IMG/VR virus record: IMGVR_UViG_3300042197_002243
Reading direction: 5' to 3' (one strand)
DNA from: a virus
DNA length: 64,000 nt
Every line of letters begins with the position of its first letter. Position 1 is the stretch's first letter. Positions 1 to 64,000 of this stretch are shown one piece after another. Under the pieces are notes generated by a model. The model searched no databases, had not been told where the DNA came from, and saw only the letters and a list, made by a program, of their open reading frames with translations. The translations under genes were made by a program, and so were the position numbers.

Positions 1-2759
1 GCGGTTACAACACCAGAAGCAACAACACTTGTCAGTGAGATATTTGGATCCAGGTTAATTGTAACTGTGTTTGAAGCAGCTGAAGAAGTCAGGTTTGTAC
101 CACCAGAAACTGTCAGAGTTTCTGTAAGTAAATTAATGTCTTCCGAACCCGAATCGCCGGCAACGGTAAGTGCAGTACCTACAGATGCAGTTCCAGCAGC
201 AGTTAAACGACCTCTTGAATCAACAGTAAATGTAGGAATTGAGGTAGATGAACCGTAAGAACCAGCAGCAACTCCAGTTGTTGATAATCCAAGGGTAACT
301 GCAGCGGTTTCAGAACCAGATCCTGAAACAACAATGTCGGATGAACCAGAATCAGCAATAGTAGCTACATAGTCGCCAGTTGTATCGGTTCCAAGTCCAA
401 CCGAATTTGGTTGAATAGTTGCTGCAATCGAAACGTTAGCAGTACCATCAAACGAAACTTGACCAACTACATCACCAGTTAACTCAATAGTTCTTGCAGT
501 TTGCAGAGCAGTTGCTGTATCGGCATTACCAGTTACGTTACCAGTTAAGTTTCCGGAGAAACCACTAGTAGCGGTGGCTACACCAGTTACAACTACACCA
601 GAAGCATTGGTATCAAACGAAACTGAATTAACTTCACCAGTTAAATCTCCAGTTACGTTACCAGTTACGTTACCCGTCAGATTTCCAGAGAAACCACTAG
701 TAGCAGTAGCAACACCAGTTACAACTACACCAGAAGCGTTAGTATCAAATGCAGCAGCGTTAACTTCACCAGTTAAGTCTCCAGTTACATTACCAGTTAA
801 GTTTCCTGAGAAACCACTAGTAGCAGTAGCAACACCAGTAACTACAACACCAGAAGCATTGGTATCAAATGCAGCTGAGTTAACTTCACCAGTTAAGTCT
901 CCAGTTACGTTACCTGTTACATCACCGGTTACGTTACCTGTTAAAGGACCAAAGAATGAAGTAGCGGTTACAACACCAGAAGCATTAACATTAGTAATTG
1001 AAAGTGAAGTTGCACTCAGAACTTCAGTACCATTGATCTTATATGATTTTCCTGAAGCAAGATTGAAGTTTTCGCTTGATTTTAATGCAGTATTAGCATG
1101 ATCATACAATAAAGTATTGTCAGGACCAATTTTAATACCAGCACCATCAGCGAGCGCGTCAGTTGTTGCTGTTGTAGCAATACCAACAATAAAGTCTCCG
1201 AGTTCAATTACCGTAGAATTAATAACGGTTTGAACGCCGTCAACAAACAGGTCACCTTTAATTCTTACAGCACCAGTATTATCACCAACAGCAGCAGGAT
1301 CAATGGTAATTTCTGAAGGACCAGAAATTGTATTGCTGCTAATTCCGATTGCAGCGCCAGCAGCACCAGTTTTAAATTCGGATGCAGTTACGATACCAGA
1401 AGCGACAACGCTTGTCAGTGAGATATTTGGATCAAGATCAACTGTAACTGTGTTTGATGCAGCTGAAGAAGTAAGGTTTGTACCACCAGAAACTGTTAAG
1501 GTTTCTGTGAGTAAATTGATAGTTTCAGTTCCAGTATCACCAGCAACGGTCATTCCAGTTGAAACTGAAACAGAACCTGCGGCGGTTAAACGACCCTTTG
1601 CATCAACAGTAAATGTAGGAATTTCCGAGGAAGAACCATATGATCCAGGAGTTACTGCTGTATTTACAAGGTCAACTGTAATTGTATTGCTTGCTGCAGA
1701 TGCAGAAATACTTCCTGCAGCACCAGCGACAGTCAGAGTTTCAGTTAACAGATTAATGGTCTCAGAACCAGAATTTCCAGCAACTGTTAAAGCAGTACCA
1801 ACCGCAGCTGTACCAGCGGCAGTTAAACGACCTTTAGAATCAACAGTGAATGTAGGAATTTCGGTTGATGAACCATAAGAACCAGTGGTAACTCCAGTGT
1901 TTGCTAAAGTAAGTGCGAGTCCAACGTTAGCAGTACCATCAAATGAGACTGCAGCAGCAGTTGCGTCTCCAGAAATACTGAAGTCGCGGGCAGTATCAAG
2001 AGCAGTTGCTGTATCAGCATTACCAGTTACGTTACCTGTTAAGTTTCCAGAGAAACCACTAGTAGCAGTAGCAACACCAGTTACAACTACACCAGAAGCA
2101 TTTGTATCAAACGAAGCCGCATTAACTTCACCAGTTAAGTCTCCAGTTACATTACCAGTTACATTACCAGTTAAAGGACCAGAGAATGAAGTAGCAGTAG
2201 CAACACCTGTAACTACAACACCAGAAGCATTAGTATCAAATGCAGCAGCGTTAACTTCACCAGTTAAGTCTCCAGTTACATTACCAGTTAAAGGACCAGA
2301 GAATGAAGTAGCAGTAGCAACACCAGTTACAACAACACCCGATGGGTTTGTATCAAATGCAGCAGCATTTACTTCACCAGTTAAGTTACCCGTTACATTA
2401 CCAGTTAAGTTTCCTGAGAAACCACTAGTAGCAGTAGCAACACCAGTTACAACAACACCCGATGGGTTTGTATCAAATGCAGCAGAGTCAACTTCACCAG
2501 TTAAGTTGCCTTCTACATTACCTGCTACGTTACCAGTTAAAGGACCATAAAATCTTCCTTCTCCAGATACTTCAAAATTAGCAGCAGTAACGATACCAGT
2601 AATTCTGGCATCACCAACAACTACAAATTTTGAATCTGGAAATGCCGTACCAATACCGACCTTTGTTGAAGCTGAGTTGGAAGTAATTCCAATATATCTC
2701 GAACTTGCGTCCAGCTCCAAAAATGACGCAAATTGCGATAGTTCTCTATTAAATGCCAT
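1..2759 (-). CDS. Large repetitive tail-fibre-like virion protein (3'-truncated by window edge; missing from ORF track)
   Basis: ATG at 2759 with AAGGAG SD upstream; frame reads MAFNRELSQFASFLELD... and stays open to the left edge; G/T/V/N-rich repeats GNLTGNVTG, GSYGSSTEIPTFTVDSKGRLTAAG, NADTATAL.TAR typical of fibre shafts. Confidence 0.85.
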   Translation of the reverse strand, partial: MAFNRELSQFASFLELDASSRYIGITSNSASTKVGIGTAFPDSKFVVVGDARITGIVTAANFEVSGEGRFYGPLTGNVAGNVEGNLTGEVDSAAFDTNPSGVVVTGVATATSGFSGNLTGNVTGNLTGEVNAAAFDTNPSGVVVTGVATATSFSGPLTGNVTGDLTGEVNAAAFDTNASGVVVTGVATATSFSGPLTGNVTGNVTGDLTGEVNAASFDTNASGVVVTGVATATSGFSGNLTGNVTGNADTATALDTARDFSISGDATAAAVSFDGTANVGLALTLANTGVTTGSYGSSTEIPTFTVDSKGRLTAAGTAAVGTALTVAGNSGSETINLLTETLTVAGAAGSISASAASNTITVDLVNTAVTPGSYGSSSEIPTFTVDAKGRLTAAGSVSVSTGMTVAGDTGTETINLLTETLTVSGGTNLTSSAASNTVTVDLDPNISLTSVVASGIVTASEFKTGAAGAAIGISSNTISGPSEITIDPAAVGDNTGAVRIKGDLFVDGVQTVINSTVIELGDFIVGIATTATTDALADGAGIKIGPDNTLLYDHANTALKSSENFNLASGKSYKINGTEVLSATSLSITNVNASGVVTATSFFGPLTGNVTGDVTGNVTGDLTGEVNSAAFDTNASGVVVTGVATATSGFSGNLTGNVTGDLTGEVNAAAFDTNASGVVVTGVATATSGFSGNLTGNVTGNVTGDLTGEVNSVSFDTNASGVVVTGVATATSGFSGNLTGNVTGNADTATALQTARTIELTGDVVGQVSFDGTANVSIAATIQPNSVGLGTDTTGDYVATIADSGSSDIVVSGSGSETAAVTLGLSTTGVAAGSYGSSTSIPTFTVDSRGRLTAAGTASVGTALTVAGDSGSEDINLLTETLTVSGGTNLTSSAASNTVTINLDPNISLTSVVASGVVT
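530..960 (-). repeat. Tandem ~95-110 nt coding repeats (GNLTGNVTGDLTGEVNAAAFDTNASGVVVTGVATATSGFS), block 2
   Basis: Near-identical units such as accagttaagtttcctgagaaaccactagtagcagtagcaacaccag recur several times. Confidence 0.9.
2015..2548 (-). repeat. Tandem coding repeats of the same unit, block 1
   Basis: About five units of the same repeat as 530-960. Confidence 0.9.
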
Positions 2760-2832
2760 TGTCTCCTTTTAGCGGATGGGGGTTTTTAGATCTAAAAAGC
2801 CATCCTCGTGCCGTCGCACTAGGCTTCAAATA

Positions 2833-2839
2833 TATTTAG
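2833..2839 (-). promoter_or_regulatory. T4-type late promoter CTAAATA
   Basis: Plus-strand tatttag just upstream of the fibre gene leader. Confidence 0.65.
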
Positions 2840-3387
2840 AAACTACTTAATGAAACCCTCTTCCAACTATTTGACGATATGCAAACGTAGAGATAATCTG
2901 AGTCATATGACATTTGTCCTGGCAATCCAGAAGAACTTGAGGATGTTGGAGGATTATGAATTACGTTTGGAGAAACTCCAGTAGATGGCGTATTGTATGC
3001 ATGAAAATCTATAATTTCTCCACCATAAGTTGTTTCGTTAAAAATTACTGAAGTGCCATTAGTTGCAATAAAATCTGATGGTGCTAATTTGACACCATTT
3101 ACAAATACATCTAAAAATCCTACAGTATAATTTAAAGTAAATGTATTCGTATTTGCAATTGCAACCGTTGAGGAAGTATTTCTTAAAACTGAACCCGAAG
3201 CCCAGGTAACCCCAATACCAGTGGATTGTAAATATTGCCCACTCTGACCCGTTGTAGAACCAGTACTAATTGATGTAATAGTGGTAATACCAACAATGTT
3301 TACACCACCAGTTACATTTAATGCAGATATGGAAGAAGATATTCCTACATTTAACTTTGGTAATCTGCCACTAAGAAGTTTTGCCAT
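2836..3387 (-). CDS. Putative virion/fibre-associated protein
   Basis: ORF track; GQYLQSTGIGVTW and LDVFVNGVKL motifs; C-terminal G.PGQM.YD..YLYVC...N.WKR fibre-type motif. Confidence 0.7.
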   Translation of the reverse strand: MAKLLSGRLPKLNVGISSSISALNVTGGVNIVGITTITSISTGSTTGQSGQYLQSTGIGVTWASGSVLRNTSSTVAIANTNTFTLNYTVGFLDVFVNGVKLAPSDFIATNGTSVIFNETTYGGEIIDFHAYNTPSTGVSPNVIHNPPTSSSSSGLPGQMSYDSDYLYVCISSNSWKRVSLSSF

Positions 3388-3407
3388 TTTACTATTTCAC
3401 TCTCCCA

Positions 3408-3749
3408 TCACTTCAGTGTTTCGATTACGCTTACGGTAAACTTCAAATTGGTTGCATTGCTTCCAGATATTTGTAAAACATCATTCGATTCCAACACCAA
3501 TTTTCCATCAAGAAAACTTGCAGCATCATTTGCTGGAATTGTGAAATCTTTTACTATCTCCGTAGTAACAGCAGTTCCAGCTACTGTTCTTTTGTGAGAA
3601 AAAGTTACTGTTTCTGGTTGAGTGCTGGTATTTGCAACTTGTGCTAAAAGAACTACACCAGCATATCCAATTGGAGCTGTGTAAATTCCAACGGTGTTTG
3701 TTGGTACAACTTGAGTAACTGTTTTAAATACATTTAATGCTAATGCCAT
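3408..3749 (-). CDS. Small beta-rich virion-associated protein
   Basis: ORF track; operon context; beta-strand pattern ending KLVLE..D.L.I. Confidence 0.65.
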   Translation of the reverse strand: MALALNVFKTVTQVVPTNTVGIYTAPIGYAGVVLLAQVANTSTQPETVTFSHKRTVAGTAVTTEIVKDFTIPANDAASFLDGKLVLESNDVLQISGSNATNLKFTVSVIETLK

Positions 3750-3756
3750 GACTTAA

Positions 3757-5334
3757 TTAACCTCCTAGTGCTAAGATGTAAGGTGTTACGTTTGCAAGAA
3801 CACTCTTCTGATAAAAATTACCATATACTGTTCCGGTATTTTGATTGATGACTACACCATCACCAATTCTAAAATTACCAGATTGATCTGTGCTAGTATA
3901 TACAACTAACCCACCATTTCTCATATCAACCTCATTTGCTTGAATTGCAACACCACCTTGAGCAGGAAGAGCAGAACTAATATCAGTCCCAGAACCAATA
4001 TATTCGAATGCGTGTCCAGATGCAAGAATTCTACTTTGCTTAAATATTGGAACAGTTGTTCCAACTCCAACTGTATATGGCAACTGTTCTGCAATCGTAA
4101 ACGTGCATATACCTGCATGAGGCAAAGTACATCTTTCAATTGCATAATATTTTGGTTTAACAGTCAATGCTATCGTGGCAGTATTAATTCCAACATCGGG
4201 TGCAGATACAGTAACTGTTGGAATAGTTTCAAATCCTCTTCCACTAGAAATTAAATTTATTTCATTAAGAGATCCACTAGAAATATCTGCTGTTGCCTGG
4301 GCTGCGATTCCCCATGGAGTTTCTGGATCACTGATTGTAATTGTTGGTGCGTTGAAATAACCAGATCCATGATTTGCTATCGATACGGTTTCAACTTCAT
4401 AATAAAGTTTTCCAAAATAAACCACTTGACCATCAAAAAGTCTTGTCGTTCCAACACCAGAAATAGTAAACGATGTTGCTCCTGCATCAGCATTTGACGT
4501 AACAATACCAGTTAAAATAGTATTGCTTACACCATCTGCAACTAAACCATAGTTACCAAAAGATGAATTTGAGTTTGTTAAATCACATGCTCCACCACTT
4601 CCACAATAAACTGCAATGTCATCACAAATGGTGAACAATGAAACCAACTGAGCATATCCACTGTTGGTAATTGAAACTCCTATACCACCTTGATTGTATT
4701 GGGTATAAGAGTCTAAAACCATGCTTTTTAAATTTCCAGATGCATGATTACCATCCACACGCATTCCAATACTACTGGAAATAAAATTGGTGCAGTTTTG
4801 AATATAAGGTGATTGTGTTATATTGCCCGCACCAGCAGGATCAAATGCAATTACTGCTGCAGTACTAGCTGCGCCAGTAAATGACATTTCTGCAATATAG
4901 TTACCATTTGTAACATAAAATAAATCTGATGATGTATTTTGTGGAGATATTGATACTTCTCTTAAACTACTTCCGACAATACTTACCTGTTCAGGAAGAC
5001 TTATTGGATTATTTTCAATATAATTTCCTGGAGATACTTTAATAACTGTACCTGCAGATGCTAACGCCACGGCACCGGCAATAGTTGCTTTTGCATCTCC
5101 CAATTTTTTTCCTGTATTGCTGTCATTGCCATCAGCAGTCACGTACAAGACGTTAGTTACTGTAGCACCGACACCCAATGATACAATGTCAGTACCAATA
5201 CCCGTTCTTTCTCTGCGGGTATAAAGTTCTGCATCAAACGTATTAAGACCAAGTTCCCCCAGCTGCAAATCAGCAACTGACGGTCTTTTTCCGGGGACGG
5301 AAGACCGCTTTATTCTAATATTCGGATTTGCCAT
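3757..5334 (-). CDS. Tailspike/fibre-like protein with probable beta-helix domain
   Basis: N-terminal IRIKRSSVPGKRP...GELGLNT.D attachment motif, then YVTADGNDSN.G...AKATI...G..I.V.PG.Y.E (beta-helix entry motif). Confidence 0.7.
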   Translation of the reverse strand: MANPNIRIKRSSVPGKRPSVADLQLGELGLNTFDAELYTRRERTGIGTDIVSLGVGATVTNVLYVTADGNDSNTGKKLGDAKATIAGAVALASAGTVIKVSPGNYIENNPISLPEQVSIVGSSLREVSISPQNTSSDLFYVTNGNYIAEMSFTGAASTAAVIAFDPAGAGNITQSPYIQNCTNFISSSIGMRVDGNHASGNLKSMVLDSYTQYNQGGIGVSITNSGYAQLVSLFTICDDIAVYCGSGGACDLTNSNSSFGNYGLVADGVSNTILTGIVTSNADAGATSFTISGVGTTRLFDGQVVYFGKLYYEVETVSIANHGSGYFNAPTITISDPETPWGIAAQATADISSGSLNEINLISSGRGFETIPTVTVSAPDVGINTATIALTVKPKYYAIERCTLPHAGICTFTIAEQLPYTVGVGTTVPIFKQSRILASGHAFEYIGSGTDISSALPAQGGVAIQANEVDMRNGGLVVYTSTDQSGNFRIGDGVVINQNTGTVYGNFYQKSVLANVTPYILALGG

Positions 5335-5365
5335 TCAACCTCCACATGTTCGGTATGTACCGTAG

Positions 5366-5385
5366 ATGCCGATATATATCGGCAT
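5366..5385. repeat. Perfect 20-bp palindrome ATGCCGATATATATCGGCAT in gene leader
   Basis: Read directly. Confidence 0.9.
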
Positions 5386-5404
5386 ATCTATTAGTTATTA
5401 AGTA

Positions 5405-5411
5405 TATTTAT
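5405..5411 (-). promoter_or_regulatory. Late promoter ATAAATA
   Basis: Plus-strand tatttat at gene boundary. Confidence 0.55.
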
Positions 5412-5603
5412 TCAATTATAATGTTCGGGATTTACAATAGTTCGAGAATCTGACTCATATTTTTTAATTTTGTCCTCCAATTCAACTATTTTTGCAAGTG
5501 CTTGTTCCAGTTTAGTTTCTGCAACAACAAGTTGTGTAAATAAGTCCATTGCTTTTTTTTGATAAGTATTCAAAAGATACTTCAAATCATTTTCAGTTGC
5601 CAT
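5412..5603 (-). CDS. Small coiled-coil protein (possible fibre chaperone)
   Basis: Heptad pattern LVVAETKLEQALAKIVELEDKIK; lies directly after a fibre gene. Confidence 0.6.
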   Translation of the reverse strand: MATENDLKYLLNTYQKKAMDLFTQLVVAETKLEQALAKIVELEDKIKKYESDSRTIVNPEHYN

Positions 5604-5612
5604 TATTTAAAA

Positions 5613-6713
5613 TCAGAAAGTTCCGCAGTCGATAGTAATATTGATAAGGTTTCTTGTTGATCCGGAGCATGAAATTACTTGTGAAGATCCAGCACAGTCA
5701 TTGACATAAAGTGATCCAATTTCTACATTTGCATATCCAGAAGCAGATAATACTCCAGATGACTCGGAAACTTGTGAAGCAAGAACAATTCTTGATGCAC
5801 TATCGTCCCAATAAACAGCCGCTTTTTTAGCAGTTCCATCAAAATAGTTTAACAACAATCCAAGATCGAGATCAAGATCTGATGACGGCGCAGCACCATT
5901 TACAAGACCAACTTCAATCAGAGCATCTTCAACAGTCAGCGTTTGTGTATTGACTTGAGTTGTAGATCCATTAATAAATAAATCTCCACCAACTGTCAGG
6001 TTGCCAGTGATATTTCCTGTTCCGGCGGTAACAATGCCAGCAAATGATGCATTTTTCCATCTTTTAGATCCGCTTCCAAGTTCATATGTATCATCACTTG
6101 TTGGAATTAAATTAGATGCAAATTCTCCACCAACTACAACGTTATCACCTTCTGTGTCTCCAAGTCCAATGGTTCCACCACGGAAAGTTACAACACCGAC
6201 AAATTCCGAGTATCCTTGTACATTTAAATTCTGACCGATCGTTACATTCTTATTAACTCCAAGACCACCATCAATTTGAACTGCACCACTATCGGGATTT
6301 CCAAGTTCATTATCAGATGTATCTGAAAAAGTTACTATTCCAGTAAAAGATGAACTTGCTGCCGGATCTGCCCAACTTAAATTTCCATCACCATCATTTG
6401 AAAGAATATAACCAGCACTTCCTTGAGATCCTGGCAAATAATAAGTAACAATACCGGCAAGAGATGCTGGAGATGCAAGAGTTATAAAACTTGATCCATT
6501 ATCAGATCCTTCAACAAGGTTAACTCCACTACCAGTTGTTGAAGTTCCCCTAGTCCAATATCTATGAGAACCGACGAACTTATTAGTCGCAGTATCTGAA
6601 GTTAAACCAACGTATAAATCATAACTATCAGTTGTAAATCCGGGTTCTCCGGCTTGCAACCCAGGAAGATTAGATAGTAATCCTCTTTTAAACTGAATGA
6701 CAGGTGCAGTCAT
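5613..6713 (-). CDS. Tail-fibre-like protein with Mtd_N-like N-terminus
   Basis: IQFKRG...L..GEPGFTTD...L.VG start; P..DDTYELGS..KRW and GNLTVGGDL..NGSTTQVN motifs. Confidence 0.7.
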   Translation of the reverse strand: MTAPVIQFKRGLLSNLPGLQAGEPGFTTDSYDLYVGLTSDTATNKFVGSHRYWTRGTSTTGSGVNLVEGSDNGSSFITLASPASLAGIVTYYLPGSQGSAGYILSNDGDGNLSWADPAASSSFTGIVTFSDTSDNELGNPDSGAVQIDGGLGVNKNVTIGQNLNVQGYSEFVGVVTFRGGTIGLGDTEGDNVVVGGEFASNLIPTSDDTYELGSGSKRWKNASFAGIVTAGTGNITGNLTVGGDLFINGSTTQVNTQTLTVEDALIEVGLVNGAAPSSDLDLDLGLLLNYFDGTAKKAAVYWDDSASRIVLASQVSESSGVLSASGYANVEIGSLYVNDCAGSSQVISCSGSTRNLINITIDCGTF

Positions 6714-6739
6714 TGTTATTGTTTATATTTACTTATGTT

Positions 6740-6746
6740 TATTTAG
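6740..6746 (-). promoter_or_regulatory. Late promoter CTAAATA
   Basis: Plus-strand tatttag, intergenic. Confidence 0.6.
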
Positions 6747-6748
6747 TT

Positions 6749-7060
6749 TTAAAATGTTCCGGCGTCTAAATCAATTCGATTGTCGAGATCAATATCCACA
6801 CGATCAAGAAATGCTGTAGCATAACCAACAAGTCCTGGTTGGTTAGTTTCAGTTGAAGCAGCAGAGTTCAAAACAACATCAGGATTAACTAATTTATATT
6901 TTTGTGTTGATGCATCATAAACCAAAACATATTGATCTTTATTACCTAGATCGGTTGCACTAACATCGCTGAGATCTGAAAGTCTATCAGCCACAATAGT
7001 CCTCTCTACGAATACGGAAAATGAATTTGCACCGTCCATACTAACAGAATAATCTGCCAT
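6749..7060 (-). CDS. Hypothetical virion-associated protein
   Basis: ORF track; LSDLSDV...VLVYD fibre-type motif; ends DAGTF like its neighbour (DCGTF). Confidence 0.65.
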   Translation of the reverse strand: MADYSVSMDGANSFSVFVERTIVADRLSDLSDVSATDLGNKDQYVLVYDASTQKYKLVNPDVVLNSAASTETNQPGLVGYATAFLDRVDIDLDNRIDLDAGTF

Positions 7061-7085
7061 GGAAATACTCGCTATTTAAAAATAT

Positions 7086-7409
7086 TTATGTAACGAGTGC
7101 CATTCCCTCAATAACTCTTGTCTTTTTATTGTTATTATTATTTGTTATGACAATATTATAATAATACCGACCCATATCCAATTCACTTGTTACACTATTT
7201 CCCATGGATATTGTTATTTTGCCAGTTGCCACAACTAATGAAGATGAAAATGTGGAAATTCCTGTTGTGGCATCTGGAAATTTTCTCAAAGTCGATAATG
7301 CACTAGTGTCTGTTAAATTATACGGAGTTCCATCTGGATTTGTAATTGTAAAAGTTGCAAAATAATCTGCACCCTTTTCAATTACTATATTTACTGCTGG
7401 TACTGCCAT
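7086..7409 (-). CDS. Ig-like/BppU-N-like small structural protein
   Basis: I.IEKGADY..TF...NPDGTPYNLT...G.I.ISM....T..L..GRYYY....TRVIEG pattern. Confidence 0.6.
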   Translation of the reverse strand: MAVPAVNIVIEKGADYFATFTITNPDGTPYNLTDTSALSTLRKFPDATTGISTFSSSLVVATGKITISMGNSVTSELDMGRYYYNIVITNNNNNKKTRVIEGMALVT

Positions 7410-7422
7410 GACACTTTTTTAA

Positions 7423-7857
7423 TTATTTATTATCGGATCCCAATCCATCCTTTAAAAGTTTCGAAAGTTCTGCTGTTGATCCAACAAACAGAGCATTCGT
7501 AACATTTGTTGGCCCACGAACTTGTTTAGTCTCCTCAATATCTTTAAGTTTCTTTTGAAGATCCATCAACTTGTCGGTTGCATCCGAAACATTTTTAATT
7601 AATTGTCCAGCAACTTCATAAGCTCTGGGCATTTCACTTTCTTGTGCGAGTTCTAAAATACCATTGATTGCTTCTTGCCCCTTCTCAATAATTGAATACA
7701 AATTTCCTCTAGTATATTCGTAGTCCTTTCGGATATCTTCAATTGATGAAGAAAATGATTCAATTTTTGATTCGATAGTTTCCGTTTTTGATTCGACTAT
7801 TTCTCCCGAAATATCAAAAGTCTCGTTTAATTTATCGAATTTCTTTGTCATTTTCAT
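7423..7857 (-). CDS. g16: Terminase small subunit (T4 gp16-like)
   Basis: DYEYTRGNLY...PRAYEVAGQLIK...NALFVGSTAEL signature; follows g15. Confidence 0.93.
   Translation of the reverse strand: MKMTKKFDKLNETFDISGEIVESKTETIESKIESFSSSIEDIRKDYEYTRGNLYSIIEKGQEAINGILELAQESEMPRAYEVAGQLIKNVSDATDKLMDLQKKLKDIEETKQVRGPTNVTNALFVGSTAELSKLLKDGLGSDNK
7424..7430 (-). promoter_or_regulatory. Late promoter ATAAATA
   Basis: Plus-strand tatttat overlapping the g16 stop. Confidence 0.5.
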
Positions 7858-8855
7858 GATCCACTAAATCCAAAATCGTCACCAAGTTGTATCAATGCAT
7901 TATCTGCATTTGTAATTGTTTTAACTGCAGAACCGTTTACATGAGGTGCAATCACCGTATTATCAGATCCCCTAGAAACTTTAAGTGTGTTACTAGATAT
8001 TGATTCTACATACATTTCCTCACTATCAATTACAATGTATGTTCCTGCAGAAATGGATGATGCATCGACAACATCTATAAAAATGGTCGTTGATAATGCA
8101 TCAATATCTTGTGCAAGATTGGTCGTTACTGTGCCAGTATAATTTTTAGTTGCACGAGGTTCAACACTATAAGAAAGATCTCTTGATGGACTTGAAGATT
8201 GATCTCCACCAATATATCCGATAGTAACTTTTTTGATAATATCTTTGGATATATCTGCAATTGGACCAAACAAATATGTTTTAGCAGTAAATCTGAGAGT
8301 ATAATATAAAGATCTTCTAGTAGTAAAATCACCTTCATACTCATCTCTCATCGTTATCCCTTCGAAGACAACTGGAACATCTCTTTTTTCTCCAATCGTT
8401 CTTACCAAATCAACTGATAATGTATATGCTGGTTGAAAATATGGTAAAATTTGCTCAACAATTTGAAGCATATCATCATTTAATTTTGTATAAATCGCTA
8501 ACTCAAAACTCATATTATATGGAACTGGCATATAAGTTTTTCTTGGTTGTGTGCCATCCGACGCTAAACCAGAAAGAAAAGTTTGTGTTGTCGTGACTTT
8601 TCTAGATGGATCATAAGTCAAACCAGTAAATTCAAATGACATTCTTGGTAAGGAAATTTGAACTGGTTTGTTAAGATCGGGAACTTGTTCCAATCTTGCT
8701 AAAAATTTCTGAGTTGGACCATAAGCTAATGGAACCTTCATTACGCTGGTTACATTATCAGAATCATTTGTGTGCTTGATTGAAATGTCATTGAATAGAG
8801 TACCAAAAGCTACAATTGTACTCCTCAATATTTCGTGATAAAAATATTCAAACAT
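7854..8855 (-). CDS. g15: Tail sheath stabiliser/completion protein (gp15-like)
   Basis: YFYHEI...FGTLFNDI...VPLAYGP..KFLARL...LPRMSFE...QIVEQILPYFQP. Confidence 0.95.
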   Translation of the reverse strand: MFEYFYHEILRSTIVAFGTLFNDISIKHTNDSDNVTSVMKVPLAYGPTQKFLARLEQVPDLNKPVQISLPRMSFEFTGLTYDPSRKVTTTQTFLSGLASDGTQPRKTYMPVPYNMSFELAIYTKLNDDMLQIVEQILPYFQPAYTLSVDLVRTIGEKRDVPVVFEGITMRDEYEGDFTTRRSLYYTLRFTAKTYLFGPIADISKDIIKKVTIGYIGGDQSSSPSRDLSYSVEPRATKNYTGTVTTNLAQDIDALSTTIFIDVVDASSISAGTYIVIDSEEMYVESISSNTLKVSRGSDNTVIAPHVNGSAVKTITNADNALIQLGDDFGFSGS

Positions 8856-8900
8856 GTTAGCAATTGCTTATATAATCTATTTAACAAAAAGATAATCTAT

Positions 8901-10280
8901 CTATGGATTTCCAAATGGATTTGATTCAGAAAAGTCTACAATTTGATCTGCTTCAGATTCAATCGAATCGTTTTGAGCATATCTATCGACATTATCGTCT
9001 GTAGAATACGTCCTCAGTTTATATGCTGCAGACGATCCAGTTCCAGTTATAACGTCACCATTGACAAAATTTCCATTTATCTTATAAACATTAAGTTCTC
9101 CTGTAGGTGCATTCCAAGATTTAACCAATGCAGTTGTTCCACTAATACTTCCTGTGACAGTTTCTCCATGAATATAAGTACCAACACCAGAGGATGCTGG
9201 TGCCGCAATGGTAATAGTAGGTGTAACGGTATATCCAGCACCGGCGTTTACAATTCTAATTGAAGTTACAACACCAACAGTATTGATGTATGCTCTTGCT
9301 GTAGCATTAATACCTCCAGCAGGAGCTGCAGGAATAGTAATGATAGGTGGAGTTGCATATCCACCTCCACCACTTGTTACTGTGATTACTCCAACAACTC
9401 CATTGCCAATTGCTGCCGTTGCAGCCGCACCAGCGCCACCTCCACCAACAAATACAACACCAGGGGCAACAGTATATCCATATCCAGGATTTATAAGTTC
9501 GACCCCCTGAATTTTATTTGACGTTGTTCCATTACAATCAACAATTGTATCAATAAATGTTGCAATTCCAACTGCTGTTAATCCGCCAGCTGGGGCAGAG
9601 GAAATTGCAACTTGAGGAAGAGACGTATATCCATATCCTCTGTTTGTTACAGTAATCAAACGTACTGCGCCATTGAGTATTCCTGTAATTGCAGTTGCTG
9701 TAGTTCCGACTCCGACCAATCTTAATGTTTGCGTATATCCATCATTGAGAATATTATCATCAATTTCAGCAACATCGGTATTAAGTTCCTCATCCTCATA
9801 TCTGAAGAGCTCACATTTTAACTCATAAACATAAGTTTTTTGTAATTGATAAAATGGTTGCTCATGTTCTACGAATTTAATTTCAAACAATCTATCTCCA
9901 AGTGGAAACCAAATCAAATCTCCCTCTTTTGGTCTCGTAGATAATTCAACGTTAGGTCTATCTTTTATCAACGGTGTAATATAATTTTCAAATCTTTCTC
10001 TTGAAATTGTTACTGTTAGATCTGTTAATGGTTGAATACCAAATTTAGAAAGTATTGTTCCTTGCCCTTCGTATCCATCATACGTATTAACATAAGCTTC
10101 AATTGGGAGTGCCTGGGTGAATTTTGATTCGATGACTTCCCTTATAACACTTTTTTTTGTGATATATTTTCTTGGAATGTAATATATTTCAACCCCATAC
10201 ATGCGAAGTTGTTCGTTAATTAAGTCTTGAATTAACGATTGTTCGGTTTTAGACCCTTGAAGAAAAAATGGATTAAGCAT
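8901..10280 (-). CDS. g14: Neck protein (gp14-like) with inserted repeat domains
   Basis: EQ.LIQDLINEQLRMYG..YYIPR, RPKEGDLIWFP, C-terminal DFSESNPFG. Confidence 0.93.
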   Translation of the reverse strand: MLNPFFLQGSKTEQSLIQDLINEQLRMYGVEIYYIPRKYITKKSVIREVIESKFTQALPIEAYVNTYDGYEGQGTILSKFGIQPLTDLTVTISRERFENYITPLIKDRPNVELSTRPKEGDLIWFPLGDRLFEIKFVEHEQPFYQLQKTYVYELKCELFRYEDEELNTDVAEIDDNILNDGYTQTLRLVGVGTTATAITGILNGAVRLITVTNRGYGYTSLPQVAISSAPAGGLTAVGIATFIDTIVDCNGTTSNKIQGVELINPGYGYTVAPGVVFVGGGGAGAAATAAIGNGVVGVITVTSGGGGYATPPIITIPAAPAGGINATARAYINTVGVVTSIRIVNAGAGYTVTPTITIAAPASSGVGTYIHGETVTGSISGTTALVKSWNAPTGELNVYKINGNFVNGDVITGTGSSAAYKLRTYSTDDNVDRYAQNDSIESEADQIVDFSESNPFGNP

Positions 10281-10281
10281 A

Positions 10282-11127
10282 TTATCCGATCATGTCTAAT
10301 GGTGGTAATTCATAAGTATTAGACATTCTTTCCATAATGAGATCTATTTCTCTTTGAGCATCTTCATACATCTGTCTTCCATTCAATTCCACACCACCAG
10401 GCAATTTGACTCCTGTAAATTTCATCATGTTTTGACCCCACTGACGCTTAATCAATGCAGTCAAATATGGTTTTAAGAAAGAATCATTCCAAACTCTAGA
10501 ATAATCATTAGGATCTAATGTCCTAAAACAATCGATAATAATGTAGTTTCCAACAGCAGCACTTCCCCAATCAATATCAATATACAGTCTATCTTGTCTC
10601 TTATTAAATCTAATTTGCTTTTCTGTCGTTAATAAGAAATCGATATCTTCCAAATATGTTTTAACCATAGCATAGGTTAGAAGTTCAGTTGTACCCCAAT
10701 AGTAAATATCATTTAAGAATAACTGATATTTGACACTGAACATATTGTGAGTAATACTATTGGTGCCATCAAATTTATAAATTTTATTAACACCAATTAC
10801 TGATGGCGGAACTGGTAAATAATTTCCGTTTTCTTCAAATCTGAAAGTAGTACTATTTCCTAACGTTTCTGTTACTGTTGTTGTTGTAATTCCAACAGAA
10901 CCAGTATTCCCTCCTCTAGCTCTTCCCCTATCAATATCATCTTGAGTAATCTGATACTTCATGTATGTTTGATAAACCCCATCAAAGTGTCTTTCTTGAA
11001 AATACTGAACAGCATCATCAACAAGATCTTCTATTTGCTCATCAGCAACGTTGATTTCCAAAACTGGATATCCCAGTTTTCTTTTGCAGTAATCAATTAG
11101 TTCTTGTCTTGTGCTGGGTTGGGCCAT
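10282..11127 (-). CDS. g13: Neck protein (gp13-like)
   Basis: P.TRQELIDYC.R.LG.PV.EINV; ALIKRQWGQN..KF.GV.LPGGV.LNG. Confidence 0.95.
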   Translation of the reverse strand: MAQPSTRQELIDYCKRKLGYPVLEINVADEQIEDLVDDAVQYFQERHFDGVYQTYMKYQITQDDIDRGRARGGNTGSVGITTTTVTETLGNSTTFRFEENGNYLPVPPSVIGVNKIYKFDGTNSITHNMFSVKYQLFLNDIYYWGTTELLTYAMVKTYLEDIDFLLTTEKQIRFNKRQDRLYIDIDWGSAAVGNYIIIDCFRTLDPNDYSRVWNDSFLKPYLTALIKRQWGQNMMKFTGVKLPGGVELNGRQMYEDAQREIDLIMERMSNTYELPPLDMIG

Positions 11128-11291
11128 TTGAGTTCAGATAAAACTTCTTCTTGCTTGAGATATAACTTCACGAATGATTTAGCGAGATTTCTTAATTCGT
11201 CAATATCGCTTATACTATCTATATCACGAGCAACCTTTTCATATTCAAAAGATTTATTTAAATTTGTAAGTTGAATGTTATTTGGATTCAT
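11097..11291 (-). CDS. Small helical protein, possibly NblA-like
   Basis: 64 aa helix-loop-helix pattern (see findings); the ORF itself is well supported, the NblA call is weak. Confidence 0.55.
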   Translation of the reverse strand: MNPNNIQLTNLNKSFEYEKVARDIDSISDIDELRNLAKSFVKLYLKQEEVLSELKWPNPAQDKN

Positions 11292-11517
11292 AGGTCAAAA
11301 CTCTCAAAAGATTTTTAATTTCATCAATATCACCTTTCAATCTGCTCATATCATCTTCAAGTCTCTGAAGTTTTTGACCCTCAGATTCTTTTACTTGTTT
11401 TAAATTTTTATAATTTTGATAATCATTCATGTTGGTATTTAAAATTGCATTCGTAGAATTATCACGAACTAGACTAGTATAACCTTCAACTTTAGAAAAT
11501 TTTGTATTCATAATCAC
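11278..11517 (-). CDS. Conserved small hypothetical with C-terminal coiled coil
   Basis: KVEG...LVRD..TNAILN pattern; overlaps both neighbours. Confidence 0.75.
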   Translation of the reverse strand: MIMNTKFSKVEGYTSLVRDNSTNAILNTNMNDYQNYKNLKQVKESEGQKLQRLEDDMSRLKGDIDEIKNLLRVLTYESK

Positions 11518-14500
11518 GCAAGAGCAATAACTCGAAGATCTTTCAATCTTGGTGGATGAGCCATATCTGATGAAGAACCAATAAGTTTGATGCTAAAATA
11601 TCTAAAATCTGTTAGATTATTTACTGTAAAGATATACTCCTTATAATCGAGATTTTGACTCAGATTAGCAAGATTGTCAGTTTTTGCAATCTTAATATCA
11701 GATAATCCATCATTATTAGCAACGTTAATTATATTGCCCAAACTATCCAGATTATTCCATCCTGGGAATGGATAGTAGATTGCATTTTCTGTAGGATCTT
11801 TCATGATTGCATATAATGCTCTTAGATCACTATCTCTATTCACATACGCACTTACAATCACCTTCAGAGAAGATGCTGGAACTTCAAGTGCGATTGGATT
11901 TGATGCATAAACAAATCCAGATGGATCATCTTGAAGTGTGGAAACTCTGAAGTCTGTTGCATAGTCATCGATTGGACTATTAACTCTATTATTAATAAAG
12001 ATTGCAGACACTCTATCGAGATCAATTACTGGAGAAACATTGCGATCAATGGTACTCATCTTTACATTCATAGTGAATGATTTATTTCCTGGAAGAGTTG
12101 TTAATGCTGAAGATTCATTCACAGATGCAGCGATTATTCTTGGCGAAGATAAGTAATTATTCGATGTCAATACAATTGGTTCATAACCAGCATCCATATA
12201 CGATTCTTCAGTACCATCAACACTAGATCCAGTTACAGTTCTGATTGATGCAGAAACTGTAGTTGCTAGTAAGTTCATAATCTGAAGATTGGGTCTAATG
12301 ATAGAATATGGAATATTTTGTGTTGCATATACATTTGGTCCACCAGCAGATTTCGTTTGATCAATATAAAGTGGTGGGAATGATGTAGCTACACTTCTAT
12401 TAACTTGTCCTTGTGGAAGAGATGCAGTATTTCCTGCAGAACTTGTATCAATTTTAAGATAATAATAATCTAAATCATAAATTCGTGTTGACGAGAAACC
12501 AACATCTTGAAGCGTATGTGTTTTGTTTATTCTTCTTAGAGAAATGCCATTTAATTCGTATTTGAATACTGGAGTTCCTGCGGCATAGGTAAATGATTTT
12601 GTCTGATCAATTTGTCTTGTAATGCCAGTAAGGGTATTACCAACAACTCCTTCATAAGCAAGGATTTCATCTTCAATTTGAATATATCCTGGGTTGGTGG
12701 ATGCAACACTCACATTTTCAAATGTTTCAAATCCGCTTGCATTTGTAAGGATGATATTTCCAGAACTTTCTTTTGCATATGCAGTATTCAGAGTAGTTGG
12801 AGTTGAATCCGAATATACGCCAGAGATGGTGACATTATTGTTCAATGCGTACATACCATGGTTTTTATGATTTACTTTGATGTGTAAACCATCCGATGGC
12901 TCAGAGTCAACAGTAACATAACTTGCCGTTACTCCGCCACCATTCAAACTTGTAACTCCAACACCAGTTGCAACATAAGTAATGGTGCTTCCAGTTCCTG
13001 TTGTAAATGTGCCCTGAACATTATCTAAGATAATTTCTTTAATTCCTGTAATTTGTGGAATAGAAAGTCTTAAATTAGATCCAAGAGTGCTACCGCCAAG
13101 ACTGGAGACACTGAGAACATCACCAACACGATATCCAGATCCACCAGCATTAATTGTTGCTGCTACCGCAACATTACTTGAGATTGTAATGTTCGCTGTT
13201 GCATTTACACCAGATCCAGTTACATTGGTCAGAGAAACATTATTAAATGATCCATCAGAATAACCAATACCTGCATTTGTAATTGTCAGATTTCCAGTAG
13301 CAGATCCAGCAGCTCCAACATAATTGCCAGTAGCATTTGAATTTAACTGTCCAACAGTCGTACCAACAATAAAGTCTGTGCTTGTTGCAGTAGTTCCAAG
13401 ACCAACACGAACTTTTCTAGAATTCATTTCAATCGGATTAACTAACAAATTAGCAATTTGTTTGTTGCCAATACTCAATTGTGGATTGTAGAAATTGATA
13501 TCTCCAGTTTGATCCGTAAATACTGCTTGATACAGACTAAACTTAAGATCCTCATACTGGCTTGGTGTCCAAGTTGAGGCATTTTGCGATTTAAATAATG
13601 ATCCAAGAAGTGGTTGCTCAGTTACAAAAATTTGCTGAGATTCTGGCAATCCTGCAGTTGTTCTATCTACTTCACCAAGTCTAGAAATCCAAACTTGATA
13701 CGAAGTTGATTCGGAAAGGAGAACCACTGCATGTTCTTCGCCACCTTTGAGATATACTGGTGATGGGAATGTAACTGTTGTTTTAACACTGCCATCACCA
13801 GAGATATTAACGTCCTTTGGATCAATACTTACTTCACTGAATGGATATACTGTTCCAGTAGGTAATCCAAGGGACATTGGACGAAGTTGAACGGTTACTG
13901 GAAGTACATCATCCTTAGATGCAAAATACAAATCAATTTTTGTTACAAATAAACCACTTCCATTTGGAATATTAAATGATTGTGCTAAAGGATCTGGATT
14001 TGGTGCTGGAGCTTGAACAACTATAGTATTTGTAATGAATACTGGTTGTACTCTGGTCGAACTTGAAGACGTTGTAGAATTTGATTGAGATCTAGTATCA
14101 GATAATGTTGTCGATGTAAACTGAGGACTTCTGACTGAAGTAATAGTTTCTTGAACATTATTTAAAAGTCCTTGTGCATAATAATTTACTTCACCCTCAG
14201 TATATACTGATCCTGGTACTAATGAATTTGTTTTATCGTTGGTCAATTTAAACGTCTTAATTCCCGTTTCGAACGTTGGGTTCGTTGGTACATTTGGATT
14301 TGGAATTAAGTATGAACCAATAATTGTTCCAAGATTATCAGATACTAATCTTACATCCAATATTGTGGCTTCAGCACCACTCGTTAATCCTTTTAATTTC
14401 AATCCAGGTAAAACTCGTCCAAAGAATTGACCTTGAACTTGCTCAGAAAGACTTGCAACATCAACATTAAGAAGAGTAGAAGTTGCTGAATAAACTGAAG

Positions 14501-17500
14501 TTAAAGTTCCAGTTGCTTCTTGATCGTAAGGATTTTTTGTATAAATGTCGGTAGGATCATTAAATGGTCCATATTTGTGATTTGCTGTTGCAACTCTAAA
14601 TGAAATCTCAGTTGGGGTAGATCCTGGAGTGATATTCTGATTTATTGCCGAGGTTGCAAATGTTCCAACTACGGTTTCTCCAACTTGGAAAATACCAGAT
14701 ATCATTGAAATTTCAAGAAGCTTAGGAACAATGAATGAATTTACATCTTCACCATCAAAGAAAGCATACACTTGAGTATATGGTCTAAAGCGTTTAGCAA
14801 CAAACTCAACGTTTCTTGATCTCATAAATGTAACGAGCTCAGAAGATATTAAAGAATCTCCTTGAGAAGTTGTTGTTACTTGTTCAGTAAGTCTTAATTG
14901 TGTTCCGGTTCTTCTTTGATCTTCGGTGGTTGTTGTAGTAGTAAATGTTGTAGTAGTATCCCCAGAATTTTCTACGGTTTGTGAAGTGGATTGCCCAGTC
15001 CATGTTGTTTCCCATGCACCCCAATTGACAGGCCCAAGACCTGTTTGGGGATCAAATCCTTGAGATGCTAATTGTTGTTGTGTTGCAGTGAAATTGTCCT
15101 GAGTAATTGTTCTTGGTGCCACTCTAACCTGATCAGTCCAAACATCTGATGAAGGTGTCAACGAAATTGTACCTTCATAGTTTGTTACAAGATATGGCGT
15201 TACATTTTCAATTCTTGTGGCATAAGGTTGAATAATGAAAGAAGCTTCAGTATAATCTAATGTAACAACTTGACCAGTTCTTCTTACATTATTGCCAATT
15301 AAATCGCTAACAAATCTTAGATCAGCATTTGGATCTACAGAGGCACCAATTCCAACTAAAGACTTTGAACCAAGCAGTAAGTCAACTTCAGTAACATATG
15401 GTGAAGGTCTTAATTCCTGATTTTCTTGGTCGATCGAGTTTTTAATCGTTGTAGTTTTATTTTGGAAATTCGTTGTTCTAAAATTATCTACAAAGAAACC
15501 AGATTTAAATCTATCCAATCCATTAACATCTTTAATACTTAATGATTGGGTGTTTGCTTCTAAAAGATTTAATGTAGTATATGATTCTAGATTTTTAATT
15601 CTATCTTCAAGTCTAGAAATATCACTCATTTGATATCTCTTATGAGAAACTAAACTTACTGATGCCCTACTTACATCACAGAGATATGGTGGGAGTGCTA
15701 CCGATCCTATTTCAAGAGCATCATCCAAAGCTTTTGGTGGTCTTGGAGTTTCTGATGGATCTCCTTTGAGGAGTTGTAATCCACCATTTTTAGTTAAGAA
15801 AATTCTATCAATTCTTCCCAGATAATAATCAAATGAAAGTAAGATAGATTCATCAGATGCAAGAATATTTCTACCACAATTTTGAGCATCAGAAAACGTT
15901 CTTGATAAAAATTCAAATGGTGAACGAGATCCTGCAGCAACTGTATATTCAGATACTCTTGGTCGAATATCTATGATATCGCTATTTGCAACTTTTCCTT
16001 CTACTGGCGCAATATCACAGTAGTCATAATCGGTATAAGAATTTACAGTTGTAATGTCTCCAAGATCTGAAGATGCAAAACTTGCAGACTCAAAAACAAT
16101 TTTGATTTGTTTTGCTGGTTCTTTTGATACTGGATTTCTTACAATTTTGGAATAATCATAAATTGTATTCTTCTGAGAAGAATCTAAAGTAAAATCTGAT
16201 GTGATATTTTTATCAGACAAGGTAATTGCTGAAATAGTGGCATTAATTCCACTTTCTTCAAATTTTACAACTTCACCAGATTGGAATGACCTATCATTTA
16301 AATATACATAATTAACTTGAAGATCATTTACTTTATTTGTAAAAATTGCGGCAGCACCCGAAGTTTGTCCAACAAACTTTTCCCCAACCAATAAATCGTT
16401 AGTTTTATTGGTTGGGCCTGTCAATGAACTAAAAGTAACTGCTGATAAAGATGCTTCAGATGTTGTTGTTGATTCAAAAACACCATAAAGTTTTGTTACA
16501 TCAGGAACATTTAAACAAATTTCTTCGTCTTGAACTCTTGTTCCAAATGGGAATGTTCCATAAGTTAATCCATCATTGATAGTAGTTGACCCAATACCAG
16601 AGTGTTCATATTTTGACTTATTGATGATTAAAGTTTTAATTCTATTTTTATTTTTGGCTTTTGCCTTAACTTTAATCTTACGTAAAGTGGCAATAAGTCT
16701 TGCTCCACTATCATTTGATCCCAGTCCATAAATGGTCAATTGAGATCCTGTTGCATCAAATGAAAACTTATCCGCACGTAAAGTTTCAAATGTACCATCA
16801 GATCTTACTAATACATATCTTTCTTCGTCAAATGGTAAGAAAGTTTCATTTGCATCAGCAACTAGTGTATTTGATTGGTTACTTGAAATTGTAACTGCAA
16901 ATTCTTTCTTAATTGTAAGGTTAGAATCTGTTAAATCTACGGAACTAATGAAGTTCTTTGGAAGTTTTGTATATAAAGTGTTGTCGGTAGAAGTTTGGAA
17001 AGATGAACCCAAAATTGCAAGATCACTTACTGAACTTGCCGTTGAAGGAGGAGAACCCTCACAGATTCCAGTTACCGTTGTAACTCCAGTAACTACAATA
17101 GAATTTTGTGATACAGTTACAACTGTATTATATGTTGGAACTGTAGCCCCTGGAATAGTATACTTAACTAATCCACCAACCTTTACATTGTTTGTAAATG
17201 CAAAGTTGCTGTTACCAACGTTTAAACTGATACTGCTAATACCACTTGAAGATCTCGCAGTAACTGAAGCAAGTCCAACATTATATGTAATTGTTGGGAC
17301 AATATCTGCAGTAAATGATGTTGAAGATGTGCTAACGTTTGATATTGATTCTACATTTTGGATCGAATACTCTGTGACCGCAATTGATACTCTGCTTGTT
17401 GTTTCTACTCCATTAAAAACGAATTTTTCATTAGCGGCAAAAGAACCTTTTACTCCATATGCTGTAATGATGCCAGCATTGTTAACATCAAATCTGAGAT

Positions 17501-18986
17501 ATCCAGTTGCTCCGCTTGATTTTCCTTTAATATGAACTGGTGTTGTTAACGTTACATTTTGATTTAATGAGATTTCTGTATATGTTTCAATATCAAATAA
17601 AGAAATATCCCATTGATTTAATTTTAAGTTTGATGTATTATATGAACCAGACTCTAACGCATAATCATATACTCTTGCCAATCCAATTTCTTTTCCTGGA
17701 AGAGTAGAAGAAACAACTCCAACTCTAGAGTCTCTTAAACTTACAATGAAAGGACTTCCGAGATTTAAATTGGGAGCACCAAAAACGTTATTTAACGTAA
17801 ATGTTGGACCAGTTACGTATGCAAGGCTTGCATCTGTAATTGTTTTTGTTGTTCTTGGTTTTTCAAAGTCTAAGAAATTTGCAGATAAAGATTCTACTTC
17901 ATATCCTTTAACATACGCTTTCCCTGCACCAATTTTATAAGTACCTAAACTTTCTTTTGGAGTTTGATTGTTATATGTTAATTGATCTTGCTGAAATACT
18001 CCATTGTTTCCGAGATTATCATTTAAAGTTTCTTTTACTACAATATCAAATGGTCTGACATAATAGTCACCAGATTCTTCAGATGTTCTTCTTGCAAATT
18101 CTGTAGAAAGAATATTATATTGGGATGTTGCAGTTGTATTTTTTACTAATTCTCCACTTCTTACTTCTAATAAACTGACAAAATTCTCTGCAGTTGTTTC
18201 CGTTAATCCTTTTTTACTTAAAACTGCAGTAATTTTAAATCTATCAGCTCCTGGTGCAGCATAGTTAGAAAATCCTTTTGCATTATCATTTAAGGAATCG
18301 TCTTCATCTGCAGTGATCGTTTCTTCAATAATATCAAAACCTACCTTATAACTTGGAATATTTCCATATGCATCAAGAACTAAAATTTGATCAGATACTT
18401 CAACAAAATATCCACGTAAAAAATAAATTCCATTGCTGAGAATCGCAGCAGAGCCGTTTCCAGTGGCAGATGAAGTAGTGTTTGCAAATCCTTCACCACT
18501 TTGAATGATAACAGAATTTTGAGAATAACTTTCGTTTAAAGTTAATTTTTCATTATCAGAAAATACTTGTTGATCATTTAAACCAGAAGCCAAATAATTT
18601 ATATAAAGGGTTGTGTATTGATTATCCAATTCATTTTCTGGTAAAACATATAAAATTTGCGCCTGTACTTTAGATGAGTCGCCAGTTATTTTCTTACCTA
18701 CAAGATCATTAATATAAACACTTACATCGACACCAAGATATGAATTTTCAATCTTTACAAATTTATATTGATTCGTATAACTTAATTGTCCAGGGATTAC
18801 TACAGATCCTTCTTTAAATACGTGGTTCCCAAACTGTTCAATCTGATTTTTTAAAATAGATTGTAAAGTAGTTAATTCTCTAGCCTGAACAGGATATCCA
18901 GGTTTGAACAAAACCTTATAATAATTCTTAGTAGAATCAAAATCGTCAAAATATGGAGAAACGTTGAGATTGGTTGACTCTGGCAT
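11514..18986 (-). CDS. Giant virion structural protein (VrlC/DUF4815-type)
   Basis: NLNVSPYFDDFD...LFKPG.PVQARELT, APGADR, DRFKSGFFVDNF, DPLAQSF, C-terminal PRLKDLRVIALA; between g8 and g13. Confidence 0.88.
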   Translation of the reverse strand: MPESTNLNVSPYFDDFDSTKNYYKVLFKPGYPVQARELTTLQSILKNQIEQFGNHVFKEGSVVIPGQLSYTNQYKFVKIENSYLGVDVSVYINDLVGKKITGDSSKVQAQILYVLPENELDNQYTTLYINYLASGLNDQQVFSDNEKLTLNESYSQNSVIIQSGEGFANTTSSATGNGSAAILSNGIYFLRGYFVEVSDQILVLDAYGNIPSYKVGFDIIEETITADEDDSLNDNAKGFSNYAAPGADRFKITAVLSKKGLTETTAENFVSLLEVRSGELVKNTTATSQYNILSTEFARRTSEESGDYYVRPFDIVVKETLNDNLGNNGVFQQDQLTYNNQTPKESLGTYKIGAGKAYVKGYEVESLSANFLDFEKPRTTKTITDASLAYVTGPTFTLNNVFGAPNLNLGSPFIVSLRDSRVGVVSSTLPGKEIGLARVYDYALESGSYNTSNLKLNQWDISLFDIETYTEISLNQNVTLTTPVHIKGKSSGATGYLRFDVNNAGIITAYGVKGSFAANEKFVFNGVETTSRVSIAVTEYSIQNVESISNVSTSSTSFTADIVPTITYNVGLASVTARSSSGISSISLNVGNSNFAFTNNVKVGGLVKYTIPGATVPTYNTVVTVSQNSIVVTGVTTVTGICEGSPPSTASSVSDLAILGSSFQTSTDNTLYTKLPKNFISSVDLTDSNLTIKKEFAVTISSNQSNTLVADANETFLPFDEERYVLVRSDGTFETLRADKFSFDATGSQLTIYGLGSNDSGARLIATLRKIKVKAKAKNKNRIKTLIINKSKYEHSGIGSTTINDGLTYGTFPFGTRVQDEEICLNVPDVTKLYGVFESTTTSEASLSAVTFSSLTGPTNKTNDLLVGEKFVGQTSGAAAIFTNKVNDLQVNYVYLNDRSFQSGEVVKFEESGINATISAITLSDKNITSDFTLDSSQKNTIYDYSKIVRNPVSKEPAKQIKIVFESASFASSDLGDITTVNSYTDYDYCDIAPVEGKVANSDIIDIRPRVSEYTVAAGSRSPFEFLSRTFSDAQNCGRNILASDESILLSFDYYLGRIDRIFLTKNGGLQLLKGDPSETPRPPKALDDALEIGSVALPPYLCDVSRASVSLVSHKRYQMSDISRLEDRIKNLESYTTLNLLEANTQSLSIKDVNGLDRFKSGFFVDNFRTTNFQNKTTTIKNSIDQENQELRPSPYVTEVDLLLGSKSLVGIGASVDPNADLRFVSDLIGNNVRRTGQVVTLDYTEASFIIQPYATRIENVTPYLVTNYEGTISLTPSSDVWTDQVRVAPRTITQDNFTATQQQLASQGFDPQTGLGPVNWGAWETTWTGQSTSQTVENSGDTTTTFTTTTTTEDQRRTGTQLRLTEQVTTTSQGDSLISSELVTFMRSRNVEFVAKRFRPYTQVYAFFDGEDVNSFIVPKLLEISMISGIFQVGETVVGTFATSAINQNITPGSTPTEISFRVATANHKYGPFNDPTDIYTKNPYDQEATGTLTSVYSATSTLLNVDVASLSEQVQGQFFGRVLPGLKLKGLTSGAEATILDVRLVSDNLGTIIGSYLIPNPNVPTNPTFETGIKTFKLTNDKTNSLVPGSVYTEGEVNYYAQGLLNNVQETITSVRSPQFTSTTLSDTRSQSNSTTSSSSTRVQPVFITNTIVVQAPAPNPDPLAQSFNIPNGSGLFVTKIDLYFASKDDVLPVTVQLRPMSLGLPTGTVYPFSEVSIDPKDVNISGDGSVKTTVTFPSPVYLKGGEEHAVVLLSESTSYQVWISRLGEVDRTTAGLPESQQIFVTEQPLLGSLFKSQNASTWTPSQYEDLKFSLYQAVFTDQTGDINFYNPQLSIGNKQIANLLVNPIEMNSRKVRVGLGTTATSTDFIVGTTVGQLNSNATGNYVGAAGSATGNLTITNAGIGYSDGSFNNVSLTNVTGSGVNATANITISSNVAVAATINAGGSGYRVGDVLSVSSLGGSTLGSNLRLSIPQITGIKEIILDNVQGTFTTGTGSTITYVATGVGVTSLNGGGVTASYVTVDSEPSDGLHIKVNHKNHGMYALNNNVTISGVYSDSTPTTLNTAYAKESSGNIILTNASGFETFENVSVASTNPGYIQIEDEILAYEGVVGNTLTGITRQIDQTKSFTYAAGTPVFKYELNGISLRRINKTHTLQDVGFSSTRIYDLDYYYLKIDTSSAGNTASLPQGQVNRSVATSFPPLYIDQTKSAGGPNVYATQNIPYSIIRPNLQIMNLLATTVSASIRTVTGSSVDGTEESYMDAGYEPIVLTSNNYLSSPRIIAASVNESSALTTLPGNKSFTMNVKMSTIDRNVSPVIDLDRVSAIFINNRVNSPIDDYATDFRVSTLQDDPSGFVYASNPIALEVPASSLKVIVSAYVNRDSDLRALYAIMKDPTENAIYYPFPGWNNLDSLGNIINVANNDGLSDIKIAKTDNLANLSQNLDYKEYIFTVNNLTDFRYFSIKLIGSSSDMAHPPRLKDLRVIALA

Positions 18987-18992
18987 GATTTC

Positions 18993-20546
18993 TTAGAATT
19001 GCAAAATTACCTTGATATCTTCTTTTTGACTAGACGATCTAGTAACGGAAGGTCTATTATCTACATGAATAACATTTCCAGAATACTTTTGAACTTCTGG
19101 ATTGGACACACCATTAATAAAGTTCTGCCCAAAATAATATGTTCTACTATTTATTGAGGTAGATATGCCGTTGTAATTTGAATCAATTGATAAACTTACG
19201 CTTCCACCTTGAATTATAGTTGTACCTCCAACACCAGGAGAAGATGTAAACCTATTCATATTAAATCCATAAATTGGTGCAGTATTTTTTGTGCCATCAC
19301 TATTAAATCCGACAAGAGTTCTATCTTGCCAATATTTTAAAACTCCAGTATTTTGATCATAGGAAACAACTCTACCAACAGCTGTAGATGCCACTCCTAC
19401 AGTTTGTGTCACTAAAGAGTCTGCAGTAAATGTTGCAGAACTATATCCAGTACCAACGAGTTTTAAAGCATAAACAGCACTTGCCTTATCTTCAGTAAGA
19501 ATAGAACTTGAATTGAAGATTAAAGGATTCTCAATTACACCAACTCTAGAAATTTGATTACCGGTGATGAAATCTGGATTTTGTGCATCATTTTCAATTC
19601 TTGCATAAAGTACAACTTTATTGGCACCAAGTTCTCTATAGATATCTGCACCATGACCACCTTTTGGTGGGATAATGACATCAAAAACTGGACTCGTAGT
19701 TCCTGTTGGAACATTTCCAGAAACCAAATCCACAGTTCCAGAAGTGTATCCAGAACCACCATTAGAAATAGTGATTGATTCTACCTTTGAATTATTATTA
19801 ATAATGATAGTTGCTTCAGCTCCAATACCATCACCTTTAATAGGAACTCTAGTGTAAGTTGTGTTTGCTGTCCCAATACCAACTCCACGATTGGTTATTG
19901 TGACGATTTTTATTTGGCCACTAGTTGCAGCATTATTTCTCACTGCAGAATTTGTGTCACTAGTTTCCCAATCTTTTGGTACGGGGATAAAATTTGAAGT
20001 TTCAAATTTAATAATATCACTAGGAGCAATTGTATACAAATATTTCCAAACATAACCGTCACCACTAGTTCCAGCAGATCTTGGTTCTAAATCGGTAAAT
20101 GTTGGTTCATCCAGAGAAGGTCTTCCTTCTGGGTTTTCTGGATTTGTTCCATTTTGTAAACAAATATAAACGCGGTAATCTGAATTTACCACATAATAAT
20201 TTGCTGCATATAAACTAGTTGCTCCAGAAGGTTTAGATGTATTAGTTCTACTTATATCATGCCTATACATGTCATAAGTAGTTCCAGAAGTCCAGGTTAT
20301 TTTTCTAATTACTTGCTTAATATTTTCCGTAGATATTTTTTTAAGTGCGATTGCAGTATCCCAATATGAATTTTCTTCATTAAAATTATCCTTAGGTGCT
20401 GGAGGATTTGTATCCCAAGTTAAACTATATTCCGTAGCATTTGGAAGTCCAACAAAAACATAATATGAGTTATCCGAAGAACTTGCGACAGAAACAAAAT
20501 TCTTAGCACTCAATATTCTAAATTGATCTGTTATAATAGCAGCCAT
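18993..20546 (-). CDS. g8: Baseplate wedge protein (gp8-like)
   Basis: AAIITDQFRI...W.SGTTYDMY...YRVYICL.N...DGYVWKYLY...QKEDIKVILQF. Confidence 0.93.
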   Translation of the reverse strand: MAAIITDQFRILSAKNFVSVASSSDNSYYVFVGLPNATEYSLTWDTNPPAPKDNFNEENSYWDTAIALKKISTENIKQVIRKITWTSGTTYDMYRHDISRTNTSKPSGATSLYAANYYVVNSDYRVYICLQNGTNPENPEGRPSLDEPTFTDLEPRSAGTSGDGYVWKYLYTIAPSDIIKFETSNFIPVPKDWETSDTNSAVRNNAATSGQIKIVTITNRGVGIGTANTTYTRVPIKGDGIGAEATIIINNNSKVESITISNGGSGYTSGTVDLVSGNVPTGTTSPVFDVIIPPKGGHGADIYRELGANKVVLYARIENDAQNPDFITGNQISRVGVIENPLIFNSSSILTEDKASAVYALKLVGTGYSSATFTADSLVTQTVGVASTAVGRVVSYDQNTGVLKYWQDRTLVGFNSDGTKNTAPIYGFNMNRFTSSPGVGGTTIIQGGSVSLSIDSNYNGISTSINSRTYYFGQNFINGVSNPEVQKYSGNVIHVDNRPSVTRSSSQKEDIKVILQF

Positions 20547-20562
20547 TTTGCAGTTTTTTATG

Positions 20563-20569
20563 TATTTAT
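20563..20569 (-). promoter_or_regulatory. Late promoter ATAAATA upstream of g8
   Basis: Plus-strand tatttat. Confidence 0.55.
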
Positions 20570-23500
20570 GTAGTATAATCTCGGTATTTTAATGGCAAGA
20601 GTCTTTGGACTATTGGTGAACTTGAAACACCCGCAAGACCATTTTTATAGTTTGTAAATGATTTTAGAGAAGTCCTATTTAATGTGGAAAGTCTTCCCCA
20701 AGTATATTCCCCATAGAAAGAACTAAATCCAAGACCGGTAAGACCATTATACGAAGTAAGACTTACTGTTACCTGAGCAACATAAGTCAATCCAATTCCA
20801 GGAACTGCAGTTTGTCCAATTGAAACTGCAACTGCCTTATAGATGTTATCCAAACATGTTGTTCCAATTCCAACAGTATCATCATTCTCATCTTTTGCAG
20901 TAACGCCACTGCCAACATTCGAATTTTTAACAACAAAATAATATCCAGTTTGTATGCCACTGATTCCAGTTGTTGCAATACCTACAGTATTAATGGTCAA
21001 GTCTCTTAAATAAGAGTTTTGTGGAATAAAGAAATCAAATACCAATCCAGTAGTTGCTACTGATACTGATGTTGTTTTGATACCAGTGATAATTCCAAAA
21101 TCTCCTTCAAAAGTTACATTGGACATCTCTTCTTTTGTAACTTTGGGGGACTGAATTAAAACAAGTGGTGGATTTGTTGAAGTATATCCATAACCAATTG
21201 CAGAAACTCCGATTGAAGTTACAACTCCGTTTGTTATGGTTGCGGATCCAGAAGCCCTATATGTTGATCCAAGTCCGACTGGATTTGAAACAATCACATC
21301 TGGTGCTGAAGTATAACCATAACCACCATCACTAATTACAAACGAAGTGATTGTACCAGCAGAAGAAACAACAGCAGTTGCAGCTGCACCAGCGACAGCA
21401 TCTTGAGATGTAATAATAATTTTCTTGTAATTTATATTTCCGATCGTATTTTCTTTTTGAGCATCAAAGAAAGTCTTTGCACTTTCGACAAATACGACCG
21501 AAGATGTTATACCCAGACTATTGATTATATTTGTAGTTGGTTGAACAAAAGGTTCATAAAGAACTCTAGTTTTTCCAACTTCTAATCCATCAATTATTCT
21601 ATCCTCAGTTTGATAACAAAGTGTGACTGGTCTAGTATATGTTTCTCCAAAGGTCAAACCTGGATTAAAATATGTATTTGTAAATACATAATCACTTGCT
21701 GGAATGTCCGTGACAAGTCTTTCATCTTGTGTCAAGAAAATGGAATCATCTATAAGTTGTAAATTATCACCAACTTCAATTGGTTCCAAAACATCAACCA
21801 ATACTACATCAACATTACCATTTCCTCTATAGAATAGAATCTTTGAAGTATCTCCAGACTTTGGTGGTTCTGGGAATGTAATCAAATTACCTCCACGGAA
21901 AATATATCCCGCACCAGGAACCTGTAAAATATCATTAATAAAGACTAGTAACGTAGCTTGAATATCAATATTTGATCCTGGTTTAGTTCTGATGGAAGTG
22001 AGAACATCATTTATTTTGATTGGGAAAGTTTTTCTTTCTCCATCAAATAAAGAGTCGAAAGAATCAAGAACTTGAAGATCTCCAAGTGACCAACCAGCAA
22101 ATGAATCTGTATGAGTTCTATCAACGCCGATTTGGAATTCTTTATAAGTTAAACCTGTGTTGGTTGGGATTCCAACCGTACCACCAATCGCAACAGTAAG
22201 AATTTCTCCCTGACCATATCCATAACCAGTATTTCTTATTTCAAAATTAATTACACTAGAACCTTGCCCAACAACAATATCAATTTCAGCACCACTTCCA
22301 ATACCAGATATCGAAGATGAGCTATAAATCAGTGGTACATTGCTATACGATAGTGGAGAATCAAAGAAAACGACTGGAGGATTTGATGAAGTATATCCAG
22401 TTCCTGGATTTGTAATCGCAACACTTACAAGATTTCCATTTTGAACTGTTGCAGTTCCAATAAATTCAATATTTGGAGTTCTCGTGCTTGATGTACCAAC
22501 ACCAACTCTAACAGTTTGTAATCCCGAACGATAACCAGAACCACTATTTCCAATACTAATTGATTGGATTGTTCCTGCAATCGAAACTACTGCCGTTCCT
22601 CCAGCTGAAACCAATGGTTGGAATCCAAATCCACCAGTTGATCCTACAGAAACGAGAATGCCCTTTCTTGGCAATCCCGATGCATTAATATCATATGACT
22701 GTGAAGCATTTCCCACAAATGAAATAGTTGTAATTCCAGATGATTCAGATAGAGAATAATTTCCGGGTATGTTGATAGGAAGTGTATTTCTAGATGGTTG
22801 TTGGAAAATTTGATTAATTAATATGATTGCATTGCTTGTACTTATTCCGGTAATATTTGATCCACCAGACTTCAAAATAAAACTCGTGTTTACTCCAGTG
22901 AAAGATCCTGAGATGTCATCAAATATCTTATTGTAAAAATATGCATCAGTGGAGGAATTTACATCTCCAGATTTTAGAAATACTCTACCATTAAATGTCG
23001 ATCCAGTTATTAATCCAACATAGTCTTGCTCATCCGGTCTAGTAGATGGATTTGTAAATGGAATTTGTCCCCATGGAGAATTGGCAAAGTAAATTGTATT
23101 AGCATCAATATTGTAATTTCCAGACAATTTGGTAACTAAAGTACCTACTTGGTGAGTAGCAATTCCAGTTCCAAGCCATCCTCGTTGAACAATTGCAACA
23201 TTTGTTGCACCATATCCAAGAGTATCAAGTCTCATTATTTCATTGTCAATTTTTATTAAATCACCACTAAAAATTGATGTAATTCCAGACAAAGTAACAA
23301 TATTTGTTATTGCTTCTACATAGGTGCCAACTGTTGTTGTAACTGAAGTTCCTACAATTGGAGATTGTACTACATTATCAATTGTAATTAATGCTCTCGA
23401 ATTTTGATTCGATCCTTTAACAATATGAGAAGTACCAATACCAACACTTGTTATATCTAAGAATTTGGGTGGATTTGATAAGGCATCTGCTGCTGAACCA

Positions 23501-26500
23501 GCAAATTTTAGATATAAGTTATCTGTTTTGTATGCATATAAGGTTCTTGGGAGTTTGTCAGTTAAACCAATACCAGTAATAGTCGTTGTAGCAATTCCTA
23601 TAGCATTGAAACTACTTGTATCTGAACCAGAATATTCATAGTAAATTTTTTCTCCAGTAACAAAAAAGTGTTCCGGAATTTGCAACCGATCATTAGTAAG
23701 ATCAACAATATCTGTCGAAGATCCTTCAAAATATCTTTCAAAAATTGGTCTTTGATTGTGTGTTAATCCAAAATTCTTCTTCGAAGAAATTTCAGTTCCT
23801 TCATAAGAACCATGGCCACTATTTACAGATGCATTATTCAATGATATTTGTCTGGGGGCATTATGGCTATGAGTGGAAGTTAGTGCTTGTTGAAATACTC
23901 TAACTTGTACTGTTATATTTGGTTCTGGTGTGAACTGTAATGCAGTATCGTCACCAATTTTTGTAACGGTAAAATCTCCGATAGATCCATCAGTATGAAC
24001 ATATCCAAATTCTGATACATATGCATTTGATTGATTTTTCAATACAACCAGTTCTGATATCTGATGCTGCATATCTGTTAAGTTTTCAACCACTGCAACA
24101 TAATATGCTGCATCAAAATCATATGGGAATTTAGTAACTGTAACTGCTGTAGGAGAACCAGATGCTGCAATGCTTGTATATCCAGACCCCACAAAACTAT
24201 CAAACATACTAGATGTTCCAACACCAACGGCCGTTGAATTTGCAATCGAAACTCTAACAGAATTTACAAAATGATTTGTTGAAAGTCCTGCATATGGAAT
24301 AAGATCAATATTTAATTGTGATCCAGATAGATATGCATTAAAAGTTCCTATTCCCGGAGTTCCAAATGATGAAAAACTGCCATTGTTCATCTGCCCATAA
24401 TCCATGTACGATACATCAATATCATTATGGACTACACTAAGTTCATCAACTTCATAATACGAACCATCTTCTGCACCAATTACAATATAAATCTTCGATG
24501 CGCGATATGTTGATGCAATACCAACAACAGTAGTTGCGGTTGATGTTCCTGTAATAAGAGTTTTGGTTGATGAAGCAATACTTACAATATTTCCAAGACT
24601 TTGTTCACCAACAGAAGTTGTAAGATCGCTTACAGCAAGATCTGAGAATGAGATGTTGTAATTATTTTCTTCGTAATAATTTGGATAGAATTCTAAAACA
24701 CCCTCAGATCCAAAAATACTAAAATCAAATGCTCCAAGATCATTGTCATTGTAAATTTTTCCATATTGATTTAAGTATCCATAATTATTATCGTGTAATA
24801 GAGAAACCAAAAGAATTTGATTTTGATCAGCATAAGCCAAATCATTGACAAAAGTTACATATTTCTTATATCTTGCATTTGTTAATGTAAAGACATCAAT
24901 ATTTGAATATTTTGTTGATCTTGGATTACTATTGAATTCTGGTGAAAGGTCATCAATCATTAAAACTCTGTTACCAACAGATTCCAAATAATCTTGGAGA
25001 ATTGTAGAATCAAAAACTATTTGATTTGAAGCATAATTTTGTCCAAGGACAATGTTATTTTCTCTGGCAAGATCAAAGTCAGATTTGCAATGTAAATTGA
25101 GAGATGAGTCCAATTCGACAACAACGTTTGATTCACTTTCAAGAGTTGACCCTATACCTACACCATCTGGTAAAGATTTTACTTGAAGATCTGCAAATTT
25201 TTTAAATCCAACTGGATGATTTAATTCGTCAACACTACTATCCCAAGTTTCAAGTGGAATATTGGTTTTAACAGAATATGAAAAATATTGATAATAGTCA
25301 TTGTCATGAATTTTTTGAAGATCATTATTTAAAAATCCAGTTTCTTTCTGCCAACCTTTTTTCACAACTGAAGATGAATTGACATCATAAATGGAATTAA
25401 AGTTGAGTACTCTTACAATTTCAGCTTGAGTTTTGGAAGATTCTCCTACAACAATTTCGCCAGAATTAAAATCTATGTTTGAAGAAACTTTTAATAATGA
25501 GTTTTTGTTATTCCATCTTATAACATCCCCAGATGATGATTGTGAATTTATAATCTCACCTTCTAAGAAATCATTTGTTTTAAATTCTGGAGTAAAGATT
25601 GGGAGATCTTTCTCTGGTATTATTCTACCAGCAGAGTTAATTGGATCATAATTTCCTGGTATTTCTCCATTATCCAATAGTTCAGAAATATTATATGAAA
25701 CCGTTCCGCCTATTCCACCGATATTTGGATCCAAATTCACAATAGTGAAGAATTGATATCCATAATTTTCAGAGTTATAACCTTTCGCAGTCGATCCAAT
25801 ACCAACGCTAATATTTTCAATTAAAATTCTATCTCCAATTGCAAATGGATAAGCCTCGGGATCACTAAAACTAGAACCTAAAGTAACAACAACATCTTTA
25901 GATGCTGGTATATATCTTATGGTACTAATACCAACTCCATTTGTATTATTGACTGGACGGATAACAGATGTTTCTCTATCAAGATTGTAAACATTACTTA
26001 AAATAGTTACATTTTTATCATTAAGATTATATTTAAGATTTGCTTGAGAATTTACTTTTCCTGTTAATTGATCGACTACAATTAAATCTGGAGCTACATT
26101 ATAATTTCTTCCTACGGATGCGATCCCAATAGATTTGAATGAATACAAATCTTTTACCTGTAAAATTTGTGGAAGATTTGCAGTTGGTCTCAAACTTAAA
26201 TCTGATGGATAATCAAATCCAATATCTTGTATTTCAACTTTATTAATTGATCCAATACTGGTTCCATAAGAAACTAAAATTGCTCCAGTTCCAATACCAC
26301 TACTTACATAGGAAATTTTGGGTAAAGTTCTGTATGATAATCCTTTAGAAATTAAATCAATTCCAACAATTGATCCATAAACTTGGGTGGAATCTGTATT
26401 ATAATTTAATTCTCCATCATTTTGAGTATAAAGAACATTTTCTGGATAATCAACAATAGAATATGTAAATTGAGTTCCACCTGCAGAAATTACTTCATAA

Positions 26501-29500
26501 TTACCCGAATACAGACTGGTGATAACCCCAGATAAAACTGAAATATTTACATAATTTCCTGGTTGTAAATTATGTGTGGATGCAGTAGATACAGTTACTC
26601 GATTTAATGTTGTTGTACCATCTAAAGTATTTTCATAGTTTGTTGTCAAACTGTGTGTATTTCCTAGACCAATATTTGTAAAGTAAACTAAAGATGCTGT
26701 GGTAGCAATTCCAACAAAAGATCCTGTTGTTCCCAATCCAACTTTAACTGTAGAGATGCCAAGTAAATTATCACCAAGACGTGCGGCATAAAGAATGCTA
26801 TCATTTGCAAGTTGCCAACTATTTGTTCCATCTGTGGAAATGGAAATCGCGTTTCCGCCATTTGCATTATAAACTAATTGAGTACCGGTTTCAATTTCAT
26901 GTTTTGGTAACCATAATGATTGTGTGGGTATTGTAATTTGAGTCAGTCCTGCTCCTGGATTTGTAAACGATAAAGTATATCCAATTCCAGGGCCAGCGGT
27001 GGTTCCTAAACCAACCGATTCTTTGGGATCAAAATAAATTTGCTTATCTAACCTCAAACTATACGTCGAAGTTGAAATGCCAAAAGGTAATATAAACTTT
27101 CTTGGTTTTTCTGTAATTGCAATTCCAGCAGAAATTGTAGTTATTCCTTGAGTCTCATTATAACTACGTCTTACTCTAATTCTAGATGAAAGTGTATCTA
27201 CATTTAAAACTTTTATCTGCTCATCAAGAACCTGATATACATCATTTTCTTTAATTGTAACCAAATTACCCGATACATTAAAGTAAGTTACCAGTCCGGT
27301 ATATCCAGTTGATCCAATTCCCGTAGTTACTAAAAGTTCATTTGCAATCGTTGTAATCTTGCCACTCGTATTAATTCCAGAAGCTATGAATGAAATGGTT
27401 TCACGATTTAGGTAATTGTGTGGATTTGGAGAGTATCCAATAAAGTTTTTGGCATCCGCAATTGGTATCATTTGAACATTACTTAGTGTGGAAGTTGCTA
27501 TTCCAACACTTGTTACTTGTTTTCCACCTACAATAGAGACCTTTGCAGAAATTCCAAAACCACCCGTAGTTTCATTATCAAATATAATTTTATCGCCTAC
27601 TTGATAATTGGTTCCACCTGTAGTAATTCCAATAGAATCAATTCCTGCTTTTGTAGTCCCTTTAATCAGAGACAATTGCTTTTTAATTTTGTTTGAATCT
27701 AAAACATAATCATAATAACTTCTAGATTTTGTAAAATGGTATGGGCGAGTATTTCTGCTCCAATTGGTGTTGTTAATATCAATTTCATCTTGGTTAGAAC
27801 TCGCAAGATAGTTAAATTCTATTGGATTTGATTTATAAGTATTTCCTATCACGTATGGGAATACTGGTCTTCTAAATGAACGGAATATTCCAGTAGAATC
27901 ATTTACTGAATTTATAGTGCAAAAATATGCATAAGTTCCATCAGGATACTCTGGGGTTGGACCAAATTTTCCATTACATGCATCCAAGTCGCCCGTGTTT
28001 GTAAACTCATAATCTTCGACAAAAAATCCTAAGGGATATCTTAAAATGTTGGGTCTTACAGAACTAGAAACTTGAGTATATCCTGAGACCATTCTTTTTG
28101 TTGATCCGTTTGAATCAAATCCATATGGACCATATATTGGATTACCATCATAAGCCCAACCAATAATTGGAGAGTGTGATGATGAATCAATTTCAGATCC
28201 TCCAGATGTTCTTAAATCTGGAACATAAATTGGAGTTTCATCAACTAACTCTTTTGCTAATGTCGAAGATCTTAATCCTCTAGAAGCATATGCGTGACCA
28301 TATTGCAATCCATAATTTTCATTTTTGGATTTTAATAAAATGCCATCATCATTATTGATCTGATTGAAATATAATAATCTTTCTACTTCATTTATTCTCC
28401 AAGATTTTATTTGTGCTTCGAATTGAGCACCCGATCCAGCCGCAATTACATCAATATTTGTTCCTTCAGAATACCCAGATCCTTCAAAAATTACCTTTAC
28501 ATCTATTAATTGTCCGTTTTCTACAACTGGTGTTAATACAGCACCAGATCCTGTTAAAGTATTGATGACTAGATTTGGTGGGCAATTATAATCATTTCCC
28601 GGTTTTGTAACAAAAACTTGTTTAATTTTACCGCCAGAAATTACGGGTATTACTTCTGCTCCAGATCCACTGTTTAGAGAAAATATTGGTTGTCTGCTAT
28701 AATTTACTATCTCTTCACTTCCATACTGAACTCCAGAAGAAGTAAGAGAAACTGAAGTAATACTTCCTCTAAAAATTGGATTTAGAATAGCGTCAAAACT
28801 TTGACCCGATAAAGTTGATATGCCAATCCGACTTCTAATTGTAAGTTGAATTGTAGATGCACTACTTACATAACCACTACCACCATCAATGACTGAAATT
28901 GATCCAATTTTTTTCTTTTTGGCAGTTGAAGATAATTTGTGATTTCCACTTCCAAATGATGTCAAATCTACAGTGTTGATTCCCACTGCAGAATCTGTAA
29001 ATGTTTTATGGAGTTTGACTGTAAAACCATCTTGAACGGAAACATAATATTTTGCACCCGTTGTAAGACCACCAACATTTGTCCCACCTTGAGTATCATA
29101 AATTACTTCTTCAGAGTCTCTAAACTTATGATAGGATGAAAATCCAATCGTATTATTGGTTGTATTGACCTGCAATGCCCCTGCAGAAGAGTTGAAGGGT
29201 GATGAGTGGTCGAACTCGATTAAATTGGGTTTTACTAAAGCTCCAGATCCTCCGCCACCAGTAATCGTAATAATAGGATCTTCGAGATAATCAAACCCAG
29301 GATCGATAATGTCTACACGAACCAATGATCCTGTTACTGTGCAGATGCCAGTAGCACCAAATCCAATTGCATCGGAAATATGAAGGGATGGTGGATTTAT
29401 AACATCATAGTCACTTCCAAATGCAGTTGGAACTACTTGTTGTAATGGACCGTAAAAAATAATATCCGAGGTTTTATAATTGATTAGTTCAACACCATTG

Positions 29501-31611
29501 ATAAACATTCCCGTTGTTCCAACTGGAGTCTCATATAAAGACCCATTACTTTCGGGTGGAGCTATTTTGCGAATTAATTTTTGTGGTTCTACTTGCTTAG
29601 CATTTAAAATATCATCACTAAATTCATAAAGAAAGAAAGTATTATTGGATACCATTCCATTTACTGAAATATAATTTTCAGTAAAAATATTTTCTCTACT
29701 TCTAGCAACACTTATTGTTGTATTATTAACTCTTTTTACAAAATATATTCCCGGAAACAAATCAAGTTTGTTATTATCATCTGTTGGATTATAAACAATT
29801 GCATCGCCAGTTAAAAATCCATGAGTTCCAATTACAAGTTCAGATCCAGAGAAATTACCAGAGAAAGTAATGGATCTATCATTAATTGATAATGGACGAT
29901 TGTAATATGATGGAAGAGAATTTGCTGCAACATAAAGAGTATCTTCTAAATCAGTATATACATTTTGGATATTGGTCGTATATTTTGCCAGACTTGGATA
30001 GTTTGTGGTTGATACTTTAGAGATATTTTTTCTTACAGTATAAAAAACATTTGTATCCAACTGACCTTGGCCAGTTATATTAAATGATAACTTATTATCA
30101 AAACCAGAAATATTTGAAGTGTATGTTGAGTCTATATTTTCTGGTATAATTTCGCCATAAAATTCTCTATCATTTGATGAAATTAATGTGATTGAATCGC
30201 CAATTATAAAATCATGCTCATCAAATAAATTAACTCGATATGTATAAGTTGAAACATCTACAAGCTGCAATGACTTTACATCATATCTTACAGATACGTT
30301 AAAGAACCAATTGTTAGCCTTTGCAGAATTTAAGTTTGATCCGAGACTTTCAATTTCTATTCTTTCACCCTTTTCATAATAATAAGTTTTATCGAGAATT
30401 TTGAGATCTGATAATACTCCAGTTACTCTAACTTTTATTACAGTATTTGTAGAAATGCCAACATATCCATATGCATAAGAATCCAAAACAATCTCTTCTT
30501 GAGATGCGATTTCGGATGTTACATTAGAACATCCCAAAAATTGGTTTAATGTTTTTTCTTCATAATCTACAGAAAACTCAGTATCAGTTGATTGATTTAT
30601 AATTAATGTTCCTGATTGTGGAAATCCAACAGTAGAATCCACTTCAAGAGTAGTAACACCAATTCCTGCTGTCGTTACTACTCTTGTTTTTGGATGAATT
30701 GAAAATGTTCCAAATTCTTGGAAGTCTTTATCTTGATCTTGGTCAAGACTGATTATGAAATACTCTTTTTGCCCTCTAAGTATTCTTTCTACTTTTGAAA
30801 CAGTTCCTTTTGCGGGTTCAAAAAAACCATCATCTTGATATAACGTAGATCCAACGAGATCTGATGGATCTCCCTGTATTGCCTCAACAACTAAATCTTT
30901 GGTAATATAATATTGAGCATCAGATGGTTGAATTAAATAATCGCTAGGTTTAATAATAGAAGCTTCTATATCACCATATAATGCATAGAATAAAATCTTA
31001 AATGAATTGTCAGTTCCTTTAGATGAGTAAAAATCTTTTGCTTGCTTAACAAATAAAGACTCATTGATTTGAGAATATAATTCCCTAGAATCAAACCCAG
31101 GAGATACTTGCTTTTTAACTTTTAATAAAAATTCTTTAAGGAAAAGAACACTTAAATTGGTTACTGTCGCACCACTTGAATGTTCATCAACATCAGAATC
31201 TTTAAATACAAGTTCATCAATTCTAGAAGCTTCTTGGTATGATGTTGTCCCAACAAATCCTCTTTTACAATTTACAAATGAAGTTGAAGTTTTAGATTCG
31301 TATGTGATGATTTCATTATCAATTAAAATCAATCCATACGAATTGGGAAATCCACTTGTTGATACTACATTAATTGTGGTATCATAAAATTCCACAAAAG
31401 AAGACAGAGTTGTTGATTCGGTTAAATTTGTAAGATTATCAATCTTCACATATTGATCGATATTTTGTAAAATATCTGATGGACCACTTTGAAAATCTAA
31501 AGATTTATAATATTGAGATAAAAATTCGACAAGAAGAGGAAATTCTTCTCTAACATAAGATGGAACTTGGTTTTCAACAACTAAACTCGTCTTTACTCTG
31601 AATTCTGACAT
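20566..31611 (-). CDS. g7: Baseplate wedge initiator (gp7-like), 3681 aa, with YHYH-like domain
   Basis: Q.P.YVREEFP..V.FL.QYY, KDFYSSKGT..SFKILF, D.DYYQYFSY.VK...HPVGFK; internal HSPIIGWAYDGNPIYGPYG...DLD.CNG. Confidence 0.88.
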   Translation of the reverse strand: MSEFRVKTSLVVENQVPSYVREEFPLLVEFLSQYYKSLDFQSGPSDILQNIDQYVKIDNLTNLTESTTLSSFVEFYDTTINVVSTSGFPNSYGLILIDNEIITYESKTSTSFVNCKRGFVGTTSYQEASRIDELVFKDSDVDEHSSGATVTNLSVLFLKEFLLKVKKQVSPGFDSRELYSQINESLFVKQAKDFYSSKGTDNSFKILFYALYGDIEASIIKPSDYLIQPSDAQYYITKDLVVEAIQGDPSDLVGSTLYQDDGFFEPAKGTVSKVERILRGQKEYFIISLDQDQDKDFQEFGTFSIHPKTRVVTTAGIGVTTLEVDSTVGFPQSGTLIINQSTDTEFSVDYEEKTLNQFLGCSNVTSEIASQEEIVLDSYAYGYVGISTNTVIKVRVTGVLSDLKILDKTYYYEKGERIEIESLGSNLNSAKANNWFFNVSVRYDVKSLQLVDVSTYTYRVNLFDEHDFIIGDSITLISSNDREFYGEIIPENIDSTYTSNISGFDNKLSFNITGQGQLDTNVFYTVRKNISKVSTTNYPSLAKYTTNIQNVYTDLEDTLYVAANSLPSYYNRPLSINDRSITFSGNFSGSELVIGTHGFLTGDAIVYNPTDDNNKLDLFPGIYFVKRVNNTTISVARSRENIFTENYISVNGMVSNNTFFLYEFSDDILNAKQVEPQKLIRKIAPPESNGSLYETPVGTTGMFINGVELINYKTSDIIFYGPLQQVVPTAFGSDYDVINPPSLHISDAIGFGATGICTVTGSLVRVDIIDPGFDYLEDPIITITGGGGSGALVKPNLIEFDHSSPFNSSAGALQVNTTNNTIGFSSYHKFRDSEEVIYDTQGGTNVGGLTTGAKYYVSVQDGFTVKLHKTFTDSAVGINTVDLTSFGSGNHKLSSTAKKKKIGSISVIDGGSGYVSSASTIQLTIRSRIGISTLSGQSFDAILNPIFRGSITSVSLTSSGVQYGSEEIVNYSRQPIFSLNSGSGAEVIPVISGGKIKQVFVTKPGNDYNCPPNLVINTLTGSGAVLTPVVENGQLIDVKVIFEGSGYSEGTNIDVIAAGSGAQFEAQIKSWRINEVERLLYFNQINNDDGILLKSKNENYGLQYGHAYASRGLRSSTLAKELVDETPIYVPDLRTSGGSEIDSSSHSPIIGWAYDGNPIYGPYGFDSNGSTKRMVSGYTQVSSSVRPNILRYPLGFFVEDYEFTNTGDLDACNGKFGPTPEYPDGTYAYFCTINSVNDSTGIFRSFRRPVFPYVIGNTYKSNPIEFNYLASSNQDEIDINNTNWSRNTRPYHFTKSRSYYDYVLDSNKIKKQLSLIKGTTKAGIDSIGITTGGTNYQVGDKIIFDNETTGGFGISAKVSIVGGKQVTSVGIATSTLSNVQMIPIADAKNFIGYSPNPHNYLNRETISFIASGINTSGKITTIANELLVTTGIGSTGYTGLVTYFNVSGNLVTIKENDVYQVLDEQIKVLNVDTLSSRIRVRRSYNETQGITTISAGIAITEKPRKFILPFGISTSTYSLRLDKQIYFDPKESVGLGTTAGPGIGYTLSFTNPGAGLTQITIPTQSLWLPKHEIETGTQLVYNANGGNAISISTDGTNSWQLANDSILYAARLGDNLLGISTVKVGLGTTGSFVGIATTASLVYFTNIGLGNTHSLTTNYENTLDGTTTLNRVTVSTASTHNLQPGNYVNISVLSGVITSLYSGNYEVISAGGTQFTYSIVDYPENVLYTQNDGELNYNTDSTQVYGSIVGIDLISKGLSYRTLPKISYVSSGIGTGAILVSYGTSIGSINKVEIQDIGFDYPSDLSLRPTANLPQILQVKDLYSFKSIGIASVGRNYNVAPDLIVVDQLTGKVNSQANLKYNLNDKNVTILSNVYNLDRETSVIRPVNNTNGVGISTIRYIPASKDVVVTLGSSFSDPEAYPFAIGDRILIENISVGIGSTAKGYNSENYGYQFFTIVNLDPNIGGIGGTVSYNISELLDNGEIPGNYDPINSAGRIIPEKDLPIFTPEFKTNDFLEGEIINSQSSSGDVIRWNNKNSLLKVSSNIDFNSGEIVVGESSKTQAEIVRVLNFNSIYDVNSSSVVKKGWQKETGFLNNDLQKIHDNDYYQYFSYSVKTNIPLETWDSSVDELNHPVGFKKFADLQVKSLPDGVGIGSTLESESNVVVELDSSLNLHCKSDFDLARENNIVLGQNYASNQIVFDSTILQDYLESVGNRVLMIDDLSPEFNSNPRSTKYSNIDVFTLTNARYKKYVTFVNDLAYADQNQILLVSLLHDNNYGYLNQYGKIYNDNDLGAFDFSIFGSEGVLEFYPNYYEENNYNISFSDLAVSDLTTSVGEQSLGNIVSIASSTKTLITGTSTATTVVGIASTYRASKIYIVIGAEDGSYYEVDELSVVHNDIDVSYMDYGQMNNGSFSSFGTPGIGTFNAYLSGSQLNIDLIPYAGLSTNHFVNSVRVSIANSTAVGVGTSSMFDSFVGSGYTSIAASGSPTAVTVTKFPYDFDAAYYVAVVENLTDMQHQISELVVLKNQSNAYVSEFGYVHTDGSIGDFTVTKIGDDTALQFTPEPNITVQVRVFQQALTSTHSHNAPRQISLNNASVNSGHGSYEGTEISSKKNFGLTHNQRPIFERYFEGSSTDIVDLTNDRLQIPEHFFVTGEKIYYEYSGSDTSSFNAIGIATTTITGIGLTDKLPRTLYAYKTDNLYLKFAGSAADALSNPPKFLDITSVGIGTSHIVKGSNQNSRALITIDNVVQSPIVGTSVTTTVGTYVEAITNIVTLSGITSIFSGDLIKIDNEIMRLDTLGYGATNVAIVQRGWLGTGIATHQVGTLVTKLSGNYNIDANTIYFANSPWGQIPFTNPSTRPDEQDYVGLITGSTFNGRVFLKSGDVNSSTDAYFYNKIFDDISGSFTGVNTSFILKSGGSNITGISTSNAIILINQIFQQPSRNTLPINIPGNYSLSESSGITTISFVGNASQSYDINASGLPRKGILVSVGSTGGFGFQPLVSAGGTAVVSIAGTIQSISIGNSGSGYRSGLQTVRVGVGTSSTRTPNIEFIGTATVQNGNLVSVAITNPGTGYTSSNPPVVFFDSPLSYSNVPLIYSSSSISGIGSGAEIDIVVGQGSSVINFEIRNTGYGYGQGEILTVAIGGTVGIPTNTGLTYKEFQIGVDRTHTDSFAGWSLGDLQVLDSFDSLFDGERKTFPIKINDVLTSIRTKPGSNIDIQATLLVFINDILQVPGAGYIFRGGNLITFPEPPKSGDTSKILFYRGNGNVDVVLVDVLEPIEVGDNLQLIDDSIFLTQDERLVTDIPASDYVFTNTYFNPGLTFGETYTRPVTLCYQTEDRIIDGLEVGKTRVLYEPFVQPTTNIINSLGITSSVVFVESAKTFFDAQKENTIGNINYKKIIITSQDAVAGAAATAVVSSAGTITSFVISDGGYGYTSAPDVIVSNPVGLGSTYRASGSATITNGVVTSIGVSAIGYGYTSTNPPLVLIQSPKVTKEEMSNVTFEGDFGIITGIKTTSVSVATTGLVFDFFIPQNSYLRDLTINTVGIATTGISGIQTGYYFVVKNSNVGSGVTAKDENDDTVGIGTTCLDNIYKAVAVSIGQTAVPGIGLTYVAQVTVSLTSYNGLTGLGFSSFYGEYTWGRLSTLNRTSLKSFTNYKNGLAGVSSSPIVQRLLPLKYRDYTT

Positions 31612-31612
31612 A

Positions 31613-33526
31613 TTACAATCTGATTAAATTCCCGTTAGTGTAACTTGAGGTTACTGTGTACGTTGATCCAGAAATATTTGCTCCAGATGATATATCATCC
31701 GTTTGCATATTTAATACACTGTTATTAATATCTAGTTGCAAATAAAGATCCTCTTTTCCAATTACATCATTTGAATTTGGAGATGTAGAAATTTCAATGA
31801 TTCTAACGCCATCTTTTGTTTTTGCCGCATTCGTTATTTTGATTGGATACAATCTAACTTCACCTCGTTCATAATCAATGGTTCCAACATTGTTTCTAAC
31901 AACTACTGGTTCAGTTGGTGAATTTAATTTAAATAAGAACAGAGCTCCTGTTTTTTGATCTGCATTTGGCAAATCTGAAATATAAACGGTATCAACAATA
32001 CCATCAACATTAAATCCTGAAGTTTTAATATTATATCCACTCTTGGTATTCTTGAGATGGAATCCATTTCCAAAACAAAGTTCATAATCTGCGAGTATAT
32101 TTACTTTTGCCTGCAGATTGCGACGAATAATAATTTTTGTGATATTTGATGTGATTGCCACATGACTATCATCAATAATTTTTTGAAATTTGCTATATTT
32201 AAATCTAGCGCCATACTTATTCAGTTCAATTGAATCAGAATATGCAGATATATTTTTTTGAATAAGTGACTGTAATGATCCAGCACCAGGAGATAAGTTT
32301 GCATTATAGTATGCAACAGAATCATATTCAACATACAGATATTTGAGGTCAATAATTTCGGGAACAATTCCAGCTACGGTATATTTTCTCAATTCTGTTT
32401 TGATTGTATCTTTAACTATATCGGAAACAATATCTCCATTGTATGGTTTGATTGAAATGAAGACTTTTCCATATCTTGGTGGACTTAAAGTTTCTCCACC
32501 AAATACCGAGATTGATTCAGTTTCTGGAAAAATCTTTGGAACTATTGCTTCATAATCAGCAGCAGTTACTGCGCGGTTTTGGGATGCATAAATCCTTGGT
32601 GCATACTTTTTAATTGAATCTACAGACTCAATTTCTTGTCCATTGTTGGATGCAACATCAGTTGTAACCGCTGATATTGATTCAACAATAACGGTGCCGT
32701 TATTATCTAAAATTCTTCCAGAATATGTAAAGTCTGGTACTCCATTACCAAACTTTCCATTCGTGGTAATATACGAAACTTCAATATAGTTGAGATTGTC
32801 TAATTTAACACCAAATACACCATCTCCAAAAATCAATTCGTATCGTTGATCTTCAATTTCTTGAATAAAGAAGACCTTAGATTCTGGACCGATACCGATT
32901 AAATTGTCGGAGAGTGTAAACTTTCTTGTAACCGTGCTATTTTCGGTATTTCTAACCGTTACACGAATTGAAGTTGTGTCAATATTTGGATTTGTCAGAA
33001 TAAATTTCTGATTCGGATTATTTGCATCTACCGTAAACGTCTGAGTAAGATATGTTCCCTCATAGACCAAAATCGCATCAAATGTTGCAATATTGTTTAC
33101 GACTGGCTTTGTGATTGAGTCGAGAATACTGAATGTATAACTTGTTCCTTCATAAGAAGAAGAACTTGTACATACAAGACCACTCTGAAGCGTCAATGTG
33201 AGTGGTGGTATAGGTGCTGAGGTTGTGTCAACATAAAATGAAACTGTTGCAACAGCAGATCTTCTTGACTTTGGTACATATCCAATGGCTCTTGCGAGAG
33301 AAACGATATTTTCTCTTAAAGTTGCAGAATCAATAAAAACTTCGTTGCTAACCATGTTAGCATTGTACGAAGTAATGTAAGTATTATAAGCAAGTGTATC
33401 AATTATCGTCGATAAATTAGAACCTTCGAAATCATAGTCAGTAAAATTCGAGTTCGCTCTCAAATATTCCTTGAGGGAACTCTTAATTTGATCAAAATCG
33501 AGATTGCTAAAGTTTACTAGTGCCAT
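31613..33526 (-). CDS. g6: Baseplate wedge subunit (gp6-like)
   Basis: LDFDQIK.SLK.YL...FTDYDFEGSNLS...LAYNTY; ELIFGDG; QNRAVTA.DY. Confidence 0.95.
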   Translation of the reverse strand: MALVNFSNLDFDQIKSSLKEYLRANSNFTDYDFEGSNLSTIIDTLAYNTYITSYNANMVSNEVFIDSATLRENIVSLARAIGYVPKSRRSAVATVSFYVDTTSAPIPPLTLTLQSGLVCTSSSSYEGTSYTFSILDSITKPVVNNIATFDAILVYEGTYLTQTFTVDANNPNQKFILTNPNIDTTSIRVTVRNTENSTVTRKFTLSDNLIGIGPESKVFFIQEIEDQRYELIFGDGVFGVKLDNLNYIEVSYITTNGKFGNGVPDFTYSGRILDNNGTVIVESISAVTTDVASNNGQEIESVDSIKKYAPRIYASQNRAVTAADYEAIVPKIFPETESISVFGGETLSPPRYGKVFISIKPYNGDIVSDIVKDTIKTELRKYTVAGIVPEIIDLKYLYVEYDSVAYYNANLSPGAGSLQSLIQKNISAYSDSIELNKYGARFKYSKFQKIIDDSHVAITSNITKIIIRRNLQAKVNILADYELCFGNGFHLKNTKSGYNIKTSGFNVDGIVDTVYISDLPNADQKTGALFLFKLNSPTEPVVVRNNVGTIDYERGEVRLYPIKITNAAKTKDGVRIIEISTSPNSNDVIGKEDLYLQLDINNSVLNMQTDDISSGANISGSTYTVTSSYTNGNLIRL

Positions 33527-33928
33527 TTATCGTGTCTGTTGTAAGGCAAATGTCAGTTGTTGAGGTAAAACATCAATTCCAATGATTTCATATGTAATTG
33601 TAACGTCAAAACTGTTGTTATCGAAGTCTGGTCTCACCTTAACATCACGTAAATTCACTCTTGGTTCATAATTATTGATTGTATTTTCAATTTCACTCTG
33701 AATAATTGATGCAGAAACGTTATCAATGTTCTCAAAAACTGATTTTGAGACATTTGAACCCAAATTTTCGTTAAAAAAACGCTCTCCAGGCGAGGTAAGA
33801 ACTAAATTGCGAATTGAACGAGCAATTGCATTTTCATTTTTAAGCGAAATAAGGTCGTAATTAAGTGAGCTCACCAAAAATGAACCACTTACGTCCTTAA
33901 AACCCTTACTTACCCTTTCTAAAGGCAT
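33527..33928 (-). CDS. g25: Baseplate wedge subunit (gp25-like)
   Basis: AI.RSIRNLVLT.PGERFF...GS...I.NYEPRV. Confidence 0.93.
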   Translation of the reverse strand: MPLERVSKGFKDVSGSFLVSSLNYDLISLKNENAIARSIRNLVLTSPGERFFNENLGSNVSKSVFENIDNVSASIIQSEIENTINNYEPRVNLRDVKVRPDFDNNSFDVTITYEIIGIDVLPQQLTFALQQTR

Positions 33929-33949
33929 GAAAATAGAATAAATCTAACT

Positions 33950-33956
33950 TATTTAT
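33950..33956 (-). promoter_or_regulatory. Late promoter ATAAATA upstream of g25
   Basis: Plus-strand tatttat. Confidence 0.6.
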
Positions 33957-33971
33957 TCGCAATTTTGAAGG

Positions 33972-34166
33972 TTATTCGTGCCATCTTTCGACAAAATCGT
34001 CAAAACCACCAGCGCCGCCACATGGTCTTGAGTAACGATCACTTGGAACTTCGTATTTTTGAGTTTTTTTCTGTTTTTGAAGGTGTTTTTCGGAAGAAAT
34101 TTGAGTAATTAGCGTCATTCCTGACTCAATAAATTCACTTCCCTTGTCAGTTGGATGAATTGCCAT
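33972..34166 (-). CDS. Hypothetical protein
   Basis: ORF track; AGGAG SD upstream. Confidence 0.7.
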   Translation of the reverse strand: MAIHPTDKGSEFIESGMTLITQISSEKHLQKQKKTQKYEVPSDRYSRPCGGAGGFDDFVERWHE

Positions 34167-34845
34167 TGTTTTTAGCTCCTGATTTTGTTAAATCAGAACT
34201 TTTTACGGGGTTGCTATCCCGAATTTCTTTAATCTCGTACATGAAATCATCTGAGGTTTCAATTTTTCGACGATTTTCAACAGAATATTCGGTTAAATCA
34301 ATTTCGTAACCTGGATTTTTGGTGATTCTATTCTTTGTCCATGCATCATCATACCATAAAATCTTATTATTTGGATATGCATAAAAGTTTCCATTATCCA
34401 TCTTAAATACGTGAGCACACTTATGCTCTGGTGTCTCGCTGAAATTCGTATTTAATGTGGATTTTGACTCCCATGACCAATCAAGAGTAAACAAATAGGT
34501 TCCTTCATGTTTTTCTCCACGATAAGTGATCAATTGCGCTTTTAAGTTAGCCAATCGAGAACGAACCTGAACATCAATATAAGGGGAAAAACAATCCCAC
34601 CACATACACTCTTCTAACTCTGGAACTGGTGCATCTGGCTTCCAACAAAAGGCATGAATGGGTCTTCGTGTCCAATTGACTCCATTCTCTAAAAACGCTT
34701 CAAAGAGGGGTACGTGCTTCTCTAAGGACGCTACAGAGTGTACGTCGCATAATGTTACCTCACCATGCCCTTTCTTATGATTATATAAAAACTCGTTACG
34801 AATATAACAAGTAATCGTCGGTAAATTGTGATTGAGATATGCCAT
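34147..34845 (-). CDS. Conserved phage hypothetical protein
   Basis: YLN.N.P...Y.R.EFLY, WDCFS, EHKC.H....DNGNF.AYPNN pattern. Confidence 0.75.
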   Translation of the reverse strand: MAYLNHNLPTITCYIRNEFLYNHKKGHGEVTLCDVHSVASLEKHVPLFEAFLENGVNWTRRPIHAFCWKPDAPVPELEECMWWDCFSPYIDVQVRSRLANLKAQLITYRGEKHEGTYLFTLDWSWESKSTLNTNFSETPEHKCAHVFKMDNGNFYAYPNNKILWYDDAWTKNRITKNPGYEIDLTEYSVENRRKIETSDDFMYEIKEIRDSNPVKSSDLTKSGAKNNGNSSN

Positions 34846-34853
34846 AAAATATT

Positions 34854-34877
34854 AAAAAAGCAGGAATTTCTTCCTGC
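34854..34877 (-). terminator. Rho-independent terminator
   Basis: Minus strand GCAGGAA-GAAA-TTCCTGC followed by T6. Confidence 0.8.
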
Positions 34878-34889
34878 ACTATCTATACG

Positions 34890-35036
34890 TTATTTGCCTT
34901 GTCCTCTATATTTCTTCTGCTTACCATTGCGAGAAGTGGCAGAGGTCAGCGTCATCTTACTACGACCTTGCCGAGTTTTCTTCGGGGATCCAGGAACATG
35001 AAAGTTCTTGTTTATTGAAGATCCAACTTTAGCCAT
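34890..35036 (-). CDS. Small basic protein (48 aa, ends KKYRGQGK); below ORF-track cutoff
   Basis: MAKVGSSINKNFHVPGSPKKTRQGRSK...KKYRGQGK; GGAG SD upstream. Confidence 0.75.
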   Translation of the reverse strand: MAKVGSSINKNFHVPGSPKKTRQGRSKMTLTSATSRNGKQKKYRGQGK

Positions 35037-35181
35037 AAGTACTCTCCCTTAATTCTAATTCATTTACATCAAATTCTAAGTCTTCATAATACCTTTGAGA
35101 GAGGTCATCCAGAATCTCAGCACAGTCTTCATGTGTGAGATTGCGATATAAGACTCTCCCTCGGTATACGATATCAAACAT
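35029..35181 (-). CDS. Hypothetical protein (start revised to MFDIVY)
   Basis: ATG abuts the upstream stop. Confidence 0.6.
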   Translation of the reverse strand: MFDIVYRGRVLYRNLTHEDCAEILDDLSQRYYEDLEFDVNELELRESTYG

Positions 35182-35960
35182 CAGATTACACGAGTCTTTT
35201 CGTGACCAACACGGATCCGAGGATCGCACCAGATCTCAAAACCCTTTTCTTTTGCATCCAGACAGAAGGACACATCTTCTCCACACATATCCTGAACATT
35301 ACCAGATTCAAACACCTGCATCTTTGGAGCGAACCAGGGGTACTCAAGATTCTCGAAGACACCGTTCTTAATCATGACCCAACCGAAACCAGTGTAGTCT
35401 ACGGTGAAAGGCTTACGACGCTTTTCCATGGTGGTCAATGTCTCATGATTCATCACACCACCGTTCTTGCGGAAGTCATCTTCTTCCAACCAGTGAGCCA
35501 CTGAAGTCGTGTGACCATCTTCTGTGCAATACCAACCTGCGGTGATTTCTCTATTTACGAGATTGCCTTCGCTGTCTTCACTCAGAGCTAAATCACAGAG
35601 TTGCCAGAACTTTTCTGTATTAAACACAATATCATTATCAATCCACAGTTGATAATCATAATTCAGTTTACCATCCCAGGGAATCTGCTTTGGACCACGC
35701 AGTACATTTGCACCTAAGCACTTGCAACGTGCAAAGTTCACCATCGATGAGTAATCCTGAGAAATCTGAATACTCATTTGATTCTGTACCATATCAAAGC
35801 ACAGTTGTACAAATGACTTTAAAAACTGATATGAACAACCTCTTCCAGGAAGACAGAATACAATTGACTTCCCACGCATCCGTTCTTTAATTTTATCATA
35901 ATCCCACTCAGGTTCAGATACCTTTGGAGCAGGAGCTTTAACAGTAAATCCTTTTGCCAT
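35181..35960 (-). CDS. GT-A fold glycosyltransferase-like protein
   Basis: WIDNDIVF DxD motif; VDYTGFGWVMIK.GVFE; GEDVSFC...G..IW.D....GH. Confidence 0.75.
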   Translation of the reverse strand: MAKGFTVKAPAPKVSEPEWDYDKIKERMRGKSIVFCLPGRGCSYQFLKSFVQLCFDMVQNQMSIQISQDYSSMVNFARCKCLGANVLRGPKQIPWDGKLNYDYQLWIDNDIVFNTEKFWQLCDLALSEDSEGNLVNREITAGWYCTEDGHTTSVAHWLEEDDFRKNGGVMNHETLTTMEKRRKPFTVDYTGFGWVMIKNGVFENLEYPWFAPKMQVFESGNVQDMCGEDVSFCLDAKEKGFEIWCDPRIRVGHEKTRVI

Positions 35961-35983
35961 AAGAGAAAATAACTTTCAGTTCA

Positions 35984-36012
35984 ATTTTACCATGTATATA
36001 TGATACTGTCAA
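35984..36012 (-). promoter_or_regulatory. Sigma70-type promoter TTGACA-N17-TAAAAT (extended -10)
   Basis: Read directly upstream of the glycosyltransferase. Confidence 0.75.
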
Positions 36013-36545
36013 TGCATATTAAATGAAAGAATTAATCTTTCTTTTGATGAATTGTTGGGTACTGTATAATGTTTAATTATTGATGGAAAAAATATAATCG
36101 TTCCCTCAGAAGCATTAGGAGTAAATTTCAAATCTTCTGCAGTTATGAAATTATTAAATGGAGCAACAAATATTGTTTCCGTATGTACCGAAGAATCAAA
36201 TTCTATAAAACATACAGAACTATATCCTATTGTACCATGACTGTGTATGGCATGAAAATGATTGTTTAATGCTAATTCGAACCAAGAGCTTGTTACATTA
36301 TATGATTTTAACTCAGAATTGGTCTCATATTCAAATCGATCAATTTCATCTTTTAATATATTTTGTATTTGTGCGTTGTATTTAAATCCAGATTCGAATT
36401 GTTCATGATAATCTGTAAACACTCTACTGCGAATATTTTCTTTAATATTTGATTGATGATATACTTCTTTTAACTGATTTTTTTTAATTTGCCAATTTTC
36501 AATTTCATATTGAAAAAGAGGTATACTAAACATTATATGTTTCAT
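36009..36545 (-). CDS. 2OG-Fe(II) oxygenase-like protein (TIGR02466-like)
   Basis: MFSIP start; H..HSH, FFPS...H.T.PN...ERLILSFN. Confidence 0.8.
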   Translation of the reverse strand: MKHIMFSIPLFQYEIENWQIKKNQLKEVYHQSNIKENIRSRVFTDYHEQFESGFKYNAQIQNILKDEIDRFEYETNSELKSYNVTSSWFELALNNHFHAIHSHGTIGYSSVCFIEFDSSVHTETIFVAPFNNFITAEDLKFTPNASEGTIIFFPSIIKHYTVPNNSSKERLILSFNMH

Positions 36546-36548
36546 TGT

Positions 36549-36755
36549 TCAGTAAGAAACTTCAAGTTCTTTATTTACGGTCAATTCTTCGTAAGAAAGA
36601 TCTTTGATAGAATAATCGGTTTTCATGATGCCAACCATTCGATTCAAGGTATCCCATGTTACTTGGAAATCTTCTTCTTGAACGGAATGAAAGATGCACT
36701 TATCTTTTGCGTAAATGTGGTAAATCTTTTGCACTGTATCTTCTGTGCTCAACAT
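36549..36755 (-). CDS. Hypothetical protein
   Basis: ORF track; operon fit. Confidence 0.7.
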   Translation of the reverse strand: MLSTEDTVQKIYHIYAKDKCIFHSVQEEDFQVTWDTLNRMVGIMKTDYSIKDLSYEELTVNKELEVSY

Positions 36756-36766
36756 GATTATTTATT

Positions 36767-37441
36767 TTAAACTGAACGTATTCTTGTAATCGGAGTTTTA
36801 TTGACAAATAATTCCGTCATAAAAATTACTAAGGTTAATCGACTATTATCTTCAGTATTTCCAAAGAAACGATCTGCACAATGAAAATAGTGAGAATCAA
36901 ATATAAACAATCGATTGAATAAATTGTTTACTGTTAAAATTTTTTCAAATTGATCATTGTTTTCTTTTCTACACTTATCATAATGCACAGACCTTCTTAA
37001 TTCAATATCTCGATTTCCATCCTTTTTAACTTGATCGTGCAATTGATTCGCTGCAAGATTCTTTGGCCAATATAAACTTGTACCACATTCCAATGGAGCA
37101 TTTGGTGTTAAGTAGATAATTCCTGTCAATAAAGATGGTCGATACTGATCTGTATGCACCCATCCATCATCAAAAGATTCATCAGTGAGTTGATATTTAA
37201 TTTCGGATTTCCATGAGATGTTTTCTTTTCCCAAATCATAAAAACTACTCAGAATCTTTCGATTGATATTATCAAACAATAAAGGGTGAATTTCTGATAG
37301 GCACTTTGATCTTTTTCCGCGATATGCTACATTCTTACAATCAACATCTAGATTCTGTGCCATTTTTAATCCATATTCTCTCACGCTATATGGATTATCA
37401 AAAAAACCATCGATCACTGTATGGGGAATTGTATTACTCAT
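36767..37441 (-). CDS. DUF6445-like 2OG-Fe(II) oxygenase-fold protein
   Basis: VIDGFFDNPY.VR, WVHTD, GIIYL.P.AP..GT, N.FNRL..FD...FH, RLT.V.F. Confidence 0.78.
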   Translation of the reverse strand: MSNTIPHTVIDGFFDNPYSVREYGLKMAQNLDVDCKNVAYRGKRSKCLSEIHPLLFDNINRKILSSFYDLGKENISWKSEIKYQLTDESFDDGWVHTDQYRPSLLTGIIYLTPNAPLECGTSLYWPKNLAANQLHDQVKKDGNRDIELRRSVHYDKCRKENNDQFEKILTVNNLFNRLFIFDSHYFHCADRFFGNTEDNSRLTLVIFMTELFVNKTPITRIRSV

Positions 37442-37444
37442 TTT

Positions 37445-37528
37445 TTATTTTTTCTTACCACCCTTCTTGGGAAGTGTGCGCTTATCAGGTCTTGAATACC
37501 CATCCTTATGAATCCATTTGACGCCCAT
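37445..37528 (-). CDS. 27-aa basic microprotein MGVKWIHKDGYSRPDKRTLPKKGGKKK
   Basis: GGAGGT SD and consensus late promoter directly upstream. Confidence 0.65.
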   Translation of the reverse strand: MGVKWIHKDGYSRPDKRTLPKKGGKKK

Positions 37529-37553
37529 TTTTTACCTCCGGAAATTTTTTTGA

Positions 37554-37561
37554 TATTTATA
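37554..37561 (-). promoter_or_regulatory. Consensus T4 late promoter TATAAATA
   Basis: Exact match. Confidence 0.8.
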
Positions 37562-37657
37562 AAGCTCGGTCGAATTGTCACCTCTGTAGGTTAGGGACTT
37601 ATCGATTTTTATAAACCGCCACGCCGCCCGCCGTTATAACCGCCAAGGGGCCACATA

Positions 37658-37689
37658 CTGCCAACACGAATAACTGTCAATACGAATAA
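37658..37689. repeat. Tandem 16-bp direct repeat (ctgccaacacgaataa / ctgtcaatacgaataa)
   Basis: Read directly; 2 mismatches. Confidence 0.8.
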
Positions 37690-37719
37690 GTGGGCTCAGC
37701 GTATAACCACTGAGCCCCT

Positions 37720-37748
37720 ATTATAACATCAAAACTCTATAACGTCAA
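37720..37748 (-). promoter_or_regulatory. Sigma70-type promoter TTGACG-N17-TATAAT (extended -10) firing into non-coding DNA
   Basis: Read directly. Confidence 0.75.
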
Positions 37749-37845
37749 TCTCCACATTGTCGGCAGCGATAGAGTCGAGAATGCTCAGAATCTCATTGCC
37801 GTTGTTACCTTTGGACAGAAGCGCAAGTGCAATCGAACGAGTCAT
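37729..37845 (-). CDS. 38-aa hypothetical MTRSIALALLSKGNNGNEILSILD...
   Basis: Hand-translated; below ORF-track cutoff. Confidence 0.6.
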   Translation of the reverse strand: MTRSIALALLSKGNNGNEILSILDSIAADNVEIDVIEF

Positions 37846-37918
37846 GATTAAGTGTTAGAAACTGTGTGTGTGATGAGTGTCTATAAGGGCGCATCTCATT
37901 CCCTCTACGATTATACTC

Positions 37919-38086
37919 TTACCAGTCTACATCGAGTTCTTCCACATAAGCCTCCACGGTCTCATCGCCATCCAATTCGAATAACTTTTGCCAGTTAATC
38001 TGTCTGGCATCAAAATCACTATACACGGAAAGATCCAGTGTTACACGCACATTCTTTTTCTGGGCTTGAAGGTAAGAAACTGACAT
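37919..38086 (-). CDS. 55-aa acidic hypothetical MSVSYLQAQKKNVRVTLDL...
   Basis: Hand-translated; has its own promoter upstream. Confidence 0.7.
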   Translation of the reverse strand: MSVSYLQAQKKNVRVTLDLSVYSDFDARQINWQKLFELDGDETVEAYVEELDVDW

Positions 38087-38114
38087 GGTTTTAGGAGCAC
38101 GAGGACTTAACTGT

Positions 38115-38147
38115 GGCCAGTATAAGATGCTGGGGCAATACTGTCAA
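38115..38147 (-). promoter_or_regulatory. Promoter TTGACA-N17-TATACT-GGCC
   Basis: Read directly. Confidence 0.8.
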
Positions 38148-38220
38148 CTGGGTGAGAGTATTTATCAGCGAGTCTTATAAGATTTGGGAGGACTGTGCGG
38201 TTTTGGTAATCTCCGAGGTC

Positions 38221-38249
38221 TTGACATTTTCGCGGTTGTGTGTTAGAGT
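38221..38249 (+). promoter_or_regulatory. Plus-strand promoter TTGACA-N17-TAGAGT (extended -10)
   Basis: Read directly; no plausible plus-strand CDS downstream. Confidence 0.55.
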
Positions 38250-38382
38250 GCGGGCTAAGATCGCTATAAGAACTGACATTATAAGGGGTCTAAATGATAC
38301 GAATAAGTATCAGAAACTCAACCCATACTGATAAGTATCATTAAACACACAATTATCTCAGCTTAATTAAAAAAAGGCTTTT

Positions 38383-38580
38383 CTAATTGATTTTAACACC
38401 TTTTTGACGAATTTGGCGCTTAATTTGATTCAGTGCATGGCGACAAGAGGGTGTAGCACTGGTGAAGATTTGCACCCCTGAGACATGCTTCCAGACCAGA
38501 TGTGTGCTCGAACGCTGTAACTCAAAACCATTCGATTCCATCATTACAGTGAGTTCTTTCTTGAACTTTTGAGTGCTCAT
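38383..38580 (-). CDS. HicA-like mRNA interferase fold protein (start revised to MSTQKF)
   Basis: MESNGFELQRSSTHLVWKH.SG.QI....TPS...L.QI..QI matches the HicA pattern with the conserved His. Confidence 0.65.
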   Translation of the reverse strand: MSTQKFKKELTVMMESNGFELQRSSTHLVWKHVSGVQIFTSATPSCRHALNQIKRQIRQKGVKIN

Positions 38581-38587
38581 GATGTAA

Positions 38588-38728
38588 TCAAACGAGGTAG
38601 GATTTAGAACCACAGGAAAGGTAGAAAGCTACCATGCGTTCCGCTTCATCAAGAGTGCGAAAGAATTGTGATCTCCACTCACACTGATTGTAGGGAGTTT
38701 GGTAGCGAACTTCGTAACGGGTAAGCAT
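38588..38728 (-). CDS. 46-aa hypothetical (YQTPYN.CEWRSQ.F.TL.EA.RMV.FY.SCGS)
   Basis: Hand-translated. Confidence 0.6.
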   Translation of the reverse strand: MLTRYEVRYQTPYNQCEWRSQFFRTLDEAERMVAFYLSCGSKSYLV

Positions 38729-38852
38729 TAGTTTGCAGTCGATTGGATAGTGTTACCGATGAGATGAAACAACTCTCCTGTGTGATACCTTAAGGATGGG
38801 GAGAGTATAAAGAAGACCAGAAAGATGAGTGGGATAAATTGATTCTTTTTCA

Positions 38853-39053
38853 TCAGGAGTTATACATCACATCTTTCTCCATTTCATTCAGAGTTTTTTC
38901 ATTCCATTCTTCCTTTACAAAGTCACCATCAACAGTATAAAGACGGTTCACATAGTAATCATAAAGGTCCACATTGAGAGTAGAAAGATTCGTGAAAGCT
39001 TCGGAGATTGCAGTGTTGATCTCGACTTGGGTCATTTGAGTGGTGTTCTTCAT
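38853..39053 (-). CDS. Hypothetical protein, probably leaderless
   Basis: ATG lies 6 nt after the -10 box. Confidence 0.7.
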   Translation of the reverse strand: MKNTTQMTQVEINTAISEAFTNLSTLNVDLYDYYVNRLYTVDGDFVKEEWNEKTLNEMEKDVMYNS

Positions 39054-39055
39054 GT

Positions 39056-39117
39056 GGCCAAGATACCAAGGATTGGGGGTCAGTGGTGAGAATAGTGGAC
39101 AGCCGTGTGGCTGTCAC
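39056..39117 (-). promoter_or_regulatory. Early promoter cassette A (palindrome, TGGTATCTT, GGCC)
   Basis: Member of the repeated intergenic family. Confidence 0.8.
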
Positions 39118-39221
39118 CACCACCAGTCTTTGGTGTTGACTTTCATTCCCATGGCAGCACATAGTATGGGAAAGCCAATCGCAATCATCATCAACAAAGC
39201 TGCAGCGAGATAGTGGTTCAT
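39114..39221 (-). CDS. 35-aa membrane peptide
   Basis: Hand-translated; hydrophobic; ATGA-coupled to the upstream ORF. Confidence 0.5.
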   Translation of the reverse strand: MNHYLAAALLMMIAIGFPILCAAMGMKVNTKDWWW

Positions 39222-39382
39222 TGAAGCGCGACATCTACGGGGAGAAGATTAACAATAGCTTCCACACCAGCGCAATGCAAACTCAGGACAAATCGCATCG
39301 CGTCGTTCATAGTCGGAAACTCTACTGTGCGCTCTACTTTATCTTGAACGTTGGTGAAGGTAACAGTGCGAGATTCAGTCAT
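39218..39382 (-). CDS. 54-aa hypothetical MTESRTVTFTNV...
   Basis: Hand-translated. Confidence 0.55.
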   Translation of the reverse strand: MTESRTVTFTNVQDKVERTVEFPTMNDAMRFVLSLHCAGVEAIVNLLPVDVALQ

Positions 39383-39419
39383 GATCGTGTCAGTGAGTGT
39401 AAAGAATTGAAGGAAAGAT

Positions 39420-39734
39420 TCAGTTCAGGCGCATACCAGAGAAGAAGGGAATCGTAGCACCATTGTAGTTAAGAAACCACTGACCTTTTTTCTGGAAGAC
39501 ATACTCACCAGGGCAGCCATGCTCAGCGAGAATAGCATTGAGGCGAGACTTTGTGGTGGCAGTCTGCCAACCACCGTCGAAAAGCTCGATCCAGGTTTCA
39601 CCGATGCGAGCAATCAGGTTACCGTGAAGAAACACATCAGAGACATGAGTGCAGCTGATAACCTCAGTGTTTGCACTCTTGAAGTCAACACCAGCGGTGA
39701 TGGCTTTGTTCATCTGGAGTTCGATCTTCCGCAT
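39420..39734 (-). CDS. Conserved phage hypothetical (LHGNLIA...DGGWQT.TTKSRLNA)
   Basis: ORF track; own promoter. Confidence 0.75.
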   Translation of the reverse strand: MRKIELQMNKAITAGVDFKSANTEVISCTHVSDVFLHGNLIARIGETWIELFDGGWQTATTKSRLNAILAEHGCPGEYVFQKKGQWFLNYNGATIPFFSGMRLN

Positions 39735-39791
39735 GAGAAAGTGAAGAGAAAGGATTGGGAGGAGGTGGGGGTCGTTCCCTCCCCCTCATGT

Positions 39792-39854
39792 GGCCATAAT
39801 ACGATGGCCAGGGGCCCTCCACAAGGGGGCTTGTGCCACCTATTCGGCTGTCAC
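39792..39854 (-). promoter_or_regulatory. Early promoter cassette B (TTGTGG-N17-TATTAT-GGCC)
   Basis: Repeat family member with CACAAG-GGGG-CTTGTG inverted repeat. Confidence 0.8.
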
Positions 39855-40060
39855 ACCTCGATCAGTTGATTGACAACATCATCATCATAAGCTTGTCGAA
39901 TCTCATCAATTAGATCCTCTACAGTTTCATAGTCTGTGGTTAGAGTATTGTAGAGCGTATCAAACACAAATTGAGTCAAAGATTTTTGATCCATGCCATC
40001 AACAATGAAGTTGGCATAGTTCTCAACAAGAGTCGAAAAGTCGGGCATTGATTCAGTCAT
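39851..40060 (-). CDS. Acidic hypothetical protein
   Basis: ORF track. Confidence 0.7.
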   Translation of the reverse strand: MTESMPDFSTLVENYANFIVDGMDQKSLTQFVFDTLYNTLTTDYETVEDLIDEIRQAYDDDVVNQLIEV

Positions 40061-40074
40061 TTTGTTGTTGGGAT

Positions 40075-40242
40075 TCAGTTAGCAAAAAGGTTGGAAATCT
40101 TATCTACAATGTTGTCATAATCGCTGCGAGGATCGTATTCATCATCCTCACAAAACTCGCGGTTGTTTGATACAAGATTGTAGATTAGATCCCACTCGGA
40201 ATCAGTAAAGAACTCTTGAATAGCTTCTTTGGATTGTGTCAT
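40075..40242 (-). CDS. Acidic hypothetical protein (start revised to MTQSKE)
   Basis: Shares a 21-nt initiation sequence with the next gene. Confidence 0.6.
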   Translation of the reverse strand: MTQSKEAIQEFFTDSEWDLIYNLVSNNREFCEDDEYDPRSDYDNIVDKISNLFAN

Positions 40243-40273
40243 TTTGTTGTTAGGATTCGGAAGGGCAATCATG

Positions 40274-40444
40274 TCAAACAGTAGCGGGAGCTAGAGTTAC
40301 TTCAACTCGCTTCAGATTCAATCCTGCGAGTTGTGCATTGACGCGCTTGCAGATAAGCTCAGTGGGGTTTTTTAGGCGGGAAACTTCATACCAAATGGTG
40401 CGACAGCCGTCGTTGGTTTCGACTTGGATTCGGATCGTTTGCAT
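40274..40444 (-). CDS. 56-aa hypothetical MQTIRIQVET...
   Basis: Hand-translated. Confidence 0.55.
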   Translation of the reverse strand: MQTIRIQVETNDGCRTIWYEVSRLKNPTELICKRVNAQLAGLNLKRVEVTLAPATV

Positions 40445-40446
40445 GT

Positions 40447-40611
40447 TCAGTAGTTAGAAACAGTGGTGAAGATGATGCCAGTTTCATTATAGCGAAGATC
40501 CACATCGCACTGATACTCTTCGCTCAAGCTGTACGCGAGATCGTATGCTCGATCGAGATCAGTAGTAGTGTTCTCCCAAGGAGCGCCGTAGCACTTAACA
40601 TCAATTCGCAT
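40447..40611 (-). CDS. Hypothetical protein (start revised to MRIDVK)
   Basis: ATG follows the GAGG SD of the cassette. Confidence 0.7.
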   Translation of the reverse strand: MRIDVKCYGAPWENTTTDLDRAYDLAYSLSEEYQCDVDLRYNETGIIFTTVSNY

Positions 40612-40695
40612 CAGGTGATTCCTCTCAACATGGCCAAGATACCAAGAATCCGGGCGCACCACAAGGGGGGCTTGTGACAGTTTCTGTGCTGTCAC
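40612..40695 (-). promoter_or_regulatory. Early promoter cassette C with leader GTTGAGAGGAATCACC
   Basis: TTGTGG-N17-TATCTT-GGCC; GTGACAG...CTGTCAC. Confidence 0.85.
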
Positions 40696-40934
40696 ACGGT
40701 CTGCCACGGTTGAGCTTCCTTTATACTTGAATCGAAATACTTTTGCAGAATACTATCAATAACTGGATACCACTGTTCGTTAGCACTTGGATGGCCACAT
40801 TCTCTTGCTTGATTAAGAAACTTAAGGACACAGGTTTCTTCATCTTGAGTGAAGCTTACGCGATTGAAAGTAAAACCAGTTTGCATGTTGTTGTTCATTT
40901 CAAGAGCGATTGTGCAGGGATCTTTATACATCAA
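40692..40934 (-). CDS. Hypothetical protein
   Basis: ORF track; start uncertain. Confidence 0.6.
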   Translation of the reverse strand: MMYKDPCTIALEMNNNMQTGFTFNRVSFTQDEETCVLKFLNQARECGHPSANEQWYPVIDSILQKYFDSSIKEAQPWQTV

Positions 40935-41089
40935 TCATCCCCAAAGTTGTTGGCAAGAAAATCTTCAAGTTCAGTGAGTTTGGATTCACTCAAGTTCCAA
41001 ACATACTCACTGATAACTGTATCCAAAAGGTCAGAATCTTCACGACACTTTTCTTTCAGAAACCACTCAAGTTCGGTTCGGTTAGTCAT
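40931..41089 (-). CDS. 52-aa acidic hypothetical MTNRTELEWF...
   Basis: Hand-translated; GGAGG SD. Confidence 0.6.
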   Translation of the reverse strand: MTNRTELEWFLKEKCREDSDLLDTVISEYVWNLSESKLTELEDFLANNFGDD

Positions 41090-41244
41090 CATTTGTCCTC
41101 CACAAGATCAAACTTAGAATCAACACATTCCCAATCACGACACAAATCGTAGTCGGGTTCGTTGATCCATTCCTCTGCTTCTTCTTTGGTGTCGAAGACA
41201 ACAGCAGTCGTGTTAGTTTCAGTAACGTAGACAGTGTAAGACAT
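41089..41244 (-). CDS. 51-aa acidic hypothetical MSYTVYVTET...
   Basis: Hand-translated. Confidence 0.55.
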   Translation of the reverse strand: MSYTVYVTETNTTAVVFDTKEEAEEWINEPDYDLCRDWECVDSKFDLVEDK

Positions 41245-41246
41245 AA

Positions 41247-41495
41247 TCAGTTCAGCTCGCGGAGTTCGTTTTCAATGCAGTTGAAGATTTCCTCGTAGAG
41301 GTAATCATAATCGTCTTCCACATTGTTGAGAACTTGCTCTGCAATCTCACGGGATTGTGTCACTTGCTCTCCATTTTCATCCATCACGAATACATCAGGA
41401 TTGGTGAAGATAAATGCAGCAACAGGAGCATCTGCACCCTGTTCGGCAATCATACGCTCGACAGATTCTTTGAGTTGTTGTAGAGTTCGTGCCAT
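41247..41495 (-). CDS. Acidic hypothetical protein
   Basis: ORF track. Confidence 0.7.
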   Translation of the reverse strand: MARTLQQLKESVERMIAEQGADAPVAAFIFTNPDVFVMDENGEQVTQSREIAEQVLNNVEDDYDYLYEEIFNCIENELRELN

Positions 41496-41534
41496 TGTGT
41501 GAGTGTTAGTTTTTTGAGATTGAATTAGTTACAA

Positions 41535-41759
41535 TCAGTAGAGGAGAGAGAATGAACCACAGAAGCGACGAACCCATTGGAGAGTATCATAATGGGAGCG
41601 TGGCTTGCTCATCACCATGCTTTTATTGGTCTCAGGATTGAGAGCAACAGCAACATACTGGTGACCACATTCTTGCCATTCAGGTGTCACTTGTTGAATG
41701 AACATTTGGTTGACTTTGCCTTCCTTCCAGTTGGTGACGTAGGAGTAGACTTGATCCAT
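41535..41759 (-). CDS. Hypothetical protein (start revised to MDQVYS)
   Basis: ATG after the cassette SD. Confidence 0.7.
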   Translation of the reverse strand: MDQVYSYVTNWKEGKVNQMFIQQVTPEWQECGHQYVAVALNPETNKSMVMSKPRSHYDTLQWVRRFCGSFSLLY

Positions 41760-41841
41760 CAGGTGATTCCTCTCAACATGGCCAAGATACCAAAACTGGC
41801 TGCCCAGTGGGGAGACTGGTGGACAGCCTCCCCACTGGCAC
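41760..41841 (-). promoter_or_regulatory. Early promoter cassette D with 11-bp inverted repeat CCAGTGGGGAG/CTCCCCACTGG
   Basis: Repeat family member. Confidence 0.8.
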
Positions 41842-41849
41842 ATGATTTG

Positions 41850-42071
41850 TTATACCATCTTCAGCCCATAATCGTTAATCATAATGTCACGCACATGTTC
41901 ACGGTCGAAACTATCACCAGCAAAGTCAGCTCCAGAGTTAATGTATTTCTGTGTAGCTTCCATTACCATGTCCAACGTAGCTCCGATCTTGTAGATACCA
42001 TTCTCACCATAAAATGCGAGAACATAATGATAGAAATCAGACATCAAAATGGGATCGTAAATCATCTTCAT
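41850..42071 (-). CDS. Hypothetical protein (F.GDSFDRE.VRD motif)
   Basis: ORF track. Confidence 0.7.
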   Translation of the reverse strand: MKMIYDPILMSDFYHYVLAFYGENGIYKIGATLDMVMEATQKYINSGADFAGDSFDREHVRDIMINDYGLKMV

Positions 42072-42280
42072 TTGACAACGGTGTTAGAATCAGGATCGAA
42101 AGTCACCTCGGTGATGACATCAAACTCATTGGTCATTTTGACATAATTCCACTCATTATCATCCTCACCTTCCTGATAACAATGAATGAAACCTTCGGAG
42201 TCAACTTTTACAAAACAACCATCATAATCTTCGGCATCAAATTGATAACCTGCGGCAATTAGTGCTTCAGCGAAAGTCAT
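42068..42280 (-). CDS. Acidic hypothetical protein (start revised to MTFAEA)
   Basis: ATG after the cassette SD. Confidence 0.7.
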   Translation of the reverse strand: MTFAEALIAAGYQFDAEDYDGCFVKVDSEGFIHCYQEGEDDNEWNYVKMTNEFDVITEVTFDPDSNTVVK

Positions 42281-42363
42281 GGGGTGATTCCTCTCAACAT
42301 GGCCAAGATAGCAAGAATCTAGGAGCAATACAAGGGGGGTTGTGCCAGTTCTTCAACTGTCAC
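42281..42363 (-). promoter_or_regulatory. Early promoter cassette E
   Basis: TTGTAT-N17-TATCTT-GGCC; gtgccagtt-cttc-aactgtcac. Confidence 0.85.
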
Positions 42364-42383
42364 AAATTGTGTTCACTTTTTAC

Positions 42384-42683
42384 TCATCGGTTAAGCATCT
42401 TCCAAATGACAAAGATTGATACGATAGCAGCTAGAATCGGCAGAACAATTTGCCAATACGCTAATGCTGCCATGAACGCAAAAAGTTTCATCAACGCACC
42501 AAAGCTTGAACCACCACTAGACGATGAGCTTCCACCACTCACTTCACGCAAATTGCGAATGTAGATTGGATTATAAAGATGCTCAATCTCTTGCTTTGCA
42601 GTAGAATACGAACCAGATTGCACAGTGACAGTATAAGATGAGCCTGTCGGAACTGTTTTAATTTCTGCTTTATACGTTGCCAT
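42384..42683 (-). CDS. Membrane protein with C-terminal hydrophobic segment
   Basis: Ser/Gly linker followed by TM helices. Confidence 0.7.
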   Translation of the reverse strand: MATYKAEIKTVPTGSSYTVTVQSGSYSTAKQEIEHLYNPIYIRNLREVSGGSSSSSGGSSFGALMKLFAFMAALAYWQIVLPILAAIVSIFVIWKMLNR

Positions 42684-43117
42684 TATCGTGCGTACAGATA
42701 ACTACCTGCCCAATCAGCATGTTCCAGCAACCATTCACGTTGCTCGATGATTCGCAGATCATAACGAACACCTTTAGCGGGAGCTTTCCACGATGCAGAC
42801 TTATAAACTTGACCAGTTTTCTTGTCAATGAAACAATGAACAGAGCGAGATCCATTGGCATCCATCACAATCTTGTGATACTTTTTACCAGTCTCGGGAA
42901 AGAAATTGTAGTCACAAATGCCAGACTTAAGTAGAGCGATCTGTGCATCATGATACTCTACATCAGACGTGCGAAGTGCATGGGAACGAATAGAATAGTC
43001 GATGTAGTTTTGACGCAGTGCTTCACACAATGCGAAAGTGTGACCCAGGATAGCGTTTTCGATGTTACCTTGTGCCTCTTGTTGTGCAGAATACTTGGAA
43101 AGTGTGGTGGTGGTCAT
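42683..43117 (-). CDS. Conserved phage hypothetical (KKYHKI...SVHCFID..TG.VYK.ASWKAPAK..RY); start revised
   Basis: GGAGG SD before MTTTTL. Confidence 0.75.
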   Translation of the reverse strand: MTTTTLSKYSAQQEAQGNIENAILGHTFALCEALRQNYIDYSIRSHALRTSDVEYHDAQIALLKSGICDYNFFPETGKKYHKIVMDANGSRSVHCFIDKKTGQVYKSASWKAPAKGVRYDLRIIEQREWLLEHADWAGSYLYAR

Positions 43118-43121
43118 GACA

Positions 43122-43355
43122 TCAACCTCCGAAGATTTCGTCGAACAGATCACCCATCTCACGGCGATCATTCTCAAAATCAATCATGTTACGCATTTGC
43201 AGGAGAGTATCTTGCTCCATGCGAAGCTTCAGGATTTGCTCACCAAGATCGTGCAATTTGTTGTTGATCTGAATACGATCCAAACCGTCTACAGTGGTAA
43301 CGGTGATGGGCATCCCTTGCGACATTGTGGTGCGATCTGCGATGATGTGAGTCAT
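43122..43355 (-). CDS. Coiled-coil hypothetical (start revised to MTHIIA)
   Basis: ATG after the cassette SD. Confidence 0.7.
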   Translation of the reverse strand: MTHIIADRTTMSQGMPITVTTVDGLDRIQINNKLHDLGEQILKLRMEQDTLLQMRNMIDFENDRREMGDLFDEIFGG

Positions 43356-43436
43356 GTGGATTCCTCTCAACATGGCCATAATACGACGACCAAGGGCTCC
43401 GCACAAGGGGGCTTGTGACACTTATTCAAGTGGCAC
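43356..43436 (-). promoter_or_regulatory. Early promoter cassette F
   Basis: TTGTGC-N17-TATTAT-GGCC; gtgacactt-attc-aagtggcac. Confidence 0.85.
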
Positions 43437-43628
43437 AGGGGGTGTCTCTCCTTCTACTTCAGATGATCTAGCTTGTGGGGCAATGGTATCAACTTTCACA
43501 TTATTCACATAAACTGCAATTTCCCCCTGCAATTCTGTGGCATAATGTTGACCTAACAGGTATGCTTCTTCAAGTGAAGTGCAATGATGATGATTGATGC
43601 CATTTGTAATAAAGAACTCGTCTTGCAT
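43422..43628 (-). CDS. Hypothetical protein
   Basis: ORF track. Confidence 0.6.
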   Translation of the reverse strand: MQDEFFITNGINHHHCTSLEEAYLLGQHYATELQGEIAVYVNNVKVDTIAPQARSSEVEGETPPVPLE

Positions 43629-43634
43629 TTTAAT

Positions 43635-44555
43635 TTACCAACTCTTGGGAAGTGTGAAGTTGTAGTGTGAGAATACTTCACGATTAACTAATTTATAAGC
43701 ACCATAATCGTTGCGGTGAACATAACCCTCATGACCAGAGTTGATGTAATCAACACCGAGGTCGATCGTAGCGCGAACATTATCCCCAGTGACGGTGATT
43801 CCTTCCATCAACAACAATTTAGCTTCGGTGAGCAAATTAAACAGCAGCAACAGATTGCCACTCAGAACATTAGAAACTGGACGACCTTCGCGGATACACT
43901 TATTAACTGCAATCTTCAACGCTTCGGTTTCTTTCTTTGTCTCGGGATACTTAACAAAATTGCTAACCACACTTGCAAGACCAAGAATGTAATCAATTCG
44001 ACGGCGGCGGGTGGTAAATTGTGCATTTGGATCTACAAAATGAATACCAAGAAAGGGACCAGTAAGATACTCGGGGACGCCGAAATGTGCTTGCAATTCT
44101 TTGATTGAATTACCAGTATAATGTGTATGACAAACAAACACGAGATCACGCTCTAAAATACCTGGAACGGAGCTAAAGTCATAAGTGATAGTATTTGGCG
44201 TGTAATTGCTTTCACCACCATAACCAATAAAATCACCTTGATAGATTCCCTCAAACTGCGGGAAGTGTGCCAGAATGGTATGAAGAATTGCAGCAACCTT
44301 TTGATTATCGCTATGATTCTTCTCGATGTCTGCGTGAGTATAATTGATCTTAACTTTGACCTTATTGAATACACTTTTCGTACCAACGAAAAACTTACCG
44401 TTCTCGGGATTTGTACCGAATACAATAGCAGGAGCGCCATCGTATTTTACGGTGCAACTACCCTTACAGTTACGAAGGTAGTTGATAGTATTCTGCACAG
44501 TTTTCTTGCCGAGCAGTGCAGAATCTTCGGGATGTTCGAGGTGAGTGTTCTTCAT
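43635..44555 (-). CDS. ATP-dependent ligase-fold nucleotidyltransferase-like protein (DUF6267-like); start revised to MKNTHLEH
   Basis: KYDG (motif I), QGDF, HEGYV (motif IV), YKLV (motif V). Confidence 0.65.
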   Translation of the reverse strand: MKNTHLEHPEDSALLGKKTVQNTINYLRNCKGSCTVKYDGAPAIVFGTNPENGKFFVGTKSVFNKVKVKINYTHADIEKNHSDNQKVAAILHTILAHFPQFEGIYQGDFIGYGGESNYTPNTITYDFSSVPGILERDLVFVCHTHYTGNSIKELQAHFGVPEYLTGPFLGIHFVDPNAQFTTRRRRIDYILGLASVVSNFVKYPETKKETEALKIAVNKCIREGRPVSNVLSGNLLLLFNLLTEAKLLLMEGITVTGDNVRATIDLGVDYINSGHEGYVHRNDYGAYKLVNREVFSHYNFTLPKSW

Positions 44556-44557
44556 GT

Positions 44558-44619
44558 GGCCATCATACGCGAAAAAAGGGGTCCGTAAAGACCCCTTGTG
44601 ACAGTTTAAGCACTGGCAC
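44558..44619 (-). promoter_or_regulatory. Early promoter cassette G (TATGAT-GGCC, hairpin AAGGGGTC/GACCCCTT)
   Basis: Repeat family member. Confidence 0.8.
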
Positions 44620-44764
44620 ACTCTTGCAATTCTTTCACACGTTCATAGCGTAGATTACGCAATTCATTATACTGTTTGTGTTGTTCTTTTGTCAGTTGAA
44701 AATAGTTACGATGCCATTCATCACGCAACTCTTTCATTTGTTTCAGCACTTCAGATGATTTCAT
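44606..44764 (-). CDS. Hypothetical protein (start revised to MKSSEVL)
   Basis: ATG follows the stop of the upstream microgene. Confidence 0.6.
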   Translation of the reverse strand: MKSSEVLKQMKELRDEWHRNYFQLTKEQHKQYNELRNLRYERVKELQECASA

Positions 44765-44765
44765 T

Positions 44766-44888
44766 TTAGTAATCGTAGTCGGCAGTAAGGTATTCGTTGA
44801 AGTCAAAGCCTTCGTCTTCACGAAGTTCGGGAATGTCGAAGATTTCCCCAGGAGCATCAACAATCTCAGTCCAAAGTTCGTCGTACAT
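44766..44888 (-). CDS. 40-aa highly acidic microprotein MYDELWTEIVDAPGEIFDIPEL...
   Basis: Hand-translated; GAGGG SD and own promoter. Confidence 0.65.
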   Translation of the reverse strand: MYDELWTEIVDAPGEIFDIPELREDEGFDFNEYLTADYDY

Positions 44889-44906
44889 AGTGTCCCTCAA
44901 GAACAT

Positions 44907-44967
44907 GGCCATAATACATGCAATGGGTTGCGGTTGGCAAGATAGTGGACAGTTCGATTAGTGGCTT
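44907..44967 (-). promoter_or_regulatory. Early promoter cassette H (TTGCCA-N18-TATTAT-GGCC)
   Basis: Repeat family member. Confidence 0.75.
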
Positions 44968-45176
44968 CCTTTGATGTCTTCTCCACTTTTTTTGAGTAAT
45001 GTTCTCATGTTTGATTGATGTGCTGATAATTCATCTTCAGCGCGGTGACGCATCCTACGAGCAATTACATTCGCTCTCCGGGCGCTTGTGGCTCGCTGCT
45101 GTTGAGTTTGTGCAGGTGTTGATGGTGTTAATCTACCACGCTCTAATTGCTCTTGAAAATCCTTAAATGACTTCAT
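44958..45176 (-). CDS. Basic protein with T4 capsid-targeting-like N-terminus (MKSFKDFQE)
   Basis: Resembles MKTYQEFIAE; late promoter upstream. Confidence 0.6.
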   Translation of the reverse strand: MKSFKDFQEQLERGRLTPSTPAQTQQQRATSARRANVIARRMRHRAEDELSAHQSNMRTLLKKSGEDIKGSH

Positions 45177-45192
45177 CTTTCGTCTTTTTAGG

Positions 45193-45199
45193 TATTTAG
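45193..45199 (-). promoter_or_regulatory. Late promoter CTAAATA inside the early region
   Basis: Plus-strand tatttag ending 16 nt before the ATG. Confidence 0.6.
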
Positions 45200-45207
45200 A
45201 TAATCAT

Positions 45208-45375
45208 CTATAATTTGACAATTTTATTGTAATCTAATTTATGAACAACAACACGAACATCGTGAGAACGATGTTGTCCTTTTGCCACCAAAATAGAAAG
45301 GGAAGAGTCACACACAAATGTGACAATTCCCACAACGTTCTTATACTTAACAGAATCACCCTCAGACAACAGCAT
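45208..45375 (-). CDS. SH3/KOW-like small protein (start revised to MLLSEGD)
   Basis: GD.V.Y....G.V..V pattern. Confidence 0.55.
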   Translation of the reverse strand: MLLSEGDSVKYKNVVGIVTFVCDSSLSILVAKGQHRSHDVRVVVHKLDYNKIVKL

Positions 45376-45541
45376 CAAGATCCTCCAAGAACATCCAATC
45401 TTCAGGTTCTTCGCCATCAACAACGAACTCTAGGTATAGTGCATCGGCATCATCATAACGATCTTTATCTACTAGATAGCACATTTGATGATTCCAATGA
45501 TCTTCAATCTCGATTAAGATTTGACGTTGCAGATTAGTCAT
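45362..45541 (-). CDS. 59-aa acidic hypothetical MTNLQRQILIE...
   Basis: Hand-translated; ATGA overlap. Confidence 0.55.
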   Translation of the reverse strand: MTNLQRQILIEIEDHWNHQMCYLVDKDRYDDADALYLEFVVDGEEPEDWMFLEDLDAVV

Positions 45542-45819
45542 GAGAACGCAGCTTCAAGAGGATTAACTTTAATTTGCATCGCAGAGTAAGGTGTAGTCTT
45601 GTTTGGATCTACTACACTACCCACTGTCGATGGATTGATTGGGGCATGGTATTGTCCTGTTTTGGAATTGTAGAATCCCCAGATACAACGAACAGGCTCC
45701 CCGTTGTTATAATCGTAAGTGCGATCGTCACATATCCAAATTGCAGTGACGTTGCGCTTAAATTGATTTTGCTCATAGTGATAATTGTGCGGTGCTTTGT
45801 GAGGAAACTTGACTGCCAT
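45538..45819 (-). CDS. Conserved cyanophage-type hypothetical
   Basis: ORF track; IWGFY..KT..Y.APIN...T.PYSAM. Confidence 0.7.
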   Translation of the reverse strand: MAVKFPHKAPHNYHYEQNQFKRNVTAIWICDDRTYDYNNGEPVRCIWGFYNSKTGQYHAPINPSTVGSVVDPNKTTPYSAMQIKVNPLEAAFS

Positions 45820-45821
45820 AA

Positions 45822-46055
45822 TCAGGTTACAAATGAATCAACAATACGAGATTCTTCTTCTTCAACAAGAGCAAATCGTGGTGCCTTGACTACATTTGCT
45901 AGAATACGATCATCGAAAGAACTTGCATACTCATCACGCCAATCAAGCAAAAGATCGTGACACTCATTATCATCTTTTGCAATCACGGTAACATTTCCAC
46001 CGTATTCTGATGTAGGGAATCCAACCCAATAATCGACAATGTAAATAGATTTCAT
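45822..46055 (-). CDS. Conserved hypothetical (YIVDYWV.FP.SEYGG)
   Basis: ORF track; AAGGAG SD. Confidence 0.7.
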   Translation of the reverse strand: MKSIYIVDYWVGFPTSEYGGNVTVIAKDDNECHDLLLDWRDEYASSFDDRILANVVKAPRFALVEEEESRIVDSFVT

Positions 46056-46068
46056 CTCTTTTTGCTAA

Positions 46069-46233
46069 TTACTCCTTAATTTTAGTAGATTGTTCGACGT
46101 TTGTCAACGCTTGCTGATGATAGTATGCTTTATACATGCGATCATCGCGTTGAATTAGAAACAAATTCCAACCAATGATTGCCACCACACCAAGTAAAGT
46201 GCCAACCAAATACTTGCGTTCAGTTTTAGTCAT
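46069..46233 (-). CDS. 54-aa single-pass membrane protein
   Basis: Hand-translated; ATGA overlap. Confidence 0.55.
   Translation of the reverse strand: MTKTERKYLVGTLLGVVAIIGWNLFLIQRDDRMYKAYYHQQALTNVEQSTKIKE
46079..46107 (-). promoter_or_regulatory. Sigma70-type promoter TTGACA-N17-TAAAAT
   Basis: Read directly. Confidence 0.7.
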
Positions 46234-46610
46234 GCTGCAAGAGCTCCAGAGGGGATTTCTTGACTTTCCAAATAGGTTTCGTGCCAGTCACAAGTATCAT
46301 AGCACAACCAACCTTCAGATTCAGTGAAGATGTAACCATACTCTTCATTGTTCTGAAGATACTCACCCAGGTTCTTATCAAGGCGAGGAGGAGTATCTTC
46401 ACCACGAGCAGAATAATACTCAGGTTGGTGGTCATCATTCCAAGCAACACTCATGTCGCCACCATCAATCAGTTCAGCAGCAAGTTCTTTGCTATTATAA
46501 TGAGTCTTCAGAATACGACCCAACCACTCAGGATAACCATCCCAATGATGATACACTGAGAGCACAGATTCGTCAGAAAGTTGGATACCGATGCGGGAGC
46601 GGGTTGCCAT
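46230..46610 (-). CDS. Conserved phage hypothetical (M.TRS.I...Y.HWDGYP family)
   Basis: ORF track; own cassette. Confidence 0.75.
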   Translation of the reverse strand: MATRSRIGIQLSDESVLSVYHHWDGYPEWLGRILKTHYNSKELAAELIDGGDMSVAWNDDHQPEYYSARGEDTPPRLDKNLGEYLQNNEEYGYIFTESEGWLCYDTCDWHETYLESQEIPSGALAA

Positions 46611-46629
46611 GCGATGTTTGTCTCAACAT

Positions 46630-46692
46630 GGCCAAGATACCAAGAATCTAGGAGCAGCACAAGAGGGCTTGTGACAGTTTCTCAACTGTCAC
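46630..46692 (-). promoter_or_regulatory. Early promoter cassette I with perfect GTGACAGTT-N4-AACTGTCAC
   Basis: TTGTGC-N17-TATCTT-GGCC. Confidence 0.85.
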
Positions 46693-46891
46693 TCAATGCC
46701 GATCCGCGCCAATTCTTTGGTGGCGGTGGATCACATTTTCCCTCTAAAGAACGTACCATAAGTTCAGCAAATTTTTCCATCTTTTCTGCTGATACTGTTT
46801 GTGGAGAATAACTGATAGCATCTTTTAATGCTACCAATTCATTCCATTCTTCCGTGCTAAGATCAGATGTTCCCGTGCGAACTTGAGACAT
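46682..46891 (-). CDS. Hypothetical protein (start revised to MSQVRT)
   Basis: GGAGG SD; TGtTATGAT -10 at 46913-46918. Confidence 0.65.
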   Translation of the reverse strand: MSQVRTGTSDLSTEEWNELVALKDAISYSPQTVSAEKMEKFAELMVRSLEGKCDPPPPKNWRGSALSDS

Positions 46892-46974
46892 AACTACCTC
46901 CAATGTGAGGCTATCATAACATAGATAACCTGAATTATGTATTAATTTAATAATTTCTTTGGGATCATGAAATA

Positions 46975-47259
46975 TTATAGTGCAAACTTGTCTTGTCTTG
47001 CTTGTCGCATAGCATTATCCTGCCCAAAATCAATTTTGAATTGCTGCAATTCATCTTTAGTTGCTTTACGAACTTCGCAACAATTTTTTGCACGTTCTCC
47101 CCAAAAAAGTTTATCCCCATTTTTTAGTTTCAAATATTTTCGCAATTTTTCTGGAATGGAGATGATATATTCATCCTTTCCATTTTCATTCTTAACTTTT
47201 TCTATTGGTAATGTCCAAATAACTTCGGGCATTGTGTTAGATCCTACTTTATTTTCCAT
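46975..47259 (-). CDS. AbrB/MazE/SpoVT-like DNA-binding protein
   Basis: IISIPEKLRKYLKLKNGDKLFW; AAGGAG SD. Confidence 0.65.
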   Translation of the reverse strand: MENKVGSNTMPEVIWTLPIEKVKNENGKDEYIISIPEKLRKYLKLKNGDKLFWGERAKNCCEVRKATKDELQQFKIDFGQDNAMRQARQDKFAL

Positions 47260-47317
47260 AATTACTCCTTTGACTTACAAACCTTTATGTTCTTTATGTA
47301 GTTATTTTGTTTTAATT

Positions 47318-47926
47318 TTACACCGTATTAAACCAAAAACCAAGCACCAATCTAGAATTAAATAAATTATTGCCAAAATAGTAGTGTGGTGCATGATAAC
47401 GGGTTCCTTTATATAAAACAAATCTATTAAATTTGTTTACGAGTTCCACCTCTATTTCGTAATTTTTATTAAATTGTTCTTTGAACTCAACATACTTCGA
47501 TATAATTTTTATGTCATGAGTTGTTGATGCAACAAAGAAATTAACTGATGGGTCAACAGGTGAGCTAATAAGAATATTTTCGTCCATAATGGGATTGCAA
47601 AGTATTGTTCCAGAATGATCTGGTGGATGTTCATTTAGATAAATCAATCCCGCATACTTCATACTATCATGATGTATTAAACCAAGTCTATGAATAGCAG
47701 ATGTAATATGAAAAGCGCAAGAAAACTTTGTGATACTTGTATCAAATGTTTTTTCTAAAAAATTAATAATATATTCGCTAATATCATTTGGTACTTCACA
47801 CCTAACTCCAGGATAATTTCTACCCGCATCATTTATTATACAACTATGTTTTTCGGCAAGAAGATCGAGGGCTATTTGCCGAACTTCATATGGATTATCA
47901 AAAAAGTTATCAATAATTTTGTGCAT
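47318..47926 (-). CDS. DUF6445-like 2OG-Fe(II) oxygenase-fold protein (start revised to MHKIID)
   Basis: IIDNFFDNPY.VR, YPG.R, IHHD, AGLIYL, N.FNR.VLY....YH, SRL...FW. Confidence 0.75.
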   Translation of the reverse strand: MHKIIDNFFDNPYEVRQIALDLLAEKHSCIINDAGRNYPGVRCEVPNDISEYIINFLEKTFDTSITKFSCAFHITSAIHRLGLIHHDSMKYAGLIYLNEHPPDHSGTILCNPIMDENILISSPVDPSVNFFVASTTHDIKIISKYVEFKEQFNKNYEIEVELVNKFNRFVLYKGTRYHAPHYYFGNNLFNSRLVLGFWFNTV

Positions 47927-49370
47927 TTGAAATTTGATTAACGAATTTTTTATGACCAATCCAAAACAACTGCTCCTCAAAATTATTATAATTGTCTAAT
48001 TCTTCTTGTGCAAATTCATACATTTGATATTGATTATATTCAGATTTAATTTTATCACGATCAAACCAATCCAATCCGTAAAGAATTGGTATATAATTAA
48101 CCGAATTAAACATTCCCCACGGGCAGTTAATATCCGATCCCAATGGCATTCTAGTTTTCCATTTATCAAGATAATTTTCAAGATTTGGTGTTAATTTTAG
48201 ATTATTCTTGACCTCTTTCCAAAATGGAGTATCTTCTCTTTTTACAAGATAGTGTGCTTGAACATAATCGGCAATGTTGTCAAAAATATTATTTACATGC
48301 TCATTACAACTTTCCTCATCATATGATGGTAAAAAGTGTATGAAACAGAACATTTGCTGTATCACACTACCAATAGATGTGGCTTCCAATGGTTCAACAA
48401 AACTTTGAGATAATCCCACGGCATAACAATTTTTATGCCATGCTTTTTCTAAACGACCAGGATCAAACTTAAATGATCTTGCAATTTCTAAAGTTTGACC
48501 ATATGCTTCTTCCATTTCTTGATGAGCTTCATCTTTTCCAATGAATCCGTCACAATAAACGTATCCATTACCAGTTCTTGTTTGTGTGGGGATTGTCCAA
48601 GACCAACCATTCTTTCTTGCCGTAGATTTAGTATATTTGTTATACTCTTCCATTTCATTTGTTGGAAATGCAATAGCAGAATTCAATGGAAAGTATTGTG
48701 CATATGATTTCCATTTAATGCCATAAGTTTTTTGTAAAAGAAGTCTTGCAAATCCAGTACAATCAATGAAAAAATCTGCAAAATGTTCCCATTCATTTGA
48801 TACAACAGAACGAATATCTCCAGTACTTTCATCTAAAGTTGCACCAGTTAAGTTATCAATAACAATTTCAATATTTCTTTTTTCACACTCCTTATGTAAA
48901 AATTGATTTAATGTAAATGTATCAAAGTGGTATTGATTTGTTGGGGAATCATTTAAATTGTTAAAATTATTTAAAGAAACTTTATTCTCCCAAGTTTTGT
49001 CGGATTGCATTTTTTGTGGTGCCTGACCAGTAGCAATTACATGAGCATAGTTATAGTAATAACTTCCTATTGTTTTTGCATGTGGCGATCCAATGTTGTG
49101 CATGAAATCATTTTCTGCCCAATTATCGAAATATACACCAATCTTAAATGTTGCATTACAGTGCAATATTGCATCGAGTTGATTGATTCCAACGAATCTA
49201 CAAAATTCTGCCCAATGTTCTGTAGAACTTTCACCAACTCCAACAATACCTATATCAGAAGATTCTATAATTTTAATCTCTTTTTGTGGAAATCTTGTTT
49301 TTAAAATTAAAGCTGCAATGCAACCAGCAGTGCCTCCACCAACTACAATAATGCTATCAGTTTCTTTCAT
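47910..49370 (-). CDS. Flavin-dependent (tryptophan-halogenase/PrnA family) halogenase
   Basis: GGGTAG, GVGES, ATFK (catalytic Lys position), FIDCTGF, GWSWTIP (WxWxIP), FVEPLEATSI. Confidence 0.9.
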   Translation of the reverse strand: MKETDSIIVVGGGTAGCIAALILKTRFPQKEIKIIESSDIGIVGVGESSTEHWAEFCRFVGINQLDAILHCNATFKIGVYFDNWAENDFMHNIGSPHAKTIGSYYYNYAHVIATGQAPQKMQSDKTWENKVSLNNFNNLNDSPTNQYHFDTFTLNQFLHKECEKRNIEIVIDNLTGATLDESTGDIRSVVSNEWEHFADFFIDCTGFARLLLQKTYGIKWKSYAQYFPLNSAIAFPTNEMEEYNKYTKSTARKNGWSWTIPTQTRTGNGYVYCDGFIGKDEAHQEMEEAYGQTLEIARSFKFDPGRLEKAWHKNCYAVGLSQSFVEPLEATSIGSVIQQMFCFIHFLPSYDEESCNEHVNNIFDNIADYVQAHYLVKREDTPFWKEVKNNLKLTPNLENYLDKWKTRMPLGSDINCPWGMFNSVNYIPILYGLDWFDRDKIKSEYNQYQMYEFAQEELDNYNNFEEQLFWIGHKKFVNQISNAQNY

Positions 49371-49593
49371 CCAATTCTTTCCTCAGTTCTTTTGCAAGTT
49401 TCATGGATCTTCTCCATATCATATATTTAACGATTGGATTATTAGGGTTTTGAGTAACCAACCACTTTAGCTTTTGATATTCTATTTCAATTCTTTTTTG
49501 AGTTAATACTAAAAAAGTTGCCAAGGAACTATCCGTGACAACAAAGTATCCGATAATTAAAAATAATCCTAACCAAAAGTATAGTGAAATCAT
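49357..49593 (-). CDS. Small membrane protein
   Basis: N-terminal TM helix. Confidence 0.65.
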   Translation of the reverse strand: MISLYFWLGLFLIIGYFVVTDSSLATFLVLTQKRIEIEYQKLKWLVTQNPNNPIVKYMIWRRSMKLAKELRKELDERN

Positions 49594-49766
49594 TTAACAA
49601 ATACCGTTCCTGATTGTGGTTGAACACGGTGATTTTTAATGAATTTCTGTGCTTCACGAACCGTAGAAACCATTTCTAATTGATAACCACCATGTATAAT
49701 AATTAGGTTCTTTTTACCATAAGGAACCGCAGCATATCCGTCGTCAGTAATAAAACCTTGTTTCAT
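49590..49766 (-). CDS. 58-aa hypothetical MKQGFITDDGYAAVPYG...
   Basis: Hand-translated; ATGA overlaps at both ends. Confidence 0.65.
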   Translation of the reverse strand: MKQGFITDDGYAAVPYGKKNLIIIHGGYQLEMVSTVREAQKFIKNHRVQPQSGTVFVK

Positions 49767-50305
49767 GATACTAAAAATTGCTTTTCATATTCTTTCAGTT
49801 CTTCGGGAACATTCAGAATATTAGAATCAATCGGCATAGACTTGTTCCATCTTACAGCATTCTCTGGTCTTTTGTAAAGCTTAATGCCTAGATGATTATA
49901 CTTCAGATGTGTGGGAACTTTGACCTCATAAGTATCACCATCATTTGATGTCAAGTAACTGAGTTCCAGGTTCTCCTCCGCTGTGACCACAATGGTCTGA
50001 CAAGAGAGCAAAAAGATTTCCTGAAACTTGTCAAGGCTGGACAAATACACGTCTGGGTTGTCCAGAATCATGCGCGAAATGAATTGTGGAGACAAACAAT
50101 GGTCATGTACGACCTTTTTCTTTACACTTTTGTTTTTCAGTGCATTTTCGCTGATCAGACCAGTAGGATTAGGGATGCCCGAGTCAAAGACGCCGATATA
50201 ATAGATTCTAGTAATCGGGCGAGCAAACTCTGGTTTTCCCCAGTTATGCAAATTAGCCTTGAGACTATTGTATGCGGTCTCGCAGTAGGATTTCCAGTCT
50301 TTCAT
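49763..50305 (-). CDS. Hypothetical protein, possible degenerate His-Me (HNH-like) fold
   Basis: HDH..SP...VT.EEN spacing; function weakly supported. Confidence 0.55.
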   Translation of the reverse strand: MKDWKSYCETAYNSLKANLHNWGKPEFARPITRIYYIGVFDSGIPNPTGLISENALKNKSVKKKVVHDHCLSPQFISRMILDNPDVYLSSLDKFQEIFLLSCQTIVVTAEENLELSYLTSNDGDTYEVKVPTHLKYNHLGIKLYKRPENAVRWNKSMPIDSNILNVPEELKEYEKQFLVS

Positions 50306-52291
50306 TTTTTGCAGTGAAGAAAATAGAAGTAACGTGCTGCGTTGGTAGGGACATATTGTACCACATCACAACCCCTATAGGTATCCACAACCACAAATTT
50401 TCTGTCTATTGGACTTGGTTGCATTTCTACCCAGTTCGCGGCAAAGTTGATACCAAATGCAAGCACTGCAAAGCCAGTAAAAATTAGAATAGCATTTTTC
50501 ACGGCGTTTCATCGCTCCAGTAGTATCTTAGTTTATCACCATTAGCGTGAATATTCAAGTGATAGATTTTACCATCTTGAGTATAACACCCAATCCACAG
50601 ACTGCGTTCATTCATACTTTCCAGGTGAAACATTTCCACATCTTTCAGCACGATTTCATCTGGATTTTCAGTTCTACTTTTTTTCTCTCGTTCCCACTGA
50701 TCCTTCTCAATTTCAGCAAGACGCAACATAGCATCCCCGTGTTTCTCATAGATTTCATCAAGGGCATCAAGTGCCTTACGTTCTGCTTCACGACGCTCTG
50801 CTTCCTCAAACATTTCGTCGGGATATGGTTCTTGGTTTCTCATAAGTTCTCGGATTTTGTCTTTTCCGTATTCAGTGAGTTCGTGTTTTTTGTTGCGAAG
50901 TTCTTCTACTTCTTGTTGGGTGAGATTAACCCACGGCATATCATCATTCATTCCGATTGCTCCCAAAGTTTTTCACGCAGCATTCTAACACATTTATTCC
51001 ATTCGTAGGAATTCGTGTCGTGTTCTTTCGGCATCCATTCTTCAACGGCATCTACAATCTCATCACACATATCAATAGAGAAACCAAGTTGATGTCTCAT
51101 CACATTCCACAACGATGGTGGGCGTTTGAAATGTTTTTCAAGTAGTTTGTCAAGGTCAAATACACCATCTTCCTTTGCTTGTTTCATAGCATCACGAAGC
51201 CCTTCTGCAACTTGTTCTGGTGTTTGTGGTGATGGTTGAAATTCAGTCATTTCAGTTCCTCTTCATTTTGTTCAATCTGAAAGATAGCATTTAGAAACTC
51301 CAAACCATACTTACCCACAACCCAGGCATCTTTATCCTCAAAGAACCGATCACCCACAGTTTCCATATCATATCCTTCTGTGTTTTTATTGAAGAAAGCA
51401 ACGACATAGCAACTATCACCAGAGTCGTGAGTATACCACTTGACGAGTTCATACTTGTTGTTGACTTTGCTCCAACGGAACTCTACATTACGAAATCTCA
51501 TTGTTCTCCTCAAAATCAAACCATTCATACAAAGAATTCATCGCACCCTCAACCACACAATCAACCACAGCATCTTGGTGCGGGTTTTCTACATGCTTGT
51601 GAGCACGATTATAACCATAACGGACACCTTCTTCAAGTGCCATTTCTAATACTTTGCGAAAGTTGGGTTTCATTCTTCATCCTCTTCATAAGGGAACATT
51701 TCATCATACTCTTCATCAGTCAGAGTAAGATACTGAACATCAGCATTTTTGTGCTCTTCGGCATACACCAACTGATAGTGAGCAAAACTACTTTCAGAAG
51801 TGCTGGCGTATTCTAAAAGACCATCAACAAAGCATAGGTAGTTCATTCAAGCACCTCCCAGTGTGCGTCAGATTTGTCACCGAAACGATTGGTTCCAGTT
51901 CGTGTGCTAACCCAGAAGAAGTATTTGCGGTTTTCTGATGCCAAGAATAACTCACCACCAGTGTCTTGCTCTACAATACAGACGGGATTGTTGTCCATAA
52001 TGTTACACAGACGGTTCTTCGCCTTGCTGCTTTTGGGTTTTACGGTTACTTTTCTCATTTTGGATCTCAAGTTTCAGTTTGCGGATACCAGTGATAAAAT
52101 AAGCGAAGTCGCGGGCTTCAGTGATAGGTTTGATCTCACCACACACATCACACTTGCTCTCATAAACAGATGAACAACCTACAGAATAAACACCATAGGT
52201 AGTACCACAATCAAAGCATGTGTTGTATGCTTGTTCAAGACGTTTGAGTAGTGCTTTCTTCTCTTTGAGTGTCATAGGTCTGTTTCAATAT

Positions 52292-52352
52292 GGCCATTAT
52301 ACATCTTCAGAACCGCAATCATCCTCGGAGTGGTCAGTTTCCAAACTGTCTT
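52292..52352 (-). promoter_or_regulatory. Early promoter cassette J (TATAAT-GGCC; tggtcagtt-tcca-aactgtctt)
   Basis: Degenerate family member inside the 3' end of the upstream gene. Confidence 0.7.
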
Positions 52353-53512
52353 TCAACCGTTCCATTACTTCATCAAGAGAGTATGTTTTCTGTTTACCAG
52401 TATCAATATCCTCTACAAGTTGGTGTAAATAATCAAGAAATTCTTTGGGATATGTTTCATCCATGTTGATACTGCACCAGAACCACTGATAACATTCCTC
52501 ATATGGATCATCCTCTTTTAGTAGAGCATAGTTCTCATAGTTTCCACTGATAAGATCACGCCACATCTTAAAGTTGTTCCAGATTTCTCTCCATCCTGTT
52601 TGAAAACAGTGACCGAAGTAATACTCAATCCAGTTTAGTTTCTTTGCCATTTACCTCATAACGTCCGTAACCATTAGTTTCATTATACCCTTCCCAGAAA
52701 GAGTTCCAAGCAGATTGACATTCGGGTGTTGTATCATCCTTATCACATTCAAGTTTAGCAGGACGATGGCCGCTCAACAGTTCATACAAACCAAGACATT
52801 TTTGATAGTATTCTTTGTGATGATCGAGATTCTCTTTAACTACTGTACGAATAGTAGAATAAATCTCATGCGGTGATGCGTCGCCATTGATTGCATCATG
52901 CACCCAATCTTCCAGTTTCTCAAGAGAGTATTTTTTGTAATCAAAGTCCATAATTAAAACCAAGAACCTTTGAGTGATTTGTGTGATTGTTTCATTGCCT
53001 TATAGAGTTTTTTAATCTCTTGATAGGCATTTTCTGCAGTGATTTTACCACCGAGGGCCATATTTGTCAAATAGGAGACATGGTGGGAAAAGTTATTTAA
53101 ATTATTAATTGTAGCAATATCCAGAAAACTCACATCGGCTTCTGGATTCATCGGGGGAGTTGGATACAAAAACTCTTCTTTTGTTTGGTGTTTTGGTGTT
53201 GTCATTTTAGCACTCATCCATTTTAAGGTAATCTAAATCAACATTTTCGCGGTAATCCCAGTTCCAAGTGCGAGAAAGCACATCAATATCAAACCCAAAC
53301 TTGTATGCCCAGAACAGAATACTCAACAGACCATTACCACCAGAAGTAACTTGAACGTAAGGCCAACTGGGGCAATCGTTCCAACTTACAGAAAATTGAA
53401 ACAAACTCCAGCGTTTAATGTTCACAACTTGAACATAAACTTCGTGTCCAAAGTCATAACGATATTTAAATTTAATTGGGTTCATTGTTTTGTAGAGACC
53501 TCATATTCTACA

Positions 53513-53542
53513 ATTATACCATCCTTGAAGTGTAATCGGCAA
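53513..53542 (-). promoter_or_regulatory. Sigma70-type promoter TTGCCG-N18-TATAAT
   Basis: Read directly. Confidence 0.5.
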
Positions 53543-54279
53543 GTAGGCCAATCTTCCCATGCACCATCCCACCGTTCAGGATAGATTTCAATATATTTGG
53601 TGATTCTATTTGCTCGCAGGCACCCACGCTCACCCGTGGGCACCCATTCAAAGTTTTTCCATTTGTATTCCGAATTATACCGCACATCATTTCTTTCGAT
53701 GAGTTCAAGGGTATGTGTGTTACGATGGTCAGAATACCACAATCGACCACTAGGATCAATCCAGTAGTGAGTCATGGTGCCACCGATACCATAGTCCTCT
53801 ATGTCCTTTGTTTGACAGGTTACATCAGTAAACTGAGGGCCCAAATTATATGATGAGCGCACATAATCGAACATACCCATGGTTACTTACCCGTAATACA
53901 TGATACTGCAATCGCAGTGGACTTCGTTGCTTCTGCCATTTGTCTATATCCAGTTCCAACATAGATCTGCCCACCGACTACAGTGACAGCCATGATTCCC
54001 CAGAATACATAATACCAACTAGATTTTACTTGGTGATTCATTTTGCGTTCTTGAATAGATTGTGATAGTATACCACCTCTGGATTATCTAGGTCTTTACA
54101 ACGAGGGTAATAGATACCGTCTCGGTAACAACCATTTTTAGGATCTTGTTTGTCATATTTTATCATCGCTGCAGGGTGGTCTCTGAAGTTACAGAATTCC
54201 CCATGGCGGCGAATATAATTGTCCAAACACAAAGCACCAACAAATGGTGCAAGACCCTGGAGTATGTAGAGAGTATACA

Positions 54280-55461
54280 TTAGCGTTTGATTACAGAAAC
54301 TGCAGGTTGACCTTGGTTGAAGATAGTATCGACAACCGCTTGCACTTTGCGGGAGGTGCTGATACCCACATTATCATAAACGGGCACACAAACCAACCCA
54401 AATGTCTTGGATTTATCACCAAGTCGAATGACACGGCCAATGGTCTGGGAGATACCAATGTAGTCCATGTTTCGCATGAACAGCACTGCTTCAAGACCAG
54501 ACACGTTGATACCTTCAGAAAGGATGCTATGATGCATCACAACAAACTTCTTGGAGGAATCTTTCCCCCAGGCATTAAGAGTGTCAAAGAACTGCTCACG
54601 ATTGACCTTCTGACCATCAATCACAGCACCAGTCTTGGATGTAATCATCATCCAAGAATAACCGCGCTGCTGCAGTTGCACACAGAAATCAGATTCTGAT
54701 ACCAGACCGATGATCTGTTTGGTAGTGCGAGCACAAATCAAAATCTTCTGAACACCTTGCTCGTCGATTGTCTCGATCAAATTGTCAGCATCGCGGGAGA
54801 AAATCACCTGCTTACCCTTGACCATTTGCAGTTGCTTGACAACAACCTTCGGAGGAAGAATATAACCCTGCTTCACCAGTTCGGGTGCAGGAACCTGACA
54901 GATTACTTGGCCATAAACTTCAGGCAGGTTCATGCCAGGTTTGGAAATAGTAGCAGAATGTTTAGGAGTTGCAGTAAAGAAATAGCAGCGGTCAGCAGTA
55001 GAAGCAAAGTGCTCCGTAGCAGGAAAAAAGTGACGCTGAACGCTGTTATGTGCCTCATCAAAGTAAATGGTATCGACAGCAATTCCTGCCTCTTGAATAC
55101 GATTCAGAGAGTTATAGGTGGTGAAAATCAGTTGATGACGATTTGCAATTTCGCAAGCAACATCATGTGCCTGAATTTCAGATACTTTAGTGGTGCTGAA
55201 ATGATGAGTCTCACCAGAGTGGACGTGCATCACTTCAGCATTAGTGATATGCTCAAGAAATTCGCTGGACAACTGATCTGCCAGCAAGATGCGCGGCGCA
55301 CAGACTACAATAGTCTTGGCAGTTTCTGATTGAAACAGACGCAGAGCATCATAGATCATTTTTAGGGTCTTACCCCCGCCCGTTGGCACCAAAATCTGAC
55401 CTTTCTTATACTTCTGCATCGCAGCAACAGCGCGGTGTTGATGTGGGCGGAGCGTGATCAT
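54280..55461 (-). CDS. SF2 DEAH-box helicase (ResIII-like); start revised to MITLRPHQ
   Basis: LRPHQ Q-motif, PTGGGKT, DEAH, TATP, LSEGIN, QTIGRVIR. Confidence 0.9.
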   Translation of the reverse strand: MITLRPHQHRAVAAMQKYKKGQILVPTGGGKTLKMIYDALRLFQSETAKTIVVCAPRILLADQLSSEFLEHITNAEVMHVHSGETHHFSTTKVSEIQAHDVACEIANRHQLIFTTYNSLNRIQEAGIAVDTIYFDEAHNSVQRHFFPATEHFASTADRCYFFTATPKHSATISKPGMNLPEVYGQVICQVPAPELVKQGYILPPKVVVKQLQMVKGKQVIFSRDADNLIETIDEQGVQKILICARTTKQIIGLVSESDFCVQLQQRGYSWMMITSKTGAVIDGQKVNREQFFDTLNAWGKDSSKKFVVMHHSILSEGINVSGLEAVLFMRNMDYIGISQTIGRVIRLGDKSKTFGLVCVPVYDNVGISTSRKVQAVVDTIFNQGQPAVSVIKR

Positions 55462-55478
55462 GAATTGCGTTTCAATAG

Positions 55479-55540
55479 GGCCATTATACGACAAAAGGGG
55501 GTCCTTGTGGACCCCTCTGTGACGGTTCTAAAACTGGATC
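55479..55540 (-). promoter_or_regulatory. Early promoter cassette K (TATAAT-GGCC; hairpin GGGGTCC/GGACCCC)
   Basis: Repeat family member. Confidence 0.75.
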
Positions 55541-56636
55541 AGAGGCGATCCAGAGGCACCAGGCGATTCAGGGAGCGCAGTTTCTTGTGATCTTCATCGT
55601 CAGCGAACTGAGGAATCACACCCAGAATCGTAAAAGGACGCTCTTTAGCAACAGAAATCGAGATACCATTCAGTTGATTGTTAATCAATTGAACAGACTC
55701 TGCATAGAACATTTCCAGATCTTTCTGGAAGTTGTCAGAGTTCTCGCGCACTTTTTCTGCAGTGCGATCAGTGCTGTAGAGCACGATGTAGGTGTGGTGA
55801 CCTTTCATTGCATTTGCAAGAATGTGGTCAATCCAACAACGTCGAGCATTGGTCTTGCCAGTGCTGTAGAAAACCAGTTGGTTCTCATCAAAAGGAGTCG
55901 GTTCATCGGGCATTGCGATACCAAGTTCCTTCACTTCTTTGCAGCTGCCAAGGTAATCAACCCACTCAGCGCGATCCTTCAGAATCACAATCGGGTCACC
56001 TTCAGGAGTTACTTCAGAAAGAATGCGATTAGCAATCTTAGTGATGGTGCCCGCGATGTTGTTGAAGAAACGCTCTACTTCAACTTCGTTATACAACCAA
56101 GACTCAATCGAAGCATAGTCTGGGTTCAGGAGATTGCGGGAAATAGCAGCAGTACCAGCGCGAACAAAGTCGTTCATATCAGCACGTCGAGCCACAAGGT
56201 GGTCATTGGCAATGATGCCATCCACAATGTCGGACATTGCTTCATATTCTTCAGGATAAGTATAGACCGCGACAGGAATATACTTCCAACCTTGCATAAT
56301 AGCAGCACGAATACGAGTGCGGCCATCTTTGATCTTGCCGTTGCTGGAAACAATCGGAGGGAAGCAAGTATAGTTCCAACCGTTGCGCTCATAGCTGTAA
56401 GCGATGGTTTCGGTAGCACCATCTTGGTTTTGGTCATCACGAACTGCTGCGTTGTTCAGTTCGTCAGAATACAGTTTGTATCCAGAAATATCCAGTTTGG
56501 AAAACTTCAGAAACTTTCCATACTTTTGGAAGGAATCGAGTTCTTCTTGTGTCCAAAGACCTTCGTATTGTGAAGGATCAAGGTCGGCACAAGTCACCTT
56601 GAATTTTTTAACGGAGTTAATCATTGCAATTTGCAT
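55539..56636 (-). CDS. Protein with ParB/Srx-like N-terminal domain
   Basis: PPIV....KIKDGRTRIRAA...G...IPV..Y. Confidence 0.6.
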   Translation of the reverse strand: MQIAMINSVKKFKVTCADLDPSQYEGLWTQEELDSFQKYGKFLKFSKLDISGYKLYSDELNNAAVRDDQNQDGATETIAYSYERNGWNYTCFPPIVSSNGKIKDGRTRIRAAIMQGWKYIPVAVYTYPEEYEAMSDIVDGIIANDHLVARRADMNDFVRAGTAAISRNLLNPDYASIESWLYNEVEVERFFNNIAGTITKIANRILSEVTPEGDPIVILKDRAEWVDYLGSCKEVKELGIAMPDEPTPFDENQLVFYSTGKTNARRCWIDHILANAMKGHHTYIVLYSTDRTAEKVRENSDNFQKDLEMFYAESVQLINNQLNGISISVAKERPFTILGVIPQFADDEDHKKLRSLNRLVPLDRL

Positions 56637-56699
56637 AGTAAATGAACAACAAGACTGCTAGGAGCATGTCTTGGTCAGCGAGTCATCCCTCACCAACAG

Positions 56700-56760
56700 G
56701 GCCAATATAACCGATTTAAAAGAACTCGTCAAGGCCCCCGACCAGTTCATGAGTTGTCAC
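56700..56760 (-). promoter_or_regulatory. Early promoter cassette L (TTGACG-N17-TATATT-GGCC)
   Basis: Repeat family member. Confidence 0.75.
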
Positions 56761-57228
56761 AGTGTCAGTCACCTTGTTACCAAGCACTCTCACCATAAGA
56801 TCCAACGATCTCTGATGTGGACGACCCTTCCATCCATACCATTTGCTTTTCTTACCTAAAGCATATGGTGGAAGCTTTCCTACGGAAAGATACTGCTCCG
56901 CAGTAAGGTCATAGATGTTATCTTCATTCTGCAACCACCAATGAGTCTCACCACGGTAATCAATACCACTCATTGGTTGTAACTTATCAGTATCCATCAG
57001 ATAAAACAATGCCTGTGTAGAGTGATAGCAATGCCCATATGTTGGATTTGTTTGATTCTCTGCACGATACTTAGGTGACAAAAGATCTGGTGTGAGATTG
57101 CGTTTAATCAATCCCATCACCAGAGCCATGTTGTGTTCACAGTATCTGTAAGGTTGAAACTCCAGTCTCCGAGTCTTATAGATCTGATCTCCGTTGTACT
57201 TATGTCTCTCTACAATCTTTATAGCCAT
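56716..57228 (-). CDS. Hypothetical with Cys-His-Asp (YunG/transglutaminase-like) pattern
   Basis: GHCY...THWWL...YDLTAEQY. Confidence 0.6.
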   Translation of the reverse strand: MAIKIVERHKYNGDQIYKTRRLEFQPYRYCEHNMALVMGLIKRNLTPDLLSPKYRAENQTNPTYGHCYHSTQALFYLMDTDKLQPMSGIDYRGETHWWLQNEDNIYDLTAEQYLSVGKLPPYALGKKSKWYGWKGRPHQRSLDLMVRVLGNKVTDTVTTHELVGGLDEFF

Positions 57229-57249
57229 CTTATCAACCCGGACAAAGCG

Positions 57250-57279
57250 ATTCTACAGGGATTTATGCTGTTCTGTCAA
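57250..57279 (-). promoter_or_regulatory. Sigma70-type promoter TTGACA-N18-TAGAAT
   Basis: Read directly. Confidence 0.6.
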
Positions 57280-57690
57280 GTACCACAGATATTCTTCATA
57301 CAACACTTCTTCCATTTGAGATGCCTGAATTTCCCAGGGTTGATCTTCATAATCAAGATCGGAGCAATCAATACCTTTCCACAGTCTCTTCTGACCTTTA
57401 TCGCGCAATGCACCTTTGACATGTTGATACACATGCCAGAGTTCATGTAGAAGAGTTTTTGTATAATTTTCTGGTGTCATGAAGTTGTGCATCTCAATCT
57501 CAAATGCACGAGGACGATAATCACAATCCATCACAGTACACCATCCATAGACACCTTCACGATACAGGCCACGATGATGCACAACAATATCCAATTTGTG
57601 TCTGGGAAGGTGTTTCTCTATAAACCACTCTACAATGCGCTCACAGCGGCGTTTGGAATAGTTATAACCCGAGATATCAAGAAACAGCAT
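57253..57690 (-). CDS. Zincin-type metallopeptidase-like protein
   Basis: TLLHELWH..Q (HExxH) plus PWE..A. Confidence 0.75.
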   Translation of the reverse strand: MLFLDISGYNYSKRRCERIVEWFIEKHLPRHKLDIVVHHRGLYREGVYGWCTVMDCDYRPRAFEIEMHNFMTPENYTKTLLHELWHVYQHVKGALRDKGQKRLWKGIDCSDLDYEDQPWEIQASQMEEVLYEEYLWYLTEQHKSL

Positions 57691-57801
57691 AATTCAACAC
57701 CGATTCAGTTACTTTAACACCCCAGTGCAAAAAGTTCACGAATGCACCGATAAAGACCAGTTTTTCGGTTAATGACAGTCTCATGGACTCCCGTTGACTG
57801 T

Positions 57802-57851
57802 AGCTATTATAAAACCCCTCAGAGGCGCTCTGAGGGGTCAGGTGGACACTT
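57802..57851 (-). promoter_or_regulatory. Variant cassette M (TATAAT-AGCT; 11-bp hairpin ACCCCTCAGAG/CTCTGAGGGGT)
   Basis: Marks the start of the early region; the hairpin may also terminate the upstream module. Confidence 0.65.
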
Positions 57852-58443
57852 ATTGATCTGGTGGTGGCAATCGTCGCTCTGATAATGGCATACCTAGGTA
57901 TGGCCTGCCGTCATAGATATAATTTTTATATTTTCCATCGGCATTTATATAATGTAAAAATGCTTGCAAGTACCAATCTTGCTCAAAAGGTGGTCTCCAG
58001 TGATAAAGATCGCACCCACGATATAAACAAAGATCTCCGGGTTCAAGAAGAACTTCTACAGCATCACTGAGATCTTCTTTTGTTGAAAAATAAATTGGAT
58101 TGATTGAAGTTTCCTTTGGAATTCCAAGAGCCAATGTTGCAGAAAGTTCGCATGATGATCGGTCTTGATGAATTACTAATTCATCACCTTTTCCATACAA
58201 TCTCGTATAGGTATATGTTGGCAGTAATTTATACCCAACTATATTACTCAGAGAATTTGTAGAATTGCCAAGAATAGTTTCCATTAAAGGATCACTATAA
58301 AAAGTAAAACTATTGGGTGCTTGTGTATCACCAATAATCGCTTGACCTGCACGAAGTCTTGTATAAAAATATGACTGTATAAACCGAACGAAATCTTGAT
58401 CTAAAAAATTTCTAACAATTTCATATCCTTTTTCTTTAAACAT
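57850..58443 (-). CDS. 2OG-Fe(II) oxygenase
   Basis: PTY.Y.R.Y..GD.L..HQDR..CE.S.T; HWR.PF; Q.FLHY. Confidence 0.85.
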   Translation of the reverse strand: MFKEKGYEIVRNFLDQDFVRFIQSYFYTRLRAGQAIIGDTQAPNSFTFYSDPLMETILGNSTNSLSNIVGYKLLPTYTYTRLYGKGDELVIHQDRSSCELSATLALGIPKETSINPIYFSTKEDLSDAVEVLLEPGDLCLYRGCDLYHWRPPFEQDWYLQAFLHYINADGKYKNYIYDGRPYLGMPLSERRLPPPDQ

Positions 58444-58446
58444 AAC

Positions 58447-59103
58447 TCACCTCAAATTTGGTCCATGAATCCATGCAACTAAGGAGTATCTTTCTCCTTT
58501 TGTAACGGGAGTAACTTCGTGTAACGTATGTGATGGGAAAAATACCATCATACCTTTTTGTTTTGAAATAACAGTTGGATTATGAGATAGGTGTAATAAT
58601 AACTCCCCGCCTTCATAATCATTGGGATCTGATAGCTGTAATGACATGCTCAACTTACGATTATGTGGTAATGCCCACGGTGTTGGATCTGTGTGTGCAT
58701 GATAAGTTCCTTCTTCTGAACTTAGGTAATGTGTAAATTGAAGTCTTTCAATTTTTTCTAAATCAAAATTCCAAAATTGTTGGTTATTTTGCTTTACAAC
58801 GTCAGTAATTTTTCTGAATATCCACTCTGTTTCGGAATTTGCACCGATCCAGGATACAAAAGACCTTCTGTGATCTAAACAATCTTCTCCCCGACCTCCA
58901 GTTTTAGCTCTTTTGGGACTTAATCTTTTGCCAATTACAACAATTCGCTCAATTTGATCGTCGGTAAAAACATTAGTATTCCAACACCAGTTTTCCGTTG
59001 GGTGGGAGTTTAAATGCCAATATTCCGATCCAGTATTATTTGTTGGATCATTTTGAATAATATCATCAAAGTTATAATTATAGGAAAAATATTTAGAAAT
59101 CAT
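58447..59103 (-). CDS. 2OG-Fe(II) oxygenase, prolyl-4-hydroxylase/PKHD-like
   Basis: HTD, RKLS.S.QL...DYEGGEL, FPS..LHEVTPVTKGERYSLVAW. Confidence 0.9.
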   Translation of the reverse strand: MISKYFSYNYNFDDIIQNDPTNNTGSEYWHLNSHPTENWCWNTNVFTDDQIERIVVIGKRLSPKRAKTGGRGEDCLDHRRSFVSWIGANSETEWIFRKITDVVKQNNQQFWNFDLEKIERLQFTHYLSSEEGTYHAHTDPTPWALPHNRKLSMSLQLSDPNDYEGGELLLHLSHNPTVISKQKGMMVFFPSHTLHEVTPVTKGERYSLVAWIHGPNLR

Positions 59104-59647
59104 AATTTACCTTTGGAAAGTCTGCAATCGACTGACAAGATTCTATTTGAGAGTATACTTCCATTTCCCATAAATTGCAACTTTCATTGTGATCTTCAAT
59201 TAAATTGGAGATATTGATAATATCTTCTGCAGAAAATTCATAATATTGAAAACGAAGTTTAAGTGCAAATGTTTTTTCTGGATTTTGTTCTGCTCTCTGC
59301 TTAAGAATGAGTAACTCCAATCTTGTTTCAGAATCTGTAGAAATTAAAATATCTTTATATGAAAGCAAACCTTCTTTTTTTTGATTTACTTTTTCTGTCA
59401 CCAGAACTTTAAGAGTTAATTTATTCATCTCAAGATTTTCTGGACTAGATTCATACTCAGAAATCTCGGGTGAACGAATGTTTATCCATCCAAGGTTATC
59501 CCAACCAGCCCATTTGAGATCACGAATTTCTTCATCGGAAAGTCCAGGAAGACCAGCAATGTTTCTCCAATTTTCTGGCAATTCCTGAACTTTATCTAGT
59601 ATAATTTTATTTTGTGGGTCAACTAAAACATAAAAATTGATCATCAC
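59093..59647 (-). CDS. DUF4376-like tail-fibre-associated protein
   Basis: LPENWRNIAGL...L..AGW; I.TD..T.....L; H...C..WE pattern. Confidence 0.6.
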   Translation of the reverse strand: MMINFYVLVDPQNKIILDKVQELPENWRNIAGLPGLSDEEIRDLKWAGWDNLGWINIRSPEISEYESSPENLEMNKLTLKVLVTEKVNQKKEGLLSYKDILISTDSETRLELLILKQRAEQNPEKTFALKLRFQYYEFSAEDIINISNLIEDHNESCNLWEMEVYSQIESCQSIADFPKVNYDF

Positions 59648-60126
59648 TCTTCAGTTTCTTCCTCTTGAATTTTTTTCTTTCTTCTTGATGATGCTTCTAA
59701 TTTTGGTTTTTCTTCTGAATGTATATTTGCAGGAAGAATTCCGTATTTTTCATTTACTTTGGATATTTGTTTTTTATCTTTATCCGACATTTGCCATGGA
59801 GCAGCTCCTTTCCAATGCACACTATTTGGTTGATCGAGATCCCAAGATCTCCAAGCGGTGAAATCTTGCTTAGGTCTTTTTAAAATTTCAACACCACATG
59901 CAGCAGCAAGTTGTTCCATAAGTTCAACAGCTTCAACGGGATTGCAAAGATAATACAAAAAAGTAGTGTCTCCACGGAGCATAATTTCAATCACCCCCCC
60001 AGTCGTTTGACCGCAGGTTATTGCTCTGGCTCTATTATCATTTGATTTTAATGCAGCAAGTTCTCTTTTTTCATGATATGTTTCAATTTCTTGCCTTATT
60101 TTTGATTTGGGTTTTTTCGCAACCAT
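59644..60126 (-). CDS. Hypothetical protein
   Basis: ORF track; ATAAATA at 60155-60161 upstream. Confidence 0.7.
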   Translation of the reverse strand: MVAKKPKSKIRQEIETYHEKRELAALKSNDNRARAITCGQTTGGVIEIMLRGDTTFLYYLCNPVEAVELMEQLAAACGVEILKRPKQDFTAWRSWDLDQPNSVHWKGAAPWQMSDKDKKQISKVNEKYGILPANIHSEEKPKLEASSRRKKKIQEEETEE

Positions 60127-60157
60127 AATTATTCAGTAAAAAATTATTTTAGTTTAT

Positions 60158-60751
60158 TTATTCCTGTGGTTCTGACTCCCAAGTTGGCCACCAAGAAGCA
60201 TTTTCTGGATTATATCTGTAAAGTTTTCCATCTCCATGCAAATTATAAGTTTTTTCTGGATCTGGTTCCCATTCAAGGGTGGTTTCATTTAAAACATATC
60301 CTTCTACTGTGGGGTTGGGATCAAAAAATTTGTTTTGACTGGTATTATATTCCCAACCAATAATTGGATTATTTGTTGGCATATTTTCTAAATTAAATTC
60401 TAAAACATCAAATTCTTCTTTGTTTATCTTAATTAATATCTCATTGTTGTTCAACTTCTCATAAAAAATATGACATGGTGAATCGGTATTATAAATTGGT
60501 TTACCGTCAGATGTATTAATATTAATCAACAATTTTCCTTCATTATCACATCCACAATTAACTGGGTAAGTAATTCCAGTTTCATCTATAACGTTAACTG
60601 GGAACGTAATTCCAATTTCATCTATAATGTTAACTGTTGTAACAATTCCAACAACTTGATTGTGGTAAATTTTTTCTATGGTATTTGTGCCTTTTTGTAA
60701 AAACACAAGCATTGGTATGACATTAAAATTGGTATTCATTGTGCGCTCCAA
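60158..60751 (-). CDS. Hypothetical fibre-module protein with a 12-aa tandem duplication
   Basis: VNIIDEIGITFP/VNVIDETGITYP; C-terminal IGW.Y.....F..P.P..G..LNE.T..WE. Confidence 0.65.
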   Translation of the reverse strand: MERTMNTNFNVIPMLVFLQKGTNTIEKIYHNQVVGIVTTVNIIDEIGITFPVNVIDETGITYPVNCGCDNEGKLLININTSDGKPIYNTDSPCHIFYEKLNNNEILIKINKEEFDVLEFNLENMPTNNPIIGWEYNTSQNKFFDPNPTVEGYVLNETTLEWEPDPEKTYNLHGDGKLYRYNPENASWWPTWESEPQE

Positions 60752-61668
60752 CTAATAGTTACAAATCCTGTACCAGGTTGTCCGACGCTAATGGGATATG
60801 ATGTTTGTGGTGTTGTTGTAACATTTGGCGTAGTGCTTGGAGTCGCCGCTGATCCAGCATTACCTGGGTTTGCTGTTCCGGGGTTTCCAGCAGTTCCATT
60901 AGTTCCAGCATTTCCTGTGTTGGCTCCCCCGCCGCCGCCGCCGCCTCCGCCTACAACGGGCACCTCGATCCGAGGATCGAATACAGATCCGCCACCGCCG
61001 CCATGGCCGCCGCTGCCGGCACTTCCACCGCCACCTGCGCCACCACCCCCACCGCCGTGGTAGCCGGCAGAGCCCCCAGGACTACCGCCAGGATTCCCCC
61101 CAGCACCACCAGGGTCGGGGCCGCCGCCGGAAGGAGGCCCGTCGCCGCCACGGTTGCCGCCGCCCCCGCCGCTGCCGGCACTACCAGAAGTTCCAGCATT
61201 ACCGGGATTTCCAGATCCAGCGTTACCCGCAGATCCGCCAGGGAATGTTATTCCCAAAGCTGTTGTTGGAGTTCCGGCATTTCCTGCCGATCCAGCACTA
61301 CCAGCATTTCCCGATGAACCCGCATTTGCTGTTCCGGCGTTCCCGGTACTGCCGCCGCCAGCATTACCTCCGCTGCCCGGGTTGCCTGGATTGCCGTACC
61401 CGAATTCGGCTGGACCTTCTCCCCATTGGTGCACGGCGAAGCCCCCATCCCCGCCACCGCCACTGACACCATTGTTACCGGGGTTTCCATTGCCCCTAGC
61501 ACCTCCGCTGCCTCCTGTTCCAGCGTTTCCTGGGTTGCCAGTTCCGCCCTTTCCTTGTACATCAACACGCAATAATCTTGCAGGAGTTGTAAATGTTCCT
61601 GGTGCATTAAATGTAACTGAACTTGCGGCTGTCATATTACCGCGATAGATTGATCTTCCTGCTGCCAT
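60736..61668 (-). CDS. Glycine-rich (G-X-X/poly-Gly) putative fibre-tip adhesin
   Basis: TFNAPGTFT.P.....V.V.G.GG.G start; GNPGNAG repeats; YPISVG...GFVTISW end. Confidence 0.75.
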   Translation of the reverse strand: MAAGRSIYRGNMTAASSVTFNAPGTFTTPARLLRVDVQGKGGTGNPGNAGTGGSGGARGNGNPGNNGVSGGGGDGGFAVHQWGEGPAEFGYGNPGNPGSGGNAGGGSTGNAGTANAGSSGNAGSAGSAGNAGTPTTALGITFPGGSAGNAGSGNPGNAGTSGSAGSGGGGGNRGGDGPPSGGGPDPGGAGGNPGGSPGGSAGYHGGGGGGAGGGGSAGSGGHGGGGGSVFDPRIEVPVVGGGGGGGGGANTGNAGTNGTAGNPGTANPGNAGSAATPSTTPNVTTTPQTSYPISVGQPGTGFVTISWSAQ

Positions 61669-61684
61669 TGTTCTTTTAGTAAGT

Positions 61685-62296
61685 TTACTCTAAATAAAAC
61701 CAACCTGTTACTATATATTTAGATTTTTCTCCATGTACAACATTTCCTCTATGAGTATGAGTATATGCTGCTGGCCATATTACACAAGTATTTTCTTTAG
61801 GAGGAACTCTCAATTTTTGATATAAGAATTCTGTTTCTCCTGCTTCATCAATATTATTCAAGTAAATTGCCCACGCTAAACAACGATCTGTCATGTCATG
61901 ATTGTTTTGTTCACAATGCCAAATATGATAACCTTCACCTGGATTTGTTTTTTGAATTTTTATAGTGGTTGATCGAAGCATCAAGTCTTGCAAAATATCA
62001 TATTGATTTGTATATGCATCGAAACAACGTTGCAATCCATTTTGCAAGATATTCCTTACATTATGATCATAAAATTCATCAAATACGCTATTGTGATTTG
62101 TCATGTCCAAAAAATAAAAAGAATCACTTTTTCTATGTTTCCTTGCATTTTCACTTTCTTTTCTTGTTCCACAAAGTCCTTGTTCAAAAACTTTATCAAA
62201 TTGACTAATTACATGTTGACAAAAACCTTGTGGGAATACATTTTCATAAAACCCGATGAAGTCAATGTATCGTTCAGTCAGTTCAGGAATCATCAT
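61685..62296 (-). CDS. 2OG-Fe(II) oxygenase
   Basis: GYH.WHCE, YLN....GETEF, WPA.YTH.HRGN, KYIVTGW. Confidence 0.88.
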   Translation of the reverse strand: MMIPELTERYIDFIGFYENVFPQGFCQHVISQFDKVFEQGLCGTRKESENARKHRKSDSFYFLDMTNHNSVFDEFYDHNVRNILQNGLQRCFDAYTNQYDILQDLMLRSTTIKIQKTNPGEGYHIWHCEQNNHDMTDRCLAWAIYLNNIDEAGETEFLYQKLRVPPKENTCVIWPAAYTHTHRGNVVHGEKSKYIVTGWFYLE

Positions 62297-62308
62297 AGTT
62301 TATAAGAA

Positions 62309-63862
62309 TTATGAGTAGTTATAGAGTGAAAGGTTACCAAACCAACTTGTACCACCATCAGTGGTAAAGAAGGTATAAACATCAGTTTTGTTTGCAGTGG
62401 TTGTTCTGGTTGGAACGGAAGCATTTGGCCATTTGACCGAAGCAGGCCAGGTGATTGTTCTGCCTGCAGTTCCATCGTTGGTAAGAATCAAAGTGAATGA
62501 ATATGAACCAGATGGAAGACTAGTTGTGCTGAACGTAAATGTGCAGTTACCAGTCAGAGTTGCTGTAATAACGTTTCCGCTTGACAGTGCTAAAGTTGCC
62601 GATGTTCCAGTGTTACCATGAGCATTAACTGTTTCTGCGTATGCAGTGAGGGTTTTATTGGTTAATGTATCTGTTGTAGCACGACCAACTAACGTATCAG
62701 TTGATGTTGGTAATGTAAGTGTACCAGTATTGGAAATAGAAGAAATTACTGGTGATGTTAAGGTCTTGTTGGTTAATGTATCAGTTGTAGCACGACCAAC
62801 TAACGTATCAGTTGATGTTGGTAATGTAAGTGTACCAGTATTAGAAATTGAAGAAATTACTGGTGATGTTAAAGTCTTATTGGTTAAGGTATCTGTTGAA
62901 GAAACTGTTACGACATTAACACCTTCAACAGCAATTCTACCTGCAGATGCTCTAGTAATAGAAGTATCACTTGCATGACCAAGTTCAATAGCACCTACAC
63001 CTAAACCAATAGTGGTTGATGAAGTAATACCTGTGATAGGTAATCCAGTACAGTTAGTTAATGTACCTGAAGAAGGAGTACCTAATACTGGAGTTGTTAA
63101 TGTTGGTGATGTTAAGGTCTTATTGGTTAATGTCTGAGCCGAAGTTAATCCAACAACGGTGTCAGAACCACCAAATAATGTAGCAGTACCAGAAGCAGCT
63201 GCTGGAGCTACAACTGTTGTGGTTCCAGAAGTTGATCCACTAAGTCTTAATCCACTAGAACCAAATGTTCCAATACCAGTGACGTTTAAGTTGGTGATAT
63301 TAGCACCAGTATAAGTTGCATTAGTACCACTTAAGGTTGTAACTACACCAGTAACAATGTTACCAGTGGTGGCATTGAGTGTACCTAAGTTACCAGTTGT
63401 ATAAGTTGCGGTTGTACCACTTAATGTTGCTGCAGTTGTAACACCAGTAACGTTTAAGTTAGTATGTGTTGTGTTTGTGATGGTAGCATTAGTACCACTT
63501 AAGGTTGCTGCAGTTGTAACACCAGTAACGTTTAATCCACCAGTAACATTGAGAACATTTGAGTTTGCATCAAATGCTAAGTCTGCATCTGTAGAAGATG
63601 CTGTCATTGTACCTGTAGTCATGCTTGTCAGCACAACTCTTTGTGAACCAGAAGCAGCACTTAATGTTGAACCAGTATTGCTTAACCCAGAACCATCACC
63701 AGAAAATGACGCTGCAGTAATAGCAAGACCTACAGCATGAACACCACCAGAAGTAATGGTTACTCCAGAACCAATTACTGCTCTGGTAGCGGTTATAACA
63801 CCAGCACTAACAATATTTCTGTTATCATCAATTATATTTGAGCCCGAAAGTTTGATAGCCAT
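62309..63862 (-). CDS. Tail fibre protein
   Basis: T/G-rich shaft, TLTNKTLT repeats, C-terminal FTL.L..DG..GRTITWP..VKW....P......DV..F...GG..W.G domain. Confidence 0.82.
62651..62896 (-). repeat. 111-nt (37-aa) tandem repeat [37 protein letters not shown], two copies plus a partial
   Basis: Read directly. Confidence 0.9.
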
Positions 63863-63894
63863 TTTTGAGGAAGTTTAATGTGGTTACCTTGAGT

Positions 63895-63901
63895 TATTTA
63901 G
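63895..63901 (-). promoter_or_regulatory. Late promoter CTAAATA heading the fibre/oxygenase module
   Basis: Plus-strand tatttag. Confidence 0.6.
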
Positions 63902-63913
63902 AGAGTTACAGGA

Positions 63914-64000
63914 TTAAGAATAGTTATAGATTGACAATATTCCATACCAATCTGTTCCGCCATTAAGAGTATAGAAACTGTATACATCAGTTCTGTTTGC
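63914..64000 (-). CDS. 3' end of another fibre gene with a paralogous C-terminus (partial)
   Basis: ANRTDVYSFYTLNGGTDWYGILSIYNYS*. Confidence 0.8.
   Translation of the reverse strand, partial: ANRTDVYSFYTLNGGTDWYGILSIYNYS

Follow-up and report, generated by a model that had tools for sequence, protein, structure and literature searches.

The sequence analysed here, a 64,000-nucleotide stretch referred to as the window, belongs to a Kyanoviridae-like phage whose relatives are freshwater or estuarine. The original prediction had listed 13 minus-strand phage promoters in which GGCC directly follows the 3' side of the -10 hexamer (TATNNT); all 13 coordinates were verified, and their reading as phage promoters on the minus strand was supported. 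The GGCC sites proved to be parts of a cassette, about 100 bp long, that recurs in the window. From its upstream end, this comprises an inverted repeat (GTGMCAG-N8-CTGTC(C)AC) located roughly at -65 to -41, in many copies a GC hairpin or terminator, the hexamer as G-TATNNT, the 4-mer, AYRT and either an SD-bearing leader or a leaderless ATG. Where present, the GC hairpin or terminator overlies a weak or absent -35 element. Judged from the sequence, GGCC would occupy positions -6 to -3 relative to the predicted start, and the promoters are putatively early. In three genes, the ATG lies exactly 7 nt past the hexamer.

All cassettes are on the minus strand. Cassette 1 (38084..38147) lacks the upstream inverted repeat; it carries TTGACA-17-TATACT (hexamer 38119-38124), GGCC at 38115-38118 and the ATG (38086) of a 55-aa ORF. 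In cassette 2 (39051..39117; inverted repeat 39095-39117, TATCTT 39060-39065, GGCC 39056-39059), the ATG at 39053 coincides with the predicted +1, and the gene is a leaderless candidate. Cassette 3 (39787..39854; inverted repeat 39833-39854, TATTAT 39796-39801, GGCC 39792-39795) has a hairpin, CACAAG-C5-CTTGTG, over its -35 and a G/C-rich hairpin as leader. Cassette 4 (40609..40695; inverted repeat 40674-40695, TATCTT 40636-40641, GGCC 40632-40635) has the leader ATGTTGAGAGGAATC, identical in six window copies, before the ATG (40611) of gene MRIDVKCY. An 11-bp hairpin takes the place of the -35 in cassette 5 (41757..41841; inverted repeat 41819-41841, TATCTT 41784-41789, GGCC 41780-41783, ATG 41759). 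Cassette 6 (42278..42363) consists of an inverted repeat at 42342-42363, TATCTT at 42305-42310, GGCC at 42301-42304 and an ATG at 42280, and cassette 7 (43353..43436) of an inverted repeat at 43415-43436, TATTAT at 43378-43383, GGCC at 43374-43377, an SD and then the ATG of gene MTHIIA near 43355. In cassette 8 (44553..44619; inverted repeat 44598-44619, TATGAT 44562-44567, GGCC 44558-44561), a terminator-like GGGGTC..GACCCC-T6 overlies the -35; the ATG at 44555, at the predicted +1, opens another candidate leaderless gene, which encodes a DUF6267 protein whose profile match starts at residue 3 counted from this ATG.

The upstream element is degenerate (CTGTCCAC) in cassette 9 (44886..44960), which has TTGCCA-18-TATTAT (hexamer 44911-44916), GGCC at 44907-44910 and an ATG near 44888 for gene MYDELW. 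Cassette 10 (46608..46692; inverted repeat 46671-46692, TATCTT 46634-46639, GGCC 46630-46633) precedes gene MATRSRIG (ATG 46610). Cassette 11 (52273..52350) again has a degenerate upstream element, followed by TATAAT (52296-52301), GGCC (52292-52295) and an ATG at 52275. A helicase gene (ResIII/DEAD; ATG 55461) stands behind cassette 12 (55459..55540; TATAAT 55483-55488, GGCC 55479-55482), which contains a terminator-like GGGGTCC..GGACCCC-CTTTTG. Cassette 13 (56634..56760) has TTGACG-17-TATATT (hexamer 56704-56709), GGCC at 56700-56703 and a long leader before the ATG at 56636. The promoter at 57802 (cassette 14, 57782..57850; TATAAT 57806-57811, ATG 57784) has AGCT instead (57802-57805) but belongs to the same class, because the GTGTCCAC upstream element and a hairpin, CCCCTCAGAG..CTCTGAGGGG-TTT, are present.

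As predicted, a second promoter class without GGCC exists, and its members are near-consensus TTGACA-17/18-TAxAAT promoters of host-like appearance without RGCY. They lie on the minus strand at 35984..36012 (TTGACA-17-TAAAAT), 37720..37748 (TTGACG-17-TATAAT), 46079..46107 (TTGACA-17-TAAAAT), 53513..53542 (TTGCCG-18-TATAAT) and 57250..57279 (TTGACA-18-TAGAAT). Their -35 elements are near-perfect, whereas those of the RGCY cassette promoters (class A) match at a mean of 3.6 of 6 positions.

In the window, TATNNTGGCC occurs 14 times, always on the minus strand; 100 dinucleotide shuffles gave an expectation of 1.40 ± 1.08 and a highest count of 5. The 14th copy, at 37065, is intragenic and has no cassette context; TAATATGGCC at 61773 is likewise intragenic. 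GGCC is the top-ranking 4-mer 3' of the 582 minus-strand TATNNT hexamers. The motif as such is not in excess: the window holds 45 copies against 42.5 expected under an order-2 Markov model, and the observed/expected ratio is about 1 genome-wide.

We collected 97 distinct cassettes from uncultured relatives, using an HMM in which the 4-mer was masked. The 4-mer was GGCC in 50, AGCC in 37, GGCT in 6 and AGCT in 4; that is, related phages conserve RGCY and not a fixed GGCC. Position -6 was always G or A and position -3 always C or T, with transversions in 0 of 97. G(-5), C(-4) and T(+2) were each found in 96/96 cassettes and A(-2) in 95/96, on contigs sharing just 70-90% identity with the window, although these loci were fetched via a leader pattern, and this ascertainment may inflate the conservation. 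The inner bases of the hexamer, the spacer and the -35 region varied freely. When anchored on the upstream element only (n=101), the 4-mers were GGCC in 44, AGCC in 30, GGCT in 6, AGCT in 1 and others in 20. Counting the 13 window copies together with the 97 from relatives, the second base past the -10 is G in 110/110 cassettes. The claim that the constant 4-mer reflects selection rather than only recent duplication stands in part: the position is constrained beyond recent duplication, but the 4-mer is not isolated, being part of a conserved block, G-TATNNT-GGCC-A-Y-R-T. These patterns are best explained by selection on R(-6) G(-5) C(-4) Y(-3) A(-2) Y(-1) R(+1), with the GGCC palindrome itself not the target.

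The original prediction had favoured a methylation-sensitive early regulon; in a clade-restricted form, host m4C or m5C at the discriminator GGCC would tune all class-A promoters, and early expression would then depend on the methylation pattern left by the previous host. The precedent that it named is correct. In Synechocystis 6803, the GGCC of the hemJ (slr1790) promoter spans -6 to -3, downstream of the -10 and upstream of the start site, the placement predicted here; correct expression needs GGm4CC, and GGTC suppressor mutations are known. According to a 2026 preprint, promoters with a discriminator GGCC are consistently down, by about log2 -0.5, when M.Ssp6803II is lacking. The near-fixation of GGCC in the window (13/14) and in contigs 84-90% identical to it (about 90%), against a family-wide share of 52%, also fits a clade-restricted switch; at the clade frequency, 13/14 is unremarkable (p=0.59), and distant contigs mostly have AGCC. 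In hemJ both methylation and its effect were demonstrated, whereas here the site is not conserved in orthologs and is accompanied by no known methyltransferase. Such a switch is unlikely because the corresponding promoters of relatives have AGCC or GGCT in place of GGCC, even in the 84-90% identical contigs: the ortholog of cassette 9 in contig 32282_3033 has AGCC, and those of cassette 10 have AGCC or GGCT, single G-to-A or C-to-T changes that destroy the site. Variation at -6 is independent of that at -3 (Fisher p=1; GGCC observed 50, expected 50.2), at least 40% of the family's cassettes are not GGCC, and the absence of an overall GGCC excess also counts against methylation. Cytosine and N4/N6 methyltransferase families had no match among the 30 window ORFs scanned, and PF01555 and PF00145 were not found in three long relatives (G001-G003). 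We thus give the methylation regulon very little credence.

More distant cyanophages also bear on this question. Matches to the upstream element were found in Syn9 (5, within its small-gene region at 43-49 kb), in DSL-LC02, in S-CREM1 and in G002; controls gave 0-1 matches. In Syn9, GTGMCAG-N8-CTGTCCAC lies about 29 nt upstream of a hexamer resembling a -10; as in the window, it precedes small genes (43-49 kb) and the helicase gene, and the region is syntenic with the window (halogenase, 2OG oxygenases, small genes, helicase). Syn9 and DSL-LC02 differ from the window in their AT-rich discriminators and another leader (ATAAGAGTCAAAGG). The DSL-LC02 ortholog of the gene at 40632 (MRIDVKCY) is likewise behind an AT-rich 4-mer, and TATNNTRGCC occurs only twice in the 177 kb of Syn9. 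The same promoter class has AT-rich sequence where the window has GGCC. Doron et al. (ISME J, 2016) reportedly defined a regulatory element of early genes in T4-like cyanophages (Syn9, P-TIM40), and the upstream motif described here may correspond to it.

The same AT-rich variants matter for the idea that the GC-rich discriminator is a physiological sensor, dependent on negative supercoiling or responsive to ppGpp, which would restrict the onset of infection to energised cells. Discriminator G/C content does set supercoiling sensitivity across bacterial phyla (PMC8422995), and stringent control had been offered as an alternative from the outset. Yet G/C is strict at two positions only, the class also includes promoters with AGCT and, in Syn9 and DSL-LC02, with AT-rich discriminators, and a G at the position read by sigma 1.2 favours stable, not unstable, open complexes; we consider a sensor highly improbable. 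A protein operator, either the degenerate palindrome T-RGCY-A or the whole -13..+10 block, could serve an early shut-off repressor or a recombination enzyme. All four variants fit RGCY, whose flanks T(-7) and A(-2) are invariant; by spanning the predicted start site, the block would be ideally placed for a repressor; and other regulators are expected because T4-like cyanophages lack MotA and AsiA (PMC5780444). However, no candidate DNA-binding protein was identified, the -10 element accounts for T(-7) and known RNAP preferences for R/Y, AGCC and GGCT are not true palindromes, and some promoters of the same genomes with the same upstream element have no RGCY. An operator is therefore very unlikely.

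The cassettes also appear to recombine. Among relatives, one cassette was found before different genes and one gene behind different upstream halves. Synteny is mosaic, and homology of the window to relatives L037 and L041 stops exactly at the hexamer of cassette 6 (42310). Breakpoints within the -10/leader block and the exchange of cassettes between genes would suit a 4-mer without function of its own, carried along within a segment that recombination or gene conversion has homogenised, and only seemingly constrained through recent common descent. The flanking leader is conserved almost as well as the 4-mer, in loci ascertained via that leader, and conservation of the whole -13..+10 block could stem partly from ascertainment and gene conversion rather than RNAP contacts. 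We nevertheless regard pure hitch-hiking as unlikely: G(-5) and C(-4) are retained at 70-90% contig identity where the hexamer's inner bases, spacer and -35 are free, changes at -6 and -3 are transitions only, and the divergent window copies at 38115, 52292, 55479 and 56700, which have little else in common, keep TATNNT-GGCC.

The best reading is a clade-specific discriminator in cassettes resembling PeSLs, the promoter-early stem-loop cassettes of T4-like phages RB49/phi1, PST/T4 and nt-1/KVP40 (Arbiol 2010, PMC2839356; Comeau 2014, PMC4122927). These papers describe the anatomy of PeSLs and their crossovers, which fall between the SD and the -10. By sequence, the elements here resemble them: intergenic, about 100 bp long and present in multiple copies within a hyperplastic region of small ORFans, they have an early-type promoter, a stem-loop (often terminator-like) placed between the promoter boxes or over them, an SD and a start codon. 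In both cases gene insertion, replacement and relocation among close relatives are associated with the cassettes, the junctions falling in the -10/SD block. Unlike the near-consensus -35 of PeSLs, the -35 here is weak or absent; the conserved upstream inverted repeat and the RGCY discriminator are additional, and some copies precede candidate leaderless genes. The 2014 survey does not mention cyanophages (PMC4122927), and dense PeSLs are reportedly lacking in S-PM2 (PMC4503421).

Taken together, this T4-like cyanophage probably carries multiple copies of a composite early-promoter/stem-loop cassette in which GGCC, at -6 to -3, is the discriminator and is kept by RNAP/sigma contacts and recombination. 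The alternative of a sigma-region-1.2 discriminator, raised in the original prediction, fits better than methylation, given the G in all 110 cassettes. To our knowledge, the invariant C(-4) has no explanation. A GGGA at -6/-3, probably read by sigma 1.2, changed RNAP affinity 10- to 100-fold (PMC3526302). As described in that paper, the GGGA element (Feklistov 2006, Haugen 2006) shares the positions, the purine at -6, the non-template G at -5 and the occurrence at promoters with a poor -35; it differs in having G and A where C and Y stand here (-4/-3), and its recognition by cyanobacterial SigA is putative.

In the proposed mechanism, host RNA polymerase with the primary sigma would open these promoters from a good -10 (G-TATNNT). 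Non-template R-G just past the -10 would contact sigma region 1.2 in the fashion of a GGGA discriminator, offsetting the weak or missing -35, and Y-R would set the start 7 nt past the hexamer. The upstream inverted repeat, common to Syn9, DSL-LC02 and S-CREM1, would mark the cyanophage early class, and the uniformity of 13 GGCC and one AGCT would reflect a clade-level preference for G at -6, maintained both functionally and through recombination among the cassettes. This recombination may also shuffle the small genes, as PeSLs do in other T4-like phages.

The window has a G+C content of 37%, and from about 2.8 kb on its coding is almost entirely on the minus strand. An ORF family scan revealed two giant structural genes along with neck, sheath-stabiliser and baseplate genes of the T4 type; at higher coordinates it found a helicase, a tryptophan halogenase and 2OG-Fe(II) oxygenases, together with numerous ORFs of 35-130 aa. 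This gene order is that of Syn9. A megablast search against a phage collection brought up no close cultured relative; its matches were short and weak, and each was with a T4-like cyanophage (S-CREM1, Bellamy, DSL-LC02 and P-SSM2). No known RNA families were found by an Rfam scan of the window between 34 and 60 kb.

As noted, GGCC lies immediately 3' of a minus-strand TATNNT hexamer at 38115, 39056, 39792, 40632, 41780, 42301, 43374, 44558, 44907, 46630, 52292, 55479 and 56700, i.e., at 13 of 13 positions. The sequence TATNNTGGCC has 14 copies in the window, every one of them minus-strand, whereas 100 shuffles gave 1.40 ± 1.08 (maximum 5); the 14th copy (37065) and TAATATGGCC at 61773 are intragenic and have no cassette context. 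GGCC is the most frequent 4-mer following the 582 minus-strand TATNNT hexamers. A Markov check gave no overall excess, the window total of 45 GGCC being close to the 42.5 expected at order 2; what stands out is the clustering of the motif at promoters. A second promoter class lacking GGCC (35984, 37720, 46079, 53513 and 57250) proved to be real, with near-consensus TTGACA-17/18-TAxAAT. The promoter at 57802 does read TATAAT-AGCT as described, yet its upstream element and hairpin match those of the 13 GGCC copies, and we therefore assign it to the same class. A possible further promoter, TATGAT-AGCC-TCACATTGGAGGTAGTT-ATG, was noticed at 46903-46918 on the minus strand; it lies in an AT-rich gap and has no upstream element. 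Three GGCC fall inside 25 bp of the 39792 cassette (GGGCCCCTGGCCATCGTATTATGGCC; 39806-39816 and 39792-39801), where the plus-strand TACGAT-GGCC at 39806 mirrors the cassette sequence and is probably incidental.

Alignment of the 13 GGCC copies on the -10 revealed common parts beyond the 4-mer. All 14 cassettes lie within 38-58 kb, amid the ORFs of 35-130 aa, and none is found in the 34-kb structural block. The upstream part is an inverted repeat, GTG(A/C)CAG-N8-CTGTC(C)AC, whose 3' arm ends 28-31 nt ahead of the hexamer; hairpins of this repeat are present upstream in most copies. Between the repeat and the -10 there is a variable GC-rich stretch that often contains a second hairpin, and three copies (44558, 55479 and 57802) carry a terminator-like GC hairpin followed by a T run. 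Fold z-scores go down to -5.1. Each of the 14 cassettes has the predicted -10, G-TATNNT; the -35 matches at a mean of 3.6 of 6 positions, and several copies have none. On the 3' side of the hexamer come the 4-mer, A-Y-R-T and then either the leader (A)TGTTGAGAGGAATC with an ATG or an immediate ATG. A SigF-type GGTA -12 element was considered and rejected because GGTA is confined to the TATCTT subset.

The two arms of the inverted repeat, GTG-A/C-CAG and CTG-T/G-C(C)AC, often differ at a single fixed position, and TGTCCAC has one C more; examples are 40674-40695, 46671-46692 and 43415-43436. A covariation test of the stem extension found mainly one-sided changes, T-A versus T-G, for which pairing would be retained in RNA and lost in DNA. 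The repeat may work as a hairpin in RNA, as a cruciform in DNA or as a binding site for a protein. Behind the 39792 cassette (39685-39795, minus strand) there is no SD; instead, a hairpin rich in G/C, GAGGGGGAGGGAACGACCCCCACCTCC, and a tract of pyrimidines lead up to the next ORF, with its ATG at 39734. This arrangement is kept in the relatives 46010_11548, 42298_1897 and 42197_2149, and may represent a small RNA or a structured leader.

In three copies (39056, 39792 and 44558) the ATG stands exactly 7 nt 3' of the hexamer, giving GGCC-AC-ATG on the minus strand at 39051-39065, 39787-39801 and 44553-44567. Counted from the 7-nt ATG, residue 3 of the DUF6267 protein (43635-44555) is where its Pfam profile begins, and the GGCC-AC-ATG arrangement is kept in relatives. 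These cassettes are candidates for the production of leaderless early mRNAs. The three 7-nt ATGs and the conserved Y-R together make a start 7 nt 3' of the hexamer likely, and hence put GGCC at -6 to -3; with this start site, 13 of the 14 promoters of the class carry GGCC there.

A pattern with a free 4-mer, TATNNT-NNNN-ATGTTGAGAGGAATC, was searched in IMG/VR and matched 43 stretches with 44 distinct cassettes, reading GGCC in 26, AGCC in 17 and GGCT in 1. We also built an HMM from the window's 13 cassettes, in which N replaced each base of the 4-mer. With the window copies left out of the counts, it found 97 distinct cassettes, namely GGCC 50 (52% family-wide), AGCC 37, GGCT 6 and AGCT 4. Only G or A occurs at -6 and only C or T at -3, whereas G(-5), C(-4) and T(+2) are found in 96/96 and G(-13) and A(-2) in 95/96; G(-5) is also present in 13/13 window copies. 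A search anchored only on the upstream element found 101 promoters, of which 81 have RGCY (44/30/6/1 in the same order) and 20 have other 4-mers, among them a Syn9-like helicase-type promoter, TATAGT-AGTT-TCAACAAC, in the long relative G002. A trans-acting factor that recognizes T-RGCY-A is a minor alternative for this conservation.

The GGCC palindrome had been proposed as the selected, methylation-sensitive feature, by analogy with hemJ. The analogy itself is correct: the Synechocystis hemJ promoter has GGCC at -6 to -3 and requires GGm4CC, and promoters with a GGCC discriminator are consistently down by about log2 -0.5 without M.Ssp6803II (2026 preprint). The promoters are likewise borne out; the palindrome and its methylation as the object of selection are not, since relatives swap in AGCC or GGCT. 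Host methylation of GGCC might still tune the early regulon in the window's own clade, as at hemJ. GGCC is near-fixed there: contigs 84-90% identical to the window have about 90% GGCC (46/51), and more distant contigs, including the three long relatives G001-G003, have mainly AGCC. The 13 of 14 in the window are thus unremarkable within the clade (p=0.59 at the clade frequency) and unusual for the family (p=0.0013). However, the full GGCC is not kept wherever the promoter is kept, even within the clade. The promoter of the MYDELW gene (window 44907) has AGCC in its ortholog in contig 32282_3033, that of MATRSRIG (window 46630) has AGCC in 32282_992 and GGCT in 32282_3033, and a 39056-type cassette in 46010_11548 has AGCC, ahead of a different gene. 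If selection acted on the whole palindrome, -6 and -3 should be coupled, and their independence (50 GGCC observed versus 50.2 expected, Fisher p=1) counts against this. In addition, GGCC is neither avoided nor in excess genome-wide in the window, G002 and G003; no methyltransferase family matched any of the 30 window ORFs scanned; and PF01555 and PF00145 were not found in G001-G003, the 100%-complete G002 among them. We consider methylation tuning very improbable on these analyses. If it were true, the previous host would leave its epigenetic imprint on early gene dosage, and other clades, by way of AGCC or GGCT, would have escaped this dependence. Avoidance of GGCC as the reason for the G/A switch at -6 was also rejected, the order-2 observed/expected ratios being 1.06 in the window, 1.07 in G002 and 1.23 in G003.

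The known GGGA element at -6/-3 shifts RNAP affinity 10- to 100-fold and is probably read by sigma region 1.2 (PMC3526302). The RGCY element resembles it in occupying the same four positions on the non-template strand, with G as the second base after the -10 and a purine before it. It differs in that GGGA has G at -4 and A at -3, whereas RGCY always has C at -4 and either pyrimidine at -3, a choice that no known contact explains. RGCY would act as an RNAP contact that compensates for the poor -35, which the invariant G(-5), the preceding purine and the poor -35 all fit. The host-like promoters with a perfect -35 are without the RGCY element. A role of the discriminator in the response to supercoiling or ppGpp (cf. 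PMC8422995) is a minor alternative.

The upstream element extends to other cyanophages. The pattern GTGMCA-N8-14-TGKCNAC matched five times in Syn9 (forward), three times in DSL-LC02, twice in S-CREM1 and five times in G002, against 0-1 in controls. The five in Syn9 are on the coding strand in the small-gene region at 43-49 kb, one of them ahead of the helicase. The 4-mer differs from that of the window: it is AT-rich in Syn9 (TATTCT-ATAA-GAGTCAAAGG) and likewise in DSL-LC02, which has TATTAT-TAAA-GAGTCAAAG ahead of its ortholog of the window gene MRIDVKCY. Such promoters therefore exist without a GC discriminator, and RGCY with its leader is the spelling of a sub-family. Syn9-wide use of the TATNNTRGCC motif was rejected, with just two copies in 177 kb. 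Doron and colleagues (2016) reportedly found that T4-like cyanophages use a novel element for early genes and host-like promoters for middle genes, a scheme that presumably would map onto the two promoter classes of the window. In bases 1-50000 of Syn9 (NC_008296), the RGCY forms are all avoided (61 versus 303 expected at order 2: GGCC 8 versus 36, AGCC 14 versus 42, GGCT 7 versus 105 and AGCT 32 versus 120), and CCGG is absent (0 versus 33). Comparable depletion was not seen in the window, G002 or G003.

Synteny between the window and its close relatives is mosaic. Homology with two relatives' contigs, L037 and L041, ends exactly at the hexamer at 42310; the MTFAEALIA gene stands behind three unrelated upstream halves, and one cassette type precedes different genes. 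The block 52625-52963 adjoins the halogenase region in two further contigs, L013 (11181-11462) and L025 (5891-6143), and lies about 3-5 kb off in the window, an example of a relocated cassette-flanked gene; the part with a different location in L013 and L025 was also delimited as 52690-52948. Pure hitch-hiking of the 4-mer with the cassettes is a minor alternative to its selection. This shuffling resembles the behaviour of PeSLs in RB49 and phi1, where sequenced crossovers fall between the SD and the -10 (PMC2839356). As in PeSLs, a stem-loop lies within the cassette, the cassettes cluster in a hyperplastic region beside ORFans, and genes are inserted, replaced or relocated among close relatives with junctions in the cassette. 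The sigma70-type early promoter of PeSLs is matched at the -10 in all 14 cassettes, the -35 reaching a mean of only 3.6/6. The PeSL consensus varies among T4-like groups (PMC4122927), and dense PeSLs were reported absent from S-PM2 (PMC4503421). The best reading of the sequence comparisons, which we hold to be probable, is that these are PeSL-like early-promoter cassettes with a clade-specific RGCY discriminator.

The epigenetic hypothesis has thus given way to a sharper, mostly negative result, i.e., that selection sees R-G-C-Y and not a methylatable palindrome. A dense PeSL-like array with gene shuffling is documented in cyanophages, in which it had been reported absent (S-PM2) or had gone unsurveyed. 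The combination of G-TATNNT-RGCY-AYR with the upstream inverted repeat offers an annotation aid for uncultured cyanomyoviruses of fresh water, with which their early promoters, leaderless genes and start sites can be marked, and the invariant G(-5)C(-4) provides a handle on discriminator recognition by cyanobacterial RNA polymerase.
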